64,000 bases of DNA from an uncultured archaeon. GTDB taxonomy: Archaea > Aenigmatarchaeota > Aenigmatarchaeia > GW2011-AR5. Numbering within the stretch: position 1 is the first letter of the stretch; each line of letters opens with the position of its first letter. The notes beneath the pieces were generated by a model. The model searched no databases. It saw only the letters and a list, made by a program, of their open reading frames with translations, and was not told where the DNA came from. Both the position numbers and the translations under genes were made by a program. Below are positions 1 to 64,000 of this stretch, piece by piece. Location: contig CAYJVT010000001.1 of the NCBI GenBank assembly GCA_964373695.1, positions 2,373 through 66,372 of the forward strand, in the 5' to 3' direction.

Positions 1-336
1 TGGCTCGTTGAAGGTCGCGTTGACCGTTTGATTTGATATTGATACTGTGGTATTCCCGATGACACTTATCGTGATTGTCGGTGGTATGGTATCAAGAGAT
101 AATACTAAAGTAGCCGAAACGTTCATATTCCCTACTGTGTCATTAGCCCATACACGAAGGGTGTTGCTTCCTTCAGCAAGAATCACGGATGTGTTGGTGT
201 TGCACTTGAAAGTTGCGTTCACTCCGTTGAGTTCCCTGAAGCATCTGTCAACTGGCTCGTTGAAGGTCGCGTTGACCGTTTGATTTGATATTGATACTGT
301 GGTATTCGTTGGGTTATTTATCGTGATTGTCGGTGG
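1..336. repeat. Intragenic tandem repeat, period 252 nt (84 aa)
   Basis: 1-55 is identical to 253-307, and 66-84 is identical to 318-336. Confidence 0.9.
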
Positions 337-1197
337 GGTGTGGTCTATAAGCACCGCATCAGCCTGTGTATTCTGCACCGATTGCAGGATGTTGTCTATG
401 AGAGTGATGCGGAGCGTGTAATATCCTTCTGTCGCCGCCGAGCTGATGGCGCATGACGTGGAAATGTTTATGCCTACGCCTCCGGTGAGGCTTGTATTCG
501 TCCTGTAGCATATCTGCGTCGAGCCGTTGTACACCTCTATACTGTAGTTCCTCGGATTCGCTTCTATGTATGAGAAGTTAACGCTGAGGTTGCCGCCGGC
601 CTTCGCGTATCCTACAGAAGTCGTGTTGGGTATCGGGTTGAATATGAGAGGTTCCAAGGAATCATATGAAAATGAAACCGTGCTTTGTGTCGAGAAGCTG
701 CTGCCTTCGCATTCGTTGTTCAGGTCTTCCGCATAAAGATATATGTTACACGTGCCGTCGCTGCATCCTGCTGCACTTGCGGTAAAGCTGCATGAGCTGT
801 TGCCGTTGCTCCCTGCCGTGCCGCCGGTGCACAGAAGCGTGCCCTTGTCGGTCCCGTTGTAGGCCTTCATCCTGACGTTGTCCGTGTCGTTGTCCGCTAT
901 AACAGCGCCCACGGTCACGGTGTTGCTGGAATTGGCTATGCTGGGCGTTATCGACGCCTGCACGACGGAGGGCGGCCTGTTGATTATGCAGAATATGCCG
1001 CCGTAAAGCCTGATGGAGGCGCTTTCCTTCACGGCAAGCGTGTTTATCACCGAGACGTTCAGGCCGCTGGAATCCTCGTGGCCTCCTACATTACCCGATT
1101 GCCCTTCTATGGAAAAGCCTCCTCCTGTCCCGCTTAATGCCATGGTTACCGGGATTAGAATTAAAATGAACGATAATATTACTATTGCAGGTTTCAT
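1..1197 (-). CDS. Secreted/surface glycoprotein with tandem Ig-like (DTxPPTI) repeats; N-terminal 399 codons, runs off the left edge
   Basis: Not in the ORF track because there is no stop in the window. Manual translation from ATG at 1197: MKPAIVILSFILILIPVTMA (signal peptide), then S/T/N-rich sequence with many N-x-S/T sequons and repeats DHTPPTITINNPTNTTVSISNQTVNATFNEP / DTIPPTITISVIGNTTVSISNQTVNATFNEP. Confidence 0.85.
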   Translation of the reverse strand, partial: MKPAIVILSFILILIPVTMALSGTGGGFSIEGQSGNVGGHEDSSGLNVSVINTLAVKESASIRLYGGIFCIINRPPSVVQASITPSIANSSNTVTVGAVIADNDTDNVRMKAYNGTDKGTLLCTGGTAGSNGNSSCSFTASAAGCSDGTCNIYLYAEDLNNECEGSSFSTQSTVSFSYDSLEPLIFNPIPNTTSVGYAKAGGNLSVNFSYIEANPRNYSIEVYNGSTQICYRTNTSLTGGVGINISTSCAISSAATEGYYTLRITLIDNILQSVQNTQADAVLIDHTPPTITINNPTNTTVSISNQTVNATFNEPVDRCFRELNGVNATFKCNTNTSVILAEGSNTLRVWANDTVGNMNVSATLVLSLDTIPPTITISVIGNTTVSISNQTVNATFNEP

Positions 1198-1244
1198 TGA
1201 TATTATTATTGAATAAGTCCAATATAAACATTTTTGTGGTGGTT

Positions 1245-3950
1245 ATGTCGTTCAAGGACTTCTCCTCGGAGATGCAGAAGCTTATCAGGGAAAGGGGTTT
1301 CATAGAGCCAACGCTCCCCCAGAAGATGGGCATTCCTGAGATAGTGAAAGGCAGCAACGTGCTCATACTTGCGGCGACCGGACACGGAAAGACCGAGAGT
1401 GCCATGCTTCCTCTTCTTGACAGGATGCACACGGAGAAGTCGCCGCCGATAACCGTCCTTTACATAAACCCGCTCCGGGCGCTGTCCCGTGACCTCCTTG
1501 ACAGGCTGTTCTGGTGGGCAGACAAGCTGGAAATAGACATAGCGGTAAGGCATGGGGACACCACGAAAACAGAGCGTTCTGAACAATCAGACCATCCCCC
1601 CCATTGTTTGATAACCACGCCGGAAACTCTTGGCATCCTGCTGGTCTCCAAGAAGATGAGGGAGCACCTGAGGAACGTCAGACATGTTATTATCGACGAA
1701 GTCCATGAAATGGCCGGCAACAAGCGCGGCGTACATCTTTCTCTCCTTCTGGAACGCCTGAGGAATTTGTGCGGCCAGTTCCAAGTCATCGGCCTGTCGG
1801 CAACTGTCGGTCATCCCGAGAAAATCGCGAAGACGCTGGCGCCGGACATGAAGATCATACGTGCCGAGTCGGAGAAGGAGTACGACATAAAGGTTGAAGT
1901 GCCTGATTGCGGCGGCGACAGGGCCGAGGAGCTCTTCATAAACAAGAGCACTCTGGCAAGGATGCTTCGCATCCGAGAGCTTATCAACGAGCACAAGTCC
2001 GTCCTGGCGTTCACCAACACGCGCCAGACCGCTGAAATCCTGTCATCACGTTTCGCTATCCTCGACAAGGAGATGAAGCAGGAGGTATATCACGGCTCGC
2101 TGTCCAGGGAAAAGCGCCTGGAAAGCGAAAAACGGTTCAAGTCACAGCAGATAAAAACCCTAATCACCACATCGTCACTTGAGCTCGGCATAGACATCGG
2201 CTCCATTGACATGGTGATACAGTACCTTTCGCCGCGCCAGGTCACCAAGCTGCTTCAGAGGGTCGGCCGCGCAGGCCACAGGGTCGGCGAGAAAAGCGTA
2301 GGGATAATACTTTCCGGCGAGGAGGACACTTTCGAGTCTTCTGTCATAGCCAGAAAAGCGGTAGCGAAGGAGCTGGAGGACATAAGGGTGCATGAGGGCG
2401 CGCTTGACGTCCTTGCGATGCAGATAATAGGGATGGCCATAGAGGAATATGGCGTGCCTTCTGAAAAGGTGTTTGAGACTGCAAAGCGCTCATACCATTT
2501 CAGCGGCATGAGTTGGGAGGCGTTTGAAAGGCTCCTCAAGTTCCTTGCCTCGATGAAGCTCGTCTTCCTCGAGCCAATGAAGCGCGGGCATTCGATAAAG
2601 CGCAGCAGGAAGGGGTTCCAGTTCCATTTCGAGAACCTCAGCACCATACCGGACACCAGGCAGCTGCGCGTCATCAGCATAGTGGAGAACGAGCCTGTGG
2701 GCAGCCTGGACGAGGCTTTCGTTGCGGAGCACGGCGAGACGGGAAGCACCTTCATAGTGGGCGGCCGTGCGTGGAAAGTCATTCAGGTGGAAGAAAGCAG
2801 GGTGATAGTGGAGCCCATCGACGACGCCGAGTCCGCGATACCTGCGTGGGAGGGCGAGCTCATACCAGTGCCTTTCGACGTGGCGCAGGAAGTCGGCAGG
2901 ATGAGGCGCAGGCTTGACATAGGAAAGTACCCCGTAGACAAAAACGCCGAAAAGGAGATGCGCTCCATAATAAAGAAGCAGGGCTCCATGCCCACTGAAA
3001 GCGAGTTCCTGGTGGAGGACTACAAGGACTTCATAATAATACACTCGTGCTGCGGCACCATGATCAACGACACAATAGCCAGATACATAGCCGCGGAGCT
3101 CACCGCACAGACCGGCGTCGCAGTGAACATAAAGAACGACCCTTACCGCATAATGCTCCAGACGCTGGCGAAGCCGTCAGACGTCATGAAAATTCTCAAG
3201 AACTCGTCGAAACTGAAGGAAACGCTTGATATCGCGATATCCCAGTCCTCGCTTTTCAAGTACAGGTTCCTTCACGTCGCCAGGCGCTTCGGCGTCATAT
3301 CGAAGAAGGCGAGATTCGACAGGCTCAGCATGAGCAAGGTGATATCGCAGTTCCACGGAACGCCGGTATATGACGAGACCATGAGGGAGATATTCCTGGA
3401 CAAGATGGACATCGGCGGCGCGGAGCGCATACTTGGCGGGATAAAGGAGGGCAGGATAAAGCTGAAATACAGGAAGGGGCTGTCGTATCTTGGCGAGCTC
3501 GGGCTTGTCCACCAGTTCTCGGAGGTCATGAAGCCCAGGCGCCCCGAGGGCGAGATATTCAAGGCTTTCCGCAACCGCCTCATGCACACCAGAGTCCGGA
3601 TACTATGCACCAGATGCTGGGACTACACCGCCATGAGGGAGGTCAAGGATTTCGACGAGCAGCCGGTATGCCCCAAGTGCAACTCCGTCCTGCTGGCAGT
3701 GACAAGGGGCAGGAGGGAGGTCGAGCCCGGCAAGCTCCAGAAGAAGGAGAAGGACGAGCTCAAGCGCTCGGCGGACCTCATGGTGACTTACGGGAGGAAA
3801 TACATATTCACGAGGGCCGGCATAGGCGTCGGCATAGAGACTGCAGCACGCATACTTTCGCGGCTGCCGAAGGACGAGGAGCAGCTCCTGAAATACATCT
3901 ACGAGGAGGAGAAGACCTTCGCCCGCACGAAGATATACTGGAAAGCCTGA
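1245..3950 (+). CDS. lhr: Lhr-family SF2 DEAD/H-box helicase with C-terminal Zn finger
   Basis: AATGHGKT (motif I), DEVH (II), SAT (III), QRVGRAGHR (VI), LELGIDIG, C-terminal CTRC..CPKC. Start placed at ATG 1245 after an AT-rich promoter. Confidence 0.92.
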   Translation: MSFKDFSSEMQKLIRERGFIEPTLPQKMGIPEIVKGSNVLILAATGHGKTESAMLPLLDRMHTEKSPPITVLYINPLRALSRDLLDRLFWWADKLEIDIAVRHGDTTKTERSEQSDHPPHCLITTPETLGILLVSKKMREHLRNVRHVIIDEVHEMAGNKRGVHLSLLLERLRNLCGQFQVIGLSATVGHPEKIAKTLAPDMKIIRAESEKEYDIKVEVPDCGGDRAEELFINKSTLARMLRIRELINEHKSVLAFTNTRQTAEILSSRFAILDKEMKQEVYHGSLSREKRLESEKRFKSQQIKTLITTSSLELGIDIGSIDMVIQYLSPRQVTKLLQRVGRAGHRVGEKSVGIILSGEEDTFESSVIARKAVAKELEDIRVHEGALDVLAMQIIGMAIEEYGVPSEKVFETAKRSYHFSGMSWEAFERLLKFLASMKLVFLEPMKRGHSIKRSRKGFQFHFENLSTIPDTRQLRVISIVENEPVGSLDEAFVAEHGETGSTFIVGGRAWKVIQVEESRVIVEPIDDAESAIPAWEGELIPVPFDVAQEVGRMRRRLDIGKYPVDKNAEKEMRSIIKKQGSMPTESEFLVEDYKDFIIIHSCCGTMINDTIARYIAAELTAQTGVAVNIKNDPYRIMLQTLAKPSDVMKILKNSSKLKETLDIAISQSSLFKYRFLHVARRFGVISKKARFDRLSMSKVISQFHGTPVYDETMREIFLDKMDIGGAERILGGIKEGRIKLKYRKGLSYLGELGLVHQFSEVMKPRRPEGEIFKAFRNRLMHTRVRILCTRCWDYTAMREVKDFDEQPVCPKCNSVLLAVTRGRREVEPGKLQKKEKDELKRSADLMVTYGRKYIFTRAGIGVGIETAARILSRLPKDEEQLLKYIYEEEKTFARTKIYWKA

Positions 3951-3976
3951 AATACGGAGAACGACAAATAGATAAA

Positions 3977-6229
3977 ATGAAGTTCTGCCTCCTGGACGCG
4001 GATTACGGGGTGCGCGCCGGCAAGCCTGTCATCATGCTGATAGGAGTCGACGCAAAGGGCAAGCGCGTCGTCGTTGAGGACTCTTTCCTCCCTTACTTCT
4101 ATGCGACCAAAGCCGTGAAGGCTCCGAATGTCGTGAAGACCGAGAAAGTCGGTATGAAGCTGGGTGGGAAGGAGCGGAGCCTTGTAAAGATATACGTCAA
4201 CCTCCCGCAGAACGTTCAGAAGGTAAGGGATGCCGTGAAGGGGCATGCGGACTGCTACGAATATTCGCTCAACTTCTACAAAAGATACCTTATCGACAGG
4301 GGCTTTTACCCTCTGGACTGGCTCTCCGTGAAAGGCGGCCGTGTAGAGAAATCATCCGGCGGCAGCCCGCCGCTGCGCGTCCTGGCGTTCGACATGGAGG
4401 TTGTCGACAAAAAGATAGTAGTGATTTCGTTCGCGACGCGCGCTTCGAAAGGGGTTATAACATACAAGGACGCGTCAAACATAATTCGTGTGAAGGATGA
4501 AAAAGAAACGATAGAGAAATTCTTCGCCGTGCTGGAAAAGGAGAAGCCGCATATGGTAGTCACGTACAACGGGGACGGATACGACTTCGACATCCTTCGT
4601 CAGAGGATGGAAGAGTTGAAAGTCGTGGGGCCGCGCATCGAATTCGAGAAGCACTCATACATGTCCTCGGCGCGCGTTTCGGGCTTCGTGCACATAGACC
4701 TCTACAATTTCGTCAACAACCTCATCTTCCAGCAGCTCGCGTCCGAGGTCTACACGCTCGCGGAGGTGTCTGAAGAGATATTGGGCAAGACGAAGAATGG
4801 CCTGTCATACGAGAATATCATAGAGTTGTGGAAAAGCGATGCCGGCGCTCTGGCGGAATACTGCCTCAACGACTCCATGCTGACGCTGGAACTGTCGGAA
4901 AGGCTCCTCCCGCAGCTCTTCGAGCTCTGCCGCGTGTCTGGTCAGCTGCCTTTCGACTGCTCCCGCCTGACATATGGCCTCATGGTCGAGTGGTTCCTGA
5001 TGCGCAAGGCCGCCGAGATGAAGATTGTTCATCCGAATCCTCCGCACTGGGATGAGATACAGAAAAGGCGTTTGCGGCGGTTCAGGGGTGGGTATGTGAA
5101 AGAGCCGGTCGGGGGCCTGCATGATGACATAGCGGTGTTCGATTTCCGCTCGCTGTACCCTTCCATAATAGTCACGTTCAACATATCGCCTGAAACCCTT
5201 AACTGCAAATGTTGCTCGTCGAAAGTTCCGGGCCTTGAATATCATTTCTGCAGGAAGCGGAAAGGATTTGTCCCGTCCGTGCTCGAGGAAGTGCTGCAGC
5301 GGCGGCAGGCAATAAAGAAGAGAATGAAAAAAGCGAAGGGGGAGGAGTTCGAGCGACTCAAGGGCGAGCAGGCCGCCCTGAAGCTTGTAGCCAACAGCAC
5401 ATACGGGATATTCGGCAGCCCTTCGGCCAGATGGTACTGCTTTGACTGCGGCCAGGCTGCCGCCGCATATGGCAGGAATTTCATACAGAAGGCCATAGAA
5501 GCGGCCGGAAAGCAGGGCCTGGAGGTCCTGTACGGCGACACGGACTCGCTTTTTGTCAGCTCAGGCCGGATTGCGGCCAAAAAATTCCTCAGGGATATGA
5601 ACAAGTCACTCCCTGGCATAATGGAGCTTGAGCTGCAGGGAATATATGTAAGGGGGCTGTTCGTCCCGCAGAAAATAGGCGGATATACGGCGAAAAAGCG
5701 CTATGCGCTGCTTGACGCCGAAGGCAACATGACTGTGCGCGGGTTGGAGACTGTCAGGAGGGATTGGTGCGATATGGCGAGGAATTTGCAGCGCGAAGTC
5801 CTTCACCTGGTCCTCCAGAAGAGGGAGAAAGATGCCGTGAGGAAGGTAAGGGAGGCCCTGGAAAAGGTGAGGAAGCGCCAGGTCGGCATGCAGGACATAA
5901 TCATGCGCACGCAGATGGGGAAAAGCCTGGAGGAATATAAGGCCACGGGTCCCCATGTCGAAGTCGCGCGCCGCCTCAGGGCAGAAGGCCATGATGTCCG
6001 TGAGGGAATGGTGATAAGCTATATAATCACGAAAGGCCGTGGAAGCATTTCGCAGCGCGCCATGCCTGCGGACAAGGTCGGCATCAGGGATTACGATATA
6101 GAATACTACTCAGAGAACCAGCTCCTGTCGGTGGCGCTCCGCGTGTTGCAGGTTTTCGGATATAAGGAAGAGGATTTTCTTACAGACGGACTGAAAATCT
6201 TTGGAGAACGTCGTTCTCCAAGATCTTGA
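3977..6229 (+). CDS. polB: Family B DNA polymerase with intact 3'-5' exonuclease and polymerase motifs
   Basis: FDME (ExoI), TYNGDGYD (ExoII), YCLND (ExoIII), DFRSLYPSII, KLVANSTYG, YGDTDS. True start is MKFCLLDADY at 3977; the upstream ORF extension overlaps lhr. Confidence 0.95.
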   Translation: MKFCLLDADYGVRAGKPVIMLIGVDAKGKRVVVEDSFLPYFYATKAVKAPNVVKTEKVGMKLGGKERSLVKIYVNLPQNVQKVRDAVKGHADCYEYSLNFYKRYLIDRGFYPLDWLSVKGGRVEKSSGGSPPLRVLAFDMEVVDKKIVVISFATRASKGVITYKDASNIIRVKDEKETIEKFFAVLEKEKPHMVVTYNGDGYDFDILRQRMEELKVVGPRIEFEKHSYMSSARVSGFVHIDLYNFVNNLIFQQLASEVYTLAEVSEEILGKTKNGLSYENIIELWKSDAGALAEYCLNDSMLTLELSERLLPQLFELCRVSGQLPFDCSRLTYGLMVEWFLMRKAAEMKIVHPNPPHWDEIQKRRLRRFRGGYVKEPVGGLHDDIAVFDFRSLYPSIIVTFNISPETLNCKCCSSKVPGLEYHFCRKRKGFVPSVLEEVLQRRQAIKKRMKKAKGEEFERLKGEQAALKLVANSTYGIFGSPSARWYCFDCGQAAAAYGRNFIQKAIEAAGKQGLEVLYGDTDSLFVSSGRIAAKKFLRDMNKSLPGIMELELQGIYVRGLFVPQKIGGYTAKKRYALLDAEGNMTVRGLETVRRDWCDMARNLQREVLHLVLQKREKDAVRKVREALEKVRKRQVGMQDIIMRTQMGKSLEEYKATGPHVEVARRLRAEGHDVREGMVISYIITKGRGSISQRAMPADKVGIRDYDIEYYSENQLLSVALRVLQVFGYKEEDFLTDGLKIFGERRSPRS

Positions 6230-6473
6230 AGGAATTATAGTGCTACAAGGAAAGAAATAGGATATTATTTTCCTTGTGCACTATATGTGAAACCAGAATT
6301 CATGTCCAGATTCTTTTCTGGTTTCACTATATATATATCCCTTCCAAGAAATTCACGAAATGAATGTACAAAAACCTTTTGGGCTTTTGACATTGTTGAA
6401 AAGCCAAAGGCTTTTAACATCTCAAAGAAACTGTGTTTCTTTGCGGACTCGAAGAACTTCGTTCTTTGCAGAC
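6192..6473 (+). other. AT-rich multi-hairpin structured element (candidate ncRNA or palindromic/MITE-like element)
   Basis: Hairpins at 6197-6224, 6236-6285, 6287-6327 (12-bp perfect stem), 6351-6365, 6371-6415, 6419-6448 (9-bp perfect stem) and 6447-6473. A stem from about 6224-6233 pairing with 6339-6349 encloses two hairpins. G-U pairs favour the + strand. Confidence 0.6.
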
Positions 6474-6501
6474 TTTAATACTTGACTATCGTCTTCAATA
6501 T

Positions 6502-7398
6502 ATGGAGAAGGATGAATTCGACAAGTACGTTATTGCAGGGAAGATAGCGGCCCTGGTGAGGGAAGAAAGCAGATCGTACGTGAAGGTGGGGGCGCCGCTC
6601 CTGGAAATAGCAAGGAAAGTTGAAGACTCTATAAGGAAGAACGGGGGCATGCCGGCTTTCCCTGTCAATCTGTCCTTGAACGACGAGGCCGCCCACTACA
6701 CTCCTGTTCCTGTGGATGAAAGAAAGATTTCCGAAGGCGACGTGATAAAAGTCGATATAGGAGTTCACGTCGACGGGTTCATAGGTGATACCGCTTATAC
6801 TGTGTCGTTCGGCGAAAAGCACAAGGCCCTGGTGAAGGCAGCGGAAGACGCGCTGGAAAAGGCCGTTCCGCTGTGCATTCCGGGTAAGGCTGTGGACGAG
6901 ATATCAGGCGTCATAGAGGATACAATAAAGTCCCGCGGCTTCAGGCCAGTAGCGAACCTGACAGGCCACGGCCTCGGGCAATGGGAGGGGCATGCGGAGC
7001 CCACGATACACAACGTCAGAGTCAATTATCCTTACGTCCTGAAGGAGGACGATGTCATAGCTGTCGAGCCCTTTGCAACGGACGGTGCAGGACGCATAAA
7101 AGATTCCGAGCCTTCCGTTATATTCTCCCTTGTCAGAAAGAAGCCCGTGCGCAGCCAGGAAGCGAGGAAGATAATCAGCGATATAGAGGCTTTCAAAGGC
7201 CTGCCTTTCGCGGAAAGGTGGCTCGGCTCATCGTTTGGCACGCGCCTCGCCATGAGGGACCTGAGGCGTTCCGGTATCCTGTATGAATATCCGGTCCTCA
7301 AGGAAGTTTCGAAGGGGATAATCACGCAGGCCGAGCATACCGTGATAGTGAGAAAGACGCCTGTCGTCACCACTGACTTAAAAAGTTTCGCGGACTAA
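6502..7398 (+). CDS. map: Methionine aminopeptidase type II
   Basis: AFPVNLSLNDEAAHY, KVDIGVHVDGFIGDTAYT, LTGH, AVEPF, QAEHT. Start at ATG 6502 (MEKDEF). Confidence 0.95.
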   Translation: MEKDEFDKYVIAGKIAALVREESRSYVKVGAPLLEIARKVEDSIRKNGGMPAFPVNLSLNDEAAHYTPVPVDERKISEGDVIKVDIGVHVDGFIGDTAYTVSFGEKHKALVKAAEDALEKAVPLCIPGKAVDEISGVIEDTIKSRGFRPVANLTGHGLGQWEGHAEPTIHNVRVNYPYVLKEDDVIAVEPFATDGAGRIKDSEPSVIFSLVRKKPVRSQEARKIISDIEAFKGLPFAERWLGSSFGTRLAMRDLRRSGILYEYPVLKEVSKGIITQAEHTVIVRKTPVVTTDLKSFAD

Positions 7399-7405
7399 TT
7401 TAATT

Positions 7406-7954
7406 ATGATAATAATAGTCGACAGCGGCAAGGGAAGCAGGGAAATATCCGGCTTCCTGAGGTCCAAGAACCAGATCATGAAACCTGGTGAAATAAAGGA
7501 CGGCTCCGCGTTCATTCTTTCCGACGGCCGTATAGACGGGAGCTCAAAAAAATCAATAGACAAGCTCCTGGAAAAGACCACGAATCCGGTTCTGGGCATA
7601 GGAGCCGGGATGGGATATATACTATCGTTCTACGGAGCCCAGGTCGGCGAATCCAAGGCCTCGCAGAAGCAGGAGCGTATCTCCCTGAAAAAGCCTTCGC
7701 CGCTTCTTCTGGACTTCAAGCGCGTGTTCGATGTCATGAAGGCCAGCAGCTGCGTTGTAAAGGAAGTGCCTGAGAACTTCTCGGTCCATGCATCGTCAAA
7801 AAGCTGCGAATTCGAGGTTGTACAGGAGCTGGAAAAGCCTTTCTTCGGGGTGCACTTCAACCCGGAGCTTGGGCAGGACGGCCTTCAGATACTCAGAAAC
7901 TTCGAGAAGTTTATAGGAGTGTGGGAGAAATACCACAAATATTCAAAGAACTGA
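7406..7954 (+). CDS. Class I glutamine amidotransferase-like protein, catalytic Cys and His absent
   Basis: IIVDSG N-terminus, PVLGIGAGMG (canonical GICLGxQ), FFGVHFNPE (canonical GVQFHPE). Confidence 0.75.
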   Translation: MIIIVDSGKGSREISGFLRSKNQIMKPGEIKDGSAFILSDGRIDGSSKKSIDKLLEKTTNPVLGIGAGMGYILSFYGAQVGESKASQKQERISLKKPSPLLLDFKRVFDVMKASSCVVKEVPENFSVHASSKSCEFEVVQELEKPFFGVHFNPELGQDGLQILRNFEKFIGVWEKYHKYSKN

Positions 7955-7961
7955 AATCGTC

Positions 7962-8129
7962 TCAGCAAGTGCATGTAATAATATTCTTCGCCTTTTCAAA
8001 AGGAAAATGTTCATAGCAGAAAGACGCTTCTATTCCATCCAGATTCATTTTCATGGACGTTGGATAGTCGCACACTATGCATCTCATGTCTCTCACCTGA
8101 ATCACATTGTCTCGCATATTAGAAGTCAT
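7962..8129 (-). CDS. Small putative Zn-finger protein (about 55 aa)
   Basis: CIVCD and FCYEH pattern. Start taken at MTSN to avoid overlap with the upstream gene. AT-rich. Confidence 0.4.
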   Translation of the reverse strand: MTSNMRDNVIQVRDMRCIVCDYPTSMKMNLDGIEASFCYEHFPFEKAKNIITCTC

Positions 8130-8142
8130 TTCTGGTACAATT

Positions 8143-8454
8143 CTATGTACATCTGCCGTCGTTGCAGTTGCATTTCTGGAGCCTGCTTGCGAGCCTGTCG
8201 CCATTGCACGTATATTCCTTGAGGATGTCGCCAGAGCATTCGTCAATGAACACGCTCTCGGCGCCGTTCGCCGTATATGTCACGGTACCCTTCGTCGATA
8301 TGTCTGTGCCGTCGGTGTCCTCGCACGTGATGACATCCGGTATTTCAGACTGGCCGGACTTGAAAGGCTGTTCCGGCACCGTGAATACGTACAGTGCGGC
8401 AAGGGCTATCACGACAGCGGCGATTATCGCATAGTCTCCTCGTTTGGGTTTCAT
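8143..8454 (-). CDS. Small membrane-anchored Cys-rich extracellular protein
   Basis: N-terminal TM (YAIIAAVVIALAALYVF), then CEDTDG..KGTV..DECSG.ILKEYTC..CNCNDGRC, a disulfide-type module. Confidence 0.75.
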   Translation of the reverse strand: MKPKRGDYAIIAAVVIALAALYVFTVPEQPFKSGQSEIPDVITCEDTDGTDISTKGTVTYTANGAESVFIDECSGDILKEYTCNGDRLASRLQKCNCNDGRCT

Positions 8455-8458
8455 CGTA

Positions 8459-11400
8459 TCATCCTGTATAAGTTATATCTTCCTCCAGGGCGCGCGACTT
8501 CCTTCTCTTCAGTATGCTCTCGTAAAACTTGTTCATGTCGTCGCTTACGCTTGGCTTCACTTCCTTCATCGCATGAGCAAAATCCGCGGAAGTGACCTGG
8601 TCGGCGTTTATGTCCTTTCTCATCGCGATTATCGCGGCTTCCCTTACAACCGACTCGAGGTCTGCGCCAGAAAAGCCTGTTGTTTCCTTAGACATCTTCA
8701 CGATGTTGACATCTTCGGAGAGCGGCATCTTGCTGGTGTGGACTTTCAGTATTTCCAGCCTGGTCTTCTCATCCGGCGTCGGAACGAGTATCTGCCTGTC
8801 GAACCTGCCAGGCCTGAGAAGCGCTGGGTCAACTATGTCGGGCCTGTTTGTCGCCGCCACGACCGCTATGTCGTGCAATTCCTCCAGTCCTGATATCTCG
8901 GCAAGCAGCTGCGAGACGACTCTTTCGGAGACGTGGCTGTCGTTCGAATATGACCTCTTCGGGACAAGAGCATCTACCTCGTCGAAAAATATTATGCAGT
9001 TATGCACAAACATACCATTTGCCAAAAAGTTTTCAGTGTCTTCTATCTGGAGATCGTAAACAATTTCTTTTTCTGGGAGTGCTTCTATGCCAACAACAGG
9101 CGCCCAAAATATGTCGGAATTGACTGATAGAGCTATAGGTGACATGGTATTATCAGACTTTTCAACGATCAGTGTCTGAAGCCTGTCTCTCGAAGGATTA
9201 TGAAGGTTGTTTGCCCAGCCATGTAAGGTGCTATTAGATACGCTTTCTCCCTTCAGATTTTGCGCAAGTTTACCTATAGGTATGACATCAAGTCTTGATC
9301 TTGATAGTCTTTCGATGTAATTTTGTGCGCGCTTTGCCTTTAATGGATGAGAAAAACCTATCTTGGCTAAAAAAGTTTGTATTTGCGACTGTGATGTAAG
9401 TTCTATGTTATTACCATTGTGGTCAACTGTCGGTATCCCGACTCTCAGCAAAACTTTTTGAAGAAGTTTTCTGTTTTCTTTCTTAGTTACACCTATACAT
9501 ATTTTAGAGCAATCGTTTGATATATATCCATCACCATCACACACACCTCTTAGCCAAGCTGCTAAAAGACTTTCTGGCATCTCCAGCAATTTTTCGGTCA
9601 TTTTCTGGAACAAAACTTTTACAGTCTCCGAATGATATGCACTGACAATACAAGTAGGCTTTTGAGTGTAATCCGATGCTTTAATTCCAAATTTACTTTC
9701 CATTATAGACTTCAAGCTTTCATGTAATGTTTTGTTGTCACCAGAAAAAATAATGGTATTTCTTGCATAGCTTCCATCTGACCAAATAAGACCGTGTGCG
9801 TACATCATATCTTCATCTATGAATTTTGGCAATTTAACTGACTTTGAAATGCTTGAGGACCACCCCTTATTTTTAAGTACAAAGTCTGTACATGAAATAG
9901 ATTCGATGTTATAGAATTTTTTCAATTCATCTAGCCTCATAAAGAACCTGTGACCTTTCCTTGTCCGAAACGTTCTAGATTTCAGATTTTTGGATATAGT
10001 TTTCTGCATAAGTTCGCCTTTTTCCAGTTTTTTATACATTTCATCAACTACGCCACCATAAAGAACTGTACTATTTGGCAAGAATTCAAGAGTGAAAAAA
10101 CGTCTCTGCGGAATCCTAATTTGTCTCGGGGTTGCAACAAAATTGCCTATTTTGAGCGATTTTGCCTCGACCCACTCAACTAATCCATTTTTTATAATTG
10201 GAAACTTATGTTCTGGAGTGCACCTTATGCTACCTACAGTTGTCTTTATAGAAAATAGATTTTGCCGCGGTTTTTTTTGCAAAGCTACTATTTCTTTGGG
10301 TATAACTTTCAGGTTTTTATCAAACGATAATACCTTTGTTCCGATCATATTATTATCAAAAATATGCTTAGCAGTCAATTCACTTCCATCTTCCAAAGTT
10401 ATTAATGTGTCGCCTGTTATACACGGGGCAACCTGCTTCGCCCGCCTGAATACGTCCCTTATGTGCCTCTCGCTCTCACCTACGTACATGGAAAGCAGTT
10501 CAGGGCCCTTGACCGAGATGAAGTTGGCGCCGCTCTCGTTTGCGATGGCCTTCGCCATCATAGTATTATGCGCTATTATGCCCCCGAATCCCGCTACAAA
10601 ATTATGGTTATCTTCGACTGTAAGGTCATAAACGTAGCCGTCAAAATGCTCCTTTGTAACATCTATTACCTCATCCCACATTACATCTGATTCGGACAGA
10701 ACTCTTAAGTCATCTGTTTTATTATCCGCTATATCCGAGATTATTTTTTGAATTTGACGCCTGCTTATGTGCTTTCCATCTATTTCATAGCCCTTGCCGT
10801 GCTTGGTTCTATAGAATTTTTGTTTTGACATACCAACATCCGTTCTGGTTTTCTCTAGTATTTTCTCTATATTGGGAATTATATCATATGTAGCCCCGGT
10901 TTTACCGCTCTTTAATAATAAGTCTAGTTTGTCAGATTTTTCTTTAATTGAAAAACCGATGGAATTTTTAAATGGAATTAAATTATTTTTTCCTATGATA
11001 AAAAGTCTCCAGTATGTATGGTCATATCCTTTGACTTTTTTAGGTCTTATTCTTGACACAATTCCAAATCTTAGAAGCATATAAACAATGCTGTTTGCTA
11101 TATCTCTTGATGCTGTAGTTATTTCTATTTCAGGGACACCGCTTCTAACACACCCCTCACCGTCAAAAAATGCCCTCAGAAAAGAGGCTATTACATTATC
11201 CGTGGATCTTAGAATTACATCCGGAACTTTGTTAAGTCTGGCGTTCTTAGGGTCATAATCCAGTGCCTGTTTCAGGTATTCGACCAATGTCTTTGAATTG
11301 CATTCTACCCTGAAAGTTCCTTCAGACGTGTCTTTTTCTATGGCTGTATCTATATTGAATAGATTTTTTGAGAGTTCAGAAACTCTTCTAATCAGATTGG

Positions 11401-14400
11401 TATCGGAATTAAAGAAATTAATAGCGCCCGGAACCTTGCTGCCTTCTGCTAAAAAATAGCCCATCAATTCTCCAAATTCGGGTGAGATAGAATTTATAGT
11501 GTTAATTTTTTTGGTGTGCGGATGGAATTTTGATATCGACTGTATTGTTAGAGTGCCATTAGAATTTTTGACAGTATTAAATCCTACTAGCCCGTTATTT
11601 ACGGTTATTTTGCCCTCTATTTCTATTTTTCTCGGGGTAGCTATATAATCTCCTTTTGTTATATCTTTGGACCTTTTTTTTGTTATGCCGTTTTTTATTA
11701 TAAATAATGGATGTTCTGGAGTGACTCTTATACTTCTCCCTGATCTCGTAGTGAGTGTTATTATATCCCCGCTATATGCTTGCCTGTAGAAGTATTTTAT
11801 AGGCTTTTTTTCCAATTTAAGGGTTTTTGGGTTAAGTGAAATTATTTCTCCTTGTGAATTTTCAATCACAGTCTCTGTACCGTTTACATGCTTAATTCCG
11901 TTTTTCTCGGCATGTTCATACATATCTTTTATGGTAAGCAATGACCCATCCGCATGTAATACTTCTGTATCTCCCGTTACACATTTACCGCATCCGGGCG
12001 GGCCGTAGAGCAGCACGCCTGTCGGCGGCCTTATCCCCAGCTTCTTGAACGAGTCGGCATACTTCAGGGGCCATTCTATGACCTCCTTCATGGCGTTTTT
12101 CACTTCCTCCAGCCCTCCTATGTCGCTCCATCTTACCTTGGGGGTTTCGATAAGGACTTCTCTCATTGCGGAAGGCTCAACAATCTTCAGGGCATGCTCG
12201 AAGTCCTCCCCAGTCACGACGAGCCTCTTGAGTATGTTCTCGTCTATCGGCTTGTCCTCCTTTATCTCGCCCAGATCTGGAAGCACCCTTCTTAATGCAT
12301 GCATTGCTGATTCCTTGCACAGCGCAAGCAGGTCCGCGCCCACATAACCGTAGGTTATTTCGGATATTTTTTCTATATTGACGTCGCTTAAGAGAGGCAT
12401 TCCTCTCGTATGTATCTGGAGTATTTCCTTCCTGCCGTCCTTGTTTGGCACGCCGAGCTCTATTTCCCTGTCGAACCTGCCCGGCCTTCGCAGAGCCGGG
12501 TCAAGGGAGTTCGGAAGGTTCGTGGCGCCTATGACTATCACTTTTCCCCTGGACTTCAGGCCGTCAAGAAGTGTCAGGAGCTGCGATACGACGCGCTTCT
12601 CGACCTCTCCCTTCACTTCCTCCCTTTTCGGGGCTATGGCGTCTATCTCGTCAATGAATACTATGGAAGGCGCGTTTTTTTCCGCCTGCTCAAACAGCTT
12701 GCGTAGGTTTTCCTCACTGTTGTGGGCGAATATTCCGCCGAAGCCCGCCACGAAGTTTTCATTTGGATTGACGGAGACATCATAGACATTGCCATTGTAT
12801 TCAATTTCTTTCATCCCGATTACTTTGTCCCACACCAATTCAGAATCAATAACATTCCATGTATCTTTATACACTTCCTTTTTAGGGTCGGCTTTCAGCA
12901 GTTCGTTTTTTAGTATATCCTTTCCTATGGTCTTGGAGTTTGACCATACACGAAGATTTTGCCTTGCTTTTATCATTTCTCTGAGTTCGGGCCAGATAGG
13001 TATTTTCTGTGTTTTGTCAAATTTCTTTGAGATAAGGTAATTGTTTATTCTCTGGTTTCTTTTGTCATCAAGAAATCCAATTTCAGAGAATTTTTTGAAT
13101 CCTTCCGGGCTTTGTATAAGTATCCTGTATTTCAGCTTTCCGTTATATTTCTCTCTAGATACATTGCATTTTGCGACTATTCCGAAATACAGAAGAGTAT
13201 ACATAAGGCTGTTTGCGAGTTTCCTGCTGTGAGTGCTTCCTTCAATGGTATGTGCCATCTTAGGAGGGTATACACTCCCGTCTCCTGTGAAATATCCCCG
13301 CATCATGGCATTTATGAGATTAAGCGGCATTGACATGAGTTTTGGCGTAATTTCTTTGTTTTCGGCGCCTGTCCTGATGCCAAGTATTTTTTCAAAGACA
13401 ATCTTAAGCGGTTTCGAATTTAGGAGCATATCGTCTTCATATTCTGTAAGATATATACCATATTTCTTGCAGAATCGTCTGACAATTTCTTTGGATTCTT
13501 CTAATTCGTTTGTTATCCTTATTGCATCTTTTGTAGTATAAGAGCCTTCTGCCAGAAACAGTCCGATGACAGTAGCCATATCTTCGTCTATTTCTATTAA
13601 AGACGGGAGTTTTCCAGCGTTCTGTTTCGCGACAATATTAACAGCTTTGTAATCAACATGGACATTGCTCTCATCTGCAAGCCTAAGAAAGTCCTTAATG
13701 CTTATGCATACATCTTTCCCGTAAATATCATAAACATATTTTTCCTTTACATTAAGGATTTGTGCAGACTTCTGTATACCTATCGTTTTTATGAATTCTT
13801 TTATCTGGGGGCTCCTGACATTCAAATCTTCGCTATCTGCAAGCTCTCTGAGTATGTCTATAGTATCATAAGTTTCCGGAGCTGGCAGTCTTGACGGTAT
13901 TGCAAGATATGTATCATTGGTGTTTATATCACTTGTCTTGATATCTACAATTTTGCCGTTCTTTAACGCGAACAATGAATGATAATCCGTAACCTTTATT
14001 TTCCTTCCGGTGGATGTTGTTATTTCAAATATTTTTTTGCCTTCTTGGAATGGATGTTCAATAAAACTCTTTATTTTTCCCTTTTCTATCATACCAATGT
14101 CGTCAAATTCTGCAACATGATCGGCTGATTTTGACTTGACGATTTCTCCTATCTCATTCACAGATGCCAAACCATTTTCTATCGTGAATATATTTTCATC
14201 TGGTGTAAGCGACTCGCCGTAAAATTTTGACATGCATTCAGGACCATTCATAACCAAAAACTTTGCGCCGCTCTCGTTCGCCACTGCCTTCGCAAGCAGC
14301 GTCTTCCCGGTGCCAGGTGGTCCATGAAGGAGTATTCCCTTAGGCGGCTCTATGCCGAGCCTCTCGAAGAGCTCCGGGTGCTTCAGGGGCAGTTCTATCA

Positions 14401-15073
14401 TCTCCCTTACCTTCTTTATTTCTTCATGCAGGCCTCCGAGATCCTCGTAAGTGACTTCGGGTATCTTTTCTTCATCCATTGCCTTCGTTGCCTGGGGAAG
14501 AAGCTCCACATCCGTTGCCCTTGTCATCCTGACTATTCCTTTTGGTTCGGTGTTCACCACGACGAATTTTTCTTCGCCGAAAGGCGTGAAAAACATCTCG
14601 CCGAAATCGACTCCGAAGAACTGCTCAAAAAGCGTAGTTTGGTTCCTCCTGTCCTGGACTATCGGATTGGGAATTATAATATCGCCAGTCATGAAGGGCC
14701 TCATGAGAAGATTCTGCTTTATGATGTTGTTCCCGACGTGTATAATCAGGCCCTTCCTTGCCGGTGCCAGCGTTATCGACTTGGCCTCCTTCACGTCAGC
14801 CGATCTTATCCTGACGATGTCGCCTATGCCGGCCCCGGAGTTCCTCCTCTCGAGCCCGTCCATTCTTACTATATCAAGGCCGACGTCCACCGGATATGCC
14901 CTTATGGCCACGGCAGCCGTCTTTCTTTTGCCTTCTATCTCGACTATGTCGCCCTCGGTTACGCTGAGTTTTTTCATGTCTCTTGAAGAAATCCTGACTA
15001 TGCCGCGGCCGAAGTCTCCTCTTTCGGTTAGTTCCCCGACTTTAAGCTGTATCTCGCTCTTTTCCTGTGCCAT
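8459..15073 (-). CDS. cdc48: CDC48/VCP AAA+ ATPase precursor with three inteins (758-aa extein)
   Basis: N domain (GIVRMD..R.N.GAGIGD), D1 [30 protein letters not shown]2 GPPGCGK|[16 protein letters not shown]. Start MAQ at 15073 (or 15082). Confidence 0.95.
8999..10423 (-). mobile_element. Intein 3 of CDC48 (475 aa, LAGLIDADG) just before the D2 Walker B
   Basis: AKQVAP|CITGDT...MFVHN|[16 protein letters not shown] and [11 protein letters not shown] blocks. Confidence 0.92.
10565..11983 (-). mobile_element. Intein 2 of CDC48 (473 aa, LAGLIDADG) in the D2 Walker A
   Basis: GPPGCGK|CVTGDT...GIIAHN|[15 protein letters not shown] and [10 protein letters not shown] blocks. Confidence 0.93.
12719..14212 (-). 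mobile_element. Intein 1 of CDC48 (498 aa, Ser1, LAGLIDADG endonuclease) in the D1 pore-loop region
   Basis: SKFYGE|SLTPDE...GIFAHN|[15 protein letters not shown] and [10 protein letters not shown] blocks. AT-rich relative to extein. Confidence 0.92.
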
Positions 15074-15096
15074 AATTATCATCTCCTGCCGGTGGC

Positions 15097-15441
15097 TTAT
15101 ATATCTTCCTCCGCAAGCAGCTTTCTCATTATCTTCTGGTTTCTTATCATGATTTTCACCATCTCGAATTCGACATTGTCTTCCCACTGCCTGAAGAATT
15201 CCTCCATCCTCTTCATGTGCTCGGCCGCAATCATGAATACTGAGTCCGCTATCTTGACGTGCGGCACCTCGTCAAGCACGCCCTTTCTCCGGTATTCGTA
15301 GCTTTTTTCCTCTTTGGGTATTATCTGCTTCCATCCATGCAGTTCTTTGAAAAACTTGCTCCTTTCGTAGTCCGAATCAAAGGACTTGCTGTGGAAAGTT
15401 ATTATGAAGGCCTCCTTTCCGCGTCTTATGTCTATCTTCAT
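15097..15441 (-). CDS. Hypothetical protein with Cas2/VapD/PaaX-like ferredoxin-fold pattern
   Basis: FIITFHSK..ERSKFFKELHG..IADSVFMI resembles the Cas2-like beta1 / helix / SVF arrangement. Start at ATG 15441 (MKIDI). Confidence 0.6.
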   Translation of the reverse strand: MKIDIRRGKEAFIITFHSKSFDSDYERSKFFKELHGWKQIIPKEEKSYEYRRKGVLDEVPHVKIADSVFMIAAEHMKRMEEFFRQWEDNVEFEMVKIMIRNQKIMRKLLAEEDI

Positions 15442-15538
15442 CACATCACTTTTAGTGTATCCTAATACACAAAGATATTTAAACCTTTGGAACACTAACT
15501 CTGTTGCATTAGACATAATTCTTTGTAGTATTCCTAAC

Positions 15539-15817
15539 CTAGTACATGCTGACCGCTGCCTTGTATATCAGTATTGCGGCCATGACGAGCTTTATTTCCG
15601 CGAATCCCGTGACCGCGAACAGTATGAATATGCCGGTAAGGATGTCAACAACGCCAAAAATCTTTCCAATGGGGTCGGCAAACAGGCTCGTGGTTCCTTT
15701 GCCGAGCATTATGAAGACATGGATGAAGACTACGAACCACGGCAGGCTGTAGATGTTGAAGACTATTATGATGGCGGAAAGGAAATCTATAAGACCGATG
15801 AATTTCAGCAGCAGCAT
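15539..15817 (-). CDS. Small integral membrane protein (3-4 TM)
   Basis: 92 aa, almost entirely hydrophobic, co-oriented with its neighbours. Confidence 0.75.
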   Translation of the reverse strand: MLLLKFIGLIDFLSAIIIVFNIYSLPWFVVFIHVFIMLGKGTTSLFADPIGKIFGVVDILTGIFILFAVTGFAEIKLVMAAILIYKAAVSMY

Positions 15818-15880
15818 GCCATAAATTTTGTCGGTATGTTTTTAAAATCCGAAAAATGCTCTCCGGCAGGGATTCTATAA

Positions 15881-16558
15881 TCAAAATATGCTGAATTTTC
15901 CCGTCTCCTTCAGGCCGCTCTTCGTTATCTCGAACTCCGCCTTGGCGCCTTCAGGCATGGACCTGTGCTTTCTCAATATGGCTGTGCGTGTGTTCTCTCG
16001 CTCTGTCTTCCTCAGCTCTATCATGGTCTTGCTCCAGTATTTGGCTATCGTCCTGGACGTCACCTCGACCTGCTCGCCGACTCCGTATATCTGGTTGGTG
16101 ACGAGGACAGGTACCTTGTGCTTCCGGGTTATCCTCGACAGTATCGAATACTGGGTAGCGAGTTGCTTGTTTATCTCATGGAATTTTTTCTCGTTCATCT
16201 CGAGCCTGTAAAGCGATACCATGGAGTCTATTATCACCAGGCCCACGTCTCCGGAAGCCGCTTCGGCCTCGAGCGTCTTCATTTCCCTGCACTGCTCGTC
16301 CCATGTATGGACATCAACGAACATCACGCGCTTCAGGTCCTTCTCTTCGCCGCCCAGCTGATGGAATCTTTCCGCGGAAAAGGAGCCTTCGGTGTCCATG
16401 TATATCGCCTTCTTTCCCGAGCTTATGCACGAGAGAACGGATATTATGGCCACATTGGTTTTCCCGGAGCCTGCCGGGCCGTACACGTTCGTTATGGCGT
16501 TCTCCTCAAGCCCGCCGCCCAGTATCTTGTCGATGGGGGAATTTGTCTTCAGGCGCAT
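15881..16558 (-). CDS. radB: DNA repair and recombination protein RadB
   Basis: LGGGLE..ITNVYGPAGSGKT, YMDTEGSFSAER, IIDSM, VLVTNQ, LRKHRS (RadB basic KHR motif). Confidence 0.92.
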   Translation of the reverse strand: MRLKTNSPIDKILGGGLEENAITNVYGPAGSGKTNVAIISVLSCISSGKKAIYMDTEGSFSAERFHQLGGEEKDLKRVMFVDVHTWDEQCREMKTLEAEAASGDVGLVIIDSMVSLYRLEMNEKKFHEINKQLATQYSILSRITRKHKVPVLVTNQIYGVGEQVEVTSRTIAKYWSKTMIELRKTERENTRTAILRKHRSMPEGAKAEFEITKSGLKETGKFSIF

Positions 16559-16588
16559 GACTAGAATTAACGCATGAAACGATTAAAA

Positions 16589-17329
16589 TCAGACTAGGGG
16601 GTTCAGGACGGCGACCTGTATGCCAGTGTCTTTGAGCATCTCCTTGAGCCTTTCAGGATCGGCATTGATGCCCTTCACCCCGTACCTGTCCGAATTGTAG
16701 TGCATCGGCACGACTATTTTTGGGTTTATTGTCTTGGCCGCTTCTGCGGCCTCTTCGACGTTCATCGTGTACGTCCCGCCTATTGGAAGGAATGCCATGT
16801 AGATGTCCTTCAGCCCTGCCATCTCTGGTATGTTGTCTGTGTCGCCGGCAAAATAGAACTTCCTGCCGTTGAAGGCGAACACGAAGCCGATGCCGGAGCC
16901 TTTGGGATGGTACTCCTTCTCCAGGTTGTAGGCCGGAACCGCCTCTATCTTCAGCTCATCGGCCTCATATTCGAAGAACTCCCCGGGCACGAGGGTATTG
17001 GTTCTGCCAGTAAGGCCTTTTTGTATGCAGGCAAATGTTGTTATTATTTTGGTCTCACTTTCCTGTATTGACGATATCTTTACGGGGTCGCAGTGGTCGT
17101 AGTGGTCGTGAGTAATCAGAACGTAGCTGGCCGGCTCGGGTTTCTGCGGCAGCACGTATGGGTCTATGTATATCACCGTGTCGGAATCGAATATCTCGAA
17201 AGATGCGTGGCCGAGCCATCTTACTGTTGTCCCGCTGAAACTTATTTCATCCACTCTATCGCCCCCCGCGTCTTGCACGCACCCTGCTGTCAATACAACC
17301 GCCAAAATTGAAATAATTATCCATTTCAT
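16589..17329 (-). CDS. Metallo-beta-lactamase-fold hydrolase with lipoprotein-type signal
   Basis: WLGHASF, THDHYDH, FAGDT, VPMHY. N-terminal hydrophobic stretch ending LTAGC. Confidence 0.85.
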   Translation of the reverse strand: MKWIIISILAVVLTAGCVQDAGGDRVDEISFSGTTVRWLGHASFEIFDSDTVIYIDPYVLPQKPEPASYVLITHDHYDHCDPVKISSIQESETKIITTFACIQKGLTGRTNTLVPGEFFEYEADELKIEAVPAYNLEKEYHPKGSGIGFVFAFNGRKFYFAGDTDNIPEMAGLKDIYMAFLPIGGTYTMNVEEAAEAAKTINPKIVVPMHYNSDRYGVKGINADPERLKEMLKDTGIQVAVLNPLV

Positions 17330-20300
17330 TTCTCGTCACCGTGCTTCTTCATATGCAGGCTCATCGACCTCTGCGACTTCAGGGATTTTCCGCACTTGTT
17401 ACACTTCAGCTTTTCTGCTAATTTCGTGCTCCTTTTGCTTTCATCCTGAACCTGCTTCAGCTTTGCCTTGTCCAGCCATTCCTCCTTGGTCTTGCATTCC
17501 GGGTCCAGGCACATCCTGAACGGCCTTCTCCCGGAAGGTCTCACATGTATTATAGGAGTCTTGCAGTGCTCGCATTCCTTCTCGGTGGACATTATGACAC
17601 CCTCGCGCGGCAGCGGGAACCCGACCCTGCATCCCTTCTTGTATCCGCTGCAGCCGACGAACCGCTTCCCCGTCCTCCAGTTCTTGTGGACCTTCAGCGT
17701 GCCGCCGCACTTTAGGCATTTCCCCAATATGCTCTGCCTGTCCTGGGTCGCTATGACGGCGCTTGTCAGTTCGTCGCCTATCTTCTTCTCCTTCTTCTTC
17801 AGCGCGGCGCCTATCTTCTCTATCTTCTTCCTGGCCTCGTCCAGCACCTCTTCGCGCTTCCTCTTCCCGGCAGCTATCTCCTCCATCATCTGCTCGAAAT
17901 GCCTCGTCAGCTTCTCGGAGACAAGGTCCTGGACGTTCTTCTCGAGTATGTCGGCAAGCTGCATGCCGAGTTCCGTGACCTCTATGCTCCGCCCTATGAT
18001 ATAGCCCCTGTTGTAAAGTATTTGCAGTATCTGGGCACGCGTGGAATTGTGAACAAGAACTCCCCCATTGGTTATGAAGTTTGGCGAATCTGCAGATACA
18101 GAGATATCGTAAACAAATGCATCTTTATCTTCAATAACCTTGACATCTTCAACCTCGGCCGCGTAAAATTCTCCTGATATATGTCGGTAGACAGATCTAA
18201 GGGCATGAAAATAGTAATCTTTGTCTATAAAACGGTATATAACTCTGTTTGGAGGACTGTTATAAGGAGAAAGCCTTTTCCTTCTTACGATATCAAGCTT
18301 GACCAGGCGTTTTAACGCCATTTCGGCTTCATGGCCGTTAAGACCTGTAGCTTCGGACAATTGTACTATATCCATATCTTGTTTTTGCAGGGCAATGACA
18401 ACGGAATAGCATGCTTTCAGTCTTTTGTAATGAGGAGAATCTGATGTCAAGCCCTTGTAAAGGATTGATTTTTTATGTGGAACATCAAACCCGACTTTCC
18501 ATGCAAAATTATCCACATTGTCCCTGCCTCCAATGCGTATCGTGAAGCATTTAAAATATTTACCTTTCAACTTTACATTTTCTCCATGAACGTCAACATT
18601 TATGCCGATTTTTCCGAGAAGTTCTTTTATCCATATAATTAGTTTTTCATTTGCCAGAGTAATTTTTACTCTTGGCACCCCATGAGCGACAACCTCTTTG
18701 CCGTTTATAGTGACATTTCCAATATCTCTCAAATGGACATTCCCATCAGCGTCGAAAAATCCTCTTAAGAAATCTCCTACAAATTCGTGCGGTATTTCAA
18801 ACTGACTTTTGCTGGCTATCGAAGGAAATAAAAATGCAAGAATTGTGGAAACTGCAGAATTGCACTGTACTTTAAAACATCTTCCATTCTTTACCAGATA
18901 GGCTTTCGGCTCGGCGCCAAAAACCCTCTTTATGCGATTTTTCAGGATGTCTAACGCCTTTTTCTCGGTCGTAGTGAAATATAACTGGTGAGAACCGTTG
19001 TATTTTGGTGGATTATAACTGCCGTCGCCGTAAAAATATCCAAGAATCCACGCCATATCGCCCGACCATTTTAGGGGAAGTTTATCCATTCCGATTCCAA
19101 GCGCATTTTTGGATGAAAATCTGGAAACGTACATTCCATTTCGTGCCTTGAAATTTCTTTCTAAAAACCAGTTATTGTCAACCAGAACATCGCCAAGCTT
19201 GTTTCTGGATATAACGCTCAATATTTTGTCGCCTTTTGACACATTTCCGGCTTCCTTTATGATTATTTTTTCATTGTCATGTAGGTAGATAGGGTGCTCC
19301 GAAGTGGCTTTCAGTTCACCACCTTTCGTTTTGATCATGATAAGTTTTTCGTTTTCATTCAGCCTTCTTCTTGATATTATTTGGGGTTTTTTGAACTCCA
19401 CACCTGCATGCATTTCATTGAGTGAAACTGTTGTCGGCGTATTAAGTTTTCTTATTTCAACATCGTTCTCATACCCGATATGTTTTGAAGCCTTCCAAAG
19501 CTCATCAAGCCTGATATCGTCAAGGTCTGGGGTAATTATTTTACAGTCGCCTGTAAGACATTTTGTCCCGATGCCGCGGTTCTCCATCTCCTTCAGGACA
19601 GAGCCCTGAGAGAACCTGGCCGGAGGGGATGTCTGTTTGTCCGTCATGGAGACTTTCTTGACCTGTACCTCAACTCCCTTCTCCATGTGTGGAAGTATCA
19701 CCTCATCCCTGGTGCCGTATTTCCCGTAAAGCTCTGTCCAGCCAGCCTCTATCGTCTTCTTTCCGTTGACAAAAAACGCGTTGCCTCCTATGTTTATGAT
19801 TATCTTCTGAGACTCCCTCTTGGCCGGCTCGCCGAAGCACGCGAGAAACCTTCTTACACATAAATCATACACCTTCTGCTGCTGGTCGCCCATCTTCTTC
19901 TGCTCCCCGGTGGGATATATGGCGGGGTGCGCCGGGTCCGTCTTGCTCCCTTCCTCGGGCCTGAGGTTCTGTTTCTTCAGCAGGCTTCCGGCGTCCTTCG
20001 CATACTTGGGGTTCTTCGCTATGCTGCCGATTATCTTGGCATAATTTATGTCAGGAGGCAGCTTTTCGCTGCTGGTCCTAGGATACGACATAAGCCCGGC
20101 TTGGTAAAGCGACTCGGCGATGTTCATCGCCTGGTGCGGTGAGTATCCGAAGAACCTGTATATGTCCGCCAGGAAGGAGGTCGTGTTGTAGGGTTTGGGT
20201 GGCTTCTGTATCATGAGCTTCTTCTTTATGTCAGCTATGGTCCCTTTCTTTCCCGACGCGCTCTTCAGGACGCTTTCGGCATCGGCCTTGTTCCACATCT

Positions 20301-21030
20301 TGTCCTTCTCGTAGAAGGCCTTCAGCTGCTGCTTTCCCATGATTACGTCGGCTTCCAGCTCCCAGAAGGGCTTTGGGACGAAATCTTTTATTTTTTTCTC
20401 GTGCTTTGACACCATATGAAGCACAGGCCCCTGCACCCGGCCGGTGGAGAGTATCTTGAACCTCTTCGCCGAGACTTTTATCGCAAGCGTCAGGGCCCTC
20501 GTGAAGTTTACACCCCAGTACATGTCAAGATAGTGCCTGGCGTACCCGGCCTCGACCTGGTTGTTGTTTATTTTTGACGGCTTCAGGAAGCTCTCAAGCA
20601 GCTCATCCTTCGTCATAGTGGAGAATTTCATCCGCGGCGCCGTCTTCCTTCCGCATATCAGCCTCAGTATGTTGTAGCCTATGACCTCTCCCTCGTCGTC
20701 GTAGTCGGTCGCTACGATAACGTCCTCAGCTTCCTTTCCGAGGGCTTCCATGTTGATGAAATAGGGCTGGGAGAATGCGGCCATCTTGTTCGCCTTGTAG
20801 GAAGGCATCCATTCGACGTCAAAAACGGGATAGGACCACCCCTTTCCCTGCTGCTTCAGTGTGAACAGGTGGCCGACGGCTGGCGCCGTGACGTATTTTT
20901 TTCCGTCCCTCTCGAATTCGTACCACACGACCTTTCCCTCGCCTTTCTTCAACGGCTTCCCCTCGGCAAGGGCTTCCGCAATGCTTTTCGATGCGGAAGG
21001 CTTTTCGCAGATTATTAGCGTGTATCCCAT
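17326..21030 (-). CDS. topA: DNA topoisomerase IA precursor with one intein (729-aa extein), Zn ribbons and terminal C2H2 finger
   Basis: IICEKPSA TOPRIM, ATDYDDEGE, STGRVQGP, LYQAGLMSYPRT (catalytic Tyr), AHPAIYPT, GIGTK|STRA. Confidence 0.95.
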   Translation of the reverse strand: MGYTLIICEKPSASKSIAEALAEGKPLKKGEGKVVWYEFERDGKKYVTAPAVGHLFTLKQQGKGWSYPVFDVEWMPSYKANKMAAFSQPYFINMEALGKEAEDVIVATDYDDEGEVIGYNILRLICGRKTAPRMKFSTMTKDELLESFLKPSKINNNQVEAGYARHYLDMYWGVNFTRALTLAIKVSAKRFKILSTGRVQGPVLHMVSKHEKKIKDFVPKPFWELEADVIMGKQQLKAFYEKDKMWNKADAESVLKSASGKKGTIADIKKKLMIQKPPKPYNTTSFLADIYRFFGYSPHQAMNIAESLYQAGLMSYPRTSSEKLPPDINYAKIIGSIAKNPKYAKDAGSLLKKQNLRPEEGSKTDPAHPAIYPTGEQKKMGDQQQKVYDLCVRRFLACFGEPAKRESQKIIINIGGNAFFVNGKKTIEAGWTELYGKYGTRDEVILPHMEKGVEVQVKKVSMTDKQTSPPARFSQGSVLKEMENRGIGTKCLTGDCKIITPDLDDIRLDELWKASKHIGYENDVEIRKLNTPTTVSLNEMHAGVEFKKPQIISRRRLNENEKLIMIKTKGGELKATSEHPIYLHDNEKIIIKEAGNVSKGDKILSVISRNKLGDVLVDNNWFLERNFKARNGMYVSRFSSKNALGIGMDKLPLKWSGDMAWILGYFYGDGSYNPPKYNGSHQLYFTTTEKKALDILKNRIKRVFGAEPKAYLVKNGRCFKVQCNSAVSTILAFLFPSIASKSQFEIPHEFVGDFLRGFFDADGNVHLRDIGNVTINGKEVVAHGVPRVKITLANEKLIIWIKELLGKIGINVDVHGENVKLKGKYFKCFTIRIGGRDNVDNFAWKVGFDVPHKKSILYKGLTSDSPHYKRLKACYSVVIALQKQDMDIVQLSEATGLNGHEAEMALKRLVKLDIVRRKRLSPYNSPPNRVIYRFIDKDYYFHALRSVYRHISGEFYAAEVEDVKVIEDKDAFVYDISVSADSPNFITNGGVLVHNSTRAQILQILYNRGYIIGRSIEVTELGMQLADILEKNVQDLVSEKLTRHFEQMMEEIAAGKRKREEVLDEARKKIEKIGAALKKKEKKIGDELTSAVIATQDRQSILGKCLKCGGTLKVHKNWRTGKRFVGCSGYKKGCRVGFPLPREGVIMSTEKECEHCKTPIIHVRPSGRRPFRMCLDPECKTKEEWLDKAKLKQVQDESKRSTKLAEKLKCNKCGKSLKSQRSMSLHMKKHGDEK
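18046..19560 (-). mobile_element. TopA intein (505 aa) with LAGLIDADG endonuclease and internal winged-HTH
   Basis: GIGTK|CLTGD...VLVHN|STRA. ILGYFYGDGS and FLRGFFDADG blocks. AT-rich. Confidence 0.93.
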
Positions 21031-21082
21031 TCGACCACTCTTTATTATTCCGGATTTAACTTTTATAATATTGTCAAAAAGC

Positions 21083-22363
21083 TTAAGAACTTCTTATGGA
21101 GTCAAATCCGGTGTAAGGCACAAGAACTTTCGGTATCTCAATCGTGCCGTCCTCCTTCTGGAAATTCTCCATGATGGCGACAATGATGCGCGGGGACGCC
21201 ACTCCTGTGTTGTTGAGCGTGTGGACCAGACCTGTGGCCGGTGCGTCCTTCTTCCCGTACTTTATGTTCAGCCTCCTGGCCTGATAATCGGTGCAGTTGC
21301 TGCACGAGGCCATCTCCCTGTACCTGTTCTGTGCCGGAAGCCACGCCTCTATGTCGTATTTCTTGGCTGCCACGCTCCCTATGTCGCCGGTGCATATGTT
21401 GACGACCCTGTAAGGTATTCCGAGCTCCCTGAAGAGCTCCTCGGTGTTCAGGAGAAGCTCCTCGTGCATGCGCCACGAGTCGTCCGGGTGGCAGAAAACG
21501 AACTGCTCGACCTTGTCGAACTGGTGCACGCGGAAGATGCCCTTTGTGTCCTTCCCGTGGGCTCCGGCCTCTTTTCTGAAGCAGGGCGATATGCCTGCCA
21601 GCTTTATTGGAAGCTCCTCTTCGTTTATCTTCTCCCCCATGTACATCGCCGCCATCGGGTGCTCCGAAGTCGCTATGAGATGCATGTCCTCGCCGTCAAT
21701 CTTGTACATGACTGTCTCGAAATCCGTCATGTCAGTGACCCCCTCGTAGGCCTCCCTCCTCATCATGTACGGCGGCTGCACGGGGATGAAATCCTTCTTC
21801 ACAAGCCTGTCCAGAGCAAAGCGCAGTATGGAATGGTTAAGTATGACGAGTTCCTTCTTCAGGAAGTAGAACCTTGCGCCGGATATCTTTGCAGCCCTCT
21901 CAAGGTCTACGAGTCCGAGCTGCATGCCAATGTCAACGTGGCTCCTCTGCTCAAAGCCGAAATCCCTTTTCCTGCCCCATGCCCTTATCTCCACGTTCTC
22001 CGAATCGTCCTTGCCGACCGGCACGCTGTCGTGGAGTATATTGGGCAGCACTTTCAGTATCGCATCGCATTGCTTGTTGATAAGCAGCAGTTTCTCCTCC
22101 GATTTCTTTATCTCTGCCGGCAGGCTCTTTGCTTCCTTCATGAGGCGCACGGCGCTTTTTCCGGACGCCTTCGCCTTGGATATGTCCTTTGTTATCTCGT
22201 TCCGCGTCTTCTTCGTCTCCTCGACTTTTTTTATCAGCGCGCGCCTTTTCTTGTCAATGTTTATTAAGTTTTCAAGAAGTTTCATCCTTTCAGTGTCCTG
22301 CCTTTTCTCCAGGTCCTTCCTTACGGCATCAGGGGACTCCCTTATCAGCTTTATGTCGAGCAT
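21083..22363 (-). CDS. serS: Seryl-tRNA synthetase
   Basis: MLDIKLIRE, LIATSEHP, CFRKEAGAHGKDTKGIFRVHQFDKVE, REMASCSNCTDYQARRL, HTLNNT. Confidence 0.97.
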   Translation of the reverse strand: MLDIKLIRESPDAVRKDLEKRQDTERMKLLENLINIDKKRRALIKKVEETKKTRNEITKDISKAKASGKSAVRLMKEAKSLPAEIKKSEEKLLLINKQCDAILKVLPNILHDSVPVGKDDSENVEIRAWGRKRDFGFEQRSHVDIGMQLGLVDLERAAKISGARFYFLKKELVILNHSILRFALDRLVKKDFIPVQPPYMMRREAYEGVTDMTDFETVMYKIDGEDMHLIATSEHPMAAMYMGEKINEEELPIKLAGISPCFRKEAGAHGKDTKGIFRVHQFDKVEQFVFCHPDDSWRMHEELLLNTEELFRELGIPYRVVNICTGDIGSVAAKKYDIEAWLPAQNRYREMASCSNCTDYQARRLNIKYGKKDAPATGLVHTLNNTGVASPRIIVAIMENFQKEDGTIEIPKVLVPYTGFDSIRSS

Positions 22364-22401
22364 ATGGTAAGAATGTCTGAAGGGAATTTAAATAAGATTG
22401 G

Positions 22402-22716
22402 TTGAATGTTATTTCAATGCTCCACAAAGTTTATCGCATGCTCGGGAAAATCCCAAGAAGAAAAGTCGCCACGTACGGCTCTCTGGCTAGGGCCTGCGGG
22501 ACGTCGCCGCGCGCTGTCGGTGCGCTGATGCGCTCGAACAGGCATCCTGAAATGTGCCCGTGCTACAAGGTCGTTAAGTCCACAGGAGAAATCGGCGGAT
22601 ACGGCGGCTGCATCAAAGGCGCAAAGCTCAGGAAGAAGGTTTCGCTTCTCAGGAAAGACGGAGTGAAAGTCGCTGGCGGCAGGATAGACCTCGAGAAATT
22701 CGCCCATAAGTTCTAG
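22402..22716 (+). CDS. MGMT/Ogt-family O6-alkylguanine alkyltransferase (C-terminal domain only)
   Basis: IPRRKVATYGSLA, SPRAVG, PCYKVV (canonical PCHRVV), IGGYGG. Confidence 0.85.
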   Translation: MNVISMLHKVYRMLGKIPRRKVATYGSLARACGTSPRAVGALMRSNRHPEMCPCYKVVKSTGEIGGYGGCIKGAKLRKKVSLLRKDGVKVAGGRIDLEKFAHKF

Positions 22717-22775
22717 CGCGTGACATTAACTATAATTTATTCATTTCATCATGAGTATTCTTAATACGACGCTAG
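22713..22775. terminator. Imperfect inverted repeat between convergent ogt-like and tyrS genes
   Basis: ctagcg-cgt..attaa ... ttaat-acg-acgctag in the convergent gap. Confidence 0.3.
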
Positions 22776-22793
22776 ATGTAAGGGTATGGAATC

Positions 22794-23867
22794 CTATCGT
22801 GTTACCCTGGAATTTTTTACTATTTCATAAAGCCTTTTTGCCTCGCTCTTCTCAAAGTGCTTCCTCACCGGGGACAATATTTCATCCAGCGCCTCTGCAG
22901 TCTCTTTTTTCAGGTCCAGTGGATGAAGCTCGCCTTTTATGAACTTGTTTTCCAGTTCTTCGTATGATTGCACTTCAAAATTCCCGCCAAACTTTTCCGG
23001 CCTGTATATTGTTCTCGAGACAAATTTCCTCAAGATTATGTATTTCCACATCTCAAGTATCGGGTTTCCTTCTGTAGTTTTTCCGGGACAATACGCCTTG
23101 TTTATTTTTTCTTCTATTTCTTTTTTGGTGTCATGTATGAATATCGCCGTCTGCGGCTTCGACTTGCTCATCTTGTCTTCAATCCCTGCTGTTTCCTGCC
23201 CCATTCTTCCTTTCGAGCCCTGCAATCCCATTAGAAGATGGTGATGGACGCAGACTCTCTGGGATCTGCCAATTTTTTTTGACAGTTCCCTTGAGAGTAT
23301 TGTTGAATGCCTCTGGTCCATTCCAAGCTGCAAGATGTCGGCCTTGAAATAAAAAGGGTCCCACACCTGCATCATAGGATACAGAAGCTGCGCCGTATAT
23401 TGCATCTCAGTCTCGTTTCTGCCCATCGTAGGGCTTGCCCTTATAGTTCTTTGTACTGTAACATTTTTTGCAATATCAATGACGCCTTTCCAGTAATTCT
23501 GGTCTTTTACGGCATCACTAGTCCATAATATTTTTATTTTTTTGGTATCAACGCCGCATGCTTCCCAGCCTTCGATAAAATACTCGCCTACATTTTTTAT
23601 GAGTTCCAGGTTGCCGCCCATCTTGTTATTGATGTAAGCAAACCAGTCAGCAATCCATAGGGTGAAATCTATCTTTGCCTCGAGAAGGTCTTTTATTTTT
23701 ATCGCGCGCAGAATTCCGCTCCCAAGATGCAAAAATCCGCTGGGTTCGAAGCCGTCATAAGCCATTGGACTCTGCTTGGTCTCTAAAAGATGTCTTAGGT
23801 CTTCCTCTGTAATGACTTCCTCCGTAGGCGGCCTCTTTATCAACTCTAACCGTTCTTCTATGTCCAT
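22794..23867 (-). CDS. tyrS: Tyrosyl-tRNA synthetase (archaeal type)
   Basis: YDGFEPSGFLHLGSG, YPMMQVWD, LGMDQR, KMSKS. True start is MDIEER at 23867. Confidence 0.95.
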   Translation of the reverse strand: MDIEERLELIKRPPTEEVITEEDLRHLLETKQSPMAYDGFEPSGFLHLGSGILRAIKIKDLLEAKIDFTLWIADWFAYINNKMGGNLELIKNVGEYFIEGWEACGVDTKKIKILWTSDAVKDQNYWKGVIDIAKNVTVQRTIRASPTMGRNETEMQYTAQLLYPMMQVWDPFYFKADILQLGMDQRHSTILSRELSKKIGRSQRVCVHHHLLMGLQGSKGRMGQETAGIEDKMSKSKPQTAIFIHDTKKEIEEKINKAYCPGKTTEGNPILEMWKYIILRKFVSRTIYRPEKFGGNFEVQSYEELENKFIKGELHPLDLKKETAEALDEILSPVRKHFEKSEAKRLYEIVKNSRVTR

Positions 23868-23917
23868 GTATACACCTTTTAACCTTATTCGATAGGAATA
23901 ATTTAAAGGCAAACAGA

Positions 23918-25147
23918 ATGAAGATAAAAGTTCTCGGCGCCGGGCGCGAGGTTGGCAGGAGCTGCATACTTGTCGAAAGCGAAAGAAAGGTTGTTCTTGA
24001 CTGCGGCGTGAAGCTGCAGCCGGAGCCTCCGCAGTATCCGCTTGTAGAGCAGATTGGGGACATTGACGCCGCCATCCTGTCCCATGCGCATCTGGACCAC
24101 TGCGGCGCGATGCCACTTCTGATGAAGAACAGGAAGATTCCGGTGTTCATGAACGCCATTACGATGGAGCTTGCGGCGCTGCTGGTGAAGGACTCGATGA
24201 AGGTCGCGAAGATGCAGGGATACGGCACGCCCTACGGAATCCAGGACTTCAAGAGGTTCATGAAGAACTCAAAGCCAGTCAATTACGGGGAGAAATTCAT
24301 GTCGTGCCGCCTCTACGACGCGGGGCATATCCCCGGGAGCGCCGGCATCATGATGGAAAAGGAGAAGATTTTCTACACCGGGGACATCCAGACGATACAG
24401 AGCCGGCTTCTTTCGCCGGCGAAGCTGCCGGAAAAATGCGAGACTCTTGTCATGGAAAGCACTTACGGTTTGGGGAACCATCCACTGAGGGAGCAGGAGG
24501 AGAGGAACCTTATAGAGTCCGTCGAGGAGGCCATAAGCAAGGACGAGACGGCCCTCATGCCGGTCTTCGCGGTCGGGCGTGCACAGGAAGTTCTCATGAT
24601 ACTGAAGGATTACGCAAACAAGATAGCGCTTGACGGGATGACGCGCACCGCCAGTGAGATAATCGCGGAATATGGCTCCTACCTGAAGAACCCGAAGGAA
24701 TTTAGGAAGGTCCTGAAGAAGGTCCATATCGTGAAGAAAGGGGCCGAGAGGGGCAGGATACTGAAGAAATTTCCCATAATAATAGCCAGTGCAGGAATGC
24801 TCGGCGGCGGGCCTGCCGTTGATTACCTCTCGAAAATATCGCACAGGGAGGAAAGCAAGGTGCTCTTCACCGGCTTCCTGGTGGAGGAGAGCCCGGGAAG
24901 CAACCTCATCAAGACGAAGATATTCGAGAACGGAAGGGACAAATTCGATGTCAACTGCGAGCTCAGGCAGTTCAACCTCAGCGCCCACGCCGACAGGAAG
25001 GGCCTGTTTTCGATAATAGAGAGGCTGAAGCCGAAGAACGTGCTCTGCATTCACAGCGATTCGTGCGGCGCATTCGCCAGGGAGATACATGAGAAATACG
25101 GGATAAATGCCTTCGCCCCCGGAAACGGCGAAGAGGTAAGGATATGA
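23918..25147 (+). CDS. beta-CASP metallo-beta-lactamase ribonuclease (aCPSF-like)
   Basis: GAGREVGRSC, SHAHLDHCG, AGHIPGSA, YTGD, MESTYG, AVGRAQE, LSAHAD. Confidence 0.92.
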   Translation: MKIKVLGAGREVGRSCILVESERKVVLDCGVKLQPEPPQYPLVEQIGDIDAAILSHAHLDHCGAMPLLMKNRKIPVFMNAITMELAALLVKDSMKVAKMQGYGTPYGIQDFKRFMKNSKPVNYGEKFMSCRLYDAGHIPGSAGIMMEKEKIFYTGDIQTIQSRLLSPAKLPEKCETLVMESTYGLGNHPLREQEERNLIESVEEAISKDETALMPVFAVGRAQEVLMILKDYANKIALDGMTRTASEIIAEYGSYLKNPKEFRKVLKKVHIVKKGAERGRILKKFPIIIASAGMLGGGPAVDYLSKISHREESKVLFTGFLVEESPGSNLIKTKIFENGRDKFDVNCELRQFNLSAHADRKGLFSIIERLKPKNVLCIHSDSCGAFAREIHEKYGINAFAPGNGEEVRI

Positions 25148-26157
25148 TTGTTGTCGACGGCTCTCATGGTGAGGGGGGCGGCCAGATACTGAGGACCTCG
25201 CTTGCATTGTCCGCAGTCACCGGCGAGCCGTGTAAAATCTTGAACATAAGGAAAGGCAGGCAGAACCCGGGCATGCAGGCGCAGCATGTGGAGGCTGCAA
25301 AAGCCTTGGCCCAACTGTGCGATGCTGAAACAAGTGGCCTTCATCTTCATTCATCTGAACTTGAATTTGTTCCGCATGACATAAAGGGCGGCAATATACG
25401 TATTTTCATCCCCACTGCAGGCTCAGTTGCACTCGTTCTTCAGGGAATCATGATAGCGTCCCTTCGCGCGAAGAAGGGAGTTTCCGTGAGGATAGAGGGA
25501 GGCGCCACCCATGGAAAGTGGGCGCCCTCGGTGGTATATGCAAAGAACATCCTGCTGCCGCTCCTTTCAAAGATGGATTATGAGGGCTACATAGATGTGG
25601 AGAAGTACGGCTACTATCCAAAGGGCGGCGCCAGCGTGTCCTGCAACTTTGCCCCGAAAAAGCTGAAACCACTTGAGCTCATTGAAAGGGGGAAGGTGCT
25701 GTCAGTTGAGGGGGTTTCCCACGCATCCAAGCTTCTGGAGAAATCCCATGTAGCCGAGAGGCAGAAGAAATCCTGCGTGGAACACATGGAGAAGAACGGG
25801 TTTGAATGCAGGATATTCGATTCTTATTTCAACACAGTATGCGAGGGCTCCGCCGTCGACCTCTGGGCGAGAACGGAGAACTCTTTTCTTGGCGCCGACG
25901 GGCTTGGAGAAAAAGGGATGCGCGCGGAGGATGTCGGGAAGTGTGCGGCCGAAAAGCTCGTCGCTCTGCTGAAGGCCGGTGCCGCCCTGGACGAGCATGC
26001 GGAAGACCAGCTCCTTCCCTACATCGCCCTTGCAGGCGGCAGCTTCAGTTATCATCACCTGACGCCGCACACGCGCACCAACATGCATGTGATAGAGAAA
26101 TTCCTTCCAGTGAAATTCTCAATAGGTGAAAATATCATTTCATGCCGGGGCTCATGA
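25144..26157 (+). CDS. rtcA: RNA 3'-terminal phosphate cyclase
   Basis: DGSHGEGGGQILRT, NIRKGR.NPGMQAQH, GYYPKGG, DEHAEDQL, PHTRTN (catalytic His). ATGA overlap with the upstream gene. Confidence 0.95.
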   Translation: MIVVDGSHGEGGGQILRTSLALSAVTGEPCKILNIRKGRQNPGMQAQHVEAAKALAQLCDAETSGLHLHSSELEFVPHDIKGGNIRIFIPTAGSVALVLQGIMIASLRAKKGVSVRIEGGATHGKWAPSVVYAKNILLPLLSKMDYEGYIDVEKYGYYPKGGASVSCNFAPKKLKPLELIERGKVLSVEGVSHASKLLEKSHVAERQKKSCVEHMEKNGFECRIFDSYFNTVCEGSAVDLWARTENSFLGADGLGEKGMRAEDVGKCAAEKLVALLKAGAALDEHAEDQLLPYIALAGGSFSYHHLTPHTRTNMHVIEKFLPVKFSIGENIISCRGS

Positions 26158-26703
26158 GGAAAACTTCATTTTCAGGTATTCTGCTATCGCGTGGCATATG
26201 AAGGAATGGACCGGTTCTATTATTGTGTAGTCGTTGTCATCCACTACAATGCAGTGCCCGGCGATTTTCTTGAGCATCCCGCCGGTAGAGCCTGTCAATC
26301 CGACTGTGGTTGCGCCTTTTTCTTTCGCGTACTCCACAGACTTGACAATGTTACGAGAGTTTCCCTTTGAGCTTATCGCTACGAGAACGTCATGTCCGTT
26401 CACGTTATGGATTCTCAGCTGTTCTGAAAAAACGTCGTCATACGATATGTCGTTTGAGATTGTTGTCATGAGGGATATGTTGACGGTGAGTGGTATGACA
26501 TTGAACTGCTTTTTCGGCTTTGTATACGTGACGAGGTCGTTCGAAAAATGGGACGCTATGGAGGCGCTGCCGCCGTTGCCGCATATGAAGACCCTTCCGG
26601 CGCTCCCGTAAGTATTAAGCATGATATCCGCGATTTCATTTATCTTCTGATGCTCCAGGGAATTCAGGGCCTTGATATACATCTGCGTCATTTCCTGGAA
26701 CAT
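26152..26703 (-). CDS. gmhA: Phosphoheptose isomerase (SIS domain)
   Basis: FICGNGGSASIASH, SNDISYDDVFSEQL, AISSKGNSRNI, EPVHSFICH. Confidence 0.85.
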   Translation of the reverse strand: MFQEMTQMYIKALNSLEHQKINEIADIMLNTYGSAGRVFICGNGGSASIASHFSNDLVTYTKPKKQFNVIPLTVNISLMTTISNDISYDDVFSEQLRIHNVNGHDVLVAISSKGNSRNIVKSVEYAKEKGATTVGLTGSTGGMLKKIAGHCIVVDDNDYTIIEPVHSFICHAIAEYLKMKFSS

Positions 26704-26772
26704 AAATATGTCTTCCGTGGTGATTACTAAAGGGTTTTGCGTATGAATGCTTCGCCCATGAAATATCTTTCT

Positions 26773-27411
26773 TCACACCATAGCGCTCTTCTGGCTGCTT
26801 GCCATCGCCTGCTTTATGACGAAATCGACGCCGCCCGATTTCGCGGCGCCGTGGCCTGGAAAAAGGTATGAGATGCCCAGTTCCGAGAGCTTCTGGAGGG
26901 ATTTGACCATGTCATCCCTGCTGCCGCCCGGGAAATCCGTCCTGCCTGATACTGTATCGCCCGATATGAGTATCCTTTTCGCTCTCTCGTAGAGGCACAC
27001 AGAGCCTGGCGTGTGCCCCGGAGTATGCAGTACTTCGAACCTGAAATTCTTTGTCTTTATGGCGGACTTGTCCTTCAGGAGCCTGTCAACAGTTGTCACC
27101 CGCGGCCTTTCGCCAAAAACCTCCGCAAGTGTCTCGCCGCTTTCAAGGCAGTCCTTGTCTTTCTGGTGTATGTATATCTCGGAGCCCAGCCAGTCCCTGA
27201 ATTTCTTGTTCCCGCCTGTGTGGTCAAAGTGATGGTGCGTGTTTATTATGCTCTTGAGGCTCATTATGTCGGATATCGACTCTATCTCTCTTTTCATCTC
27301 ATAAAAGAATCTCCCTGTGCCGGTGTCGATTATAAGCTCGTCATCCACGACATAGACGTTGCAGTCGCCCTCAACGCCGGGCAGGACATGTATGTTTCTG
27401 AAGACCTGCAT
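26773..27411 (-). CDS. Glyoxalase II-like MBL-fold hydrolase
   Basis: IDTG, THHHFDHTGG, HTPGHTPGS, ISGD, GRTDFPGG, PGHG. Confidence 0.88.
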   Translation of the reverse strand: MQVFRNIHVLPGVEGDCNVYVVDDELIIDTGTGRFFYEMKREIESISDIMSLKSIINTHHHFDHTGGNKKFRDWLGSEIYIHQKDKDCLESGETLAEVFGERPRVTTVDRLLKDKSAIKTKNFRFEVLHTPGHTPGSVCLYERAKRILISGDTVSGRTDFPGGSRDDMVKSLQKLSELGISYLFPGHGAAKSGGVDFVIKQAMASSQKSAMV

Positions 27412-27435
27412 CTTTTAGATATGCAGTGAAATTTT

Positions 27436-28245
27436 TTATAGGGATTCGGGCTGGACATGCCTCCCGATAAGCCTGTGGGCGTTTATTGCGGAGAAGCGCG
27501 TCCCGTCCTTTAAGGCTATTATGTTCCCTTTGGCCGATGTTACCGTGCCCTTTATCCTGATGCCGTCTGCAACCTCGACAACTTCGGGCTCCGATATTAT
27601 CCTGTCGAGCCTGTAGTGGCTTCGCAGGTCGTATATCTCCGGGTTTATCAGATGCGCGTCGAATCCGTTCCCTCCAAGGCGTGCTATGGCTGAGGATATG
27701 GAGCCGATGCAGACATTGGGGTCGCAGAACAGCCTGGAATGCTTTTCCTTGGAGACCATCCTGTCGACTATGCCGAGATGCCTCCTTATATCCTGCTCTA
27801 TTATGCGGACCTCCTTCCCGTCCTTCACGTGGCCTATTTTCGCGCCGAAGTCGGCCCCCTGCTCTATGAGGCGGTAGAGAAACCTCATATCGAACGATAT
27901 CCCTACTTTCAGCATCCCGTCAAAAGCGGCAAGATAGATGAAATACTTGTTCTCCATGCAGCTGTCTCTCTTGACTGGGTTTATGCACTCCTTTCCAGTG
28001 CACTGGACGCAGTTGAAAAAATCGTCCTGCATGCAGCAGTAGTTGCACATGTAGTTGTTGTCGGTCGGTGAGGAGTTGGGGCATTCAAAGTGCTTTCCTC
28101 TTTTTTTGTACCCGGTGCATGTCTTCTTTCCGAGAACCATGTCTATGTAGCGGCCGAAAAGCTTAATGGAAGAGCCGTCGGAGAACGATATGAAGGGCTC
28201 GTAGGAGCCTGATTCCTGCTTCCATGAATATTTCATTATTTGCAT
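27436..28245 (-). CDS. DUF2797-like Cys-rich protein
   Basis: CTGY..C, CNYC, CVQC clusters and YLAAFDGMLKVGIS..RLIEQGAD motif. Confidence 0.75.
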   Translation of the reverse strand: MQIMKYSWKQESGSYEPFISFSDGSSIKLFGRYIDMVLGKKTCTGYKKRGKHFECPNSSPTDNNYMCNYCCMQDDFFNCVQCTGKECINPVKRDSCMENKYFIYLAAFDGMLKVGISFDMRFLYRLIEQGADFGAKIGHVKDGKEVRIIEQDIRRHLGIVDRMVSKEKHSRLFCDPNVCIGSISSAIARLGGNGFDAHLINPEIYDLRSHYRLDRIISEPEVVEVADGIRIKGTVTSAKGNIIALKDGTRFSAINAHRLIGRHVQPESL

Positions 28246-28709
28246 CGGACTCTCCTCTTTGCCGCCTCAACCGCGGCTCTTATGAAATCCGAGTCGTCAA
28301 GATTTCGGAATGCCTTCAGCGCCGGAGCGCATTCCTCTATGTCCTCGGGCCTGCCGGAGGAGGCTATTTGGCTGTAATATATGTAAAAGAGATCGTCTGA
28401 ATGCCCGTTCTTTGACATTTCCGCATTCACTTGGTCGTCGTCGCTTGTTCCCAGGGCGGCCTTGAAGAGCTGCCTTGTCAATAAGGCCTTTATCCCGCGC
28501 TCGTCCTTCTCGCGGACGAATATGTTGTCATAATCAATGCATATGAGCGCTGTGTCGCCCGACGAAAAGAAGGATGTTGAGTCCCTCACATGGAACTCCA
28601 TTGATGAATACCTCAGTGGCAGGCCGAACCCTGTCAGGACTTCGTCAAATATTTTCGAGGCGAGCTTTGTAGAATCGTCATCTTTCACGAGGCTCTTCGT
28701 TACTCTCAT
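28236..28709 (-). CDS. Hypothetical protein
   Basis: 157-aa ORF with host-like codon usage, overlapping the start of the next gene. Confidence 0.7.
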   Translation of the reverse strand: MRVTKSLVKDDDSTKLASKIFDEVLTGFGLPLRYSSMEFHVRDSTSFFSSGDTALICIDYDNIFVREKDERGIKALLTRQLFKAALGTSDDDQVNAEMSKNGHSDDLFYIYYSQIASSGRPEDIEECAPALKAFRNLDDSDFIRAAVEAAKRRVRCK

Positions 28710-28743
28710 GATAGTTATTTGGTTTCAGCGGTAAATAAAATTT

Positions 28744-29439
28744 CTATATGCCGGAGAAGTCCTTCCTCGCCTTCTCAAGCGCCTCAAAGGTTCCTACATC
28801 CACAAGCCTTTCGACCTCGAAGGCATACATCTTTTCGCCGGCCTTCAGCATGGAGGGGAATACGTCCTTCCCGAAGTCGCAGAAGCCGCTTGTTATGTAC
28901 TTGAAAACCGACGGCTCCAGTATATAGACAGCTCCGCTGGCAAGATTTGACCTGGGCTTCTTGGGCTTCTCCTCAAAGGACACGATCCTTCCGTTGCCGT
29001 CCGTCTCTATTATGCCCTTTGATTGCGGATTGTTCGTTTCCATGTAGACCCCTATGGTGGCCGCCGCGCCTTTCTTCCTGTGGAGCTTTGCCATGGCGCT
29101 CAGGTCGGCGTTTGTCATGTTGTCGCCGTAAATGACGACAAATGTGCCTTCAAGGAAATTTTCGAGGGATTTCACCCCTCCGGCCGCTCCGACAAGCTCC
29201 TTCTCCACCGTGTATAGTATGTTCACGCCGGAATCCGTGCCGTCACGAAAGTATTCGTGTATGCAGCTGGCGAGGTGGTGGGTCGTTATTACTATGTCCT
29301 TTATGCCGTGCTTTTTCAGGAGCTCTATTATATGCCATAGTATTGGCTTGCCGCCTACGTCTATCATCGGTTTGGGCACCTTCTCGGTGAGCGGAAGAAG
29401 CCGCGTCCCTTTGCCGGCGGCCACTATGACGCCTATCAT
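28744..29439 (-). CDS. Sugar-phosphate nucleotidyltransferase (HddC / mannose-1-P guanylyltransferase-like)
   Basis: VAAGKGTRLLPLTEKVPKPM, VIYGD, FEEKP, DFGKDVFP, DVGT. Confidence 0.9.
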   Translation of the reverse strand: MIGVIVAAGKGTRLLPLTEKVPKPMIDVGGKPILWHIIELLKKHGIKDIVITTHHLASCIHEYFRDGTDSGVNILYTVEKELVGAAGGVKSLENFLEGTFVVIYGDNMTNADLSAMAKLHRKKGAAATIGVYMETNNPQSKGIIETDGNGRIVSFEEKPKKPRSNLASGAVYILEPSVFKYITSGFCDFGKDVFPSMLKAGEKMYAFEVERLVDVGTFEALEKARKDFSGI

Positions 29440-30266
29440 ACTCCGCCACCCTTCATGGCCCTTATGGCCCTCTCATATCCGTCGTGGCTTCCGACGTCAA
29501 GCACCATGCCGTCATAGATGTATCCCGAAAGCTGGCCGTCCATGGCCAGCCTGTTGAAGAGGTCTTCTATCATGAACTTCTGGCGAGTGACGTAATCCGA
29601 CACTCCGGGCTCGAATATGCAGAGCCCGGCGTTTATTATGTTTGAAGTGCTCCTCGCCGGTTTTTCCTTGAAATGCACGACGCGGTTTCCCCTCATCTTG
29701 GCCACGCCGTAATTCCTCGTTTCGCTGGATGTGGAAAGCAGGACGGTAGCTAGCGTCCCCTGGCTCTTGTGGAATTCGTGCATCTCGTATAGGTCCGGAT
29801 TGAGAAGCGTATCGACATTTACCATCACGAACCTGTTCCTTATCAGCTCCTTGGCCGGCATGAGGCACCCGGCTGTGCCGAAAGGCTTGTCCTCGGCTAT
29901 GTATTCTATACTTACCCCGAAGTTGGAGCCGTTGCCGAAATGCTCCATCACCTTCTCCTTCATGTGGCCGACAGAAACCACGAGGTTGCGTATGTCATAT
30001 TTCTTTAGCATCCTTATCTGATGCTCCAGTATCGGCCGTCCGTTTATCGGTATCAGCGGCTTGGGTATCTCGTAGGTTATGGGACGGAGGCTAACGCCTT
30101 CGCCTCCGGCCAGTATCAGCGCGGTATCCATGTCGGTTTTCCCGAATGCCCTGGACAGCATGACCTCTATGGCATGGGACCTGTTTCTTATGTTTCTCTT
30201 GTCAACCATGCTGTCCAGCCTTTTCAGGACATCCTGCTTCACAGTTATCGTCACGCGCTCTACCAT
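29436..30266 (-). CDS. Ribbon-helix-helix domain fused to sugar-phosphate nucleotidyltransferase
   Basis: RVTITVKQDVLKRLDSMV..NRSHAIEVML (RHH), then LILAGGEGVSLRPITYEIPKPLI, FKEKP, DVGS. Confidence 0.88.
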   Translation of the reverse strand: MVERVTITVKQDVLKRLDSMVDKRNIRNRSHAIEVMLSRAFGKTDMDTALILAGGEGVSLRPITYEIPKPLIPINGRPILEHQIRMLKKYDIRNLVVSVGHMKEKVMEHFGNGSNFGVSIEYIAEDKPFGTAGCLMPAKELIRNRFVMVNVDTLLNPDLYEMHEFHKSQGTLATVLLSTSSETRNYGVAKMRGNRVVHFKEKPARSTSNIINAGLCIFEPGVSDYVTRQKFMIEDLFNRLAMDGQLSGYIYDGMVLDVGSHDGYERAIRAMKGGGV

Positions 30267-30275
30267 CACACCACC

Positions 30276-30304
30276 GTATTGAAATAGTATGAAAAAGTAT
30301 GAAA
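30276..30304. promoter_or_regulatory. Three direct repeats at a 10-bp period, candidate RHH operator
   Basis: GTATTGAAA (30276), AGTATGAAA (30286) and AGTATGAAA (30296), in the divergent gap next to the TATA-like ttatttaa (30311-30318). Confidence 0.5.
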
Positions 30305-30340
30305 CTCAAATTATTTAAGCGGTAGTCCCATATTCTGCAG

Positions 30341-31357
30341 ATGGTAATCAGGAGCAGGTCCCCGGTGAGGATATCCTTTGCCGGAGGGGGGACAGATGTG
30401 CCCCCGTATAGGGATGAAAAGGGCGGGTGCGTCGTTTCAGCGACGATAAACAAATACGCCTACGCGACGCTGGAGCAGCGCAACGACAGCAACATACACA
30501 TACATTCCGCCGATTTCCTGAAGAGCTTGGCTTTCAAGAACACGGCCGAAATCGAATACAATAACGAACTCGACCTTCTCAAGGCCGTGATAAAGAAGAT
30601 GGCGCCTTCTGCCGGCATGAACATATTCATGAGGTGCGATGTCCCGCCGAAATCCGGGCTGGGCAGCAGCGCGGCCGCGTTTGCCGCCATGATAGGGCTG
30701 TTCAATCACATGAGAAAGGAAAGAAGGATGACGGATTATGAAGTGGCGGAACTGGCATACAGGCTTGAGAGGGAGGAGCTTAAGGTGGGCCGCGGGAACC
30801 AGGACCAGTATGCAACGGTTTTCGGCGGGATGAATTTCATAGAATTCGGGGAAGGCTGGGTGAAGGTCAACCCGCTGAGGATGAAAAAGGACCACTTGCT
30901 TGAGCTTGAAAAGCATCTTATCCTCGCGTACATAAAGCCGCGGCAGGACGAAAGCAGCAACATCATAGACGACCAGACGAACCGTTACATATCCGGCGAT
31001 ACGAGGACTGTGGAGGGCCTCGACAAGGCGAAGGAAGTGGCTGTCGAGATGAGATATGCCCTCCTCGGCGGCGACCTGATGCGGTTCGGCGAACTCCTCA
31101 ATGAGGGTTGGGAGGCAAAGAAGAAGTTTTCGCCGCTCATCAGCAACAGGTATATAGACGATATTTACGACCTGGCGAGGAGGAACGGCGCCCTCGGAGG
31201 GAAGATTACTGGAGCCGGTGGATCCGGCTTTTTCCTTTTTTTCTGCGAACCCAACAAGGAGCATGTCCTAACAGACGTGCTGGAGAAATCGGGGCTCAAG
31301 CCCATGACTTTCACGTTCGACCACGACGGGCTTCAGACATGGGAAGTAAACAAGTGA
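30341..31357 (+). CDS. hddA: GHMP kinase, D-glycero-alpha-D-manno-heptose-7-phosphate kinase-like
   Basis: SPVRISFAGGGTDV, PPKSGLGSS, QDQYATVFGG, GGKITGAGGSGF. Confidence 0.88.
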   Translation: MVIRSRSPVRISFAGGGTDVPPYRDEKGGCVVSATINKYAYATLEQRNDSNIHIHSADFLKSLAFKNTAEIEYNNELDLLKAVIKKMAPSAGMNIFMRCDVPPKSGLGSSAAAFAAMIGLFNHMRKERRMTDYEVAELAYRLEREELKVGRGNQDQYATVFGGMNFIEFGEGWVKVNPLRMKKDHLLELEKHLILAYIKPRQDESSNIIDDQTNRYISGDTRTVEGLDKAKEVAVEMRYALLGGDLMRFGELLNEGWEAKKKFSPLISNRYIDDIYDLARRNGALGGKITGAGGSGFFLFFCEPNKEHVLTDVLEKSGLKPMTFTFDHDGLQTWEVNK

Positions 31358-31366
31358 GGTGTTGAG

Positions 31367-31624
31367 ATGAATGATGGATATAGGGAACTTATGGAAGCCG
31401 TAGGAGATATTCCGGTAGGGGCGAGAAGGGTCGTGTCCATAGGAGCATATCCGGGAAGGACGGAAATCATGATGACGGATAACGGCCCGAAGGCAATTTA
31501 TGCAAATGGGGGCGACTCGGGATTGGCAACTGTTTACCTGGACAAAGAAGCGCCCCCTGAGGAGTGGAGAATAGGACGCGGCCTCAGCGAAGATGACTTT
31601 AGGAGGGCAGCTGAAAGGCTTTGA
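31367..31624 (+). CDS. Hypothetical 85-aa protein
   Basis: Purine-rich ORF preceded by SD-like GAGGTG. No recognisable motif. Confidence 0.55.
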   Translation: MNDGYRELMEAVGDIPVGARRVVSIGAYPGRTEIMMTDNGPKAIYANGGDSGLATVYLDKEAPPEEWRIGRGLSEDDFRRAAERL

Positions 31625-31660
31625 CCCAAGGCTTAAAAAGAATTTGGGGAAGGGATAGCC

Positions 31661-31717
31661 ATGAAAATCCTTGAAAAACAAAGTTTTTCAGGATCTCAAA
31701 GGAGGCACCTCCTTTGA
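31661..31717 (+). CDS. 18-codon uORF / leader peptide MKILEKQSFSGSQRRHLL
   Basis: ATG at 31661. Its TGA (31715-31717) overlaps the TTG start of the epimerase. Confidence 0.35.
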   Translation: MKILEKQSFSGSQRRHLL

Positions 31718-31724
31718 AGATATT
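31662..31724 (+). promoter_or_regulatory. Double-hairpin element homologous to 6192-6233 that sequesters the SD and TTG start of the epimerase
   Basis: Hairpin 31667-31694 (atccttgaaaaac-aaa-gtttttcaggat) and hairpin 31696-31717 (tcaaaggag-gcac-ctcctttga). GGAGG at 31701-31705, TTG at 31714. Confidence 0.65.
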
Positions 31725-32631
31725 GGTGACGGGCGGCGCGGGTTTCATAGGCAGCAATCTTTCCAAGGCGCTAGTCAAAAAGGGCCATGAAGTGACCGTC
31801 CTTGACAACTTCTTCCTCGGCGCAGAGAATAACATCGCAGACATCAAAAGCCGCATAAAGCTCGTTAAGGCCGACATAACGGACGCGGCGGCCGTTACAG
31901 AAGCGTCTAGAGGATGTGACGTGATATTCAACGAAGCTGCTGCATCATCCTCCCCGATGTTCAAAAAGGACCTTCGCCGCAGCGTCGCCGTCAATGTCGA
32001 CGGGTTCATCAACGTGATGGACGCGGCTGTGAAAAACGGCGTGAAACGCGTTGTTTATGCATCGACGTCGTCTATTTACGGTAACATGAAGCCCCCTCTT
32101 ACAGAAGACGTGAAGTGCGTTCCGGTCAATATGTACGCATCAACGAAGCTCATGAATGAGCATATAGCTCTCCTTTTAGGCATGGAAAACGGAATCGAAA
32201 CCATAGGCCTCCGCTATATGAGCGTTTACGGCCCGGGGGAAGAGCCAAAGGGAATCTTTGCCAATCTGGTGTCGCAGTTCCTGTGGGCCATGAAGAGGGG
32301 GGAGAGTCCTGTTATATACGGCGATGGCACCCAGACGCGCGACTTCACCTACGTGAAGGATGTCGTCAAAGCCAACATACTCGCAATGGAATCCAAAAAA
32401 CACCTTAATGACGTGTTCAACGTAGGCACCGGAACGGAAGTTTCGCTCAACGGGCTCGTGGAAATCCTTAACCGTGTTCTGGGAAAGAAGATAAAAGCCA
32501 AGTACGTGAGAAACGATGTCAAAAATTATATATCAGCACAAAGGGTGGACATCTCGAAGATAAGGAAGGAGCTTGGATATGAGCCAGAGTTCACACTGGA
32601 AGCCGGCATAAGGGATATGCTATCACAATAG
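31714..32631 (+). CDS. NAD-dependent epimerase/dehydratase (extended SDR)
   Basis: VTGGAGFIGS, ASTSSIYG, YASTK, LRYMSVYGPGE, RDFTYV. TTG start. Confidence 0.92.
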   Translation: MKILVTGGAGFIGSNLSKALVKKGHEVTVLDNFFLGAENNIADIKSRIKLVKADITDAAAVTEASRGCDVIFNEAAASSSPMFKKDLRRSVAVNVDGFINVMDAAVKNGVKRVVYASTSSIYGNMKPPLTEDVKCVPVNMYASTKLMNEHIALLLGMENGIETIGLRYMSVYGPGEEPKGIFANLVSQFLWAMKRGESPVIYGDGTQTRDFTYVKDVVKANILAMESKKHLNDVFNVGTGTEVSLNGLVEILNRVLGKKIKAKYVRNDVKNYISAQRVDISKIRKELGYEPEFTLEAGIRDMLSQ

Positions 32632-33684
32632 TTTCTTTGCCATGTTCTTCATCTTTCTTTCGAATTGCGACGTGTCGTATTTCCTCGATTCTTTCATTAG
32701 CAATGCGGCATTCCACTTCGTCTTCTCCGACCTCTCTACAGCGGCGTTGAGCGAATCCTCGTCAGGCTGGAAGAATATTCCTGTCTTTCCGTCCTTTATT
32801 GTCTCGGTGAAACCTCCTTCATTGACAGCTATGCACGGCTTGCCTGACGCCATGCTTTCGACAGCAACAAGACCGAAGTCTTCATCAACGGCAGCTGCAA
32901 CCGTGGCCCTGCATCTGGAATATATGTCTATCAGTTCCTTTTCATCCAGGCTCCCGGTAAATTCTATGCTGTCATGCCCGGCAGCCAGTGCCTTGAGTCT
33001 TTTCTCGTCCGGGCCTGTGCTGGCTATCACAAGTCGCCTGCCATTCTCTATGAACGCGTTTATTACCATATCGATTCTTTTGAGTTTATCCAGCCTGGAC
33101 GTGGATAGGTAAAAGTCCTCGCTTTTCCTATTGAGGAATTTATTCGTGTCTACAGGAGGGTTCACAATGGAACATTTTTTGTACACGTCAGGCCCGTAAT
33201 ATTTCATGACCCTGCTCAGGGTATTTCTAGAATTGACAGCGATGGAACTGAATTCCCTGACAGCAGACTGGTCCAGATACATATATTTTTTGCAGAATCT
33301 CCTGAAAAAGAGCCTTGTTACCGGATTAATGCCGGATTCGAAATGAGCCTTCAGGTCGTAAAGGAAGCGCGGCGGGGTGTGCATGTAAAGTATGTTGGGC
33401 TTCAGCCTCTCCGCAGCGCTCATGCACCATGTCCCGGAAAATATGTAGAGGTCATATTTTATGTCAAGTTTTTTGAAGAGCCTTGACAGCTTGGTTATCC
33501 TGGAACGTCCGGCAGGCGGCCTGCCCATAAAGGTTTTCACGTTTATCCCGTCCGTACAGTAAGTCTTCCCGCTATCCACGAACCCCGTGTAGAGGTCTGC
33601 ATCGAACATCCTTGCAAGGGCCAGTGCAACACGCTCTCCGCCTCCCTTTTTGCCGAAATAATCGTGGAGTATCGCAACTCTCAT
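32623..33684 (-). CDS. GT4 glycosyltransferase
   Basis: VAILHDY..GGGERV, SRLDKLKR, EDFGLVAVESMASGKP. Start MRVAIL at 33684 (ATGA overlap). Confidence 0.9.
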   Translation of the reverse strand: MRVAILHDYFGKKGGGERVALALARMFDADLYTGFVDSGKTYCTDGINVKTFMGRPPAGRSRITKLSRLFKKLDIKYDLYIFSGTWCMSAAERLKPNILYMHTPPRFLYDLKAHFESGINPVTRLFFRRFCKKYMYLDQSAVREFSSIAVNSRNTLSRVMKYYGPDVYKKCSIVNPPVDTNKFLNRKSEDFYLSTSRLDKLKRIDMVINAFIENGRRLVIASTGPDEKRLKALAAGHDSIEFTGSLDEKELIDIYSRCRATVAAAVDEDFGLVAVESMASGKPCIAVNEGGFTETIKDGKTGIFFQPDEDSLNAAVERSEKTKWNAALLMKESRKYDTSQFERKMKNMAKKLL

Positions 33685-34679
33685 TGGAGCACTTCCTCGT
33701 AGACATTTCCGGTCTTTTTCGCGGCTGTTTTCCACGTGAAATTATTCGACCTCTTCAGGGACTTCCTTGACATCTTTCTGGAAAGTCCGCTGTCGGCAAG
33801 TATGGACGAAACCTTGCTGCATATGTCTGCGGGGCTTTCCGGATCGAAGTATGTGGGGGCGTCGCCAAGTATCTCTGGCATTGCCGCAGCATTGCTTGAA
33901 GCCACCGGGCAGCCGCATGCCATGGCCTCGAGCGGCGTGAAGCCAAACCCCTCGAAAAGCGACGGGTATACGAACGCCCTTGCATTGGAATAGTACTCGG
34001 CCATCCCGTCCTCAGTAAGGTTCCCCGTTATTTTGACATCCTTCTCCAGTCCGAGGGACCTTATCCTCTCACGTATTGCCGGATTGTCGTAATTCTTGAC
34101 CAGCTTCAGTCCCGGAAAATCCGCCTTCAGCATCGCGAAGGCGTCTATGAGGACCGGGATGTTTTTTCTCCTCTCTTCGGAACCGAAATAAACTATGTAA
34201 TCTGCCTCTTTCTTCTTTCTTCGCGGCCTGAAAGCCCCGGATATCCCTGAATGCACCACCCGTATGTCATCCTCTCGGGCCTGTGTGTATCTCATCACTT
34301 CGTTCTTGGTGAATTCTGATACGCATATTATTTTGCCGCATTTTTCCATGCCCTTTATAGCAAGCCTTGAGAAGAATGCATGCCTCCTGCTTTCAAAAAG
34401 CTCTGGTCTTGAAAACGCCATCATGTCATGGCAAGTTATTACCGTGGGCTTTCCCGTGGCAGACTTTGAAAGGTGCCCGAACGTCTGGGAGCTGAAATGG
34501 ATGATGTCGCCACCGTCAAGATGCGGGGGCCGCATGTGCCTGAGGAACCCGTTTTCCGTCTCCTTTACCGTTATGCGGAATCCTTTTCCGATGTTCTTCG
34601 AAAGGCTCAGTATGTAGTTCTTTATGCCCCAGTTGTATTCGCTTCCGATACCGCCCGAAATCATCTGGACGTTTATCAT
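33681..34679 (-). CDS. GT4 glycosyltransferase
   Basis: VITCHD, ERRKN, YPSLFEGFGFTPLEAMACG. Confidence 0.9.
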   Translation of the reverse strand: MINVQMISGGIGSEYNWGIKNYILSLSKNIGKGFRITVKETENGFLRHMRPPHLDGGDIIHFSSQTFGHLSKSATGKPTVITCHDMMAFSRPELFESRRHAFFSRLAIKGMEKCGKIICVSEFTKNEVMRYTQAREDDIRVVHSGISGAFRPRRKKKEADYIVYFGSEERRKNIPVLIDAFAMLKADFPGLKLVKNYDNPAIRERIRSLGLEKDVKITGNLTEDGMAEYYSNARAFVYPSLFEGFGFTPLEAMACGCPVASSNAAAMPEILGDAPTYFDPESPADICSKVSSILADSGLSRKMSRKSLKRSNNFTWKTAAKKTGNVYEEVLQ

Positions 34680-36175
34680 GAAGAAAACCTCTCCGCCACG
34701 GCTGCAAGCTTTTCAGGGAACGAACTCCTGATTATCATCATGTCGCTTTTGGTGAATATTTTCACTTTGAGGAATATGCCGGCGTAGAACAGGCCCGCCA
34801 GCGATGCGCATATCGCGGCTTCGGCCAGTATGTTCATCGACAGAGCCTGCTTCACGAAATAGATTATGACAACCGATGCGAGGGAGTTGGACAGGATGAT
34901 TGATATGTCCCTCACTGGCGCCGATATTTTTATCTCTTTCCTGAGATGCAAATAAAATATCAGGAAACCTATGACGTATGAAGAAATGGCCGATGCGGCG
35001 GCGCCGGCGATGCCAAAAGCCGGCACCAGGATTATGTTTGCTGCCACGTTGAACGCCGACACTATAATGACAGTAAGCGTGCTTTTTTTGGGCTGTCCTA
35101 TCGCGTTCAGGATGACAGAGAACAGGATGTTCATGCTGAAAAATATCATGCCAAAGCTGAGAACCTGCAGTGGCAGGGCGGAATCTATGTACTTTCTGCT
35201 AAGAAACAGGTCCATTATAATCTCGGGGAATGCTATGAATATGGCGGCCGCGAACGCTATGAAAAGGAAAACGGACTTTATCATGAATTCCACATGCGTC
35301 GTCAGTTCCTTCTTATTCCCTTTTGCCCACATTTCCGACACCACAGGAAACAGTATAACCGACAGCGAGCCGGCGAACACGAGGAGCATCTGCGATGTTG
35401 AAACGGCCGCCTGATAGAGTCCAACTTCGTATAGCGACCTGAAATACGTGAGTATCATTGTGTCGGCAGAGCCTATGAGAAAAGTCGATATGCTCCCCAG
35501 AAAAACGAAGGAGCCGAATATTATGACATTCTTTTCCGAACCCATGAGTGCCTTCCCCTTCCCAAGACCCCTCACATGCTTTGCAACATAAAGCGCCATC
35601 ATAACCTGTATCATCATTGACGCCGCGAAATAGCTCACGGCAACGCCGATGAGCGTGGCGTCGCCTGATGCCAATATGAAGGAGAAAATGACGGCTATTC
35701 TTATCGCTTCTATGAGCGAGAATGCAAGTATTTTCTGGAATCCCTGGAGGAGCATTTTAAGGAACGATACTGCAAGCACCAGCTCGACTGAAAAAAGCTT
35801 TATCAGGAAGGATGCCTTCTCCGAGTGGAAGAAAGATAATGCTATGTAGTCGGACATCATGAAAGTTGCGAGCCCTATCACAGCCCCTATTGACAGCTGA
35901 AGCAGGAATGATGACTTTATGGCTCTTCCGATGGAAGCATAGGCTCCCTTTACCATGAACTCTGGTATGTATTTTACCAGAGCCGAGCCGAGCCCGAAAT
36001 CCTTTATCACGAAAAACAGCGAGAAAAAGGTCAGTATGGAATAAAAGAGGCCGAAATCATCGACAGGGAGGCTCCTTGCAACAAATATCCTGAGAAGATA
36101 TCCCATCCCGGTTCCAAGTATGGACAGTACAAAAGCAATTGAAGCGCCTTTTATTATCCTGTTGGCGTAGCCCAT
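34676..36175 (-). CDS. Wzx-like oligosaccharide flippase
   Basis: About 12-14 TM segments, DFGL.SALVKYIP, VGLYQAA, LNAIGQPK. Confidence 0.88.
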   Translation of the reverse strand: MGYANRIIKGASIAFVLSILGTGMGYLLRIFVARSLPVDDFGLFYSILTFFSLFFVIKDFGLGSALVKYIPEFMVKGAYASIGRAIKSSFLLQLSIGAVIGLATFMMSDYIALSFFHSEKASFLIKLFSVELVLAVSFLKMLLQGFQKILAFSLIEAIRIAVIFSFILASGDATLIGVAVSYFAASMMIQVMMALYVAKHVRGLGKGKALMGSEKNVIIFGSFVFLGSISTFLIGSADTMILTYFRSLYEVGLYQAAVSTSQMLLVFAGSLSVILFPVVSEMWAKGNKKELTTHVEFMIKSVFLFIAFAAAIFIAFPEIIMDLFLSRKYIDSALPLQVLSFGMIFFSMNILFSVILNAIGQPKKSTLTVIIVSAFNVAANIILVPAFGIAGAAASAISSYVIGFLIFYLHLRKEIKISAPVRDISIILSNSLASVVIIYFVKQALSMNILAEAAICASLAGLFYAGIFLKVKIFTKSDMMIIRSSFPEKLAAVAERFSS

Positions 36176-36235
36176 TGGTGATATTTCAATAAGACCCTTT
36201 TAAAAGTGAAATTATCTTTAGATTTTTGTTCTAAG

Positions 36236-37993
36236 TTATTTCTTTTCTATCACGTAATTCCCCATTGCAAGGTACCTGAGGCCGCTTCTCTCAAGGGTGC
36301 TGAAAGCGTCGTGCGGCGTGCATACGATGGGCTCGCCGTGCAGGTTGAATGAGGTGTTCAGTATGCCGCCGTGACCCGTCTCCTTCTTGAAGGTTTTTAT
36401 CAGTGCATGGTAGCGGGGATTCCATTCCCTGTCAACCACCTGCGGTCTTGCGGTGAAGTCTGACTGGTGCAGGGCAGCGCGCAACGCGTCCCTGCCGAGA
36501 GGCGTCGTATTGAAGGACAGTATCATATACTGGTCATTGGCGGACTTTCTGGGCATCTCAAGGAGCTTCCTCGCGTCCTCCCTCATTATGGAAGGCGCGA
36601 AAGGCATCCAGAAATCGCGCTGCTTTATCTGGGAGTTTATCTCAGTTATTGCGCGCATGTCCCGCGGGTCCGCTAGTATGCTTCTGTTGCCGAGGGAGCG
36701 GGCGCCGAACTCCATCCTGCCGCTAAGGCGGGCAACTATTCGCCCTTCTGACAGCATCTCGCCGACAGCCTTGTCTATGTCCCTGTGGCTCTCTATCCTG
36801 TACTTCTTCCTGTCTATCCCCTTCACGAATTCATCTATTTTGTCGTCGTAGGAGGGTCCTAAATATATGTCCTTTATCTCTTCGAATATTGGTTTGGAGC
36901 CGTCTTCCTTGCACAAGTCCGCGTATCCAAGCATCGCGGCTCCGATGCAGCTGCTCTCGTCTCCGCCCGAAGGCATCGCGAAAATGCTGCCGACCTCAGG
37001 CATCTCCATAAGGCGCTGGTTGCATTTGACGTTCATGAAGAACCCGCCGCATACCATTATATCGTCTATTCCGTAGCGGCTTATGCAGTTCCTGACCCAT
37101 CCAGCCGTCACTTTTTCGGCCATGTTCTGCAACGCATATGCGACGGCGTCGAATCTGTGCTTGTGCAGGCTGTCCCTGAGGTAGAGGCCGTATGAATGCG
37201 CCCACCTCTTCGTCCTGTTCCTGAATTTGACCCCTCTGACATCAGCCATGCGCTCGAACACATCGACGGATTTCCTGGCGTAATGTTCTGATGAATATGG
37301 AGCAAGGCCCATAACCTTGTACTCATGCTCCCATGGCTTCATCCCAAGGTACCATGTCACCTCGTTGTACATCTTCGCTATGGAATGTACGAAGGGTATC
37401 GAAACCGTGCGGTGGATGTCTCCGTTCTCCGCTATGCTGACCGTTGCGCACAGGCCGTCGCCCTCTCCGTCGGATGTGAATACAAGCCTCCTGCCCTTTG
37501 GCGTGCCCTTGAAATAATAAGCGGTCGCCGCATGGACCTTGTGATGCTCATACATGACTATCGGCGCGGTTATCCCGATCTGCCTGAGGGCTTTCATGTA
37601 CGCAGGGAGGAATTTTCTTGTCTTGTAGAAGCGCCTGAACCTCGTCGCGGCCGGGCACAATATGCTCTCCGTCACTTTCATGGGAAATATCCTCGCAGCA
37701 TGGGAGAACGCGACTATGGATTTCCTTTTCTCCTTCCTCATCTTCGCTATCTCGTTCAGGTCGGCGGGGGTTATATCCTTCGAGCTGAAGGCGACGAGGT
37801 TTATCTGTTCGCCGTTTATTCCCTCATCGGACATCATTTTTTGTATGGAATTTATGGGAAACCTGTGGTCGTTCTTTATCCTCGTCAGCCTCTCCTCTAT
37901 TATGCAGGAAACTGTGCGCCCGTTTACCATGATACACGCTGAAGAGGGGTGGCTGTCATTGATTCCAAGAACTATCCTGTCTGTCATTTTCAT
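36236..37993 (-). CDS. NodU/CmcH-family O-carbamoyltransferase
   Basis: EERLTRIK, EHHKVHA, DGEGD, EYKVMGLAPY, GGFFMNVKCN, EFGARSLGNRSIL, RDFWMPFAPS, LNTSFNLHGEP. Confidence 0.93.
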   Translation of the reverse strand: MKMTDRIVLGINDSHPSSACIMVNGRTVSCIIEERLTRIKNDHRFPINSIQKMMSDEGINGEQINLVAFSSKDITPADLNEIAKMRKEKRKSIVAFSHAARIFPMKVTESILCPAATRFRRFYKTRKFLPAYMKALRQIGITAPIVMYEHHKVHAATAYYFKGTPKGRRLVFTSDGEGDGLCATVSIAENGDIHRTVSIPFVHSIAKMYNEVTWYLGMKPWEHEYKVMGLAPYSSEHYARKSVDVFERMADVRGVKFRNRTKRWAHSYGLYLRDSLHKHRFDAVAYALQNMAEKVTAGWVRNCISRYGIDDIMVCGGFFMNVKCNQRLMEMPEVGSIFAMPSGGDESSCIGAAMLGYADLCKEDGSKPIFEEIKDIYLGPSYDDKIDEFVKGIDRKKYRIESHRDIDKAVGEMLSEGRIVARLSGRMEFGARSLGNRSILADPRDMRAITEINSQIKQRDFWMPFAPSIMREDARKLLEMPRKSANDQYMILSFNTTPLGRDALRAALHQSDFTARPQVVDREWNPRYHALIKTFKKETGHGGILNTSFNLHGEPIVCTPHDAFSTLERSGLRYLAMGNYVIEKK

Positions 37994-38085
37994 AATCTTT
38001 GTGAAAGCCTTTTTAAAAACTGATTTTGATATTCAAAATAATGTCCTAATGTAGTATTTTAAACGTGTAACCCATATGCAGTTCA

Positions 38086-39774
38086 ATGAAAAAATACGCG
38101 CTGGCGGCGGCGCTTTGCCTCCTGATTGCCTCGATGGTGCAGTATGCCCTCTTCTTCGGGCTCCATCCCGAAGGTCTGGTATTCAACTCGCTTGGCGAGG
38201 ACGAGGCCCTGTTCGTCACTGCCATAAAGCTGTCTGAGTTCGGCTACGAAAGCCCGTGGACCTTGGAAAGCGACGGCGTTGTCAGGCTTGCGTTCCTGAA
38301 CCCGGCTAACGGCCCGGTTTTCATGCTGTTCCCTATATCCGTTTTTTACGCCGCTTCCGGCATAAGTGCCTTGGGGCTATTTGCGCTCTTCAAGCTCTTT
38401 TCGGCGGCGTTGATGCTCGCAGCCATATACCTGCTTGTCAGGCATTTCGATTTCAAATCAAGGTATAGGATTTTTATCCTACTCGTGCTTTCTGCAGGGT
38501 TCGGCGGATTAATCCATCTCGTGTCATCCTTCTTTTACCCGGACCGCCTTCTGTACCCACAGTCGCTTTTCGGATTCGGCGTCAGCATCTTCCGCTTTGT
38601 GGAATCCTATCAGGCGTTCTCGCTTGCCCTGGGGCTCATGTCCCTGTTATTTTTCGTGAAAAAAAGGATTCTTCTATCGTCAGCGTTCCTCGGATTTACG
38701 GTTCTCGTGTATCCTTTTCACGGCATATCGTTCTTCATAGTAATGGCCATTTATTGCCGCGTCTTTTCGCTTGGAGCGTCTCATATATCAAAGGTGTTCG
38801 CGGCCCTGCTGGCCTTTTCGTCTGTATGGGCATTTTCATACTTTTTCCAGCCGGTTCTGTTTGACAACTATGCAAATGCGGTAGGCACGGTGAGCGTCAA
38901 CGTCCTGCCTTCCGTTCTCCTGGGACTGGGGCCTCTGTTCATATTTCTCCTGTACGACATGAAGAAAAGGTTTCCGTTTGTTTCTGAAAGGAGGCATTTG
39001 GCGTTCTTTCTTGCATCCTTCGCGCTCATGTCGTACTACCAGATATCAAGCTCGGTGTGGGCGCCGCCTCTTCCCTCTAATCCACTGTTCGTCATTTTCA
39101 GCGTGCCATTCCTCGCCTTTCTTGGATATCTTGCAAAGAAGATGCTGGAAAGCGGGCATGAAAAGCGCATTGTTTTCATGTATGCGTGGTTCGTTGTATT
39201 CCTCTTCATTGTGGTGTTTCCAGTCAAGATATTCTCGGTTCTGCCGCCGAAGGTGACGGTGTTCCTTTATTTTCCGCTTGCTTTCCTGGCTTACGAGGGG
39301 ATGAAGAAATCCGGTAAAGTCTTTATTGCCGTTGTAGCGGTTTCTGCACTGTCAATATTCTTCTTCTATTCGTTCGAGCAGATGGACGCCAGGGATATCT
39401 ACGATAACGGCACCATTAAGGAGCAGAACTTCTTTTACACTGAACCAGACATAAAGGCTCTTGGTTTCCTGAAGGGCATGCCGGCCGGGAATGCGATATC
39501 ATCTCAGGCCATAGGAACTTACCTGCCGTATTATTCAGGGAAGAAATCCCTTCTGTTCGGCACCAACAGGGGCGATATAGTCCTTAATGTGGGCGAAAAG
39601 CTTTCGGATTACAGGAAGTTTTATTCGTCTCCGGACAGAAGCGTTCTTGAAAAGTACGGCATCAGGTACGTGTTTTACGGGACTTTTGAAAAACGCCTGG
39701 GAGATTTAGGAAGCCCCGATTATCTCAGAAAGGTGTACAGCGACGGCACCGAGATATACGAATTCATCCCATGA
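38086..39774 (+). CDS. Polytopic membrane protein, GT-C-like
   Basis: More than 10 TM segments plus a C-terminal soluble domain (ALGFLK..YLPYYSGK..IRYVFYG). Located in the glycan locus. Confidence 0.65.
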   Translation: MKKYALAAALCLLIASMVQYALFFGLHPEGLVFNSLGEDEALFVTAIKLSEFGYESPWTLESDGVVRLAFLNPANGPVFMLFPISVFYAASGISALGLFALFKLFSAALMLAAIYLLVRHFDFKSRYRIFILLVLSAGFGGLIHLVSSFFYPDRLLYPQSLFGFGVSIFRFVESYQAFSLALGLMSLLFFVKKRILLSSAFLGFTVLVYPFHGISFFIVMAIYCRVFSLGASHISKVFAALLAFSSVWAFSYFFQPVLFDNYANAVGTVSVNVLPSVLLGLGPLFIFLLYDMKKRFPFVSERRHLAFFLASFALMSYYQISSSVWAPPLPSNPLFVIFSVPFLAFLGYLAKKMLESGHEKRIVFMYAWFVVFLFIVVFPVKIFSVLPPKVTVFLYFPLAFLAYEGMKKSGKVFIAVVAVSALSIFFFYSFEQMDARDIYDNGTIKEQNFFYTEPDIKALGFLKGMPAGNAISSQAIGTYLPYYSGKKSLLFGTNRGDIVLNVGEKLSDYRKFYSSPDRSVLEKYGIRYVFYGTFEKRLGDLGSPDYLRKVYSDGTEIYEFIP

Positions 39775-40489
39775 GCCTGATGGCCATGAGCCTTAGCGCC
39801 ATGCGCGGGCCGGACTTTATCCTGAAAGTGGAGAATTCGCTGTGGGACCACTTTACAGGGAATTCTATTATGTTTCCTCCGCTCTTTTTTATTCTCCACA
39901 GCATCTCGGCGTCGAACTCGAATCCGCCGGATTTCATGCTGGCCAGGCATGATAACATTTTCCTCGTCATGACCTTGGCGCCGCATTGGGTGTCCGTAAT
40001 CCCTAGGCCGAAGAGAATGTTGACGTAATGGCTGAAGACATTGCCGAGAAGCCGCCTGTAGGCCGGCTGTTTTTTCGTCACGAATGATTTTTCCATGTTG
40101 CGGGAGCCTATTACAATGCAGTCCGCGCTTTTCCGGCAAGTCTCCATCATGGAACGGAAATTGCCGGGCCCGACGGAGCCGTCGGCATCCGTAAAGCCTA
40201 TTATATCTCCGCTGGCATGCCTTAGCCCTTCCATCACCGCCCTTCCCTTTCCGAGCCGGTTTCCGGACTCGATGATTCTCACGTCCTTATGAGCCTTCAT
40301 GAAGCTTTTCGTGATGGAAGCCGTCGTGTCGCTTCCGTCGCATACCACTATAATCTCAAACTTCATCCCTGACTTCTTGAAGTGCCTGAAATAAGACTCC
40401 AGCGTTCCTTCTATCCTCTTCTCCTCGTTGTAGGCCGGTATCACGATGGAATACGAATTCTTCATGGCATCATCTTCTGTAAACGTCAA
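39764..40489 (-). CDS. GT2 dolichyl-phosphate glycosyltransferase (ALG5/AglJ-like)
   Basis: VIPAYNEE, GKGRAV, FTDADGS, DTQCGAK, FDAEML. Confidence 0.88.
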   Translation of the reverse strand: MTFTEDDAMKNSYSIVIPAYNEEKRIEGTLESYFRHFKKSGMKFEIIVVCDGSDTTASITKSFMKAHKDVRIIESGNRLGKGRAVMEGLRHASGDIIGFTDADGSVGPGNFRSMMETCRKSADCIVIGSRNMEKSFVTKKQPAYRRLLGNVFSHYVNILFGLGITDTQCGAKVMTRKMLSCLASMKSGGFEFDAEMLWRIKKSGGNIIEFPVKWSHSEFSTFRIKSGPRMALRLMAIRLMG

Positions 40490-42203
40490 ACTTTCCGTTC
40501 CCCCACACTTTGTCGCCCGAAGCCGCCGCTCCGGCGCTTCTTTCGTAGGGGCCTATAAGTACGTAGTCTGCTCTGTATTTTTCCCGGTTGGCTGCGTCCT
40601 CCAAATACCTCCTGTAGTTTTCCAGTATGTCAGCTTTCTTGGATTCGGGTATTCCGCTTCCGTACTCGAGGGAAAAGAGGTAGAGGTCCCAGAATGCTAT
40701 TTCGAAGGACGATTTATTGAACGTATTGGTTCTGTGGTCTATTATATAGGAATTTCTTGTCTCTTCGTTGTTTATCATTCCACTGACATGGGATTCGTTG
40801 ATGCCCAGCATCGAGTATGATATGTAGAATCTCTCCCATATCTCATCCGTCGTTGCAAGGGAATACGGGCCGTAAGGAAGGTATACGTTGTTATGGGTGT
40901 AGAGCGGTATGAGATAGCTCTGCTCCGTGCTCAACGTCAGCACGACATCGTCCTTTTCCGTATTTTCATCGAGCCACTCGTAGAGCTCTTTGTCGCTGTC
41001 GTCTATGGCGTAGAGGCTGTGCTTTTTGTCGGCAAATGAATACTGCGAGTAGAATCCTATCGAGAAGAGAAATATGAACAGAATAGCGCCTATCTTCCTC
41101 ATATCAAAGCGCTTTTCCGCGGCCTGCCACAGCGCGTAAATCATCATGATGGAGGCGAATGGCGCCATTGCAAACTCGTAGTGGCTTTTCTGTATCGAGA
41201 ATCCCGTGATTATCTGGGAGTTCATGAGGAAAATTCCGGAAATTATTATGGAGCCCATGAGGAGGGAAAAATAGTCTTTTTTTGAAAACGCGTAGAAAAT
41301 GGCGATGATAACCGCATATTTTGCCGTCTCTGCTATAGGAAGAGGGGACGAATAAGTTTTTCCGTTCCTTGTCGATATGTCCTCCAGAAAGCTCTTGTCG
41401 AAGGACGTATAGGACAACCAGAAAGGCAGCGAAACCGCGGCGAATACCGCGAGTATGATAACAACGTGCTTCAGAATCCCGGGATTTTTCTTTGCCGCAA
41501 AATAGATGGTATGGAGCGCGAGAACGCCTGCGAATATCGTCCAGTAGAAAAAATACGTATAGAACAGGAGTCCTGAAACGAGCCCGCATAGGATAGAATA
41601 AAATGCCTTTCTTTTTTTCATGGAAATGTAGAGGAGGAATACGGAAATGGCGAGAAAGATGAAAGTCATCTGTATGTGCGGTATCCTGCCGAAATAATTA
41701 AGAGGCCCGGATGCGTCCAGTATGTTTGTCGCGTGATAGGATATGTTGCGCAATGTGACAGGCGGCGTCACAATATAATCAAAGGCTATCAGCATGAAAA
41801 CCGGCGCCAGGATGCTCAGATGAAGGTTTCCGGTCTGCCTGTAGATGAGCATGTAGATTATGAGAAATATTATGACTGGGAAGATGAAATTGCCGGCCGC
41901 GAAGGCGCCGGAAACCGAGCCTGAAAGAAGCGACATCGCTGCCAGTAGAGCCGTCGGAACGAGCGGCACGAAGGGGTTTATTTTGCCCTTGTATTCGTAA
42001 ACGGTCGGGTCTCCTGGTATGTTGCCCTCGTAAAAATCCCTCGCAAGGGATGCGTACGTAGTCTGGTCCCTGGAATACGCAAAAACGCCGTTGACGGCAA
42101 GCTGTGTGTAGCTGTCATCCCCTCTGAAGAGGGGCATCAGGATATTGGCTGTGGAAAAATAGATGCCGCAAAGAAGCGCCGCGGCCAGCACTATCTTTTT
42201 CAT
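40470..42203 (-). CDS. Polytopic membrane protein, GT-C-like
   Basis: N-terminal loop RDQTTYA, many TM segments, C-terminal WLDENTEKDDVVL..DYVLIG. Confidence 0.65.
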   Translation of the reverse strand: MKKIVLAAALLCGIYFSTANILMPLFRGDDSYTQLAVNGVFAYSRDQTTYASLARDFYEGNIPGDPTVYEYKGKINPFVPLVPTALLAAMSLLSGSVSGAFAAGNFIFPVIIFLIIYMLIYRQTGNLHLSILAPVFMLIAFDYIVTPPVTLRNISYHATNILDASGPLNYFGRIPHIQMTFIFLAISVFLLYISMKKRKAFYSILCGLVSGLLFYTYFFYWTIFAGVLALHTIYFAAKKNPGILKHVVIILAVFAAVSLPFWLSYTSFDKSFLEDISTRNGKTYSSPLPIAETAKYAVIIAIFYAFSKKDYFSLLMGSIIISGIFLMNSQIITGFSIQKSHYEFAMAPFASIMMIYALWQAAEKRFDMRKIGAILFIFLFSIGFYSQYSFADKKHSLYAIDDSDKELYEWLDENTEKDDVVLTLSTEQSYLIPLYTHNNVYLPYGPYSLATTDEIWERFYISYSMLGINESHVSGMINNEETRNSYIIDHRTNTFNKSSFEIAFWDLYLFSLEYGSGIPESKKADILENYRRYLEDAANREKYRADYVLIGPYERSAGAAASGDKVWGNGKFDVYRR

Positions 42204-42295
42204 GAGTTTAATGTTGCAATGAGCTTTTTATACTGTGAAGCCGTCTTTGCAATATACTTTTAAATACTATTAAAATTAATAAAAATTCAGGTACC

Positions 42296-43759
42296 ATGTC
42301 GGAAATTCTTCTCATCCAGCCAAATATAGGCATACACGATTTCCTAGCCACCAGATTCCCCGACCCTCTGCTCGCAATAGCCTCGGTGCCGCATATGAGG
42401 GGTTACAAGGTCAAGATACTTGACCAGAGGATAGAAAAAAACTTCAAGCATCTTCTGGAGCAGGAAATCGGAAAAAAGCCGCTGTGCATCGCCCTGCCTG
42501 TTATGACTGGCGGCCAGATACTCCGCGCCCTTGAGATATCGAAATTCATCAGAAGCATCGACAAAGACATAAAAATAGTCTGGGGCGGGCCGCATCCGAC
42601 ATTATTCCCTGTCCAGGTCTTGGAAAATGAAAATGTGGACATAATCGTGTCGGGCGAGGGCGAAATAACGTTTTTCGAGCTTGTCGAGGCTCTTTCAAAA
42701 GGCGCTCCTCTTTCAGGCATAAAAGGGATATCGTATAAGGAGGACAGCAGCATAAAAACGAATCCGGAAAGGGAGCTTATCAAAAATCTTGATGAGCTGC
42801 CGCCTATTCCATACGACCTGATAGACGCAAGCAAATATAATCCGACATACATATCAGGAAGGAAAGCCTTCACGCTCCTGACATCGAGGGGATGTCCATA
42901 TCGATGCACGTTCTGCTTCGCTACTGCATACTACAACTTCACATGGCGCGGCTATTCCGTGGACAGGACGATGGAAATGATACATGAAGCTGTCAACAAA
43001 TTCGGCGCGCAGACAATACTGTTCCAGGAAGACAACTTCGCGACCAGCATACCGAGATGCAACGAGATATTTGACAGGATTATAGCGGACGGCCTCGACA
43101 TTACGTTCAGCCTGGTGGGTATACGCGCCACCGATGTCGCAAGGATGGACCTGGACAAGATGTACAAGGCCGGGTGCAGGAACTGCGACATGGGCGTCGA
43201 ATCAGGGGACCCTGAAGTGATGAAAACCATGATAAAGGCCCTGACGCCGGAACTCGTCCTGGACGTGAACAGGAAGATAAGGGATTACGGCATAAAGGTG
43301 AAATATTCCTTCATAGCCGGCCTCCCGATGGAGAAGGACCCGAAGATATCGATAAACTTCGCATTCAAGCTCATAAAGGAGAACAAGAACGCGTATACGC
43401 CGTTCTTCCCCTACACGCCTTTTCCGGGCACTGAAATGTACCATGCCGCGATAGAAAAAGGCTTTGTGCCGCCAACAACGCTCGAAGGCTGGGGCAATTT
43501 TGACCTGGAGCACTGGAGGGACCACTATCCCAGCTGGTACACAGAAGAGGAGAAGCGATGGATAGAGGGCATAGAAAGGATGTCGGTCCTAGGGAACCGC
43601 AACTCGAAATACAAGATATCAAACAAGACTTTCAGGTTTTTCTTCGACCTGTACCACCCGATTGCCAAGTTCAGGTTCATGAGGAACTACTACGGGATGC
43701 CGCTTGACATAAAGATGCAGAACAAGGTCATGAATATGGTAGTCAAGACGCTTGATTAA
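42296..43759 (+). CDS. B12-binding radical SAM enzyme
   Basis: WGGPHPT, GEGE, TSRGCPYRCTFC, EDNF, GVESG, FIAGLP. Confidence 0.92.
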   Translation: MSEILLIQPNIGIHDFLATRFPDPLLAIASVPHMRGYKVKILDQRIEKNFKHLLEQEIGKKPLCIALPVMTGGQILRALEISKFIRSIDKDIKIVWGGPHPTLFPVQVLENENVDIIVSGEGEITFFELVEALSKGAPLSGIKGISYKEDSSIKTNPERELIKNLDELPPIPYDLIDASKYNPTYISGRKAFTLLTSRGCPYRCTFCFATAYYNFTWRGYSVDRTMEMIHEAVNKFGAQTILFQEDNFATSIPRCNEIFDRIIADGLDITFSLVGIRATDVARMDLDKMYKAGCRNCDMGVESGDPEVMKTMIKALTPELVLDVNRKIRDYGIKVKYSFIAGLPMEKDPKISINFAFKLIKENKNAYTPFFPYTPFPGTEMYHAAIEKGFVPPTTLEGWGNFDLEHWRDHYPSWYTEEEKRWIEGIERMSVLGNRNSKYKISNKTFRFFFDLYHPIAKFRFMRNYYGMPLDIKMQNKVMNMVVKTLD

Positions 43760-45591
43760 TCAATAACAACGAGCTGCTCGTTCACGGATTTTTTTGTCTC
43801 TTCAAGATTCGGATAAAGGCTGAACGCCTCGAACTTGTCTCTCCAGTATTCCGACTCGCTTAGATATTTCTCTACAAGCCGTATTCTTTCAGCCGCCCCG
43901 CCGACGTTGCCGGAATTAAACTCGCATGCGGCAAGCGTCATGTTTGCAAGCGCGTGGCCTGAAGTGACCACATCGCATATGTATCTCATCTGCCTGACGA
44001 TCTTAGACAGCCTATCACGATCTTTTATGTTCATGACCCTCTCGTAATTTATTTTATAATTCATGTAGAACCATATATCCATCAGCTGCTCCGAAGTCGG
44101 CTCCGCATCCAGGTTGCCGCTTTCGAATGGGTTGGCGAATTTTTTCACTTCCTTTTTGTGCTCGACGGTGTTCTGCTTCCCGTGGGGGCCTATCATGAAC
44201 CGCGTTTCATTCGTCTGGAGCTTGTCCTCTATCAGGCCCTCTTTCACCATCGCCTTGTATATCGGGGTAGAGGGCAGAGGCTGCAGTATGTTCAGTGCAT
44301 ACCAGTCCAAGTCCAGCTCAAGTGCAAGGTTCATGGTATCGAGCATCATTCTCAGCGTTTCATGGGGAAAGCCCAGCATGAGGAAGCCGCGGGAGAATAT
44401 CTTGGGATATTTCCTTAGAAGGGCCGCCGCATTCCTGAAATTGTCCACTGTCCCGGGCTTTTTTATGTCCAGAAGTATTTTCGGGTTTCCGGATTCGATG
44501 CCGAAGAAAAGCCCTATGCATCCCGATTCGGCCGTAGCCTCTATTATAGCAGGCTTGCACGCAGCAGCTATGACGCCGTTGGAGGCGTCCCATGTTATGC
44601 CGAGGTTGCGCCTTTTTATCTCCTGGAAAAGCTCTATTGTCCTCTTCTCGTTGAAGAAAAGGTCGTCGTCAAGCCACATTATATGCTTCACGCCGTATTT
44701 CCTGGCAAGGAGTTCTATCTCGTCCGCAACGCTTTCAATGCTTCTCTGCCTGACACCCATGCCATTGAAGCTGCGGACGCTGCAGAACGTGCACATCGCC
44801 CGGCATCCCTTGTTGGAAAGCACGGTCGCGACCCTGGTTCCTGGCTCAAGCAGCGCAGTGAAGGAGCCGATGGTGCCCACGGAAGAATAATTCGATATAT
44901 CGACAAGATCGTACGCCGGTATCCTGTTCAAATCATCCGTCTCCGGTGCCTTCCTTTCCTCCAGCGAATAATATTTGCCGCCTGCAATCACTGACACCTG
45001 ATAAATCTCATCCCCATGACCGTTCGCGGCCTCAAGAAGCTTCTGGAAAGCCACCTCGCTCTCGTAGGAGCATGCTATGAGCCTTTCGTAGTCTATTGAG
45101 CGCAGAACCCTTTCTGTGTCGTTAGACACGTGAACGCCTCCGACAATTATCGGCAGTTCCTTTCCGGCGACCTCGCTGCATACTCGCACAAAGCTGTCGT
45201 GCGTCATCGTGAACATGCATGTTATGCCGACCGCGTCAGGCCTGAATTCGTCAATCTTTCTGGCCAGAAGGCCTTTCCATTCGGCATCGTAATCCATCTT
45301 GCCCCCTGATTCCACGGCCCTCTTTATCACATGATAATTTAGGTCGACAATCTCGGGCTCGTGGCCATTCTCTCGCAAAACGTCGGCGAGAAGCAGCGGG
45401 CCATAAGGCGGATATGTATAACACCTTTTCTGCAATGCGGCCTCAAAGTTGAATTCCTCTGATGCGATGTCCGGCGGGTTGACGAGAAGCACCTTCCTAG
45501 CTTTTTTTCCGCCGAATATCTCGCGTATTCTCGCCAATATTGCCGCCTTCGCCTCCTGTCCCGGCTCGTGCTCTTTCAGAAGCTGCTCCAT
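43756..45591 (-). CDS. B12-binding radical SAM enzyme
   Basis: PPYGPLLLA, VGGVHVS, NKGCRAMCTFC, DDDL, GIESG, FMLGFPHET. Confidence 0.92.
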   Translation of the reverse strand: MEQLLKEHEPGQEAKAAILARIREIFGGKKARKVLLVNPPDIASEEFNFEAALQKRCYTYPPYGPLLLADVLRENGHEPEIVDLNYHVIKRAVESGGKMDYDAEWKGLLARKIDEFRPDAVGITCMFTMTHDSFVRVCSEVAGKELPIIVGGVHVSNDTERVLRSIDYERLIACSYESEVAFQKLLEAANGHGDEIYQVSVIAGGKYYSLEERKAPETDDLNRIPAYDLVDISNYSSVGTIGSFTALLEPGTRVATVLSNKGCRAMCTFCSVRSFNGMGVRQRSIESVADEIELLARKYGVKHIMWLDDDLFFNEKRTIELFQEIKRRNLGITWDASNGVIAAACKPAIIEATAESGCIGLFFGIESGNPKILLDIKKPGTVDNFRNAAALLRKYPKIFSRGFLMLGFPHETLRMMLDTMNLALELDLDWYALNILQPLPSTPIYKAMVKEGLIEDKLQTNETRFMIGPHGKQNTVEHKKEVKKFANPFESGNLDAEPTSEQLMDIWFYMNYKINYERVMNIKDRDRLSKIVRQMRYICDVVTSGHALANMTLAACEFNSGNVGGAAERIRLVEKYLSESEYWRDKFEAFSLYPNLEETKKSVNEQLVVID

Positions 45592-45690
45592 ACAAGAACT
45601 AGCATTTCACAGTTTTTAAAACTTGTAAAAGCAGTTCACGCCCTGCAGGTGGCTATGTTGCCTGCAAGACCGAAAGCGATGGAATTATCA

Positions 45691-46098
45691 TTACGCGCTC
45701 GGGATCAACGTTCTTTTCCTCAGGTCCCTTTGTAATCTGGGGCGCAGCAAGATGTCCCTGAATGCGTCACCGACAAGGTATGTTCTTGTCATGAACTCGT
45801 CCTCGCTTATGCCGAAATTTTCTCTCGCCGCCTCCCTGTGCATGACTTTGTCTGGAAATTTCTCGTCAGCGCCGAGCCAGAAATGAAGGTATTTGGCAAT
45901 TTTATGATATGTTACAACTCTGTCAAGATGCTCCTGCGGTATTCCTGTCGAGATGCATGCATGATTTCCGCCTTCTGCCATTCTCCTTAGGCATGCCTCG
46001 GCGTCGTCGTACAGGGGATATATTCTCGAAGTAACTCTTGATACGTATTTTCTTGCCAGTTCTTCCGCCCTTTCAGCCGGAAGACCAAACATTCCCAT
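45691..46098 (-). pseudogene. Truncated HAD-family hydrolase remnant
   Basis: Has ISTG (motif II), DK (III) and VGDAFRD (IV). No DxD motif I in the upstream in-frame sequence, and the C-terminus looks foreign. Confidence 0.55.
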
Positions 46099-46168
46099 GA
46101 TTTCCGCATACTGGTGCCCGGCAGGCTTTCCGCCTCCTTCTTTTAAGCTTATCTGCGATATGTGAAAA

Positions 46169-47104
46169 ATGCAAGCTGCAAGGATGGAAGACTATCTGTC
46201 TTCTTTGGGATTCAGAGACCTGACAATATATTTGGGCACTGCTGTCAGTATCGGAAGCCAATCGCTTTTGGACGCGAATAGGCATCTTTTTTCAGAGGAT
46301 TTTGAAATGAAACCTGACGGTTCGATGGTTGGCGTTCTTGACAAAACAAGCGATGTGGCCATTGCAGCATATCTTAATTCTACTCCTGCAACTGAAGCCT
46401 GCAGATTCAGGTCAGAGGAAGGGATGGAATTCAGGCAGCCGTCTGAATATGAATATGGGGCAATAATAGACCCTTTGGACGGAAGCATAAATCCACGAAT
46501 AGGCGGGACAAACTTGCACTACATCGGAGTGGGCGGGGCTATTCACCAAAAGCCCGATGATGAACAGGTTGCTGCGGCAGCCTGTCTGCCTTTTGATGAC
46601 GATGCCTTGTACGTGACGGAATGGGGAAAAGGAGTCTATAGAGTAACAAATACTGATGGAGATTTTCAGTCAAGAAAATTGACGGTACCTGAGAAGCCTG
46701 CCCAGACAAATACTTTTATACAGTCAGGATGGCGGACTCCTTACACAAGAAAGGCGGAGGAAGCGCTTCACAGAAGCGGATTTTACGAGGAACTTGACTT
46801 CAACGCAGGCGACACGGTGACTGCCGGTATCTTCCAGACAATTTCCGGTATAAGGGATTACAGACAGGTCGTGATTAATATCGCGGCTACGCATCAGGCG
46901 GATTTTTGCTATCTGTTCCTTAAGGAAACAGGTATGAATCCCATAGCAAACGACGGCAGACCGATACATTCACAGGCATGCGCTATGCTTTCCGTATCGC
47001 CATCATACAGCAAAGATGCAAGTAGGCTTAAAGGAAAATTTGTCGAAGCTTTGCATGATTACAGCGGCCATAACAACACCGGCATGCAGCGCGTCTGCGA
47101 CTAA
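46169..47104 (+). CDS. Divergent inositol-monophosphatase/FBPase (FIG) family protein
   Basis: IIDPLDGSIN metal motif. The C-terminal WD motif is not evident. AT-richer than the flanks. Confidence 0.6.
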   Translation: MQAARMEDYLSSLGFRDLTIYLGTAVSIGSQSLLDANRHLFSEDFEMKPDGSMVGVLDKTSDVAIAAYLNSTPATEACRFRSEEGMEFRQPSEYEYGAIIDPLDGSINPRIGGTNLHYIGVGGAIHQKPDDEQVAAAACLPFDDDALYVTEWGKGVYRVTNTDGDFQSRKLTVPEKPAQTNTFIQSGWRTPYTRKAEEALHRSGFYEELDFNAGDTVTAGIFQTISGIRDYRQVVINIAATHQADFCYLFLKETGMNPIANDGRPIHSQACAMLSVSPSYSKDASRLKGKFVEALHDYSGHNNTGMQRVCD

Positions 47105-47134
47105 TCATTTAAGCCTTTTTCTCATACGTAAAGC

Positions 47135-47779
47135 ATGCCAGGTCTCATAATACAGCACCGCGTCAACAATATAGGCGCGCTCCGCAAGATACAACCAAAA
47201 TACGGCGTGGAGATAGACATCCGTCACGACAACAGGACAGGCAGCCTGTATCTGAACCATGACCCGGGAGAGGGCGACGACTTCTTTGAATATTTGGATG
47301 TTTTCGCGGAGCAGGGCAACCGCTTCGCTATATTCAACCCGAAAGAAATCGGCATTGAGCAGCGAATAATAGAAGCTGCCAAGGAACGCGGCATTGAGGA
47401 CTACTTCCTTCTCGACCTTGAATTCCCTTTCATATATCGTGCCGCTCAAGGCGGCGTGCCAAACATCGGCAAACGCATCGCCATCCGCTATTCAGAGGCC
47501 GAGCCTTTGGAGCAGGCAATGCTGCTCAAAGGCAGGTTTGACTGGGTATTCGTCGACGTCAACACTCGCCTGCCGCTCGACAAAAAAATATGCAATATGC
47601 TTGATGAAGCAGGCTTCAGGACCTGCATCGTATGCCCGTCGCGCTGGAAGCGTCCTGATGACATACCAAAGTTCATAGAGCAGATGAAGAAAGAAGGCAT
47701 AAAGATAGACGCTGTCATGACCAAGGACCCGTATGCAGAACAGTGGGAGAACAGCGGCGTTGTGAGGCCGTTCAAATGA
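47135..47779 (+). CDS. PI-PLC/GDPD-like phosphodiesterase-fold protein
   Basis: QHRVN, GVEIDIR, LNHDP, NPKE.GIE, IRYSEAE, WVFVD. Confidence 0.65.
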   Translation: MPGLIIQHRVNNIGALRKIQPKYGVEIDIRHDNRTGSLYLNHDPGEGDDFFEYLDVFAEQGNRFAIFNPKEIGIEQRIIEAAKERGIEDYFLLDLEFPFIYRAAQGGVPNIGKRIAIRYSEAEPLEQAMLLKGRFDWVFVDVNTRLPLDKKICNMLDEAGFRTCIVCPSRWKRPDDIPKFIEQMKKEGIKIDAVMTKDPYAEQWENSGVVRPFK

Positions 47780-48603
47780 CAAACCTCGTCCCGATGGCAG
47801 GGCTCGGGAAGCGCTTCTCTGACGAAGGCTACAGCTTGCCGAAGCCGCTGATACCAGTGTCAGGCAGGCCGATGATAGTGCAGGCAATAAGGAGCATGCC
47901 TTCTGACAAGGATTGGGTTTTCGTGTGCAGGAAGGAGCACATAGAAAAATATCATGTTGACAAAATCCTCATGAAGGAAGCGCCTTCCTGTAAAATCATT
48001 GCCGTTGACAAAACGACAGAAGGACAGGCATCCACATGCCTCCTCGCAAAGGGCTTCATAGACATGGAAAAGCCGCTTTTCATAGGCGCGTGCGACAACG
48101 GCATGGTATTCGACAGGGAGAAATGGAAAAAGCTTACTTCTGACAAGAGTATAGACGCAATAATTCTGACATTCACGAGGCAGCCCAACATGACAAGAAA
48201 TCCCAAGGCGTGGGGCTGGGTTGTTAATGACAATGGCGTTGTGCGGGATATATCTGTAAAAGTGCCTGTGAGCGACGACCCTTTCAACGACCACGCCGTC
48301 GTGGGCTCGTTCTGGTTCCGCACCGGCCAGGTATTCGTTGACGCGGCGGAGCAGATGATAGCCTCCAACAAGCGCACGAACAACGAGTTCTATGTCGATT
48401 CTGTGCCCATGGAAATCATCGCGAACGGCGGCAAGGTCATGATATTCGACCTGAAGCAGTACATAGGATGGGGAACCCCCATAGACCTCCGCGAGTACGA
48501 GCATTGGGAATCTGCCATATTGAAGGGCGCCTCAGAGCAAGACAGGAAATCCGATTTTTACGGCTTCTGGAAGGATTATTTCACGAAAAACATGATAAGA
48601 TGA
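47776..48603 (+). CDS. Nucleotidyltransferase (NTP_transferase fold, type B)
   Basis: PMAGLGKRF..GYSLPKPLI, TEGQA, ACD, NEFYVD, WGTP. Start ATG 47776 overlaps the upstream TGA. Confidence 0.85.
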   Translation: MTNLVPMAGLGKRFSDEGYSLPKPLIPVSGRPMIVQAIRSMPSDKDWVFVCRKEHIEKYHVDKILMKEAPSCKIIAVDKTTEGQASTCLLAKGFIDMEKPLFIGACDNGMVFDREKWKKLTSDKSIDAIILTFTRQPNMTRNPKAWGWVVNDNGVVRDISVKVPVSDDPFNDHAVVGSFWFRTGQVFVDAAEQMIASNKRTNNEFYVDSVPMEIIANGGKVMIFDLKQYIGWGTPIDLREYEHWESAILKGASEQDRKSDFYGFWKDYFTKNMIR

Positions 48604-48612
48604 GCGCCCTGC

Positions 48613-48625
48613 CAAAAGTTAAATA
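48613..48625 (+). promoter_or_regulatory. Archaeal BRE-TATA promoter
   Basis: CAAAAG followed by TTAAATA, 22-28 nt upstream of ATG 48647. Confidence 0.5.
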
Positions 48626-48646
48626 AACTTGATTTAATGTGGTCAA

Positions 48647-51127
48647 ATGGGGCTCGTGGAAAGGCTTGAAGCGGGCGACAGGATAGGAAGCCAGTTTTCA
48701 AGGTTCGTCGTCATAGGCGGCATAAGCACGCTGATAAACTACGCCGTTTTCCTCGTCCTGTATGCCATGCTTTCCGTAAACTACCTTGTCGCGTCAGCCG
48801 CCGGCTACGTGGTCGGCGCCGTCTTTGGATATTACTTCAACGCCCGCCTGACCTTCAGGAGCAGGCCCGGCCTCAGCGTGATGCCCTATTTTGCCGTATA
48901 CCTGTTCTCGCTGGTGGCGGGTCTTGGGGTGCTGAGGTTCTTCTCTGTGTCGGCCGGCATAGAGCCGCTGTTTTCAAACGTGATTTCAATAGCGTTCACG
49001 GCGGCGGCCAACTTCCTGGGGTGCAGGTATCTGGTTTTCGGCGGCCTGAAAATACCTTCGGTATTCAAAAGTAAGGCATTCCTGTCTGTGCTTGCCTTAA
49101 AGATAATTTTCGCCTTTCTTTTAGCCTCGGACTTCATGACGCAGCTCTTCATACCGTTTGTGCAATATTTCGTCGGGAACCCGCTTTCAAATCCCTACCA
49201 GCATTTCATCGACATAGGCAACGTGAAGGCGTTCCCGTACCCCCCATTCATGCTCCTGGTAGTCTCCGTCCCGTACATGCTGTTTGGCGTCTTCAGCGGG
49301 CCGTTTTTTGAGCTTTTCGCGATGCGTATACCGCTTCTGGCGGCCGACATAGCGATATTCTACGTTCTGTACAGGATTCTGGACGGGAAGAAGGTGATGC
49401 TCCTCTACTGGGCGTCCCCTGTGGTGTTCTACATAACGTATATCCACGGCCAGCTCGACATAATACCCGTGGCGCTCCTGTTCCTGTCAGCCTATTTCCT
49501 CAAAGGCCGTCAGTACGTGAAATCCGCGGCCCTCCTGGGCGCCGGCATCGCGGCGAAGTCGTTTGTCTTCGTGGCGCTTCCTCTTTACCTCGCTTACCTG
49601 ATAAAGAAAAAAATCCGCTGGATAGGGACGGCTGCATTTTTCGCCATTTCCCTGGGGATGTATGCCGCCTTCCTCGTGCCCTTTGTCTTCAGCGAAGGCT
49701 TCGTCCGCATGGTATTCGGCGCCGAGGAGCAGTTCAGGCTGTTCAATCTTTCGGTGGATTTAACCCTTGGCCTGGTCTATTACATAGTTCCTGCAGCCTA
49801 TGCATACATACTTTTCAAGGCATTCTCCTTCAAGAGGATGACGAGTGACATGCTGTTCGTCCTTCTGGGCATGACCCTTACATTTCTTGTCACGTTCATA
49901 CATCCTGAGCGCGGCTGGTATATGTGGGCTATCCCGTTCGTAATCTATTTTCTGGTGAAGGAGAGGATAAGCGTATGGATTTACTCGGCTTTCAATGCCG
50001 CGTACCTCCTTTACTTCCTTTTCGTTCCGGACTCGGACGTGTTCCGCGTATTCCAGGTGGTGTGGCCATCTATATCATCACTGATGACGCCGTACTACAT
50101 GCTGGTTTCCGCAGGAATCCCATCGGACATACTGGTCAACGTCCTGTTCACCGCCATGACGTCGGCGCTGCTTTACCTTACGTACATAATCTACAGGAGG
50201 GGCGTCAGAAGCGGTCTGCTGTTCCAGGAGAAGAACGGAATACCGATAATAGGGATAGGAGGCGACTCAGGCTCCGGCAAGACCACCCTTGCGAAGACTC
50301 TTTCGGAACTGTTTGGCAGGGAGCGCGTGACGACTGTATACGGGGATGACATACACAGATGGGAGAGAAAAGACAGTAACTGGGAAAAGTATACGCATCT
50401 CAACCCTGCCGGAAACAGAATTTACCTGAATTACAGGCAGATAAGGAAGCTGAAGGGCGGCGCCACGATAAGCAGGCCGCATTACGACCACGGCACCGGG
50501 AAATTCACTTCCCCGTCCAGTATAAAGCCGAGAGACATAATAATCTCCGAAGGCCTCCATACGTTTTTCATCAGCGAATCCAATAGCATCTACGAAATAA
50601 AGGCTTTCCTTGACCCCGATCCATCATTAAGAGTTCTGTGGAAGCTCAGGCGTGATATGAAGCTCAGGGGATACTCAAAGAAGGAGGTAATGAAGAAACT
50701 TGGGCAAAGAAGGCGCGACTCAGACAGGTTCATCGCGCCGCAGAAGATGTATGCCGACATGGTGATTTCTTACATGCCTGAAGGGAAGGTGAGCTTTTCC
50801 GACATTGAAAATGACGTTCCTGTAAGGCTGCAGATCGACGTGAAGAACGACATACCGCTCGAAGGTTTTCTGGAGGCTGCGTCCGGAATAAAATCTCTCG
50901 GCATAGAGATGGAATACCATGACCACAGATTCCAGCGCATGGTGTTCAGGGGCGGCGCTTCGGTGGAAGATATTGGAAATCTGCTGAACTCCCTTGACAT
51001 AGATTACGAAACGTACGAAATAGACAGGAACGGAATCAGGGGCGGGTTCGACGGCATTTTACAGGTTATTTTCCTTTATTGCCTCAACGAAAGGCTCAAG
51101 GTGCTGGGTGGTGGCGGCGATGAATGA
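48647..51127 (+). CDS. Three-domain fusion: GtrA-like flippase, GT-C-like membrane transferase, phosphoribulokinase/uridine-kinase-like P-loop kinase
   Basis: RFVVIGGISTLINY..NARLTFR (GtrA); AFPYPP..HGQLDIIP..HPERGWYMW (GT-C-like); GIGGDSGSGKTT, DDIHRWER, PHYDHGTG, ISEGLH, RDMKLRG, PQKMYAD (kinase). Confidence 0.85.
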   Translation: MGLVERLEAGDRIGSQFSRFVVIGGISTLINYAVFLVLYAMLSVNYLVASAAGYVVGAVFGYYFNARLTFRSRPGLSVMPYFAVYLFSLVAGLGVLRFFSVSAGIEPLFSNVISIAFTAAANFLGCRYLVFGGLKIPSVFKSKAFLSVLALKIIFAFLLASDFMTQLFIPFVQYFVGNPLSNPYQHFIDIGNVKAFPYPPFMLLVVSVPYMLFGVFSGPFFELFAMRIPLLAADIAIFYVLYRILDGKKVMLLYWASPVVFYITYIHGQLDIIPVALLFLSAYFLKGRQYVKSAALLGAGIAAKSFVFVALPLYLAYLIKKKIRWIGTAAFFAISLGMYAAFLVPFVFSEGFVRMVFGAEEQFRLFNLSVDLTLGLVYYIVPAAYAYILFKAFSFKRMTSDMLFVLLGMTLTFLVTFIHPERGWYMWAIPFVIYFLVKERISVWIYSAFNAAYLLYFLFVPDSDVFRVFQVVWPSISSLMTPYYMLVSAGIPSDILVNVLFTAMTSALLYLTYIIYRRGVRSGLLFQEKNGIPIIGIGGDSGSGKTTLAKTLSELFGRERVTTVYGDDIHRWERKDSNWEKYTHLNPAGNRIYLNYRQIRKLKGGATISRPHYDHGTGKFTSPSSIKPRDIIISEGLHTFFISESNSIYEIKAFLDPDPSLRVLWKLRRDMKLRGYSKKEVMKKLGQRRRDSDRFIAPQKMYADMVISYMPEGKVSFSDIENDVPVRLQIDVKNDIPLEGFLEAASGIKSLGIEMEYHDHRFQRMVFRGGASVEDIGNLLNSLDIDYETYEIDRNGIRGGFDGILQVIFLYCLNERLKVLGGGGDE

Positions 51128-52052
51128 ACTTGAATGGCTCGTAAAGACCTCAGGGAATATCGGAAGCGACCCAAGGCTTGTCCAGGGCACCGGGGGCAAC
51201 CTGTCAGTGAAGCTCGGCGGAAAGATGATGATAAAATCCTCCGGGGTCAGAATGGATGCTGTCAGTAACGGCAGCGGATGGAGCGTCGTCGACCACGGGA
51301 AGATAGCCGGCATATATTCAAGAAGATTAACAGAGGAAGACGCCGGGAGGGTTTTGGAAGAAGCCATTATCGAAGGCTCAAAGCCCTCGATAGAGACGGG
51401 GTTTCACTCGTTTCTTGAAAAATACGTCATTCACGTCCACCCTGTCCATCTTAATGTCATTCTGTGCTGTGAAAAAAGCGCTGAAATTATGTCCGAAATT
51501 TTCTCGCCGGACGAATTCACCTGGGTTCCTTATACCAAGGTAGGCCACAGACTGGCAGCAGAGATAAAAGACCGCGGCCATGACAGAGGGATTATATTCC
51601 TGGAAAATCACGGTGTGATAATATCATCAGACAGCCCCAAGGACTGCACAGAAATTCTTTCGTCTGTCGAGGAGCGTGTAAGAAAATACCTAGAGTCAAA
51701 AATCCGGCCGTTCGAGCCGTTTTCATATACGATACCAAGGGAAGCGGAAGGCTGCTATGTCAGCACTTCCGAAGCGGTTCTGCGCGGCAGGTCGGGAATT
51801 TTCTCCGGCTTTCTTTTCCCTGACGCCGTCGTCTTCTCCTTGCCGGAAAAGATAAAAGCTGACGCCAAGGGCGTAACGTATTTAATGGATTATGCGAATG
51901 CTGTAAACGTTGATGGCGTGCTGGCGGCTCATGCATACATAAAGGAAAATGCCGCAAAGCTCGGCATGCTGAAATACCTCACGGAAATGGAAATCAGCGA
52001 CATAATAGGCATGGAATCTGAAAAATACAGGAGAAAGATGGTTGGATTATGA
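51120..52052 (+). CDS. Class II aldolase/adducin-family protein
   Basis: VQGTGGNLSVK, KPSIETGFH, IHVHP, FLENHG. Confidence 0.85.
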   Translation: MNELEWLVKTSGNIGSDPRLVQGTGGNLSVKLGGKMMIKSSGVRMDAVSNGSGWSVVDHGKIAGIYSRRLTEEDAGRVLEEAIIEGSKPSIETGFHSFLEKYVIHVHPVHLNVILCCEKSAEIMSEIFSPDEFTWVPYTKVGHRLAAEIKDRGHDRGIIFLENHGVIISSDSPKDCTEILSSVEERVRKYLESKIRPFEPFSYTIPREAEGCYVSTSEAVLRGRSGIFSGFLFPDAVVFSLPEKIKADAKGVTYLMDYANAVNVDGVLAAHAYIKENAAKLGMLKYLTEMEISDIIGMESEKYRRKMVGL

Positions 52053-52918
52053 AAGTGATAATACCGGCGGCCGGGATTGGCCAGAGATTTCTGGATGCCG
52101 GATATAAAAAACCGAAGCCGCTGATACTCGCCGACGGCATCCCGTTTGCCAGGCATGTGGCAAATATGTTTTCCCCTAGCGATGAGTTTGTTTTCGTGTG
52201 CAATGAAGAGCACCTGAAAACGACGGAGATGCGCAGCGTCGTCGAAAGCGTCGGCCGCATAGTTTCCATAAAGCCCCACTCCCTCGGCCCTGTGCACAGC
52301 GTTCTTGCCGCCTCTGACCTCATAGAGGAAGATGAGCCTGTGATGGTCTGCTACTGCGATTTCTACGAATGGTGGGATTATCAGCATTTCAAAGATACAG
52401 TGAAAGAAAGCGGATGCGACGCGGCCGTCACCGCGTACACCGGATTCCACCCCCACCTTCTGGGCACCGGCCTATACGCCTCGATGAAAGTGGAAAACGG
52501 CTGGATGCTGGAATGCAGGGAGAAGCACAGCTTTACGGAGGACAAGATGGACAGCTTCCACCAGACTGGAAAGTTTTACTTCTCCACCGGAAGCATTTTG
52601 AAAAGGTTCTTCAGTGATATAAAGGAAAGGAACCTCGTAGTGAACGGTGAATTCTACATCAGCGTCGTGACGCAGGCGATGGTGGAGGCGGGCCTGAAGG
52701 TGATGGTATATCCGGTGGAGCATTTCCTCCAGTGGGGCACGCCGCAGGAGCTGGAGGAATACACGCAGTGGTCAGGGTACTTCTCGGGCAAGAACGGGTT
52801 GCCGGAGGCTTTCGACGAAAGGAGCTTAGGATACTGGGAATCGTTCTTCAGGAAATGCCCGTGGCATCCGTACGGAAAAGGTGGGGCTCATGATAAAGGG
52901 GATTATGCTAGACCTTGA
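52049..52918 (+). CDS. Nucleotidyltransferase (type A)
   Basis: PAAGIGQRFLDAGYKKPKPLI, CYCDF, NGEFYIS, WGTPQE. Confidence 0.85.
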   Translation: MKVIIPAAGIGQRFLDAGYKKPKPLILADGIPFARHVANMFSPSDEFVFVCNEEHLKTTEMRSVVESVGRIVSIKPHSLGPVHSVLAASDLIEEDEPVMVCYCDFYEWWDYQHFKDTVKESGCDAAVTAYTGFHPHLLGTGLYASMKVENGWMLECREKHSFTEDKMDSFHQTGKFYFSTGSILKRFFSDIKERNLVVNGEFYISVVTQAMVEAGLKVMVYPVEHFLQWGTPQELEEYTQWSGYFSGKNGLPEAFDERSLGYWESFFRKCPWHPYGKGGAHDKGDYARP

Positions 52919-53549
52919 CAACACCCTCTATGACTATGAAACCTGCAATGAATACGCAAAATACGAGCTTTTCCGCAAAATCGAGGGCGATATGGGCGTT
53001 GCCGGCGCCGAAAAGGCGTTCGACGAAGCAAGAAAATCCGTGAAGAAGTCTCTTGAGAAGACGGCGGCCGGCCATTCGCGCCTTCTTTACATAGGGAAGG
53101 CGCTAGAGGCCCTTGGCATAAGCGCACTCCATTCGGTGCGCTATCATGATTTTTTCTGGGAAAAATATTTCGAGAAAATGGAGCTTTTCGAGAGCGTCGC
53201 GGATTTTCTCGAGCATGCAAAAAATTCCGGGATGAAAATCTGCATAGTCACGGACCTCACCGCCGAAATCCAGATGAAGAAAATAATCCACCTCGGGATA
53301 GAAGGCTATGTAGATTTTATCGTGTCGTCTGAGGAGGTGGGTGAAGATAAGCCGTCATCGAAGGTGTTCTGCATGGCCCTAGAGAAGATGGGTATGAAAA
53401 AGGAGGATGTTGTTATGGTGGGGGACGACGAGGAAAAGGACATAAAAGGCGCGGAAAATGCAGGCATCCGTGCGGTGAAGGCGGACCCTTCCATCTTTGC
53501 ATCCGGGAGGCTCGTGGAAATCCTGCAGGCGGCGGATAGGTTTAAGTAA
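52890..53549 (+). CDS. HAD-superfamily phosphatase
   Basis: LDLDNTLYD, VTD, EDKP, MVGDDEEKDI. Confidence 0.9.
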   Translation: MIKGIMLDLDNTLYDYETCNEYAKYELFRKIEGDMGVAGAEKAFDEARKSVKKSLEKTAAGHSRLLYIGKALEALGISALHSVRYHDFFWEKYFEKMELFESVADFLEHAKNSGMKICIVTDLTAEIQMKKIIHLGIEGYVDFIVSSEEVGEDKPSSKVFCMALEKMGMKKEDVVMVGDDEEKDIKGAENAGIRAVKADPSIFASGRLVEILQAADRFK

Positions 53550-53571
53550 ATTTTTTGCGTATCTTTGGAAT

Positions 53572-54201
53572 ATGATACTGCTCCCGAAGCTCAGGCTCGG
53601 CGTAACCGCATTTTCGGGCCCAGAATCCGTGGAAGCGATAAGTAAAATGGGGGTCAGGCATGTGAACATCCCTTCATCTCTCCTGAATGCTGACAACGCC
53701 GGTGCCTACATGGAGAACGCCAAAAAATTCAATATCACAATCGAGGCCGTGTGCACCGGCGGCTCGGATAATTTCGCGGAGCTGGCGGCAGCCGTGGGAG
53801 CGAAGGCACTGTGCATAGCCTTGGATGACATAAGCCTTATCGGAGCCGTTTCGGACAGCGCCAAGAGCACAGGACTTAATTATCTGATATGGGAACCTGC
53901 AGGCATCGGTATGGAAGACTGTAAAAGGACTCTGACAGACATCAGCAAGACGTCTGCCATTCCTGTGAAGCTCGCACTCTCTCTCGAGTCGGATAACATC
54001 TACGAGATGTCGAGAATTATAGGAAAGGACGCCATGATAATCATAAGGAGGAAGGAAGACATTGCAATACTCGGGAAGGTTATCGACAGCCTGAGAACGG
54101 GTGGCTCTAGGGAAAACATGATAATGCTGGATATGCCTTCGGCAGCCATTGACAGCCTCGAGACCTCGGTGGACTACTGTAGGAGTTTCGTCAGAGAGTG
54201 A
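53572..54201 (+). CDS. Degenerate TIM-barrel paralog of the downstream epimerase
   Basis: Collinear similarity to 54198-55106 (LNYLIWEP/LDCLTFEH, GKDAMII/GKDAPIL, SVDYCR/SVNFWK) without its D/H/E ligands. Confidence 0.6.
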   Translation: MILLPKLRLGVTAFSGPESVEAISKMGVRHVNIPSSLLNADNAGAYMENAKKFNITIEAVCTGGSDNFAELAAAVGAKALCIALDDISLIGAVSDSAKSTGLNYLIWEPAGIGMEDCKRTLTDISKTSAIPVKLALSLESDNIYEMSRIIGKDAMIIIRRKEDIAILGKVIDSLRTGGSRENMIMLDMPSAAIDSLETSVDYCRSFVRE

Positions 54202-55106
54202 AATTAATGACAAAAATCAAATTCGGCACTGACCTTGACTTTGCGGTTAACAGGTATCCGGAGCCTGAGGAATGGGCACGCGTCCTGTCGGAAGAGCTTG
54301 GCGTCAGGCATGCCCAGTTCCGCTCCGACCTCATCCAGCCGCATTTTTCCGATGAAATAATAAATGAGCAGGCTGAAAGGGTAAGAGCCGCATGCAAGGA
54401 ATACGGAATCAGGCTGGAGCATGCGTTCACCAGCCAGAGATGGGCCTACTGCGGCCATCCTGACGCAAAAATAAGGGAATACTGGCACTGGTGGCTGAAG
54501 CGCTATTCTGATATTGCTGCAAAAGTCGGTGCGCGGAGCGCAGGAAGCCGCCTCGGCATATACAGCATGAAAGACCTTTCAACAAGGAAGGAGTTCATTC
54601 TAAAGGAGATAATGAGTTTCTGGAAGAAATGGGCATCTTATTCGAAGAAGGCCGGCCTTGACTGCCTGACATTCGAGCATCTCTCAATCCCGAGGGAGCT
54701 TGCCGACACGATAGAAGGCGCAAGACAGGTGCTTGACATGGCAAAGGGCTCCGAAATTCCAATCCTGTTGTGCCTTGACACCGACCAAGGAAATGTGATG
54801 TCCGGAAACCCGAAGGATGGCGACCCGTACGAATGGCTCAGGGAATTCGGCAAAGACGCGCCTATCCTGCACCTCAAACAGAGAATAAGAGGCAACGCCT
54901 CGTCTGGCAAGCCGTTCACGCCCGAAAACAACAAGGAAGGAATGATAATACCGGAGAAAGTCGTGGAAGCACTTGAAGAAAGCGGAGCGAAGGAAGTCAA
55001 CCTTTACCTTGAGCCTTCATTCCGCGAACGCCTGCCGCAGGACAACAACGTAATCAGTGACCTCAGGCAGTCGGTCAACTTCTGGAAGCCTTACGCCGAC
55101 GAATAG
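54198..55106 (+). CDS. Xylose-isomerase-like TIM barrel sugar-phosphate epimerase/isomerase (EryC-like)
   Basis: FAVNRYPEPEEW, FEH, LCLDTD, ILHLKQ, LYLE metal-ligand pattern. Confidence 0.75.
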   Translation: MKLMTKIKFGTDLDFAVNRYPEPEEWARVLSEELGVRHAQFRSDLIQPHFSDEIINEQAERVRAACKEYGIRLEHAFTSQRWAYCGHPDAKIREYWHWWLKRYSDIAAKVGARSAGSRLGIYSMKDLSTRKEFILKEIMSFWKKWASYSKKAGLDCLTFEHLSIPRELADTIEGARQVLDMAKGSEIPILLCLDTDQGNVMSGNPKDGDPYEWLREFGKDAPILHLKQRIRGNASSGKPFTPENNKEGMIIPEKVVEALEESGAKEVNLYLEPSFRERLPQDNNVISDLRQSVNFWKPYADE

Positions 55107-55134
55107 CTCAAAGCCTATGAAACGTCTGTCATGC

Positions 55135-55707
55135 TCACTCCAGATTCGCGTGGTATTTCCACAGCTCTTCGCCGGGAATGCTTTTCCTGCCTTGTATCAT
55201 CAAAGATACTATGTCCCCGAATACGTGGAGTGACTGGTCAAAGAGCGTGCTCATGGGCTGTATAGACTTCACGCCTTCCTGCATATTGGTCTTCGTCGGG
55301 CATTTCAGGTGGACGCACATGTCTGCAAGAGATTTTATTGTGGATTGCTCCGAAGATGTAATGAGAGCCAGCTTGGCGTTGTGCTTCTTCGCTATCTGCG
55401 ATATTGTGACAGGAACCTTGCTCTCGCCTGAGCCGCTGGCGACTATGAGGAGATCGCGCGGCGTTATGGCCTTTTCTGCGACGGAGCCGACGACGTGGCA
55501 GTCTATGCCCAAATGGCTTAAGCGCTTTGCCATGCACTGCAAGGAAAGGAATACGCGGCCGACTGCTATGAAGAATACTTTCTCGGCTCTCAGTATTTCT
55601 TCCACTAGCGCATCCACTTCGTTTGTATCGACCATTTTCGTTACGCTGTATATCTCGTCCAGGACAGACACTGTGAACTTGCTGTATTCGTGCTCCATAA
55701 ACATCAC
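55135..55707 (-). CDS. hxlB: 6-phospho-3-hexuloisomerase-like SIS protein
   Basis: AVGRV, SGSGES, QPMSTLFDQ, C-terminal HANLE. Confidence 0.85.
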   Translation of the reverse strand: MMFMEHEYSKFTVSVLDEIYSVTKMVDTNEVDALVEEILRAEKVFFIAVGRVFLSLQCMAKRLSHLGIDCHVVGSVAEKAITPRDLLIVASGSGESKVPVTISQIAKKHNAKLALITSSEQSTIKSLADMCVHLKCPTKTNMQEGVKSIQPMSTLFDQSLHVFGDIVSLMIQGRKSIPGEELWKYHANLE

Positions 55708-56744
55708 GGTTCCACGACGACCTTCAGGCCGTCACGGTTTTTTACTGTTTCAAACGCCTTTAAAATATCGTCAAGTGGGAATTTGTGAGTTATGATATTT
55801 TTCGTCTTTATGTCTCCGTTTGCAAGCAGCTCCAGGGCCTTCCTGTGGTGATCTTTTGTGGAGGAAAATGAGCCGCCGACGGCGAACTGCCTGTAATGCA
55901 TGTAGTTGTTCTGGAATGTCACGGTGTCGTCGGTGCCTTTCGGCACGCCGCCAAAAAGGTTCACGAAACCGCCCTTTGCCACAGCCTGGATGCAGGCGCG
56001 ATGCGCATTTATGTCACTGCACGCCGAAACAACGATATCATATCCCCTTCCGCCTGTCAGCTCTATGGACTCCTCAAGGAAGTCGTTGTTCTCCGAATGG
56101 ATATAATGGTCGGCGCCTGTAGGCCTTGACATCTCAAGCCTTTTCTCATTCCTGTCAACAAGAACAGCCATCGAGGCGCCCATTATCTGTGCCGTATTTA
56201 TCATGAGATTTCCTATCGGCCCAGCCCCTATCACGAGCACACTTTTCCCTTCTTTCATGCCGGCGAATTCCAGCCCGTTGTATACGCATGCGAGCGGCTC
56301 TGCAAAGGACGCCTCGACAAAGTCGAGGTTCTTCGGCATGAAATTAATCGGCCCGCGTTCCGCCGCTTCCTTCGGCAAAAGCAGATATTCAGCGAAGCCT
56401 CCCGGGACGGTCGAGCCTATGGAGATAACATTCTGGCAAAGCATGTCCAGGCCCCTCCGGCATTCCTCACAGTTTCTGCATGATATCTCATTACCCATGG
56501 CAAGCCTGTCTCCAATGCTGAAATTCTCCACGCCTTTTCCAATTTCAGTAACAGTGCCGGCGATTTCGTGCCCCATTACAAAGGGGAATTTCTTTATCCT
56601 GTCGCCGTACTCGTAGAACCTGAGGTCTGAGCCGCAGACGCCGCATGCGCCAACCTTAAGGAGTATCTCACCTTCTTTCGGGACAGGCGTTTCGACATCC
56701 CCGACCCTCATATTTTTGGGGCTTTCAAGAAGGGCGGCTTTCAT
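55704..56744 (-). CDS. Zn-dependent polyol (sorbitol/L-iditol-type) dehydrogenase
   Basis: CGVCGSD, GHE, CRNCEEC..C, EPLAC, GAGPIG. Confidence 0.9.
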   Translation of the reverse strand: MKAALLESPKNMRVGDVETPVPKEGEILLKVGACGVCGSDLRFYEYGDRIKKFPFVMGHEIAGTVTEIGKGVENFSIGDRLAMGNEISCRNCEECRRGLDMLCQNVISIGSTVPGGFAEYLLLPKEAAERGPINFMPKNLDFVEASFAEPLACVYNGLEFAGMKEGKSVLVIGAGPIGNLMINTAQIMGASMAVLVDRNEKRLEMSRPTGADHYIHSENNDFLEESIELTGGRGYDIVVSACSDINAHRACIQAVAKGGFVNLFGGVPKGTDDTVTFQNNYMHYRQFAVGGSFSSTKDHHRKALELLANGDIKTKNIITHKFPLDDILKAFETVKNRDGLKVVVEP

Positions 56745-56865
56745 GCTAGTCCTAAATCAAAAGTCTTTATAACAGTATCGTATGAAAAAAACGTCGTTTT
56801 GTTGCATTGTTTATGAAGAATAGAACGGTTTCGGTTTTAAAAGCGTTTTTCCTTAATACAAATAA

Positions 56866-58473
56866 ATGAAGGTTATCATACCGATGGCCGGGAATAACGA
56901 GGACTTCCGCCGGGAAGGGATGGATGAAGTAAAGCACATGATGAATATAGACGGCAAGAGCATGATAGAGCACGTATGCGGCATGTTCCCCCAGAACAGC
57001 AGCTTCATATTTCTCTGCAGGAAGGCGCATCTGGATAATTCAGGCCTTATGGAACATCTCCAGAAAATAGTCAAGAATTCCACGATAATAGTAGTTGAAA
57101 ACGACACGAGAGGGCCGGTGGAAACTGTGTTGCTCGCTGACGGGGCTGTGAGAGATGATGAGGAAGTAATAATAGCCCATTCCGACGCCATATCGGACTG
57201 GGATTTCAGCGTGTTCCTGAAGAAAATAAAGGACAGAAAAGCCGATGGCGCCCTTTCAACGTTCATAGGCTTTCATCCGACACACCTCAACGGGGTGCGT
57301 TATGCCTCCATATCAACAGACGACAACGACTATGTAGTCAGTATAAAGGAAAAGGAGCTCATAACAAAGGGCTACATTGAAAACTACACTTCCGCCGGTG
57401 TGTATTATTTTTCAAGGTGGGATGTGTTCAAGAAATACGCTGAAAGGATGATAGAAAACGTCGAACACGAGATGTTTTACATAAGCCTGGTATACAACGA
57501 GATGTTGAAAGACGGCCTGAAGGTCGTGCCTTTCGAGGCTGAGGGCCTAATTTACTGGGGTGAACCGCAGAATCTGAAGGAGTATGTGTTCTGGTCGGAA
57601 TATTTTGCGTCCCTGACCAAGCAGGGCAAGGAAAGGGGAATGTACGATATGGTAAATCTCATACCTTCCGCAGGCCGCGGAAAGAGATTTGCAGACGCTG
57701 GGTACAAGATTCCCAAGCCGTTCATAGATGTTCTTGGCGAGCATATGATAGTGAAATGTGCAAAATCGCTTCCAAAAACGGCCAGATACGTCTTCGTCTG
57801 CCTAAGGCAGCATGTAGAAAATTTCGGGCTCGACGAAATTCTGAAAAAAAACTTCCCGGAATGCGATATTGTCATAGTAAATGACTATACAGACGGCATG
57901 GCACGCTCGTGTCTCATGGCCAAGCATCTTCTGGACAAGGACAAGCCTGTTTTCGTCTCGTCATGCGACTACAGCTTCGTCTACAACGACGAAAATCTCA
58001 GGAGGCTGATTGAGGACGAGGACCCTGATGCAGTAGTGTGGACATTCAGGGGGTATCCGGATGCCAGAATAGCACCAATGGCATACGCCTACATGGTAGT
58101 GGAGAACGGCCGTGTCAAAAGAATCTCGGAAAAGGTTCCGATAAGCGACGAGCCGCACAAGGATCCAATAGTGCAGGGCATTTTCTACTTCAAGACAGCC
58201 AAGCTTCTGATAGATTGCATAAACGAGATGATAGAAAAAAACATAACCGTCAACGGCGAGTTCTACGTCGGAACCGCCATAAACCATCTCATAGAGAAGG
58301 GTATGAAAGTCATGCCATTTGAGCTGGATAAATACATATGCTGGGGAACGCCGCACGACCTGCTTGTGTTCCAGTTCTGGGAAAACTACTTCATAAATAA
58401 TCCGAATCACCCATATAAAAGGATTGTACCTAAATCGGAATTAAGCCAACTGAAATTGGCTAAGATGTGGTAA
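56866..58473 (+). CDS. Tandem two-domain nucleotidyltransferase (degenerate type A plus intact type B)
   Basis: N domain PMAGNNEDF..WGEPQ; C domain PSAGRGKRFADAGYKIPKPF..NGEFYVG..WGTP. Confidence 0.87.
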   Translation: MKVIIPMAGNNEDFRREGMDEVKHMMNIDGKSMIEHVCGMFPQNSSFIFLCRKAHLDNSGLMEHLQKIVKNSTIIVVENDTRGPVETVLLADGAVRDDEEVIIAHSDAISDWDFSVFLKKIKDRKADGALSTFIGFHPTHLNGVRYASISTDDNDYVVSIKEKELITKGYIENYTSAGVYYFSRWDVFKKYAERMIENVEHEMFYISLVYNEMLKDGLKVVPFEAEGLIYWGEPQNLKEYVFWSEYFASLTKQGKERGMYDMVNLIPSAGRGKRFADAGYKIPKPFIDVLGEHMIVKCAKSLPKTARYVFVCLRQHVENFGLDEILKKNFPECDIVIVNDYTDGMARSCLMAKHLLDKDKPVFVSSCDYSFVYNDENLRRLIEDEDPDAVVWTFRGYPDARIAPMAYAYMVVENGRVKRISEKVPISDEPHKDPIVQGIFYFKTAKLLIDCINEMIEKNITVNGEFYVGTAINHLIEKGMKVMPFELDKYICWGTPHDLLVFQFWENYFINNPNHPYKRIVPKSELSQLKLAKMW

Positions 58474-58475
58474 AA

Positions 58476-59510
58476 ATGAGCTCGATGGATGCTGTCGTTG
58501 TTGAGGGGATAGGGAATATAGAATGCAAGAAAATACCTTTTCCTGAATGCGGCGACAACGACGTCATCATACTTACCGAAAGGTCCGGGATATGCAGCAC
58601 CGACGTCATAAGGTCGATGAAAACCGGATTCTACCGCTACCCAATCGTGCCAGGCCATGAATTCTGCGGGGTTGTGGTCAAGAAAGGGAAGAACGTCGCC
58701 GGCGTTGATATAGAGGATAACGTGGTCGTGTACCCCCTCATACCGTGCAAGAAATGCGTTCCGTGCATGGCAGGACACCACAACCTGTGCGACACGTACG
58801 ATTTTCTGGGCTCGAGATCCAACGGAGGGCACGCCGAATACGTCAAGTGTCCCTCAGAAAACCTGCTGAAAATACCGAAAAACATAAGCTTCGATGAAGC
58901 CTGTATGGCGGAGCCGTCGTCTGTCGGTCTTCATGCCAGCCGAGTTTCCGGAAAGGCTGTGAATGTGGTCGTAATGGGCCTTGGCCCAATAGGCTTCTTT
59001 ACGGCCCAATGGGCAAAGATTCTGGGAGCGAACCATATTTTTGGTGTGGACAGACACGACCAGAGATTCAAAATCTCCAGAAAGGTCGGCATCCACGAAT
59101 TCATAGACTCCAGGGACCAGGAAATTACAAAGGCAATAAAGGAGCTTACGGACGGTCAGGGAGCCGACGTGATATTTGAGTGCTCGGGCTCCATAGACCT
59201 TCAGAGGGAAGCTATCTCATCGGCCGCGAAGCGTGGCAGGATTATTCTCCTTGGAAACCCGACTAACGACCTTGTTTTGAACAAGGAAACTTATTCGATG
59301 GTGCTCAGAAGGGAACTGAGTATAATAGGCTCATGGAGCTCGCTTATCTCGACCGACGAATGGAGCCAGTCCCTGGAGCACATGTCGAGCAAAAAGATAA
59401 ACGCAATGCCGGTGATAACCCATAATTTTCACGTGAGCGAGGCCAAGAACGTCATAGAGGACATGCATCACAAGAGATTCGAGTTCTCCAAAGTGGTCTT
59501 CCGGATGTAG
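58476..59510 (+). CDS. Zn-dependent polyol-phosphate dehydrogenase (galactitol-1-P 5-dehydrogenase-like)
   Basis: GICSTD, PGHEF, CKKCVPC..C, GSRSNGGHAEY, GLGPIG. Confidence 0.88.
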   Translation: MSSMDAVVVEGIGNIECKKIPFPECGDNDVIILTERSGICSTDVIRSMKTGFYRYPIVPGHEFCGVVVKKGKNVAGVDIEDNVVVYPLIPCKKCVPCMAGHHNLCDTYDFLGSRSNGGHAEYVKCPSENLLKIPKNISFDEACMAEPSSVGLHASRVSGKAVNVVVMGLGPIGFFTAQWAKILGANHIFGVDRHDQRFKISRKVGIHEFIDSRDQEITKAIKELTDGQGADVIFECSGSIDLQREAISSAAKRGRIILLGNPTNDLVLNKETYSMVLRRELSIIGSWSSLISTDEWSQSLEHMSSKKINAMPVITHNFHVSEAKNVIEDMHHKRFEFSKVVFRM

Positions 59511-59548
59511 TATGAATTTAAAAGTCATAGCATCAATATTTCTCTTGG

Positions 59549-60241
59549 ATGACAAAGCTTTCCGTTATACTCCCGTGCTACAACGAGGGGGAGAACATAC
59601 CGCTCATTCTTGAGAGATATTCGCAGGTTGCGAAGAGGGTGCCTATGGAGCTCGTCTTGGTCGATAACGGCTCTACGGACGGGACTGAAGGCATCCTCAG
59701 AAAGGAGCTCCCGAAATACAAGTTCGCAAGGTCTGTGAAAGTCGGAAAGAACATAGGGTACGGCTTCGGCATCCTTTCTGGCCTCAGAACCGCCAAGAGC
59801 GGGTATCTGGCGTTCTCCCATGCCGACATGCAGTGCGACCCCAGAGACATAGAGAAGGGGTGGAAAATTCTCATATCATCCGTCTCCCCGGAAAGGACGC
59901 TGGTAAAGGGCAACCGCGAGGGGAGGGCGAACTTCTTCACGTCATGCTTCCATGCGGCATCCTCTGCCGTCCTTATGAAGCATTTCGACGACGTCAACGG
60001 CCAGCCGAAGATATTCCATAAAGACCTTCTGGGAATGATGAAGAAGCCGCCGAACGGGTTTTCTCTGGACCTTTACGTTCAGTACACCGCCCTCAGGAAC
60101 GGATTTGCCGTCAGAAGCTTCCCGGTGAAATTCAAGAGAAGGCTTCATGGGAAGTCCAGCTGGGCGACCGGCATACGCTCAAGAGCGAAGACGATAGCCG
60201 GAATGTCCGCATATATTCTGAAGCTCAGGATGGGGCTTTAG
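59549..60241 (+). CDS. GT2 glycosyltransferase (polyprenyl-phosphate type)
   Basis: LPCYNEG, DNGSTD, NIGYGFG, HADMQ. Confidence 0.88.
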   Translation: MTKLSVILPCYNEGENIPLILERYSQVAKRVPMELVLVDNGSTDGTEGILRKELPKYKFARSVKVGKNIGYGFGILSGLRTAKSGYLAFSHADMQCDPRDIEKGWKILISSVSPERTLVKGNREGRANFFTSCFHAASSAVLMKHFDDVNGQPKIFHKDLLGMMKKPPNGFSLDLYVQYTALRNGFAVRSFPVKFKRRLHGKSSWATGIRSRAKTIAGMSAYILKLRMGL

Positions 60242-60272
60242 CATTTAAGAATCGTGCTAAAATAGTGTCTTT

Positions 60273-60983
60273 ATGTCCAGACCAGAGCTTTCCGTGGTTG
60301 TCCCGTTTTACAACGAGCAGGACAACGCAAAAACAGTTCTATCCGGCCTCGGCAACGCCCTGGATGATATAAATTACGAAATCATAGCCGTCAACAACGG
60401 CTCTACAGACAATACGGCGTCCGTGCTCCGTGAGGTGAAAAACAGCAGAATAATAATCGTGACAGTGGAAAAAAACATCGGATTCGGCTACGGCATCAGA
60501 AAGGGCCTGGAATCGGCGAAAGGCAAATATCTCGGCTACATGTGGGGGGACAACCAGATTTCCGCCGGCGTCGTCGCGGAGATTTACAGGAAGCTCGCCA
60601 AAGAGGGGCTGGATTTGTGCAAGATAAGGCGCGCCGCAAGGGATTACGGATTTTTCAGGAAGCTTGAATCCGCCGCATACAACAGGATATTTCTGGCGCT
60701 GTTTTTTGGGAAGATAAGCAACGACATAAACGGAAGCCCCAAGATAATGAAGAGGGCGCTTTACGAAAGGCTGGGCCTGGAGTCAAACGACTGGTTCATC
60801 GACACGGAACTCATGGTGAAAGTGAAGGTCCTGGGCGGCAGGGTTGGCGAAGTGAAGGCTGCCTACAACAAGAGAAGCAAGGGAAAGTCCAAAGTAAAGT
60901 TCTACGTCATGATGGAATTCCTCTCAAATATCCTCAGATTCAGGTTCAGCGGGCTCAAGAAATTTAAAGACTCCGTAGACTAG
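60273..60983 (+). CDS. GT2 glycosyltransferase, paralog of the upstream gene
   Basis: VPFYNEQ, NNGSTD, NIGFGYG, WGDNQ, NGSPK. Confidence 0.88.
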   Translation: MSRPELSVVVPFYNEQDNAKTVLSGLGNALDDINYEIIAVNNGSTDNTASVLREVKNSRIIIVTVEKNIGFGYGIRKGLESAKGKYLGYMWGDNQISAGVVAEIYRKLAKEGLDLCKIRRAARDYGFFRKLESAAYNRIFLALFFGKISNDINGSPKIMKRALYERLGLESNDWFIDTELMVKVKVLGGRVGEVKAAYNKRSKGKSKVKFYVMMEFLSNILRFRFSGLKKFKDSVD

Positions 60984-60989
60984 TCAAGA

Positions 60990-61925
60990 ATGTCATCGCT
61001 CGGCGGCGCCAGTGTTCTTGTGACAGGTGGCAACGGCTTCATAGGCTCGCACCTCGTGGAAAGACTTGCCGATGAAGGCGCTGCAGTTCACGTTCTTTCC
61101 AGAAGCGACGTTAATATCAGGGGTATGGGAAATGTCATATTCCATAAAGCCGACATCAGGGACTACGGGGCCGTCAAAAACGTCGTAAACGAAGCGGAGC
61201 CAAAAAAAATCTTCCATCTTGCCGCAATGGTCAACCTCAGCAGGGAAATGAAGGACCTGAAGCCTGTGATGGAAACGAAAATAAACGGGACGCTGAACCT
61301 GCTGAATGCTCTTGACGGCATCGATTATGACTGCTTTATCAACACGGGAACGTGTGAGGAATACGGCTCAAACCACCCGCCTTTCAGGGAGGACATGACT
61401 CCAAGGCCCATATCCCACTATTCGGCCGCCAATGCGTCCGTGACTTCCATATGCAGGATGCTGTACGAAACAAACGCTCTGCCGATTCTTACTCTGCGGC
61501 AGTTCACATGCTACGGCCCGGGCCAGAAGCCCAGCATGCTGATACCCTACGTCATAAGCTCCGCGATGACGGGGAATGACATCAGGCTGACGAAGGGGGA
61601 GCAGAAAAGGGATTTCAACTACGTGGATGACGCCGTCGAATCATTCATGAAAGCTTCGGCAGAGAAGCGAGCCATAGGCGAGGTGATAAACATAGGGACC
61701 GGCGAGAGCCGTAGAATAACGGATGTCGTGGCGTCAATACTTTCCATTACAAATAGTTCCGCGAAGCCGCTGTTCGGGGCCATTCCATACAGGAAACCTG
61801 AGATATGGGAAATAAGGGCCGACATCTCAAAGGCGGAGCGCATCCTGGGATGGAGACCTGTAACCGGCATGGAAGACGGGTTGAAAAGGACTGTGGAATG
61901 GTACAGAAAATCTATTTCCTCGTGA
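60990..61925 (+). CDS. NAD-dependent epimerase/reductase (CDP-dideoxyhexose reductase-like) with a YxxxN variant
   Basis: VTGGNGFIGS, GTCEEYG, YSAAN in place of YxxxK, YGPGQ, RDFNYVDD. Confidence 0.85.
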   Translation: MSSLGGASVLVTGGNGFIGSHLVERLADEGAAVHVLSRSDVNIRGMGNVIFHKADIRDYGAVKNVVNEAEPKKIFHLAAMVNLSREMKDLKPVMETKINGTLNLLNALDGIDYDCFINTGTCEEYGSNHPPFREDMTPRPISHYSAANASVTSICRMLYETNALPILTLRQFTCYGPGQKPSMLIPYVISSAMTGNDIRLTKGEQKRDFNYVDDAVESFMKASAEKRAIGEVINIGTGESRRITDVVASILSITNSSAKPLFGAIPYRKPEIWEIRADISKAERILGWRPVTGMEDGLKRTVEWYRKSISS

Positions 61926-63339
61926 GTATATCAAAAGGCCCGACCGAAGCGCTTTTTCGGTATTCGTTCTCCAGATATTCGTATGTTATGGGATTGAAAT
62001 ATCTCGACTGCTGTGTGTTGTCCACCACGACTGTCTTTACGCCGCTTGAGCGTAATATCTCCACAGTCCTTGCCTGCTCAGTGTCGTTCACGTGCTCTTT
62101 GTAAGGATAAAGGTAATACATGCCGGGCGGCGGGTCCCTTTCCGACAGATGGTATATGGTGGGGTTGTATCCGAACACGTAGAGCATCTCCTCCTCTTCC
62201 ATGGTATTTTTCAGGTAAGACGACACGTCCTCCATATGTGTGTAGTAATCCGACGATGCGCTATGCAGCCTGTAGACGCTGTAGGAATTGAGACCAAGTG
62301 AAAGTGCCAGGAGCACGGCTATCGGGAAGACGATGAGTATTTTGGCGTATAAGCTATCAATTTTAGCCGACATCGTCCTCTGAATCATTATCGCAGACAA
62401 GACGGAAAGTGGTATTACCATAAGGCTCATGTACTTGAGAACCGCCACGAACGGATACGACGTTACAGCAAGCAGGATGGCGAAAAACATGTCGCTGCCC
62501 ATGTCCCTTTTCCTGTCCAAAAGGAAAGCTATGAAAAAGGCCGTGGCAAGGAAAAGTACCGGCGACATGACGGAGAGATTATATATGGTCTCCAGTGATG
62601 TGAATTTCGACGGGTCGCTCAGCCAGGTATCATCTTTTCTTATGTTCAGTGCCTCCGCGGTGGTCCAGTTGAGTATCTCGGCGAAGGCTCCTATGAGAAT
62701 GAAATGAGCTGCAACAATGATGAGCGGTATAAGCAGGGAAGCGACTATAAGCACTGCCGGCTTTATTTTGGCGGCTATGTTTTTTCTCTCGGCAGCGAAG
62801 CATATGAAATAAAATAGAATAAGCATCGCTGCCGTCTGTTTTGAAAGCAGGGCCAGCCCGGCAAGCATTCCAGAGGCGGCTATGTATTTTGCTCTTTTCT
62901 CTTTGGTAAAAAAGAACAAGGATGCGGCGGAAAACAGTATCATAAGTCTGTCTCCATTGAGAGCATAACCAAAAAACGAGGGCATCGTGAATATGAAGAG
63001 GAATATTGATGCGGCCGCCAGAGCCGTTCTCTTGCTGTACATCCTTGTAACGATCGTGTATATCATCAAGGAGGCGGCGGCATTCATGGAGATTGCCAGC
63101 ATCCTTATGAGCTGCAGAATCTGGCCTGAATACGCCAGAACGGAAAAGATGTAGTAATTGAGGGGGGGCTTTACGTCCGTCGAATAGTCCTTGTAGGGGG
63201 CGTAACCTTCTAGCATTTTTTCTGAAGTGAAAATATAATTGCTTTCGTCCGGAGTAAACCCTGTATTCAGGTATATCGAGCTGTTTACAAGGATGTATGC
63301 AACAACGACAATCCAAATCTCCTTGCCTCTCAGGTCCAT
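61912..63339 (-). CDS. ArnT/PMT-like GT-C glycosyltransferase
   Basis: TPDESNY, DVKPPL, LSKQTA, multiple TM segments, C-terminal soluble domain. Start MDLRG at 63339. Confidence 0.8.
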   Translation of the reverse strand: MDLRGKEIWIVVVAYILVNSSIYLNTGFTPDESNYIFTSEKMLEGYAPYKDYSTDVKPPLNYYIFSVLAYSGQILQLIRMLAISMNAAASLMIYTIVTRMYSKRTALAAASIFLFIFTMPSFFGYALNGDRLMILFSAASLFFFTKEKRAKYIAASGMLAGLALLSKQTAAMLILFYFICFAAERKNIAAKIKPAVLIVASLLIPLIIVAAHFILIGAFAEILNWTTAEALNIRKDDTWLSDPSKFTSLETIYNLSVMSPVLFLATAFFIAFLLDRKRDMGSDMFFAILLAVTSYPFVAVLKYMSLMVIPLSVLSAIMIQRTMSAKIDSLYAKILIVFPIAVLLALSLGLNSYSVYRLHSASSDYYTHMEDVSSYLKNTMEEEEMLYVFGYNPTIYHLSERDPPPGMYYLYPYKEHVNDTEQARTVEILRSSGVKTVVVDNTQQSRYFNPITYEYLENEYRKSASVGPFDILTRK

Positions 63340-63442
63340 TCTAAAAACTTCATTTTTAATGCTTAAAAATCGCCATCGTTTCATTAGGACATATTTTGAA
63401 CCAATTTTTGTATATTAAAAGGGTTTTTGCGTATCTGATAAA

Positions 63443-64000
63443 ATGGACGTTGTGATACTCTGCGGCGGCCGCGGAACACGGCTTGCTGAAAAGACTTCTG
63501 TGATGCCGAAGCCGCTCGTTCCGATAGGGGAGAAGCCGATAATCTGGCATATAATGAAGCTGTATTTCCACTACGGCTACAAGAGGTTTGTTCTTCCTCT
63601 AGGATATTTGGGACATGAGATAAAGAGGTTCTTCGTCGAATATCCGTGGATAAGCGGGGACTTCGAGCTTAATATGCATTCCGTGTCGGTGCCGAAGCCG
63701 AGGGAAGACTGGTCTGTGGCGCTTGTCGACACCGGTATCGACTCTAAGACGCAGAAAAGGCTGCATCTGGTGAAGGAGCACATAAAAACCGACAGGTTCA
63801 TGCTCACGTACGGGGACGGCGTCGCCGACATAGACATCGGAGACCTTGTAAGAAGGCATGAATACCTGAGGAAAACATATGGCGTCCTGGGCACGGTAAC
63901 TCTCCATACTCCGAAATCAAAGTTCGGCGTGGTCGACATAGAAAAAGACCTTGCCACGGCATTCAGGGAAAAGCCTGATGCCGACAAGTTCGTGAATATA
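63443..64000 (+). CDS. rfbF: Glucose-1-phosphate cytidylyltransferase, partial (runs off the right edge)
   Basis: Manual translation: MDVVILCGGRGTRLAEKT..PKPLVPIGEKPIIWHIMK..LGYLG..VDTG..FMLTYGDGVADIDI. Confidence 0.9.
   Translation, partial: MDVVILCGGRGTRLAEKTSVMPKPLVPIGEKPIIWHIMKLYFHYGYKRFVLPLGYLGHEIKRFFVEYPWISGDFELNMHSVSVPKPREDWSVALVDTGIDSKTQKRLHLVKEHIKTDRFMLTYGDGVADIDIGDLVRRHEYLRKTYGVLGTVTLHTPKSKFGVVDIEKDLATAFREKPDADKFVNI

Follow-up and report, generated by a model that had tools for sequence, protein, structure and literature searches.

Between the genes for a family-B DNA polymerase (polB) and a methionine aminopeptidase (map) of a DPANN archaeon (an Aenigmatarchaeota MAG) with a genome of about 1 Mb lies a dense run of hairpins, and it has to be asked whether they form a new structured RNA or are palindromic DNA that has moved in. 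Both readings were offered by a first-pass annotation of the window, the 64,000-nt stretch of DNA analysed here, which placed the hairpins at 6192–6473; the repeats in fact cover 6193–6476. On the plus strand, polB occupies 3977–6229 in the ORF list (Pfam DNA_pol_B, 1.8e-61, plus exonuclease domains); its reading frame is open from 3605, and the start is likely near 3977. The M24-type map gene follows on the same strand at 6502–7398 (Pfam Peptidase_M24, 1.1e-32) and is 88% identical to its orthologue in JACPAH01. A TATA-box-like motif at 6475–6482 of the plus strand, some 20 nt before the map ATG, probably belongs to the map promoter. This block is kept both in the genome under study (G000) and in a relative of the same genus (G001), while the hairpins in between differ. 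The genes around the region encode an Lhr helicase, PolB, MetAP and a GATase.

The folding excess over shuffled controls is present: the plus strand from 6192 to 6503 folds at −99 kcal/mol versus −59 kcal/mol for dinucleotide shuffles (z −8.9). For the minus strand the fold is no weaker (−108.7 kcal/mol, z −9.2), contrary to the view that G–U pairs favour the plus strand, and the sub-modules fold equally as DNA on either strand. Hairpins do occur at the places claimed, as exact inverted repeats at 6201–6221 (10-bp arms) and 6287–6298/6316–6327 (12 bp), and also at 6423–6443 (9 bp and a triloop), at 6379–6388/6399–6408 and in the arms of a MITE described below. Their regular spacing is genuine and measures 25–27 nt. 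Three of the four apices described as RAC-NNN-GTT are true triloop hairpins of a repeat family, whereas the fourth (gac-att-gtt, about 6390–6398) sits within a 10-nt loop. An enclosing stem pairing 6225–6235 with 6337–6348 exists, and the polB stop codon (6227–6229) lies inside it as had been noted, but the three-way junction seen there is only apparent: a small hairpin has been split by the MITE, which sits in its loop.

The alternative that a palindromic mobile element entered the end of a coding sequence was borne out, and resolved into two nested repeat families with ordered insertions. The first family is represented in the spacer by three units. Each measures about 55 nt and joins two triloop hairpins of about 26 nt into an inverted doublet, laid out as an outer foot TCTG, hairpin 1, a palindromic centre like AGATCT, hairpin 2 and an outer foot CAGA; an alignment of 26 modules gives the module feet as ATCT on the 5′ side and CAGA on the 3′ side. 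Doublet 1 (6394–6448, 55 nt, not assigned to a strand; hairpins 6399–6415 and 6423–6443) is nested in the centre of doublet 2, matches the covariance model R1 at E 3.9e-8 and folds equally on either strand. It has paralogues of 88% identity at C6:44–93, C44:4523–4572 and C52:3565–3614 (C1, C3 and so on being contigs of G000), and is missing at this point in G001. Doublet 2 (6364–6393 plus 6449–6476, likewise unstranded), supported by the alignment of G000 with G001 and by BLAST matches to C7 and C44, is orthologous to a G001 doublet and paralogous to C7:47660–47721. The first module of doublet 3 (6193–6229, plus strand; hairpin 6201–6221) is an R1 match (C1:8565–8601, E 8.8e-5; DNA fold z −3.6) that is absent from G001, G002 (another relative of the same genus) and other relatives. 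The second hairpin of doublet 3 (6225–6348, unstranded) has its arms, those of the enclosing stem, split by the MITE; uninterrupted paralogues of it stand at C3:32794–32816 and C7:24572–24594. For the doublet as a whole no close paralogue was found, just partial similarity to C7:24546–24595.

The same hairpins are spread over the genome. It contains 497 distinct perfect short hairpins (647 before shared centres were merged), and a locally shuffled genome contains 185 counted without merging, which makes the excess roughly three-fold. When the proposed covariance model was built and searched, R1 detected about 64 distinct modules in G000 at E ≤ 1e-3 and had matches in 27 of 41 related genomes, with up to 85 per genome. 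The hairpins keep pairing by compensatory differences among copies, although the covariation count is partly circular since the R1 seeds were picked for perfect stems. Adjacent modules are paired in the (−,+) orientation in 18 of 18 cases, at an offset of 25–27 nt, and the match lists of the relatives show the same pairing; the unit is therefore an inverted doublet. This 55-nt unit and the R1 model define the doublet family, which is widespread in Aenigmatarchaeota. Only 3 of the approximately 64 modules lie inside long ORFs; almost all are intergenic and some abut stop codons, with positions relative to gene starts being approximate because the greedy ORF calls used for gene context over-extend starts. 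Contig ends hold 23 of the 64 modules. Doublets nest in one another and in other repeats and show no definable target duplication. Their copies are mostly diverged (77–88% identical), so that recent movement is shown only through comparison with relatives.

In such a comparison, the polB–map spacer measures 30 nt in G002, 57 nt in G018, 139 nt in G001 and 272 nt in G000. The insertion in G000 relative to G001 is 155 nt long and starts at 6193. When one 55-nt unit is deleted from each, the spacers of G000 and G001 align collinearly; G001 shares one doublet with G000 and has another 55-nt doublet of its own, nested at a different position. The region is very probably selfish palindromic DNA that piled up stepwise in an originally short spacer. 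In the order that the comparison shows, the ancestral spacer was 30–57 nt long, with PolB ending in a conserved x-L-x-x-F motif and one to five further residues. An inverted doublet of about 55 nt, common to G001, then settled directly after the polB stop codon. A second 55-nt doublet entered the centre of the first in the G000 lineage, and G001 independently gained another 55-nt doublet in the first hairpin of the first doublet. The third doublet entered the last codons of polB. Translation now runs into this repeat and ends within it, and the former gene end survives only as an untranslated relic. Finally, the 92-bp MITE went into a TA within the loop of the second hairpin of the third doublet and duplicated that TA. 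The MITE was probably mobilised in trans by a DDE transposase of the TA-duplicating IS630/Tc1-mariner kind, and an enzyme with a preference for single-stranded or hairpin-loop DNA may have moved the doublets, each as a 55-nt unit. Folding is a property of the DNA on both strands, and any effect on polB mRNA ends would be a by-product.

The third insertion changed a protein. PolB of G000 ends in ..KIFGERRSPRS* in place of ..RKFTK*, and the first triloop module of doublet 3 encodes the IFGERRSPRS tail, as the first-pass annotation had seen, followed by the new stop at 6227–6229. A relic of the ancestral end persists untranslated on the plus strand at 6346–6363 as the codons K-K-F-T-K-stop, collinear with ..GGLRKFTK* in G001. 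A comparison of PolB C-termini, which had been proposed as a check, found the tail missing from 11 relatives. Repeat-made gene ends were seen twice in G000, the second case being the ORF C7:24279–24557, where a module supplies the last codons and the stop. In another relative, G046, a mobile insertion at the polB end was considered and rejected, its early stop having come from small indels. The C-terminal motif that the relatives conserve keeps its L-x-x-F spacing in the new tail. This motif resembles short clamp-binding motifs, and the spacing kept in the new tail suggests that selection filtered which insertion survived.

The second family is a double-hairpin MITE (6236–6331, unstranded), which consists of a TA, a 92-bp core (6238–6329) with the ends TAGTGC and CACTA, and a second TA. 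Its hairpin 1 spans 6236–6285 and the arms of hairpin 2 lie at 6287–6298 and 6316–6327; hairpin 2 also occurs by itself. G000 carries at least 24 matches, some of them 100% identical and some at contig ends; copies stand at C35:6714–6810 (100% identical) and C10:22419–22517 (98%), and identical fragments at five contig ends. The MITE was found in 22 of the 41 genomes searched; within the same family, 17 of 24 genomes have it. Every full copy starts with TAGTG and finishes with CACTA, and all copies are flanked by TA. At C3:55576–55767 and C13:7125–7316 one MITE is nested in another, and compared with intact copies the outer one holds exactly one additional TA. The MITE has the marks of an element of the TA-duplicating type, being short and non-coding, with terminal inverted repeats, a TA duplication and many dispersed copies. 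No orthologous empty site was recovered for the C10 copy, whose flanks had no DNA match in G001 or G002, only the MITE itself being matched, and pattern scans of IMG/VR viral contigs gave no match to the MITE. In the G000 assembly (91% complete), neither a DDE_3 transposase nor an IS-sized multi-copy repeat was found. Of 70 genomes of the order, 10 carry IS630-like elements, and the ends of these share just TA|TAG with the MITE, starting with TA|TAGCTAACC where the MITE starts with TA|TAGTGC; no transposase element with MITE-matching ends was found in G000 or among these elements of relatives.

A single structured ncRNA, or a 3′-UTR element of polB, built of triloop modules would explain the very strong folding excess and the compensatory differences that keep pairing between copies. 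It would not explain why folding of the antisense strand is equally strong or stronger, why the pieces are independent repeats dispersed in either orientation without bias relative to genes, or why at the same locus the element is missing from G002 and differently built in G001. In Rfam the best covariance-model match had E 0.21 (22 bits versus a gathering score of 100), and permissive E-values gave only chance-level miRNA and sRNA matches. This reading is thus very improbable, and a replication origin, with an unwinding element between inverted repeats, is harder still to credit. The region adjoins a replication gene, is dense in inverted repeats and is AT-rich (34–35% GC versus about 54% in the flanks); the low GC, however, is accounted for by the inserted repeats, the same modules are found at over 60 genomic sites, no Orc1/Cdc6 gene was found among the neighbours of the spacer, and the spacer is just 30 nt long in a relative of the same genus.

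More weight, though still well short of an even chance, is given to the view that the doublets are, or became, cis-elements of the host, which act at the level of DNA or of both transcripts, and that their spread was kept by selection, which is compatible with a mobile origin. They might be bidirectional transcription stops, insulators, protectors of mRNA 3′ ends or protein-binding sites like bacterial BIMEs. Such a role is favoured by the 37-nt module and its feet, kept across several families of the order even though most genomes have no detectable cognate transposase, and by the position of nearly all modules between genes, some touching stop codons. Whichever strand is read, the 5′ arms are rich in purines and the 3′ arms in T, with 89 triloop hairpins having purine-rich 5′ arms and 32 pyrimidine-rich ones; as a cue to orientation this composition was rejected, a perfect palindrome showing the same arms on each strand, so that only loops and feet orient a module. 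The distribution of modules speaks against a host role. Tandem gene pairs give 11 sense and 11 antisense modules, and occupied spacers (16 of 480 tandem, 7 of 164 convergent and 5 of 176 divergent) show no clear preference. A terminator-like placement at 3′ ends was dropped, since the convergent-spacer enrichment suggested by the count of perfect hairpins was lost with model-defined modules per spacer, and a scan for terminator-like sites scored none. Moreover, content at the same locus varies between genomes of the same genus, and units are nested in one another and in other repeats. Selfish DNA accumulated by successive insertions remains the preferred account of the region.

The hairpins between polB and map are therefore no new RNA, and a false lead has been removed. 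What is gained is a clean, dated case of an essential replication gene whose end was rewritten by small mobile repeats, in a genome of about 1 Mb. The doublet family also breaks assemblies and can mislead the annotation of ncRNAs and gene ends in DPANN MAGs.

The MITE resembles IS630/Tc1-mariner-derived MITEs and the Correia elements (CREE) of Neisseria in its length of about 100 bp, its non-coding nature, terminal inverted repeats and TA duplication, as well as in its many dispersed copies, mutual nesting and insertion near or into genes. It differs from them in consisting of two separate long hairpins, each with TATA flanks, and in that the search for a parent IS sharing its ends found none. 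Rickettsia palindromic elements (RPE) and repeats of Methanocaldococcus jannaschii are palindromes that enter coding sequences and are translated within the host protein. The repeat at the polB end likewise enters a coding sequence and is translated, but it swaps the C-terminal residues and supplies the stop, whereas those repeats are read through in frame, and there is no sequence relationship to either group.

PATEs, palindrome-associated elements which derive from IS200/IS605 elements, for example in Haloquadratum (PMC3119063), are similar to another repeat of G000 of about 110 nt (11 copies), whose terminal hairpin is like the hairpin found downstream of the IS200-like gene of G000. This repeat is not in the polB–map region, although triloop doublets lie inside several of its copies, and the triloop modules are dissimilar to IS200-like ends. 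The sole intact Y1 (IS200-like) gene in G000, at C52:1357–1749, is flanked by different hairpins, and the hairpin at its end matches the 110-nt repeat, not the triloop modules. A Y1 gene is present in 9 of 41 genomes, as against modules in 27 of 41, and is missing from the module-rich G001, G002, G005 and G006. Since most module-rich genomes lack it, Y1 was rejected as the general mover of the modules.

The closest parallel is with the REP, REPIN and BIME sequences of Proteobacteria, which are mobilised by RAYT (Y1) transposases (PMC3116915, PMC2817692, PMC3733652). Both comprise short asymmetric hairpin modules (about 26–37 nt here), in high copy and mostly intergenic, and in both inverted doublets act as the insertion unit and build mosaic arrays. 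However, the feet here are ATCT and CAGA, those of REP being GTAG or CGTC, and the two hairpins of a doublet usually differ in stem, unlike those of REPINs. No single-copy RAYT gene flanked by modules was found, Y1 being absent from most carrier genomes, and the host is a DPANN archaeon, whereas the REP literature cited above covers bacteria only. The doublets of about 55 nt may tentatively be regarded as an archaeal counterpart of bacterial REPINs that has lasted, and still moves, throughout an order of Aenigmatarchaeota with most of the genomes lacking a RAYT-type gene. In that case, these reduced genomes would either have an unrecognised enzyme that mobilises hairpin DNA or rely on the hairpins for a conserved host function.

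The genes polB, whose ORF ends at 6229 (Pfam DNA_pol_B, 1.8e-61), and map, whose ATG is at 6502 (Peptidase_M24), have an Lhr-type helicase gene upstream and a GATase gene downstream. The spacer separating polB and map is ordinary selfish DNA in kind, derived from two undescribed repeat families, and is instructive for its effect on an essential gene. Its GC content is 34–35% as compared with ~54% in the flanks. The genome, G000 (1.02 Mb, 60 contigs, 91% complete), encodes a MetAP 88% identical to that of the groundwater Candidatus Aenigmatarchaeota MAG JACPAH01, the closest named record. The hairpins described here by the first-pass annotation are real, as the segment 6192–6503 folds at −99 kcal/mol versus −59 ± 4.5 kcal/mol in dinucleotide shuffles (z −8.9). 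The proposed preference of G-U pairs for the + strand does not hold, since folding of the reverse strand yields −108.7 kcal/mol (z −9.2), and individual modules fold equally on either strand with DNA parameters; the structure is thus a property of palindromic DNA. The element matches no Rfam family (the best hit, E 0.21, scores 22 bits where the gathering score is 100), and no bacterial-type terminator is scored in it.

The first family consists of triloop hairpins. Perfect short hairpins in the genome number 497 distinct ones, or 647 before merging of shared centres, versus 185 in a locally shuffled control counted without merging; of the triloop hairpins, 89 have a purine-rich 5' arm and 32 a pyrimidine-rich one. 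Alignment of 26 oriented copies over 37 columns gives a module with the foot ATCT, an 8–9-bp stem, a closing C-G pair, the triloop, a bulged C and AGA; the stems are 96% paired and double changes are frequent, although selection of the seeds for perfect stems makes this covariation partly circular. R1, a covariance model of this ~26–37-nt module, finds ~64 distinct modules in the genome (E ≤ 1e-3) and matches in 27 of 41 related genomes, including at least 85 hits in G001 and at least 67 in G002, both of the same genus. All 18 adjacent pairs are arranged (−,+) at an offset of 25–27 nt, a pairing likewise visible in the hit lists of relatives, and no other arrangement occurs. The modules thus have as their unit an inverted doublet of ~55–60 nt, which runs from TCTG through hairpin 1, a palindromic centre (AGATCT or similar) and hairpin 2 to CAGA, a structure that accounts for the 26–28-nt spacing and shared junction bases noted earlier. 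Relative to the genes beside them, the modules are unbiased in orientation (11 sense, 11 antisense), and neither convergent, tandem nor divergent spacers are clearly preferred. A further doublet lies at 31664–31724 between two + strand ORFs (R1 hits at contig positions C1:34036–34070 (−) and C1:34061–34096 (+)). The hairpin array at C16:10864–10960 is collinear and near-identical with those at C10:47–149, C28:9922–10024 and C34:6967–7015 except for flipped triloops (gaa/ttc, aaa/ttt), the pattern expected of inversion across hairpin arms.

The second family is a double-hairpin MITE (6236–6331), which a BLAST search of G000 with this region as query shows to be a dispersed repeat (match 6235–6331). 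Copies 100% and 98% identical are found at C35:6714–6810 and C10:22419–22517, five contig ends carry identical half-copies, as is typical of assembly-breaking repeats, and ~20 of the 24 matches are further, more diverged copies. Every copy reads TA, TAGTG..., hairpin 1, ...TATA..., hairpin 2, ...CACTA, TA; sub-families retain both hairpins via compensatory differences, and hairpin 2 is also found on its own. Where one MITE is nested in another (C3:55576–55767 and C13:7125–7316), the host copy has exactly one extra TA relative to intact copies, indicating that TA is duplicated at insertion. The family is present in 22 of the 41 genomes searched, G000 included, comprising 17 of 24 other same-family genomes and some from other families in the order. 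A DDE transposase that duplicates TA would mobilise the MITE in trans. No such partner was found in G000, which has neither DDE_3 nor an IS-sized repeat, and the viral contigs searched gave no MITE match. Among 70 genomes of the order, 10 carry IS630-like elements, whose ends, TA followed by TAGCTAACC, have only TAG in common with those of the MITE. Two such elements of ~1.13 kb in related genomes (DDE_3, 355-aa ORF; L134:893–2022 in G007 and L133:683–1814 in G061) have terminal inverted repeats of ~30 bp and may be distantly related to the parent of the MITE.

The polB-map spacer measures 30 nt in G002, 57 nt in G018, 139 nt in G001 and 272 nt in G000, and those of G002 and G018 have no hairpins. 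Relative to G001, G000 has a 155-nt insertion (6193–6347), and the ancestral last codons and stop of polB (K-K-F-T-K-stop) are retained, untranslated, at 6346–6363. Subtracting the MITE and one TA leaves an insert of ~61 nt, namely one doublet, with a hairpin at 6201–6221, the centre AGATCT and a second hairpin with arms at 6225–6235 and 6337–6348. The MITE occupies a TA within the loop of this second hairpin, which explains the apparent stem enclosing two hairpins. Another doublet (6364–6476), shared with G001 and paralogous to C7:47660–47721, has a 55-nt doublet nested in its centre (6394–6448; 88% identical copies at C6, C44 and C52). In G001 the shared doublet is interrupted at another place by a different doublet of exactly 55 nt, and when both are deleted the two genomes are collinear through a conserved TATA-like box (6475–6482) to the map start. 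That sister lineages gained such insertions independently is the strongest evidence for movement of the doublets as units. The first-pass annotation had considered either an undescribed structured RNA or a palindromic mobile element. The former is rejected, given palindromic DNA that folds on both strands and dispersed repeats; the latter is supported, since the pieces are repeats, nest, and differ in presence between close relatives.

PolB of 11 relatives ends in G-[LM]-x-[KR]-F plus 1–5 residues (L086, L087, L088, L097–L104), and the tail GLKIFGERRSPRS before the stop is found only in G000. This x-L-x-x-F, conserved in PolB of the family, is a possible clamp-binding motif by its resemblance to short motifs of that kind, such as QLTLF in Sulfolobus PolB1; PIP motifs are usually at extreme termini (PMC3504372). 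In the tail derived from the insertion, G-L-K-I-F, the spacing of L-x-x-F is preserved, and eight more residues follow. In G046 (L103), small indels relative to G041 truncate PolB (..LLAGGP), which loses the conserved terminal motif, and its spacer has a ~105-nt extra segment further downstream. In a second case of repeats forming a gene end, a 92-aa ORF of G000 (L141:580–858) owes its final five codons (..DLQRN) and its stop to a doublet (L141:839–896; C7:24538–24595).

These repeats are a main cause of fragmentation of this MAG, as 23 of the 64 modules in G000 and several halves of the MITE are found no more than ~200 nt from a contig end. Examples are C6:36–97, C22:90–171, C44:67–154 and C52:3557–3618.

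A REP-RAYT type link of the doublets to the sole intact IS200-like Y1 gene (C52:1357–1749, equivalent to L092:1357–1749; 99 bits) is not supported. The end hairpins of this gene match a separate ~110-nt repeat in 11 copies (C5:39270–39405, C9:64–200, C11:25300–25450, C23:12480–12627 and seven more), which has a terminal hairpin and then TCATTGACA. It looks like a PATE-type derivative because the terminal hairpin resembles one just downstream of the Y1 gene. Several copies contain inserted triloop doublets or the MITE, a doublet lying for example in a hairpin loop (C5 and C9 vs C11, C12 and C23). Y1 genes occur in 9 of 41 genomes and were not found in the module-rich G001, G002, G005 and G006, which also argues against such a relationship. 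A literature search found no link between Aenigmatarchaeota and MITEs; a prokaryote-wide census mentions that MITE density is high in other DPANN genomes (PMC11602168). The REP/RAYT literature, as far as searched, concerns bacterial hosts, whereas the doublets described here reside in an archaeon.

Follow-up and report, generated by a model that had tools for sequence, protein, structure and literature searches.

What are two short hairpins doing 25 kb apart in the genome of an uncultured archaeon, with stems that differ only by paired changes? The window, the whole 64,000-nt stretch of DNA analyzed here, carries these 28-nt hairpins at 6197-6224 (copy 1) and 31667-31694 (copy 2). An earlier note read them as the full-length and miniature forms of one RNA or single-stranded DNA family. 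We think it very probable that they are instead copies of small (53- to 55-nt) gene-less mobile DNA elements of Aenigmatarchaeota (DPANN archaea) that moved as DNA.

The pairing itself, with its three compensatory changes, is confirmed by the sequence at both sites. Each 28-mer is made up of 13 + 3 + 12 nt, with a lower stem of 4 bp, a bulged T, an upper stem of 8 bp, and a triloop (GTC in copy 1, AAA in copy 2); complementary swaps at positions 4/25, 8/22, and 10/20 separate the copies. Folded as single-stranded DNA, the 28-mers reach -7.8 and -7.2 kcal/mol (z -4.3 and -3.8), and whole-element folds have z -5.9 (53 nt, copy 2) and z -9.3 (150 nt of copy 1). In both copies the CTYRAAGGA after hairpin 1 is indeed the opening of a second hairpin. 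The TGAAA noticed 5′ of both copies is also present, but it is part of the host genes (Leu-Lys codons of the polymerase gene, Met-Lys codons of the epimerase gene) and not of the element. The degenerate pattern proposed in the earlier note matches nowhere but at the two copies, versus 0 matches in 100 shuffles, a test that is circular because the pattern was taken from those copies. The independent support for the two-copy observation is the element family itself.

To search for the family, a covariance model, R1, was built from 15 copies. The window's own genome (G000) gave 94 matches to R1, representing about 65 places; a genome of the same genus (G001) has 93 places, and one of the same family (G005) has 39. 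At E <= 1e-5, R1 has matches in 14 of 151 sampled genomes of the phylum. Seven of the 11 same-family genomes match, five with 26 to 38 scored matches, and in most other families there are no matches. Every genome used here is a metagenome assembly.

Across these copies, the element consists of two adjacent hairpins, 53 to 55 nt in total. In hairpin 1, one unpaired base separates a lower stem of 4 bp from an upper stem of ~8 bp, which is capped by a triloop; hairpin 2 has the form CAAAG..CTTTG. The stem bases yield a family-wide 10-bp terminal inverted repeat (ATCTGCAAAG on the left, its complement on the right), which is a family consensus, the match within a copy being nothing extra (6.22 of 12 versus 6.36 in shuffles). 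The stem tips vary freely provided that Watson-Crick complementarity stays. Most copies are only 75 to 88% identical to their nearest relative, which implies that a large part of the family is old. There are also near-identical copies whose flanks are unrelated, and the case for apparent recent movement rests on insertion polymorphisms.

Copy 1 lies at the end of a DNA polymerase B (PolB) gene, in a region with the following features.

3605-6229, + strand: family B DNA polymerase gene (Pfam PF00136, PF03104), its last 11 codons and stop supplied by copy 1
6197-6348, + strand: copy 1, a composite insertion of 152 nt within the last codons of PolB (R1, 42 bits over 6197-6250)
6197-6224, + strand: hairpin 1 of copy 1, encoding the new PolB tail I-F-G-E-R-R-S-P-R-S, with the stop at 6227-6229
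6225-6234, + strand: 5′ arm of hairpin 2, pairing with 6340-6348 across the nested element (DNA fold)
6235-6331, + strand: nested 97-nt double-hairpin MITE, TA-flanked, with identity to copies on contigs C35 and C10
6332-6348, + strand: loop remnant and 3′ arm of hairpin 2, terminating in CCAAG
6349-6363, + strand: displaced original PolB end (K-F-T-K-stop), now untranslated, the same sequence as the 3′ end of PolB in G001
6366-6473, unstranded: array of four more same-family hairpins, between PolB and an M24 peptidase gene (ATG at 6502)

Empty sites at orthologous loci, a check that the earlier note had proposed, were found in relatives for both copies. In G001 and seven other relatives, PolB ends without the insert, as G-L-K/R-K-F followed by 2 to 5 residues, and copy 1 is a lineage-specific insertion. 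The extra hairpins of about 100 nt within its second hairpin are present, but they belong to a separate element, and its right end lies at 6348 rather than at about 6346. The idea of a full-length and miniature pair thus falls: copy 1 is a ~55-nt element plus an unrelated nested MITE. That MITE is 100% identical to C35:6714-6810 and 98% identical to C10:22418-22517, with more copies, full or cut, at contig ends and in G001; it is multicopy and unrelated to the twin-hairpin element. Nesting goes both ways, since at G001 C33:58311-58360 a twin-hairpin element lies inside this same MITE. An un-nested relative of copy 1's type of hairpin 2 is found at G001 C13:21143-21198. In the array after PolB, R1 scores 52.7 bits at 6393-6446 (+) and 48.3 bits at 6420-6473 (-). 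The orthologous G001 array corresponds to it in its first and last hairpins and differs in the middle ones.

Copy 2 is found at the start of an epimerase gene.

31661-31717, + strand: leftover ORF of 18 codons, which begins at the original ATG of the epimerase, crosses the element, and ends at a TGA overlapping the new TTG (TTGA)
31667-31719, + strand: copy 2, an intact 53-nt twin-hairpin element and the best R1 match (74.1 bits)
31667-31694, + strand: hairpin 1 of copy 2, the 28-mer
31695-31719, + strand: hairpin 2 of copy 2, containing GGAGG and the TTG start
31714-32631, + strand: NAD-dependent epimerase/dehydratase gene (PF01370, 196 bits, from residue 3), its TTG start supplied by the element

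This copy sits after codon 2 of the epimerase and is absent at the orthologous site in the same-genus genomes G001 and G002; it, too, is a lineage-specific insertion, one that supplies the gene with a new predicted ribosome-binding site and TTG start. Because the 18-codon ORF of the old ATG stops on the terminal TTG of this 53-nt form, which also carries GGAGG, translation can probably restart at that TTG by termination-reinitiation. The same arrangement of leftover ORF and TTG occurs at G001 C37:34603-34655 and C33:41902-41954. In all, start-codon donation is seen in four G001 cases and the window case, all with the GGAGG form of hairpin 2. The 54-nt form has no in-frame stop and would add 18 residues, so that a gene would be read through. 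One such copy lies in frame within the intact 488-amino-acid gatB of G001 and is missing from G000 and nine other relatives. We infer the translation of in-gene copies and the reinitiation at TTG from sequence. The elements land even inside essential genes, apparently without breaking them. The copies in genes or at gene starts include those in DNA polymerase B, gatB, and adenylate kinase.

Genome-wide mapping of flanks between G000 and G001 gave at least 13 clean junctions. Indels at hairpin sites peaked at 52 to 57 nt, with a second group at 105 to 110, the unit of insertion being the pair of hairpins. No target-site duplication of fixed length was found at the twin-hairpin junctions, where exact flanking repeats were 0, 0, 0, 0, 1, 1, 1, 2, 2, and 2 nt; the repeat was AT in three of the examined junctions, and exact cut sites are ambiguous by 0 to 2 nt. 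The flank profile (A at -2 and A/T at -1; A [81%], T [52%], and A/T at +1 to +3) indicates a target preference for A or T before the element and A-T-(A/T) after it. Copies accumulate in intergenic DNA, in other repeats, and beside their own kind, and about three quarters are intergenic. This piling up beside existing copies gives rise to the hairpin arrays. Several adjoin PATE-like repeats or lie within the 97-nt MITE, and many others are in unique intergenic DNA or in genes.

What, then, keeps the stems paired? An element family whose hairpins persist through compensatory change, as the earlier note supposed, is borne out, with 16 of 21 pairs varying on both sides and 94.5% of cells pairing, both figures inflated by the choice of model copies for hairpin formation. 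Over 93 distinct copies, there are 1781 Watson-Crick cells versus 33 G-T and 28 A-C. The supposed selection on structure as RNA or single-stranded DNA holds up as far as kept pairing goes, but not for an RNA role: G-T and A-C are equally rare, and copies are oriented without regard to the direction of genes. On the transcribed strand we count 19 G-U-compatible mismatches and on the other strand 21, no excess of G-U over A-C, and relative to co-directional neighbor genes, 18 copies have the same orientation and 28 the opposite one. Given no tolerance of G-U on the transcribed strand and an orientation that ignores gene direction, the constraint on the stems therefore acts on DNA, not RNA. One can still envision functional RNA structures (leader or trailer regulators, terminators, mRNA stabilizers, or a small RNA), with selection on RNA folding explaining the compensatory changes. 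Copies are mostly intergenic, many in G005 lie between the genes of a pilin array, the palindromic stems would form hairpins on either transcript, and a 9-bp stem in copy 2 encloses its ribosome-binding site together with its start codon, with likely effects on translation. However, we also find in-frame copies within coding sequence and sites that are occupied in one genome but not in its sister, and Rfam 15 at gathering threshold gave zero matches across the whole window; together with the mismatch and orientation counts, these make an RNA role very unlikely as the general explanation. Individual copies may nevertheless have been co-opted as RNA structures. That the two 28-mers are A+T-rich palindromes resembling each other by chance has next to no probability: their modest size is all that speaks for it, against dozens more copies that share the geometry and have a second hairpin beside it, and the genome has 964 perfect hairpins of at least 7 bp versus 287 when shuffled. 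The covariance-model matches, genome-wide and across genomes, refute it.

The element probably moves as DNA, with its hairpins or inverted ends recognized by an enzyme supplied in trans, and the earlier note had looked to an HUH/Y1 protein for this part. The copies could then be minimal PATEs, fused IS200/IS605 ends moved as single-stranded hairpin DNA by a Y1 (HUH) TnpA. IS608 ends are hairpins with an unpaired base, and the element has two end hairpins, the first with such a base; target duplication is not consistent; and G000 has a complete Y1 transposase of 130 amino acids (C52:1357-1749) and a fragment on C17. A 52-bp Haloquadratum PATE appears to move, indicating that elements this small can be mobile (PMC3119063). 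The distribution of Y1 transposases, however, does not follow the element. G000 is the only element-rich genome with an intact one (PF01797); none was found in G001, G005, G006, G014, or G108, among which G005 is in 2 contigs and G014 is 97% complete, and G017 has only 33-amino-acid remnants. Genomes of other families with intact Y1 genes carry no elements. The end hairpins of the IS200 copy itself are G+C rich and of CCACCGT type, unlike the CAAAG type, and the left flank of the element has no conserved 4- to 5-nt word, with a stronger A-T-W signal on the right. Nor is an orientation bias clear along the 918-kb contig of G005 (20 plus and 13 minus before the GC-skew turn, 3 and 3 after). Unlike PATEs (PMC3119063), the element bears consensus terminal inverted repeats. 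We consider the PATE explanation improbable and the resident IS200-type Y1 transposase an unlikely partner. Searches for other movers found no protein-coding gene multicopy at >=90% identity in G000 or G005 and none that was transposase-like in G001, no parent insertion sequence with the same ends in these three genomes, and no autonomous partner of the element. The lack of a transposase would fit hairpins that arise locally without a dedicated enzyme, by fold-back or template-switch errors of replication or repair, and spread by recombination at CAAAG/CTTTG words. Single-hairpin indels of 23 to 36 nt are also seen, the arm inserted at G001 C20:4571 is complementary to a preexisting flank, and the direct word CAAAG borders a 48-nt difference between two C52 repeat copies. 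Some repeat copies are identical except that their loops are flipped (gaa/ttc, aaa/ttt), and two 96%-identical copies differ by one complementary pair alone. Yet a discrete 52- to 57-nt unit with fixed polarity, an end consensus, and the same hairpin order recurs at many unrelated sites in several genera; local errors would hardly make so uniform a unit, nor near-identical copies with unrelated flanks, and we rate a local origin as quite improbable. As a tentative suggestion, possible but on balance doubtful, the mobile element might spread with no recognizable transposase, through the action of a single-copy enzyme, from host or virus, that has so far not been linked to transposition, or else through DNA synthesis templated by hairpins, with a sequence shaped for harmless landing (the in-frame form, or a ribosome-binding site and start on the stop of the leftover ORF).

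The family belongs to a familiar class of selfish DNA, of which it is a very small version. The SMR-A elements and PATEs of Haloquadratum walsbyi are likewise archaeal and gene-less and are often nested in or beside small elements and palindromes, and their mobilization has been called enigmatic; SMR-A shares inverted ends unrelated to resident transposons and the lack of target duplication and coding capacity (PMC3119063). SMR-A is about 110 bp and >95% conserved, whereas the present element is half as long, with divergent copies whose stems are kept; SMR-A strongly prefers the near-terminal palindromes of PATEs and IS605-type elements (PMC3119063), and the present element also lands in unique DNA and genes; the comparison is one of described features. 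Rickettsia RPEs are palindromic selfish repeats found in frame in housekeeping genes and translated as an extra peptide, but they are bacterial, 100 to 150 bp, and mostly intragenic (PMC10969869), and the present family differs in having one form that repairs a gene start with its own putative ribosome-binding site and start codon. The double-hairpin elements of Allomyces mitochondria, as summarized in PMC7218506 (citing Paquin, Laforest and Lang 2000), are short, optional between close relatives, and present in both spacers and genes, and how they move is likewise unexplained; they belong to a eukaryotic organelle and are unrelated in sequence, and on that summary's description the likeness is architectural only. 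REP, BIME, and REPIN sequences share short hairpin repeats, compensatory stem changes, and intergenic arrays, and a single-copy Y1 enzyme, the RAYT transposase, is believed to mobilize them in the form of hairpin DNA (PMC3116915, PMC3733652). Unlike them, the present element has an archaeal host, insertions inside genes, and no GTAG/CGTC tag in its consensus, and no RAYT-like gene tracks it (most element-rich genomes lack PF01797). Prokaryotic MITEs (Correia, RUP, Nezha) are also non-autonomous, with terminal inverted repeats and high copy number, and can bring expression signals to neighboring genes, as this element appears to do; they differ in that it has no regular target duplication and no same-ended parent insertion sequence that we could find, and it is as small as the smallest MITEs described, or smaller.

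DPANN genomes, of about 1 Mb, are densely packed and nonetheless hold dozens of tiny insertions from this family. The family would illustrate two ways in which a minimal genome can put up with insertions, namely reading through them in frame and restarting, in coupled fashion, at a start codon that they donate. In size, the element is close to the smallest mobile DNA, its stems are preserved as DNA through compensatory change, and it has yet to be matched with an enzyme; a partner, if found, would add to knowledge of archaeal DNA enzymes that recognize hairpins. Since copies lie within genes and at gene starts, gene callers will put starts and ends in the wrong place and misjudge lengths; in the window, the PolB tail and the epimerase start are element derived. 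Elements and arrays also break metagenome assemblies, and many copies are at contig ends. The hosts are described as one family of tiny groundwater archaea.

Both 28-nt hairpins of the earlier note, which open copy 1 (window 6197-6348) and copy 2 (31667-31719), are read in the window sequence at the positions it gave, and the three differences between their stems are complementary swaps, as it had claimed. The two share one geometry: a lower stem of 4 bp and an upper stem of 8 bp, with one bulged T between them, closed by a 3-nt loop. Their folding energies as single-stranded DNA are -7.8 kcal/mol (z -4.3) and -7.2 kcal/mol (z -3.8). The whole window had no match in Rfam, and no tRNA was found in it.

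In a loose search of the 1.02-Mb source assembly (60 contigs), more hairpins with this geometry came up, and a second hairpin of the CAAAG..CTTTG type follows each of them; we call this gene-less repeat of 53 to 55 nt the twin-hairpin element. Perfect hairpins of at least 7 bp number 964 in the source genome, compared to 287 in a shuffled one, and many of the genome's hairpins are arrayed in tandem, frequently at the ends of contigs. From 15 complete two-hairpin units of three genomes (alignment A3), we built a covariance model, R1, which gives a less biased census than pair counts in A3. Within the window, R1 matched copy 2 at 74.1 bits and copy 1, the second hairpin of which is interrupted, at 42 bits, as well as two overlapping units in a hairpin array at 6366-6473. 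The genome-wide search envisaged in the earlier note did turn up further copies in the source genome, as follows.

Places matched by the covariance model R1
Source genome (G000): 94 matches, about 65 places
Genome of the same genus (G001): 93 places
Genome of the same family (G005), 918-kb contig: 39 places

The twin-hairpin finding is real, and the family is of greater interest than a chance palindrome. Across the phylum sample, R1 had matches in 14 of 151 genomes; within the family, 7 of 11 genomes had matches and 4 had none. This patchy occurrence suits a mobile element. R1 had no match in viral and other archaeal loci picked by exact 16-mer word scans; in those scans of genome and viral contigs the word was too short, and nearly all matches arose by chance. 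In the literature searched, no paper was found that describes elements of this kind from Aenigmatarchaeota. For the copies in G001, nearest-neighbor identity has a median of 81%, and a few pairs in unrelated flanks reach at least 90%. This is an old, diverse family that has seen some recent copying.

To define the unit, the whole of G001 was fetched, and the 150-nt flanks of every hairpin site were mapped onto the other genome (G000 versus G001). Length differences at these sites peak at 52 to 57 nt, with a second group at 105 to 110, and therefore the usual unit gained or lost is the two-hairpin element. At least 13 insertion junctions are clean. Junctions read by hand, together with the flank profile, had suggested a fixed AT target duplication; however, exact flanking repeats counted automatically were 0 to 2 nt long (AT in three cases), with no fixed value and no regular duplication, and A-T-W is therefore taken as a target preference or as part of the element. 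Over 94 copies, the profile of the left flank is A (-2) followed by A or T (-1), and that of the right flank is A (81%), T (52%), and then A or T. Both element ends share an inverted consensus, ATCTGCAAAG, with the end-to-end match within a copy not above the between-copy level (6.22 versus 6.36 of 12). Conservation lies in the stem bases and in a central AGATCT-like junction; the stem tips vary.

Copy 1 does not lie in a spacer: from it come the last 11 codons and the stop codon of a family B DNA polymerase (PolB) gene (3605-6229, 874 aa). PolB of G001 closes with the codons G-L-R-K-F-T-K-stop, and its last 15 bases are identical to window 6349-6363; between the G-L-K codons of the window and this displaced end lie the 152 nt of 6197-6348. 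In seven further relatives, from other genera, PolB ends in G-L/M-K-K/R-F and a few residues, with no insert. The orthologous site, at which the earlier note had proposed to look for an empty state, is thus uninterrupted in G001 and all seven, and the insertion is therefore derived. The protein end was changed by the insertion from G-L-K-K-F-T-K to G-L-K-I-F and eight new residues. The short G-L/M-K-K/R-F motif near the C terminus is found in 8 of 8 relatives examined and may form a tail that binds a partner; the insertion leaves G-L-K-x-F in place (K to I) and replaces what follows with the eight element-encoded residues (6185-6229).

The earlier note also took copy 1 for the full-length version of copy 2. 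This was not borne out: its extra bases, 6235-6331, are a separate multicopy 97-nt double-hairpin repeat (MITE) located in the loop of the second hairpin, 100% identical to contig C35:6714-6810 and 98% to C10:22418-22517, with many more copies in G000 and G001 and confirmed TA flanks. At G001 C13:21143-21198, an element whose second hairpin is the same as that of copy 1 occurs un-nested, and the reverse nesting, a twin-hairpin element within the 97-nt MITE, is seen at G001 C33:58311-58360. Beyond the PolB stop, the orthologous hairpin arrays of the two genomes (window 6366-6473 versus G001 C11, locus L004) have their first and last hairpins in common and differ in their middle stems; in these two genomes of one genus, the arrays therefore turn over quickly.

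Copy 2 lies directly upstream of an NAD-dependent epimerase gene with a TTG start at 31714. In G001 and G002, of the same genus, this gene begins ATG-AAA and runs directly into the conserved V-T-G-G-A-G-F-I-G region, uninterrupted where the window has 53 extra bases, so that here too the orthologous site is empty. In the 53-nt form, GGAGG lies in the 5′ arm of hairpin 2, and the last bases are TTG-A-A/G-G. Where such a copy follows codon 2 of a gene, the original ATG begins an ORF of 18 codons whose TGA overlaps the new TTG (TTGA), itself in frame with the remainder of the gene. This arrangement is present at copy 2 (31661-31717; 31714 onward) and in two G001 genes, and a fourth G001 gene starts at the TTG of a GGAGG-type hairpin. 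Judging from this layout, termination-reinitiation at the donated TTG is likely.

Read in frame from its first base, the 54-nt form contains no stop. The intact gatB ORF of G001 (488 aa, both Pfam domains) contains a 54-nt copy, and these 18 codons are absent from G000 and nine other relatives. In G000, a similar in-frame copy lies close to the beginning of a membrane protein gene (C19:710-763), and in G002 another one follows codon 2 of an adenylate kinase gene. One can envision that copies inside genes survive either by in-frame read-through or by restart at a donated start. Splicing as bulge-helix-bulge RNA introns was considered but not favored, since the copies within genes keep the reading frame, contain no stop, and have unrelated flanks.

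Are the stems constrained as RNA or as DNA? In A3, 94.5% of cells pair (39 to 55% in slid controls), with both sides changed in 16 of 21 pairs, a pairing figure inflated because copies were picked for forming hairpins. Among 93 distinct copies, paired cells comprise 1781 Watson-Crick, 33 G-T, and 28 A-C, and in the 64 copies with an inferable transcribed strand, 19 G-U-compatible mismatches fall on that strand and 21 on the opposite one. Between codirectional genes, 18 copies point along the genes and 28 against them. By a crude gene call the genome is roughly 83% coding, and about three quarters of the copies fall between genes. A single complementary pair is the sole difference between two 96%-identical copies. 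Selection on an RNA fold does not fit this pattern, which agrees with a need for the DNA to form a hairpin or a cruciform, or with an arm-onto-arm copying process. The constraint on the stems acts on DNA, not RNA.

As for the moving enzyme, the earlier note had proposed an HUH/Y1 partner. An IS200-type Y1 transposase is indeed encoded in the source genome, once complete (C52:1357-1749, flanked by an unnamed gene and a UbiA gene) and once as a fragment, but across the phylum sample Y1 genes do not track the element. PF01797, the Pfam domain of this enzyme, had no match in four element-rich genomes of the sample (G005, G006, G014, and G108) and only 33-aa remnants in a fifth (G017); intact Y1 genes occur in genomes of other families, all without elements. 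No copy was found in G001 by tblastn, and the end hairpins of the C52 element itself are G+C-rich, unlike those of the twin-hairpin element. On these grounds, a general role for a Y1/HUH partner was rejected. An autonomous parent was also sought, but an all-against-all ORF comparison in G000, G001, and G005 gave ordinary paralogues only, such as FtsZ. Replication-strand orientation bias gave no clear signal on the 918-kb G005 contig. The solo IS200-type element on C52 (1189-1356 and 1750-1790) has at its left end a nested hairpin that includes GCGAAGC, a mini-hairpin of very high stability; at the right end, the hairpin (CCACCGT type) is similar to the G+C-rich ones of larger repeats at contig ends that are like PATEs, the IS200/IS605-derived elements described in Haloquadratum.

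Haloquadratum small mobile repeats and PATEs (PMC3119063) are among the closest described relatives in kind. Rickettsia palindromic elements (PMC10969869) are alike in their in-frame habit, and mitochondrial double-hairpin elements, as far as their citation in PMC7218506 goes, in architecture. The twin-hairpin element is still familiar selfish DNA, in a small and odd variant, and not a system of a new kind.

Single-hairpin indels, flipped loops, and a CAAAG-bounded deletion show that arrays are also reshaped by local recombination and fold-back events. At G000 C12:17076-17104, a 29-nt single-hairpin insertion, absent from G001, occupies the loop of a longer stem of the host, within a region that looks like a structured RNA gene. 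Three copies of a multi-hairpin repeat (G000 C10:47-148, C16:10864-11034, and C28:9922-10023) have identical stems and reverse-complemented loops (gaa/ttc, aaa/ttt); between the arms, the loops have flipped. Copies of a larger repeat at C52:1-150 and C52:3540-3644 (G000) differ by a 48-nt two-hairpin block with CAAAG on both sides, as expected for repeat-mediated deletion or assembly collapse. A hot spot at G005 C2:76-84 kb (L118 and L119) proved to be a pilin gene array rather than a transposon, with seven elements between tandem small archaeal type IV pilin-like genes.
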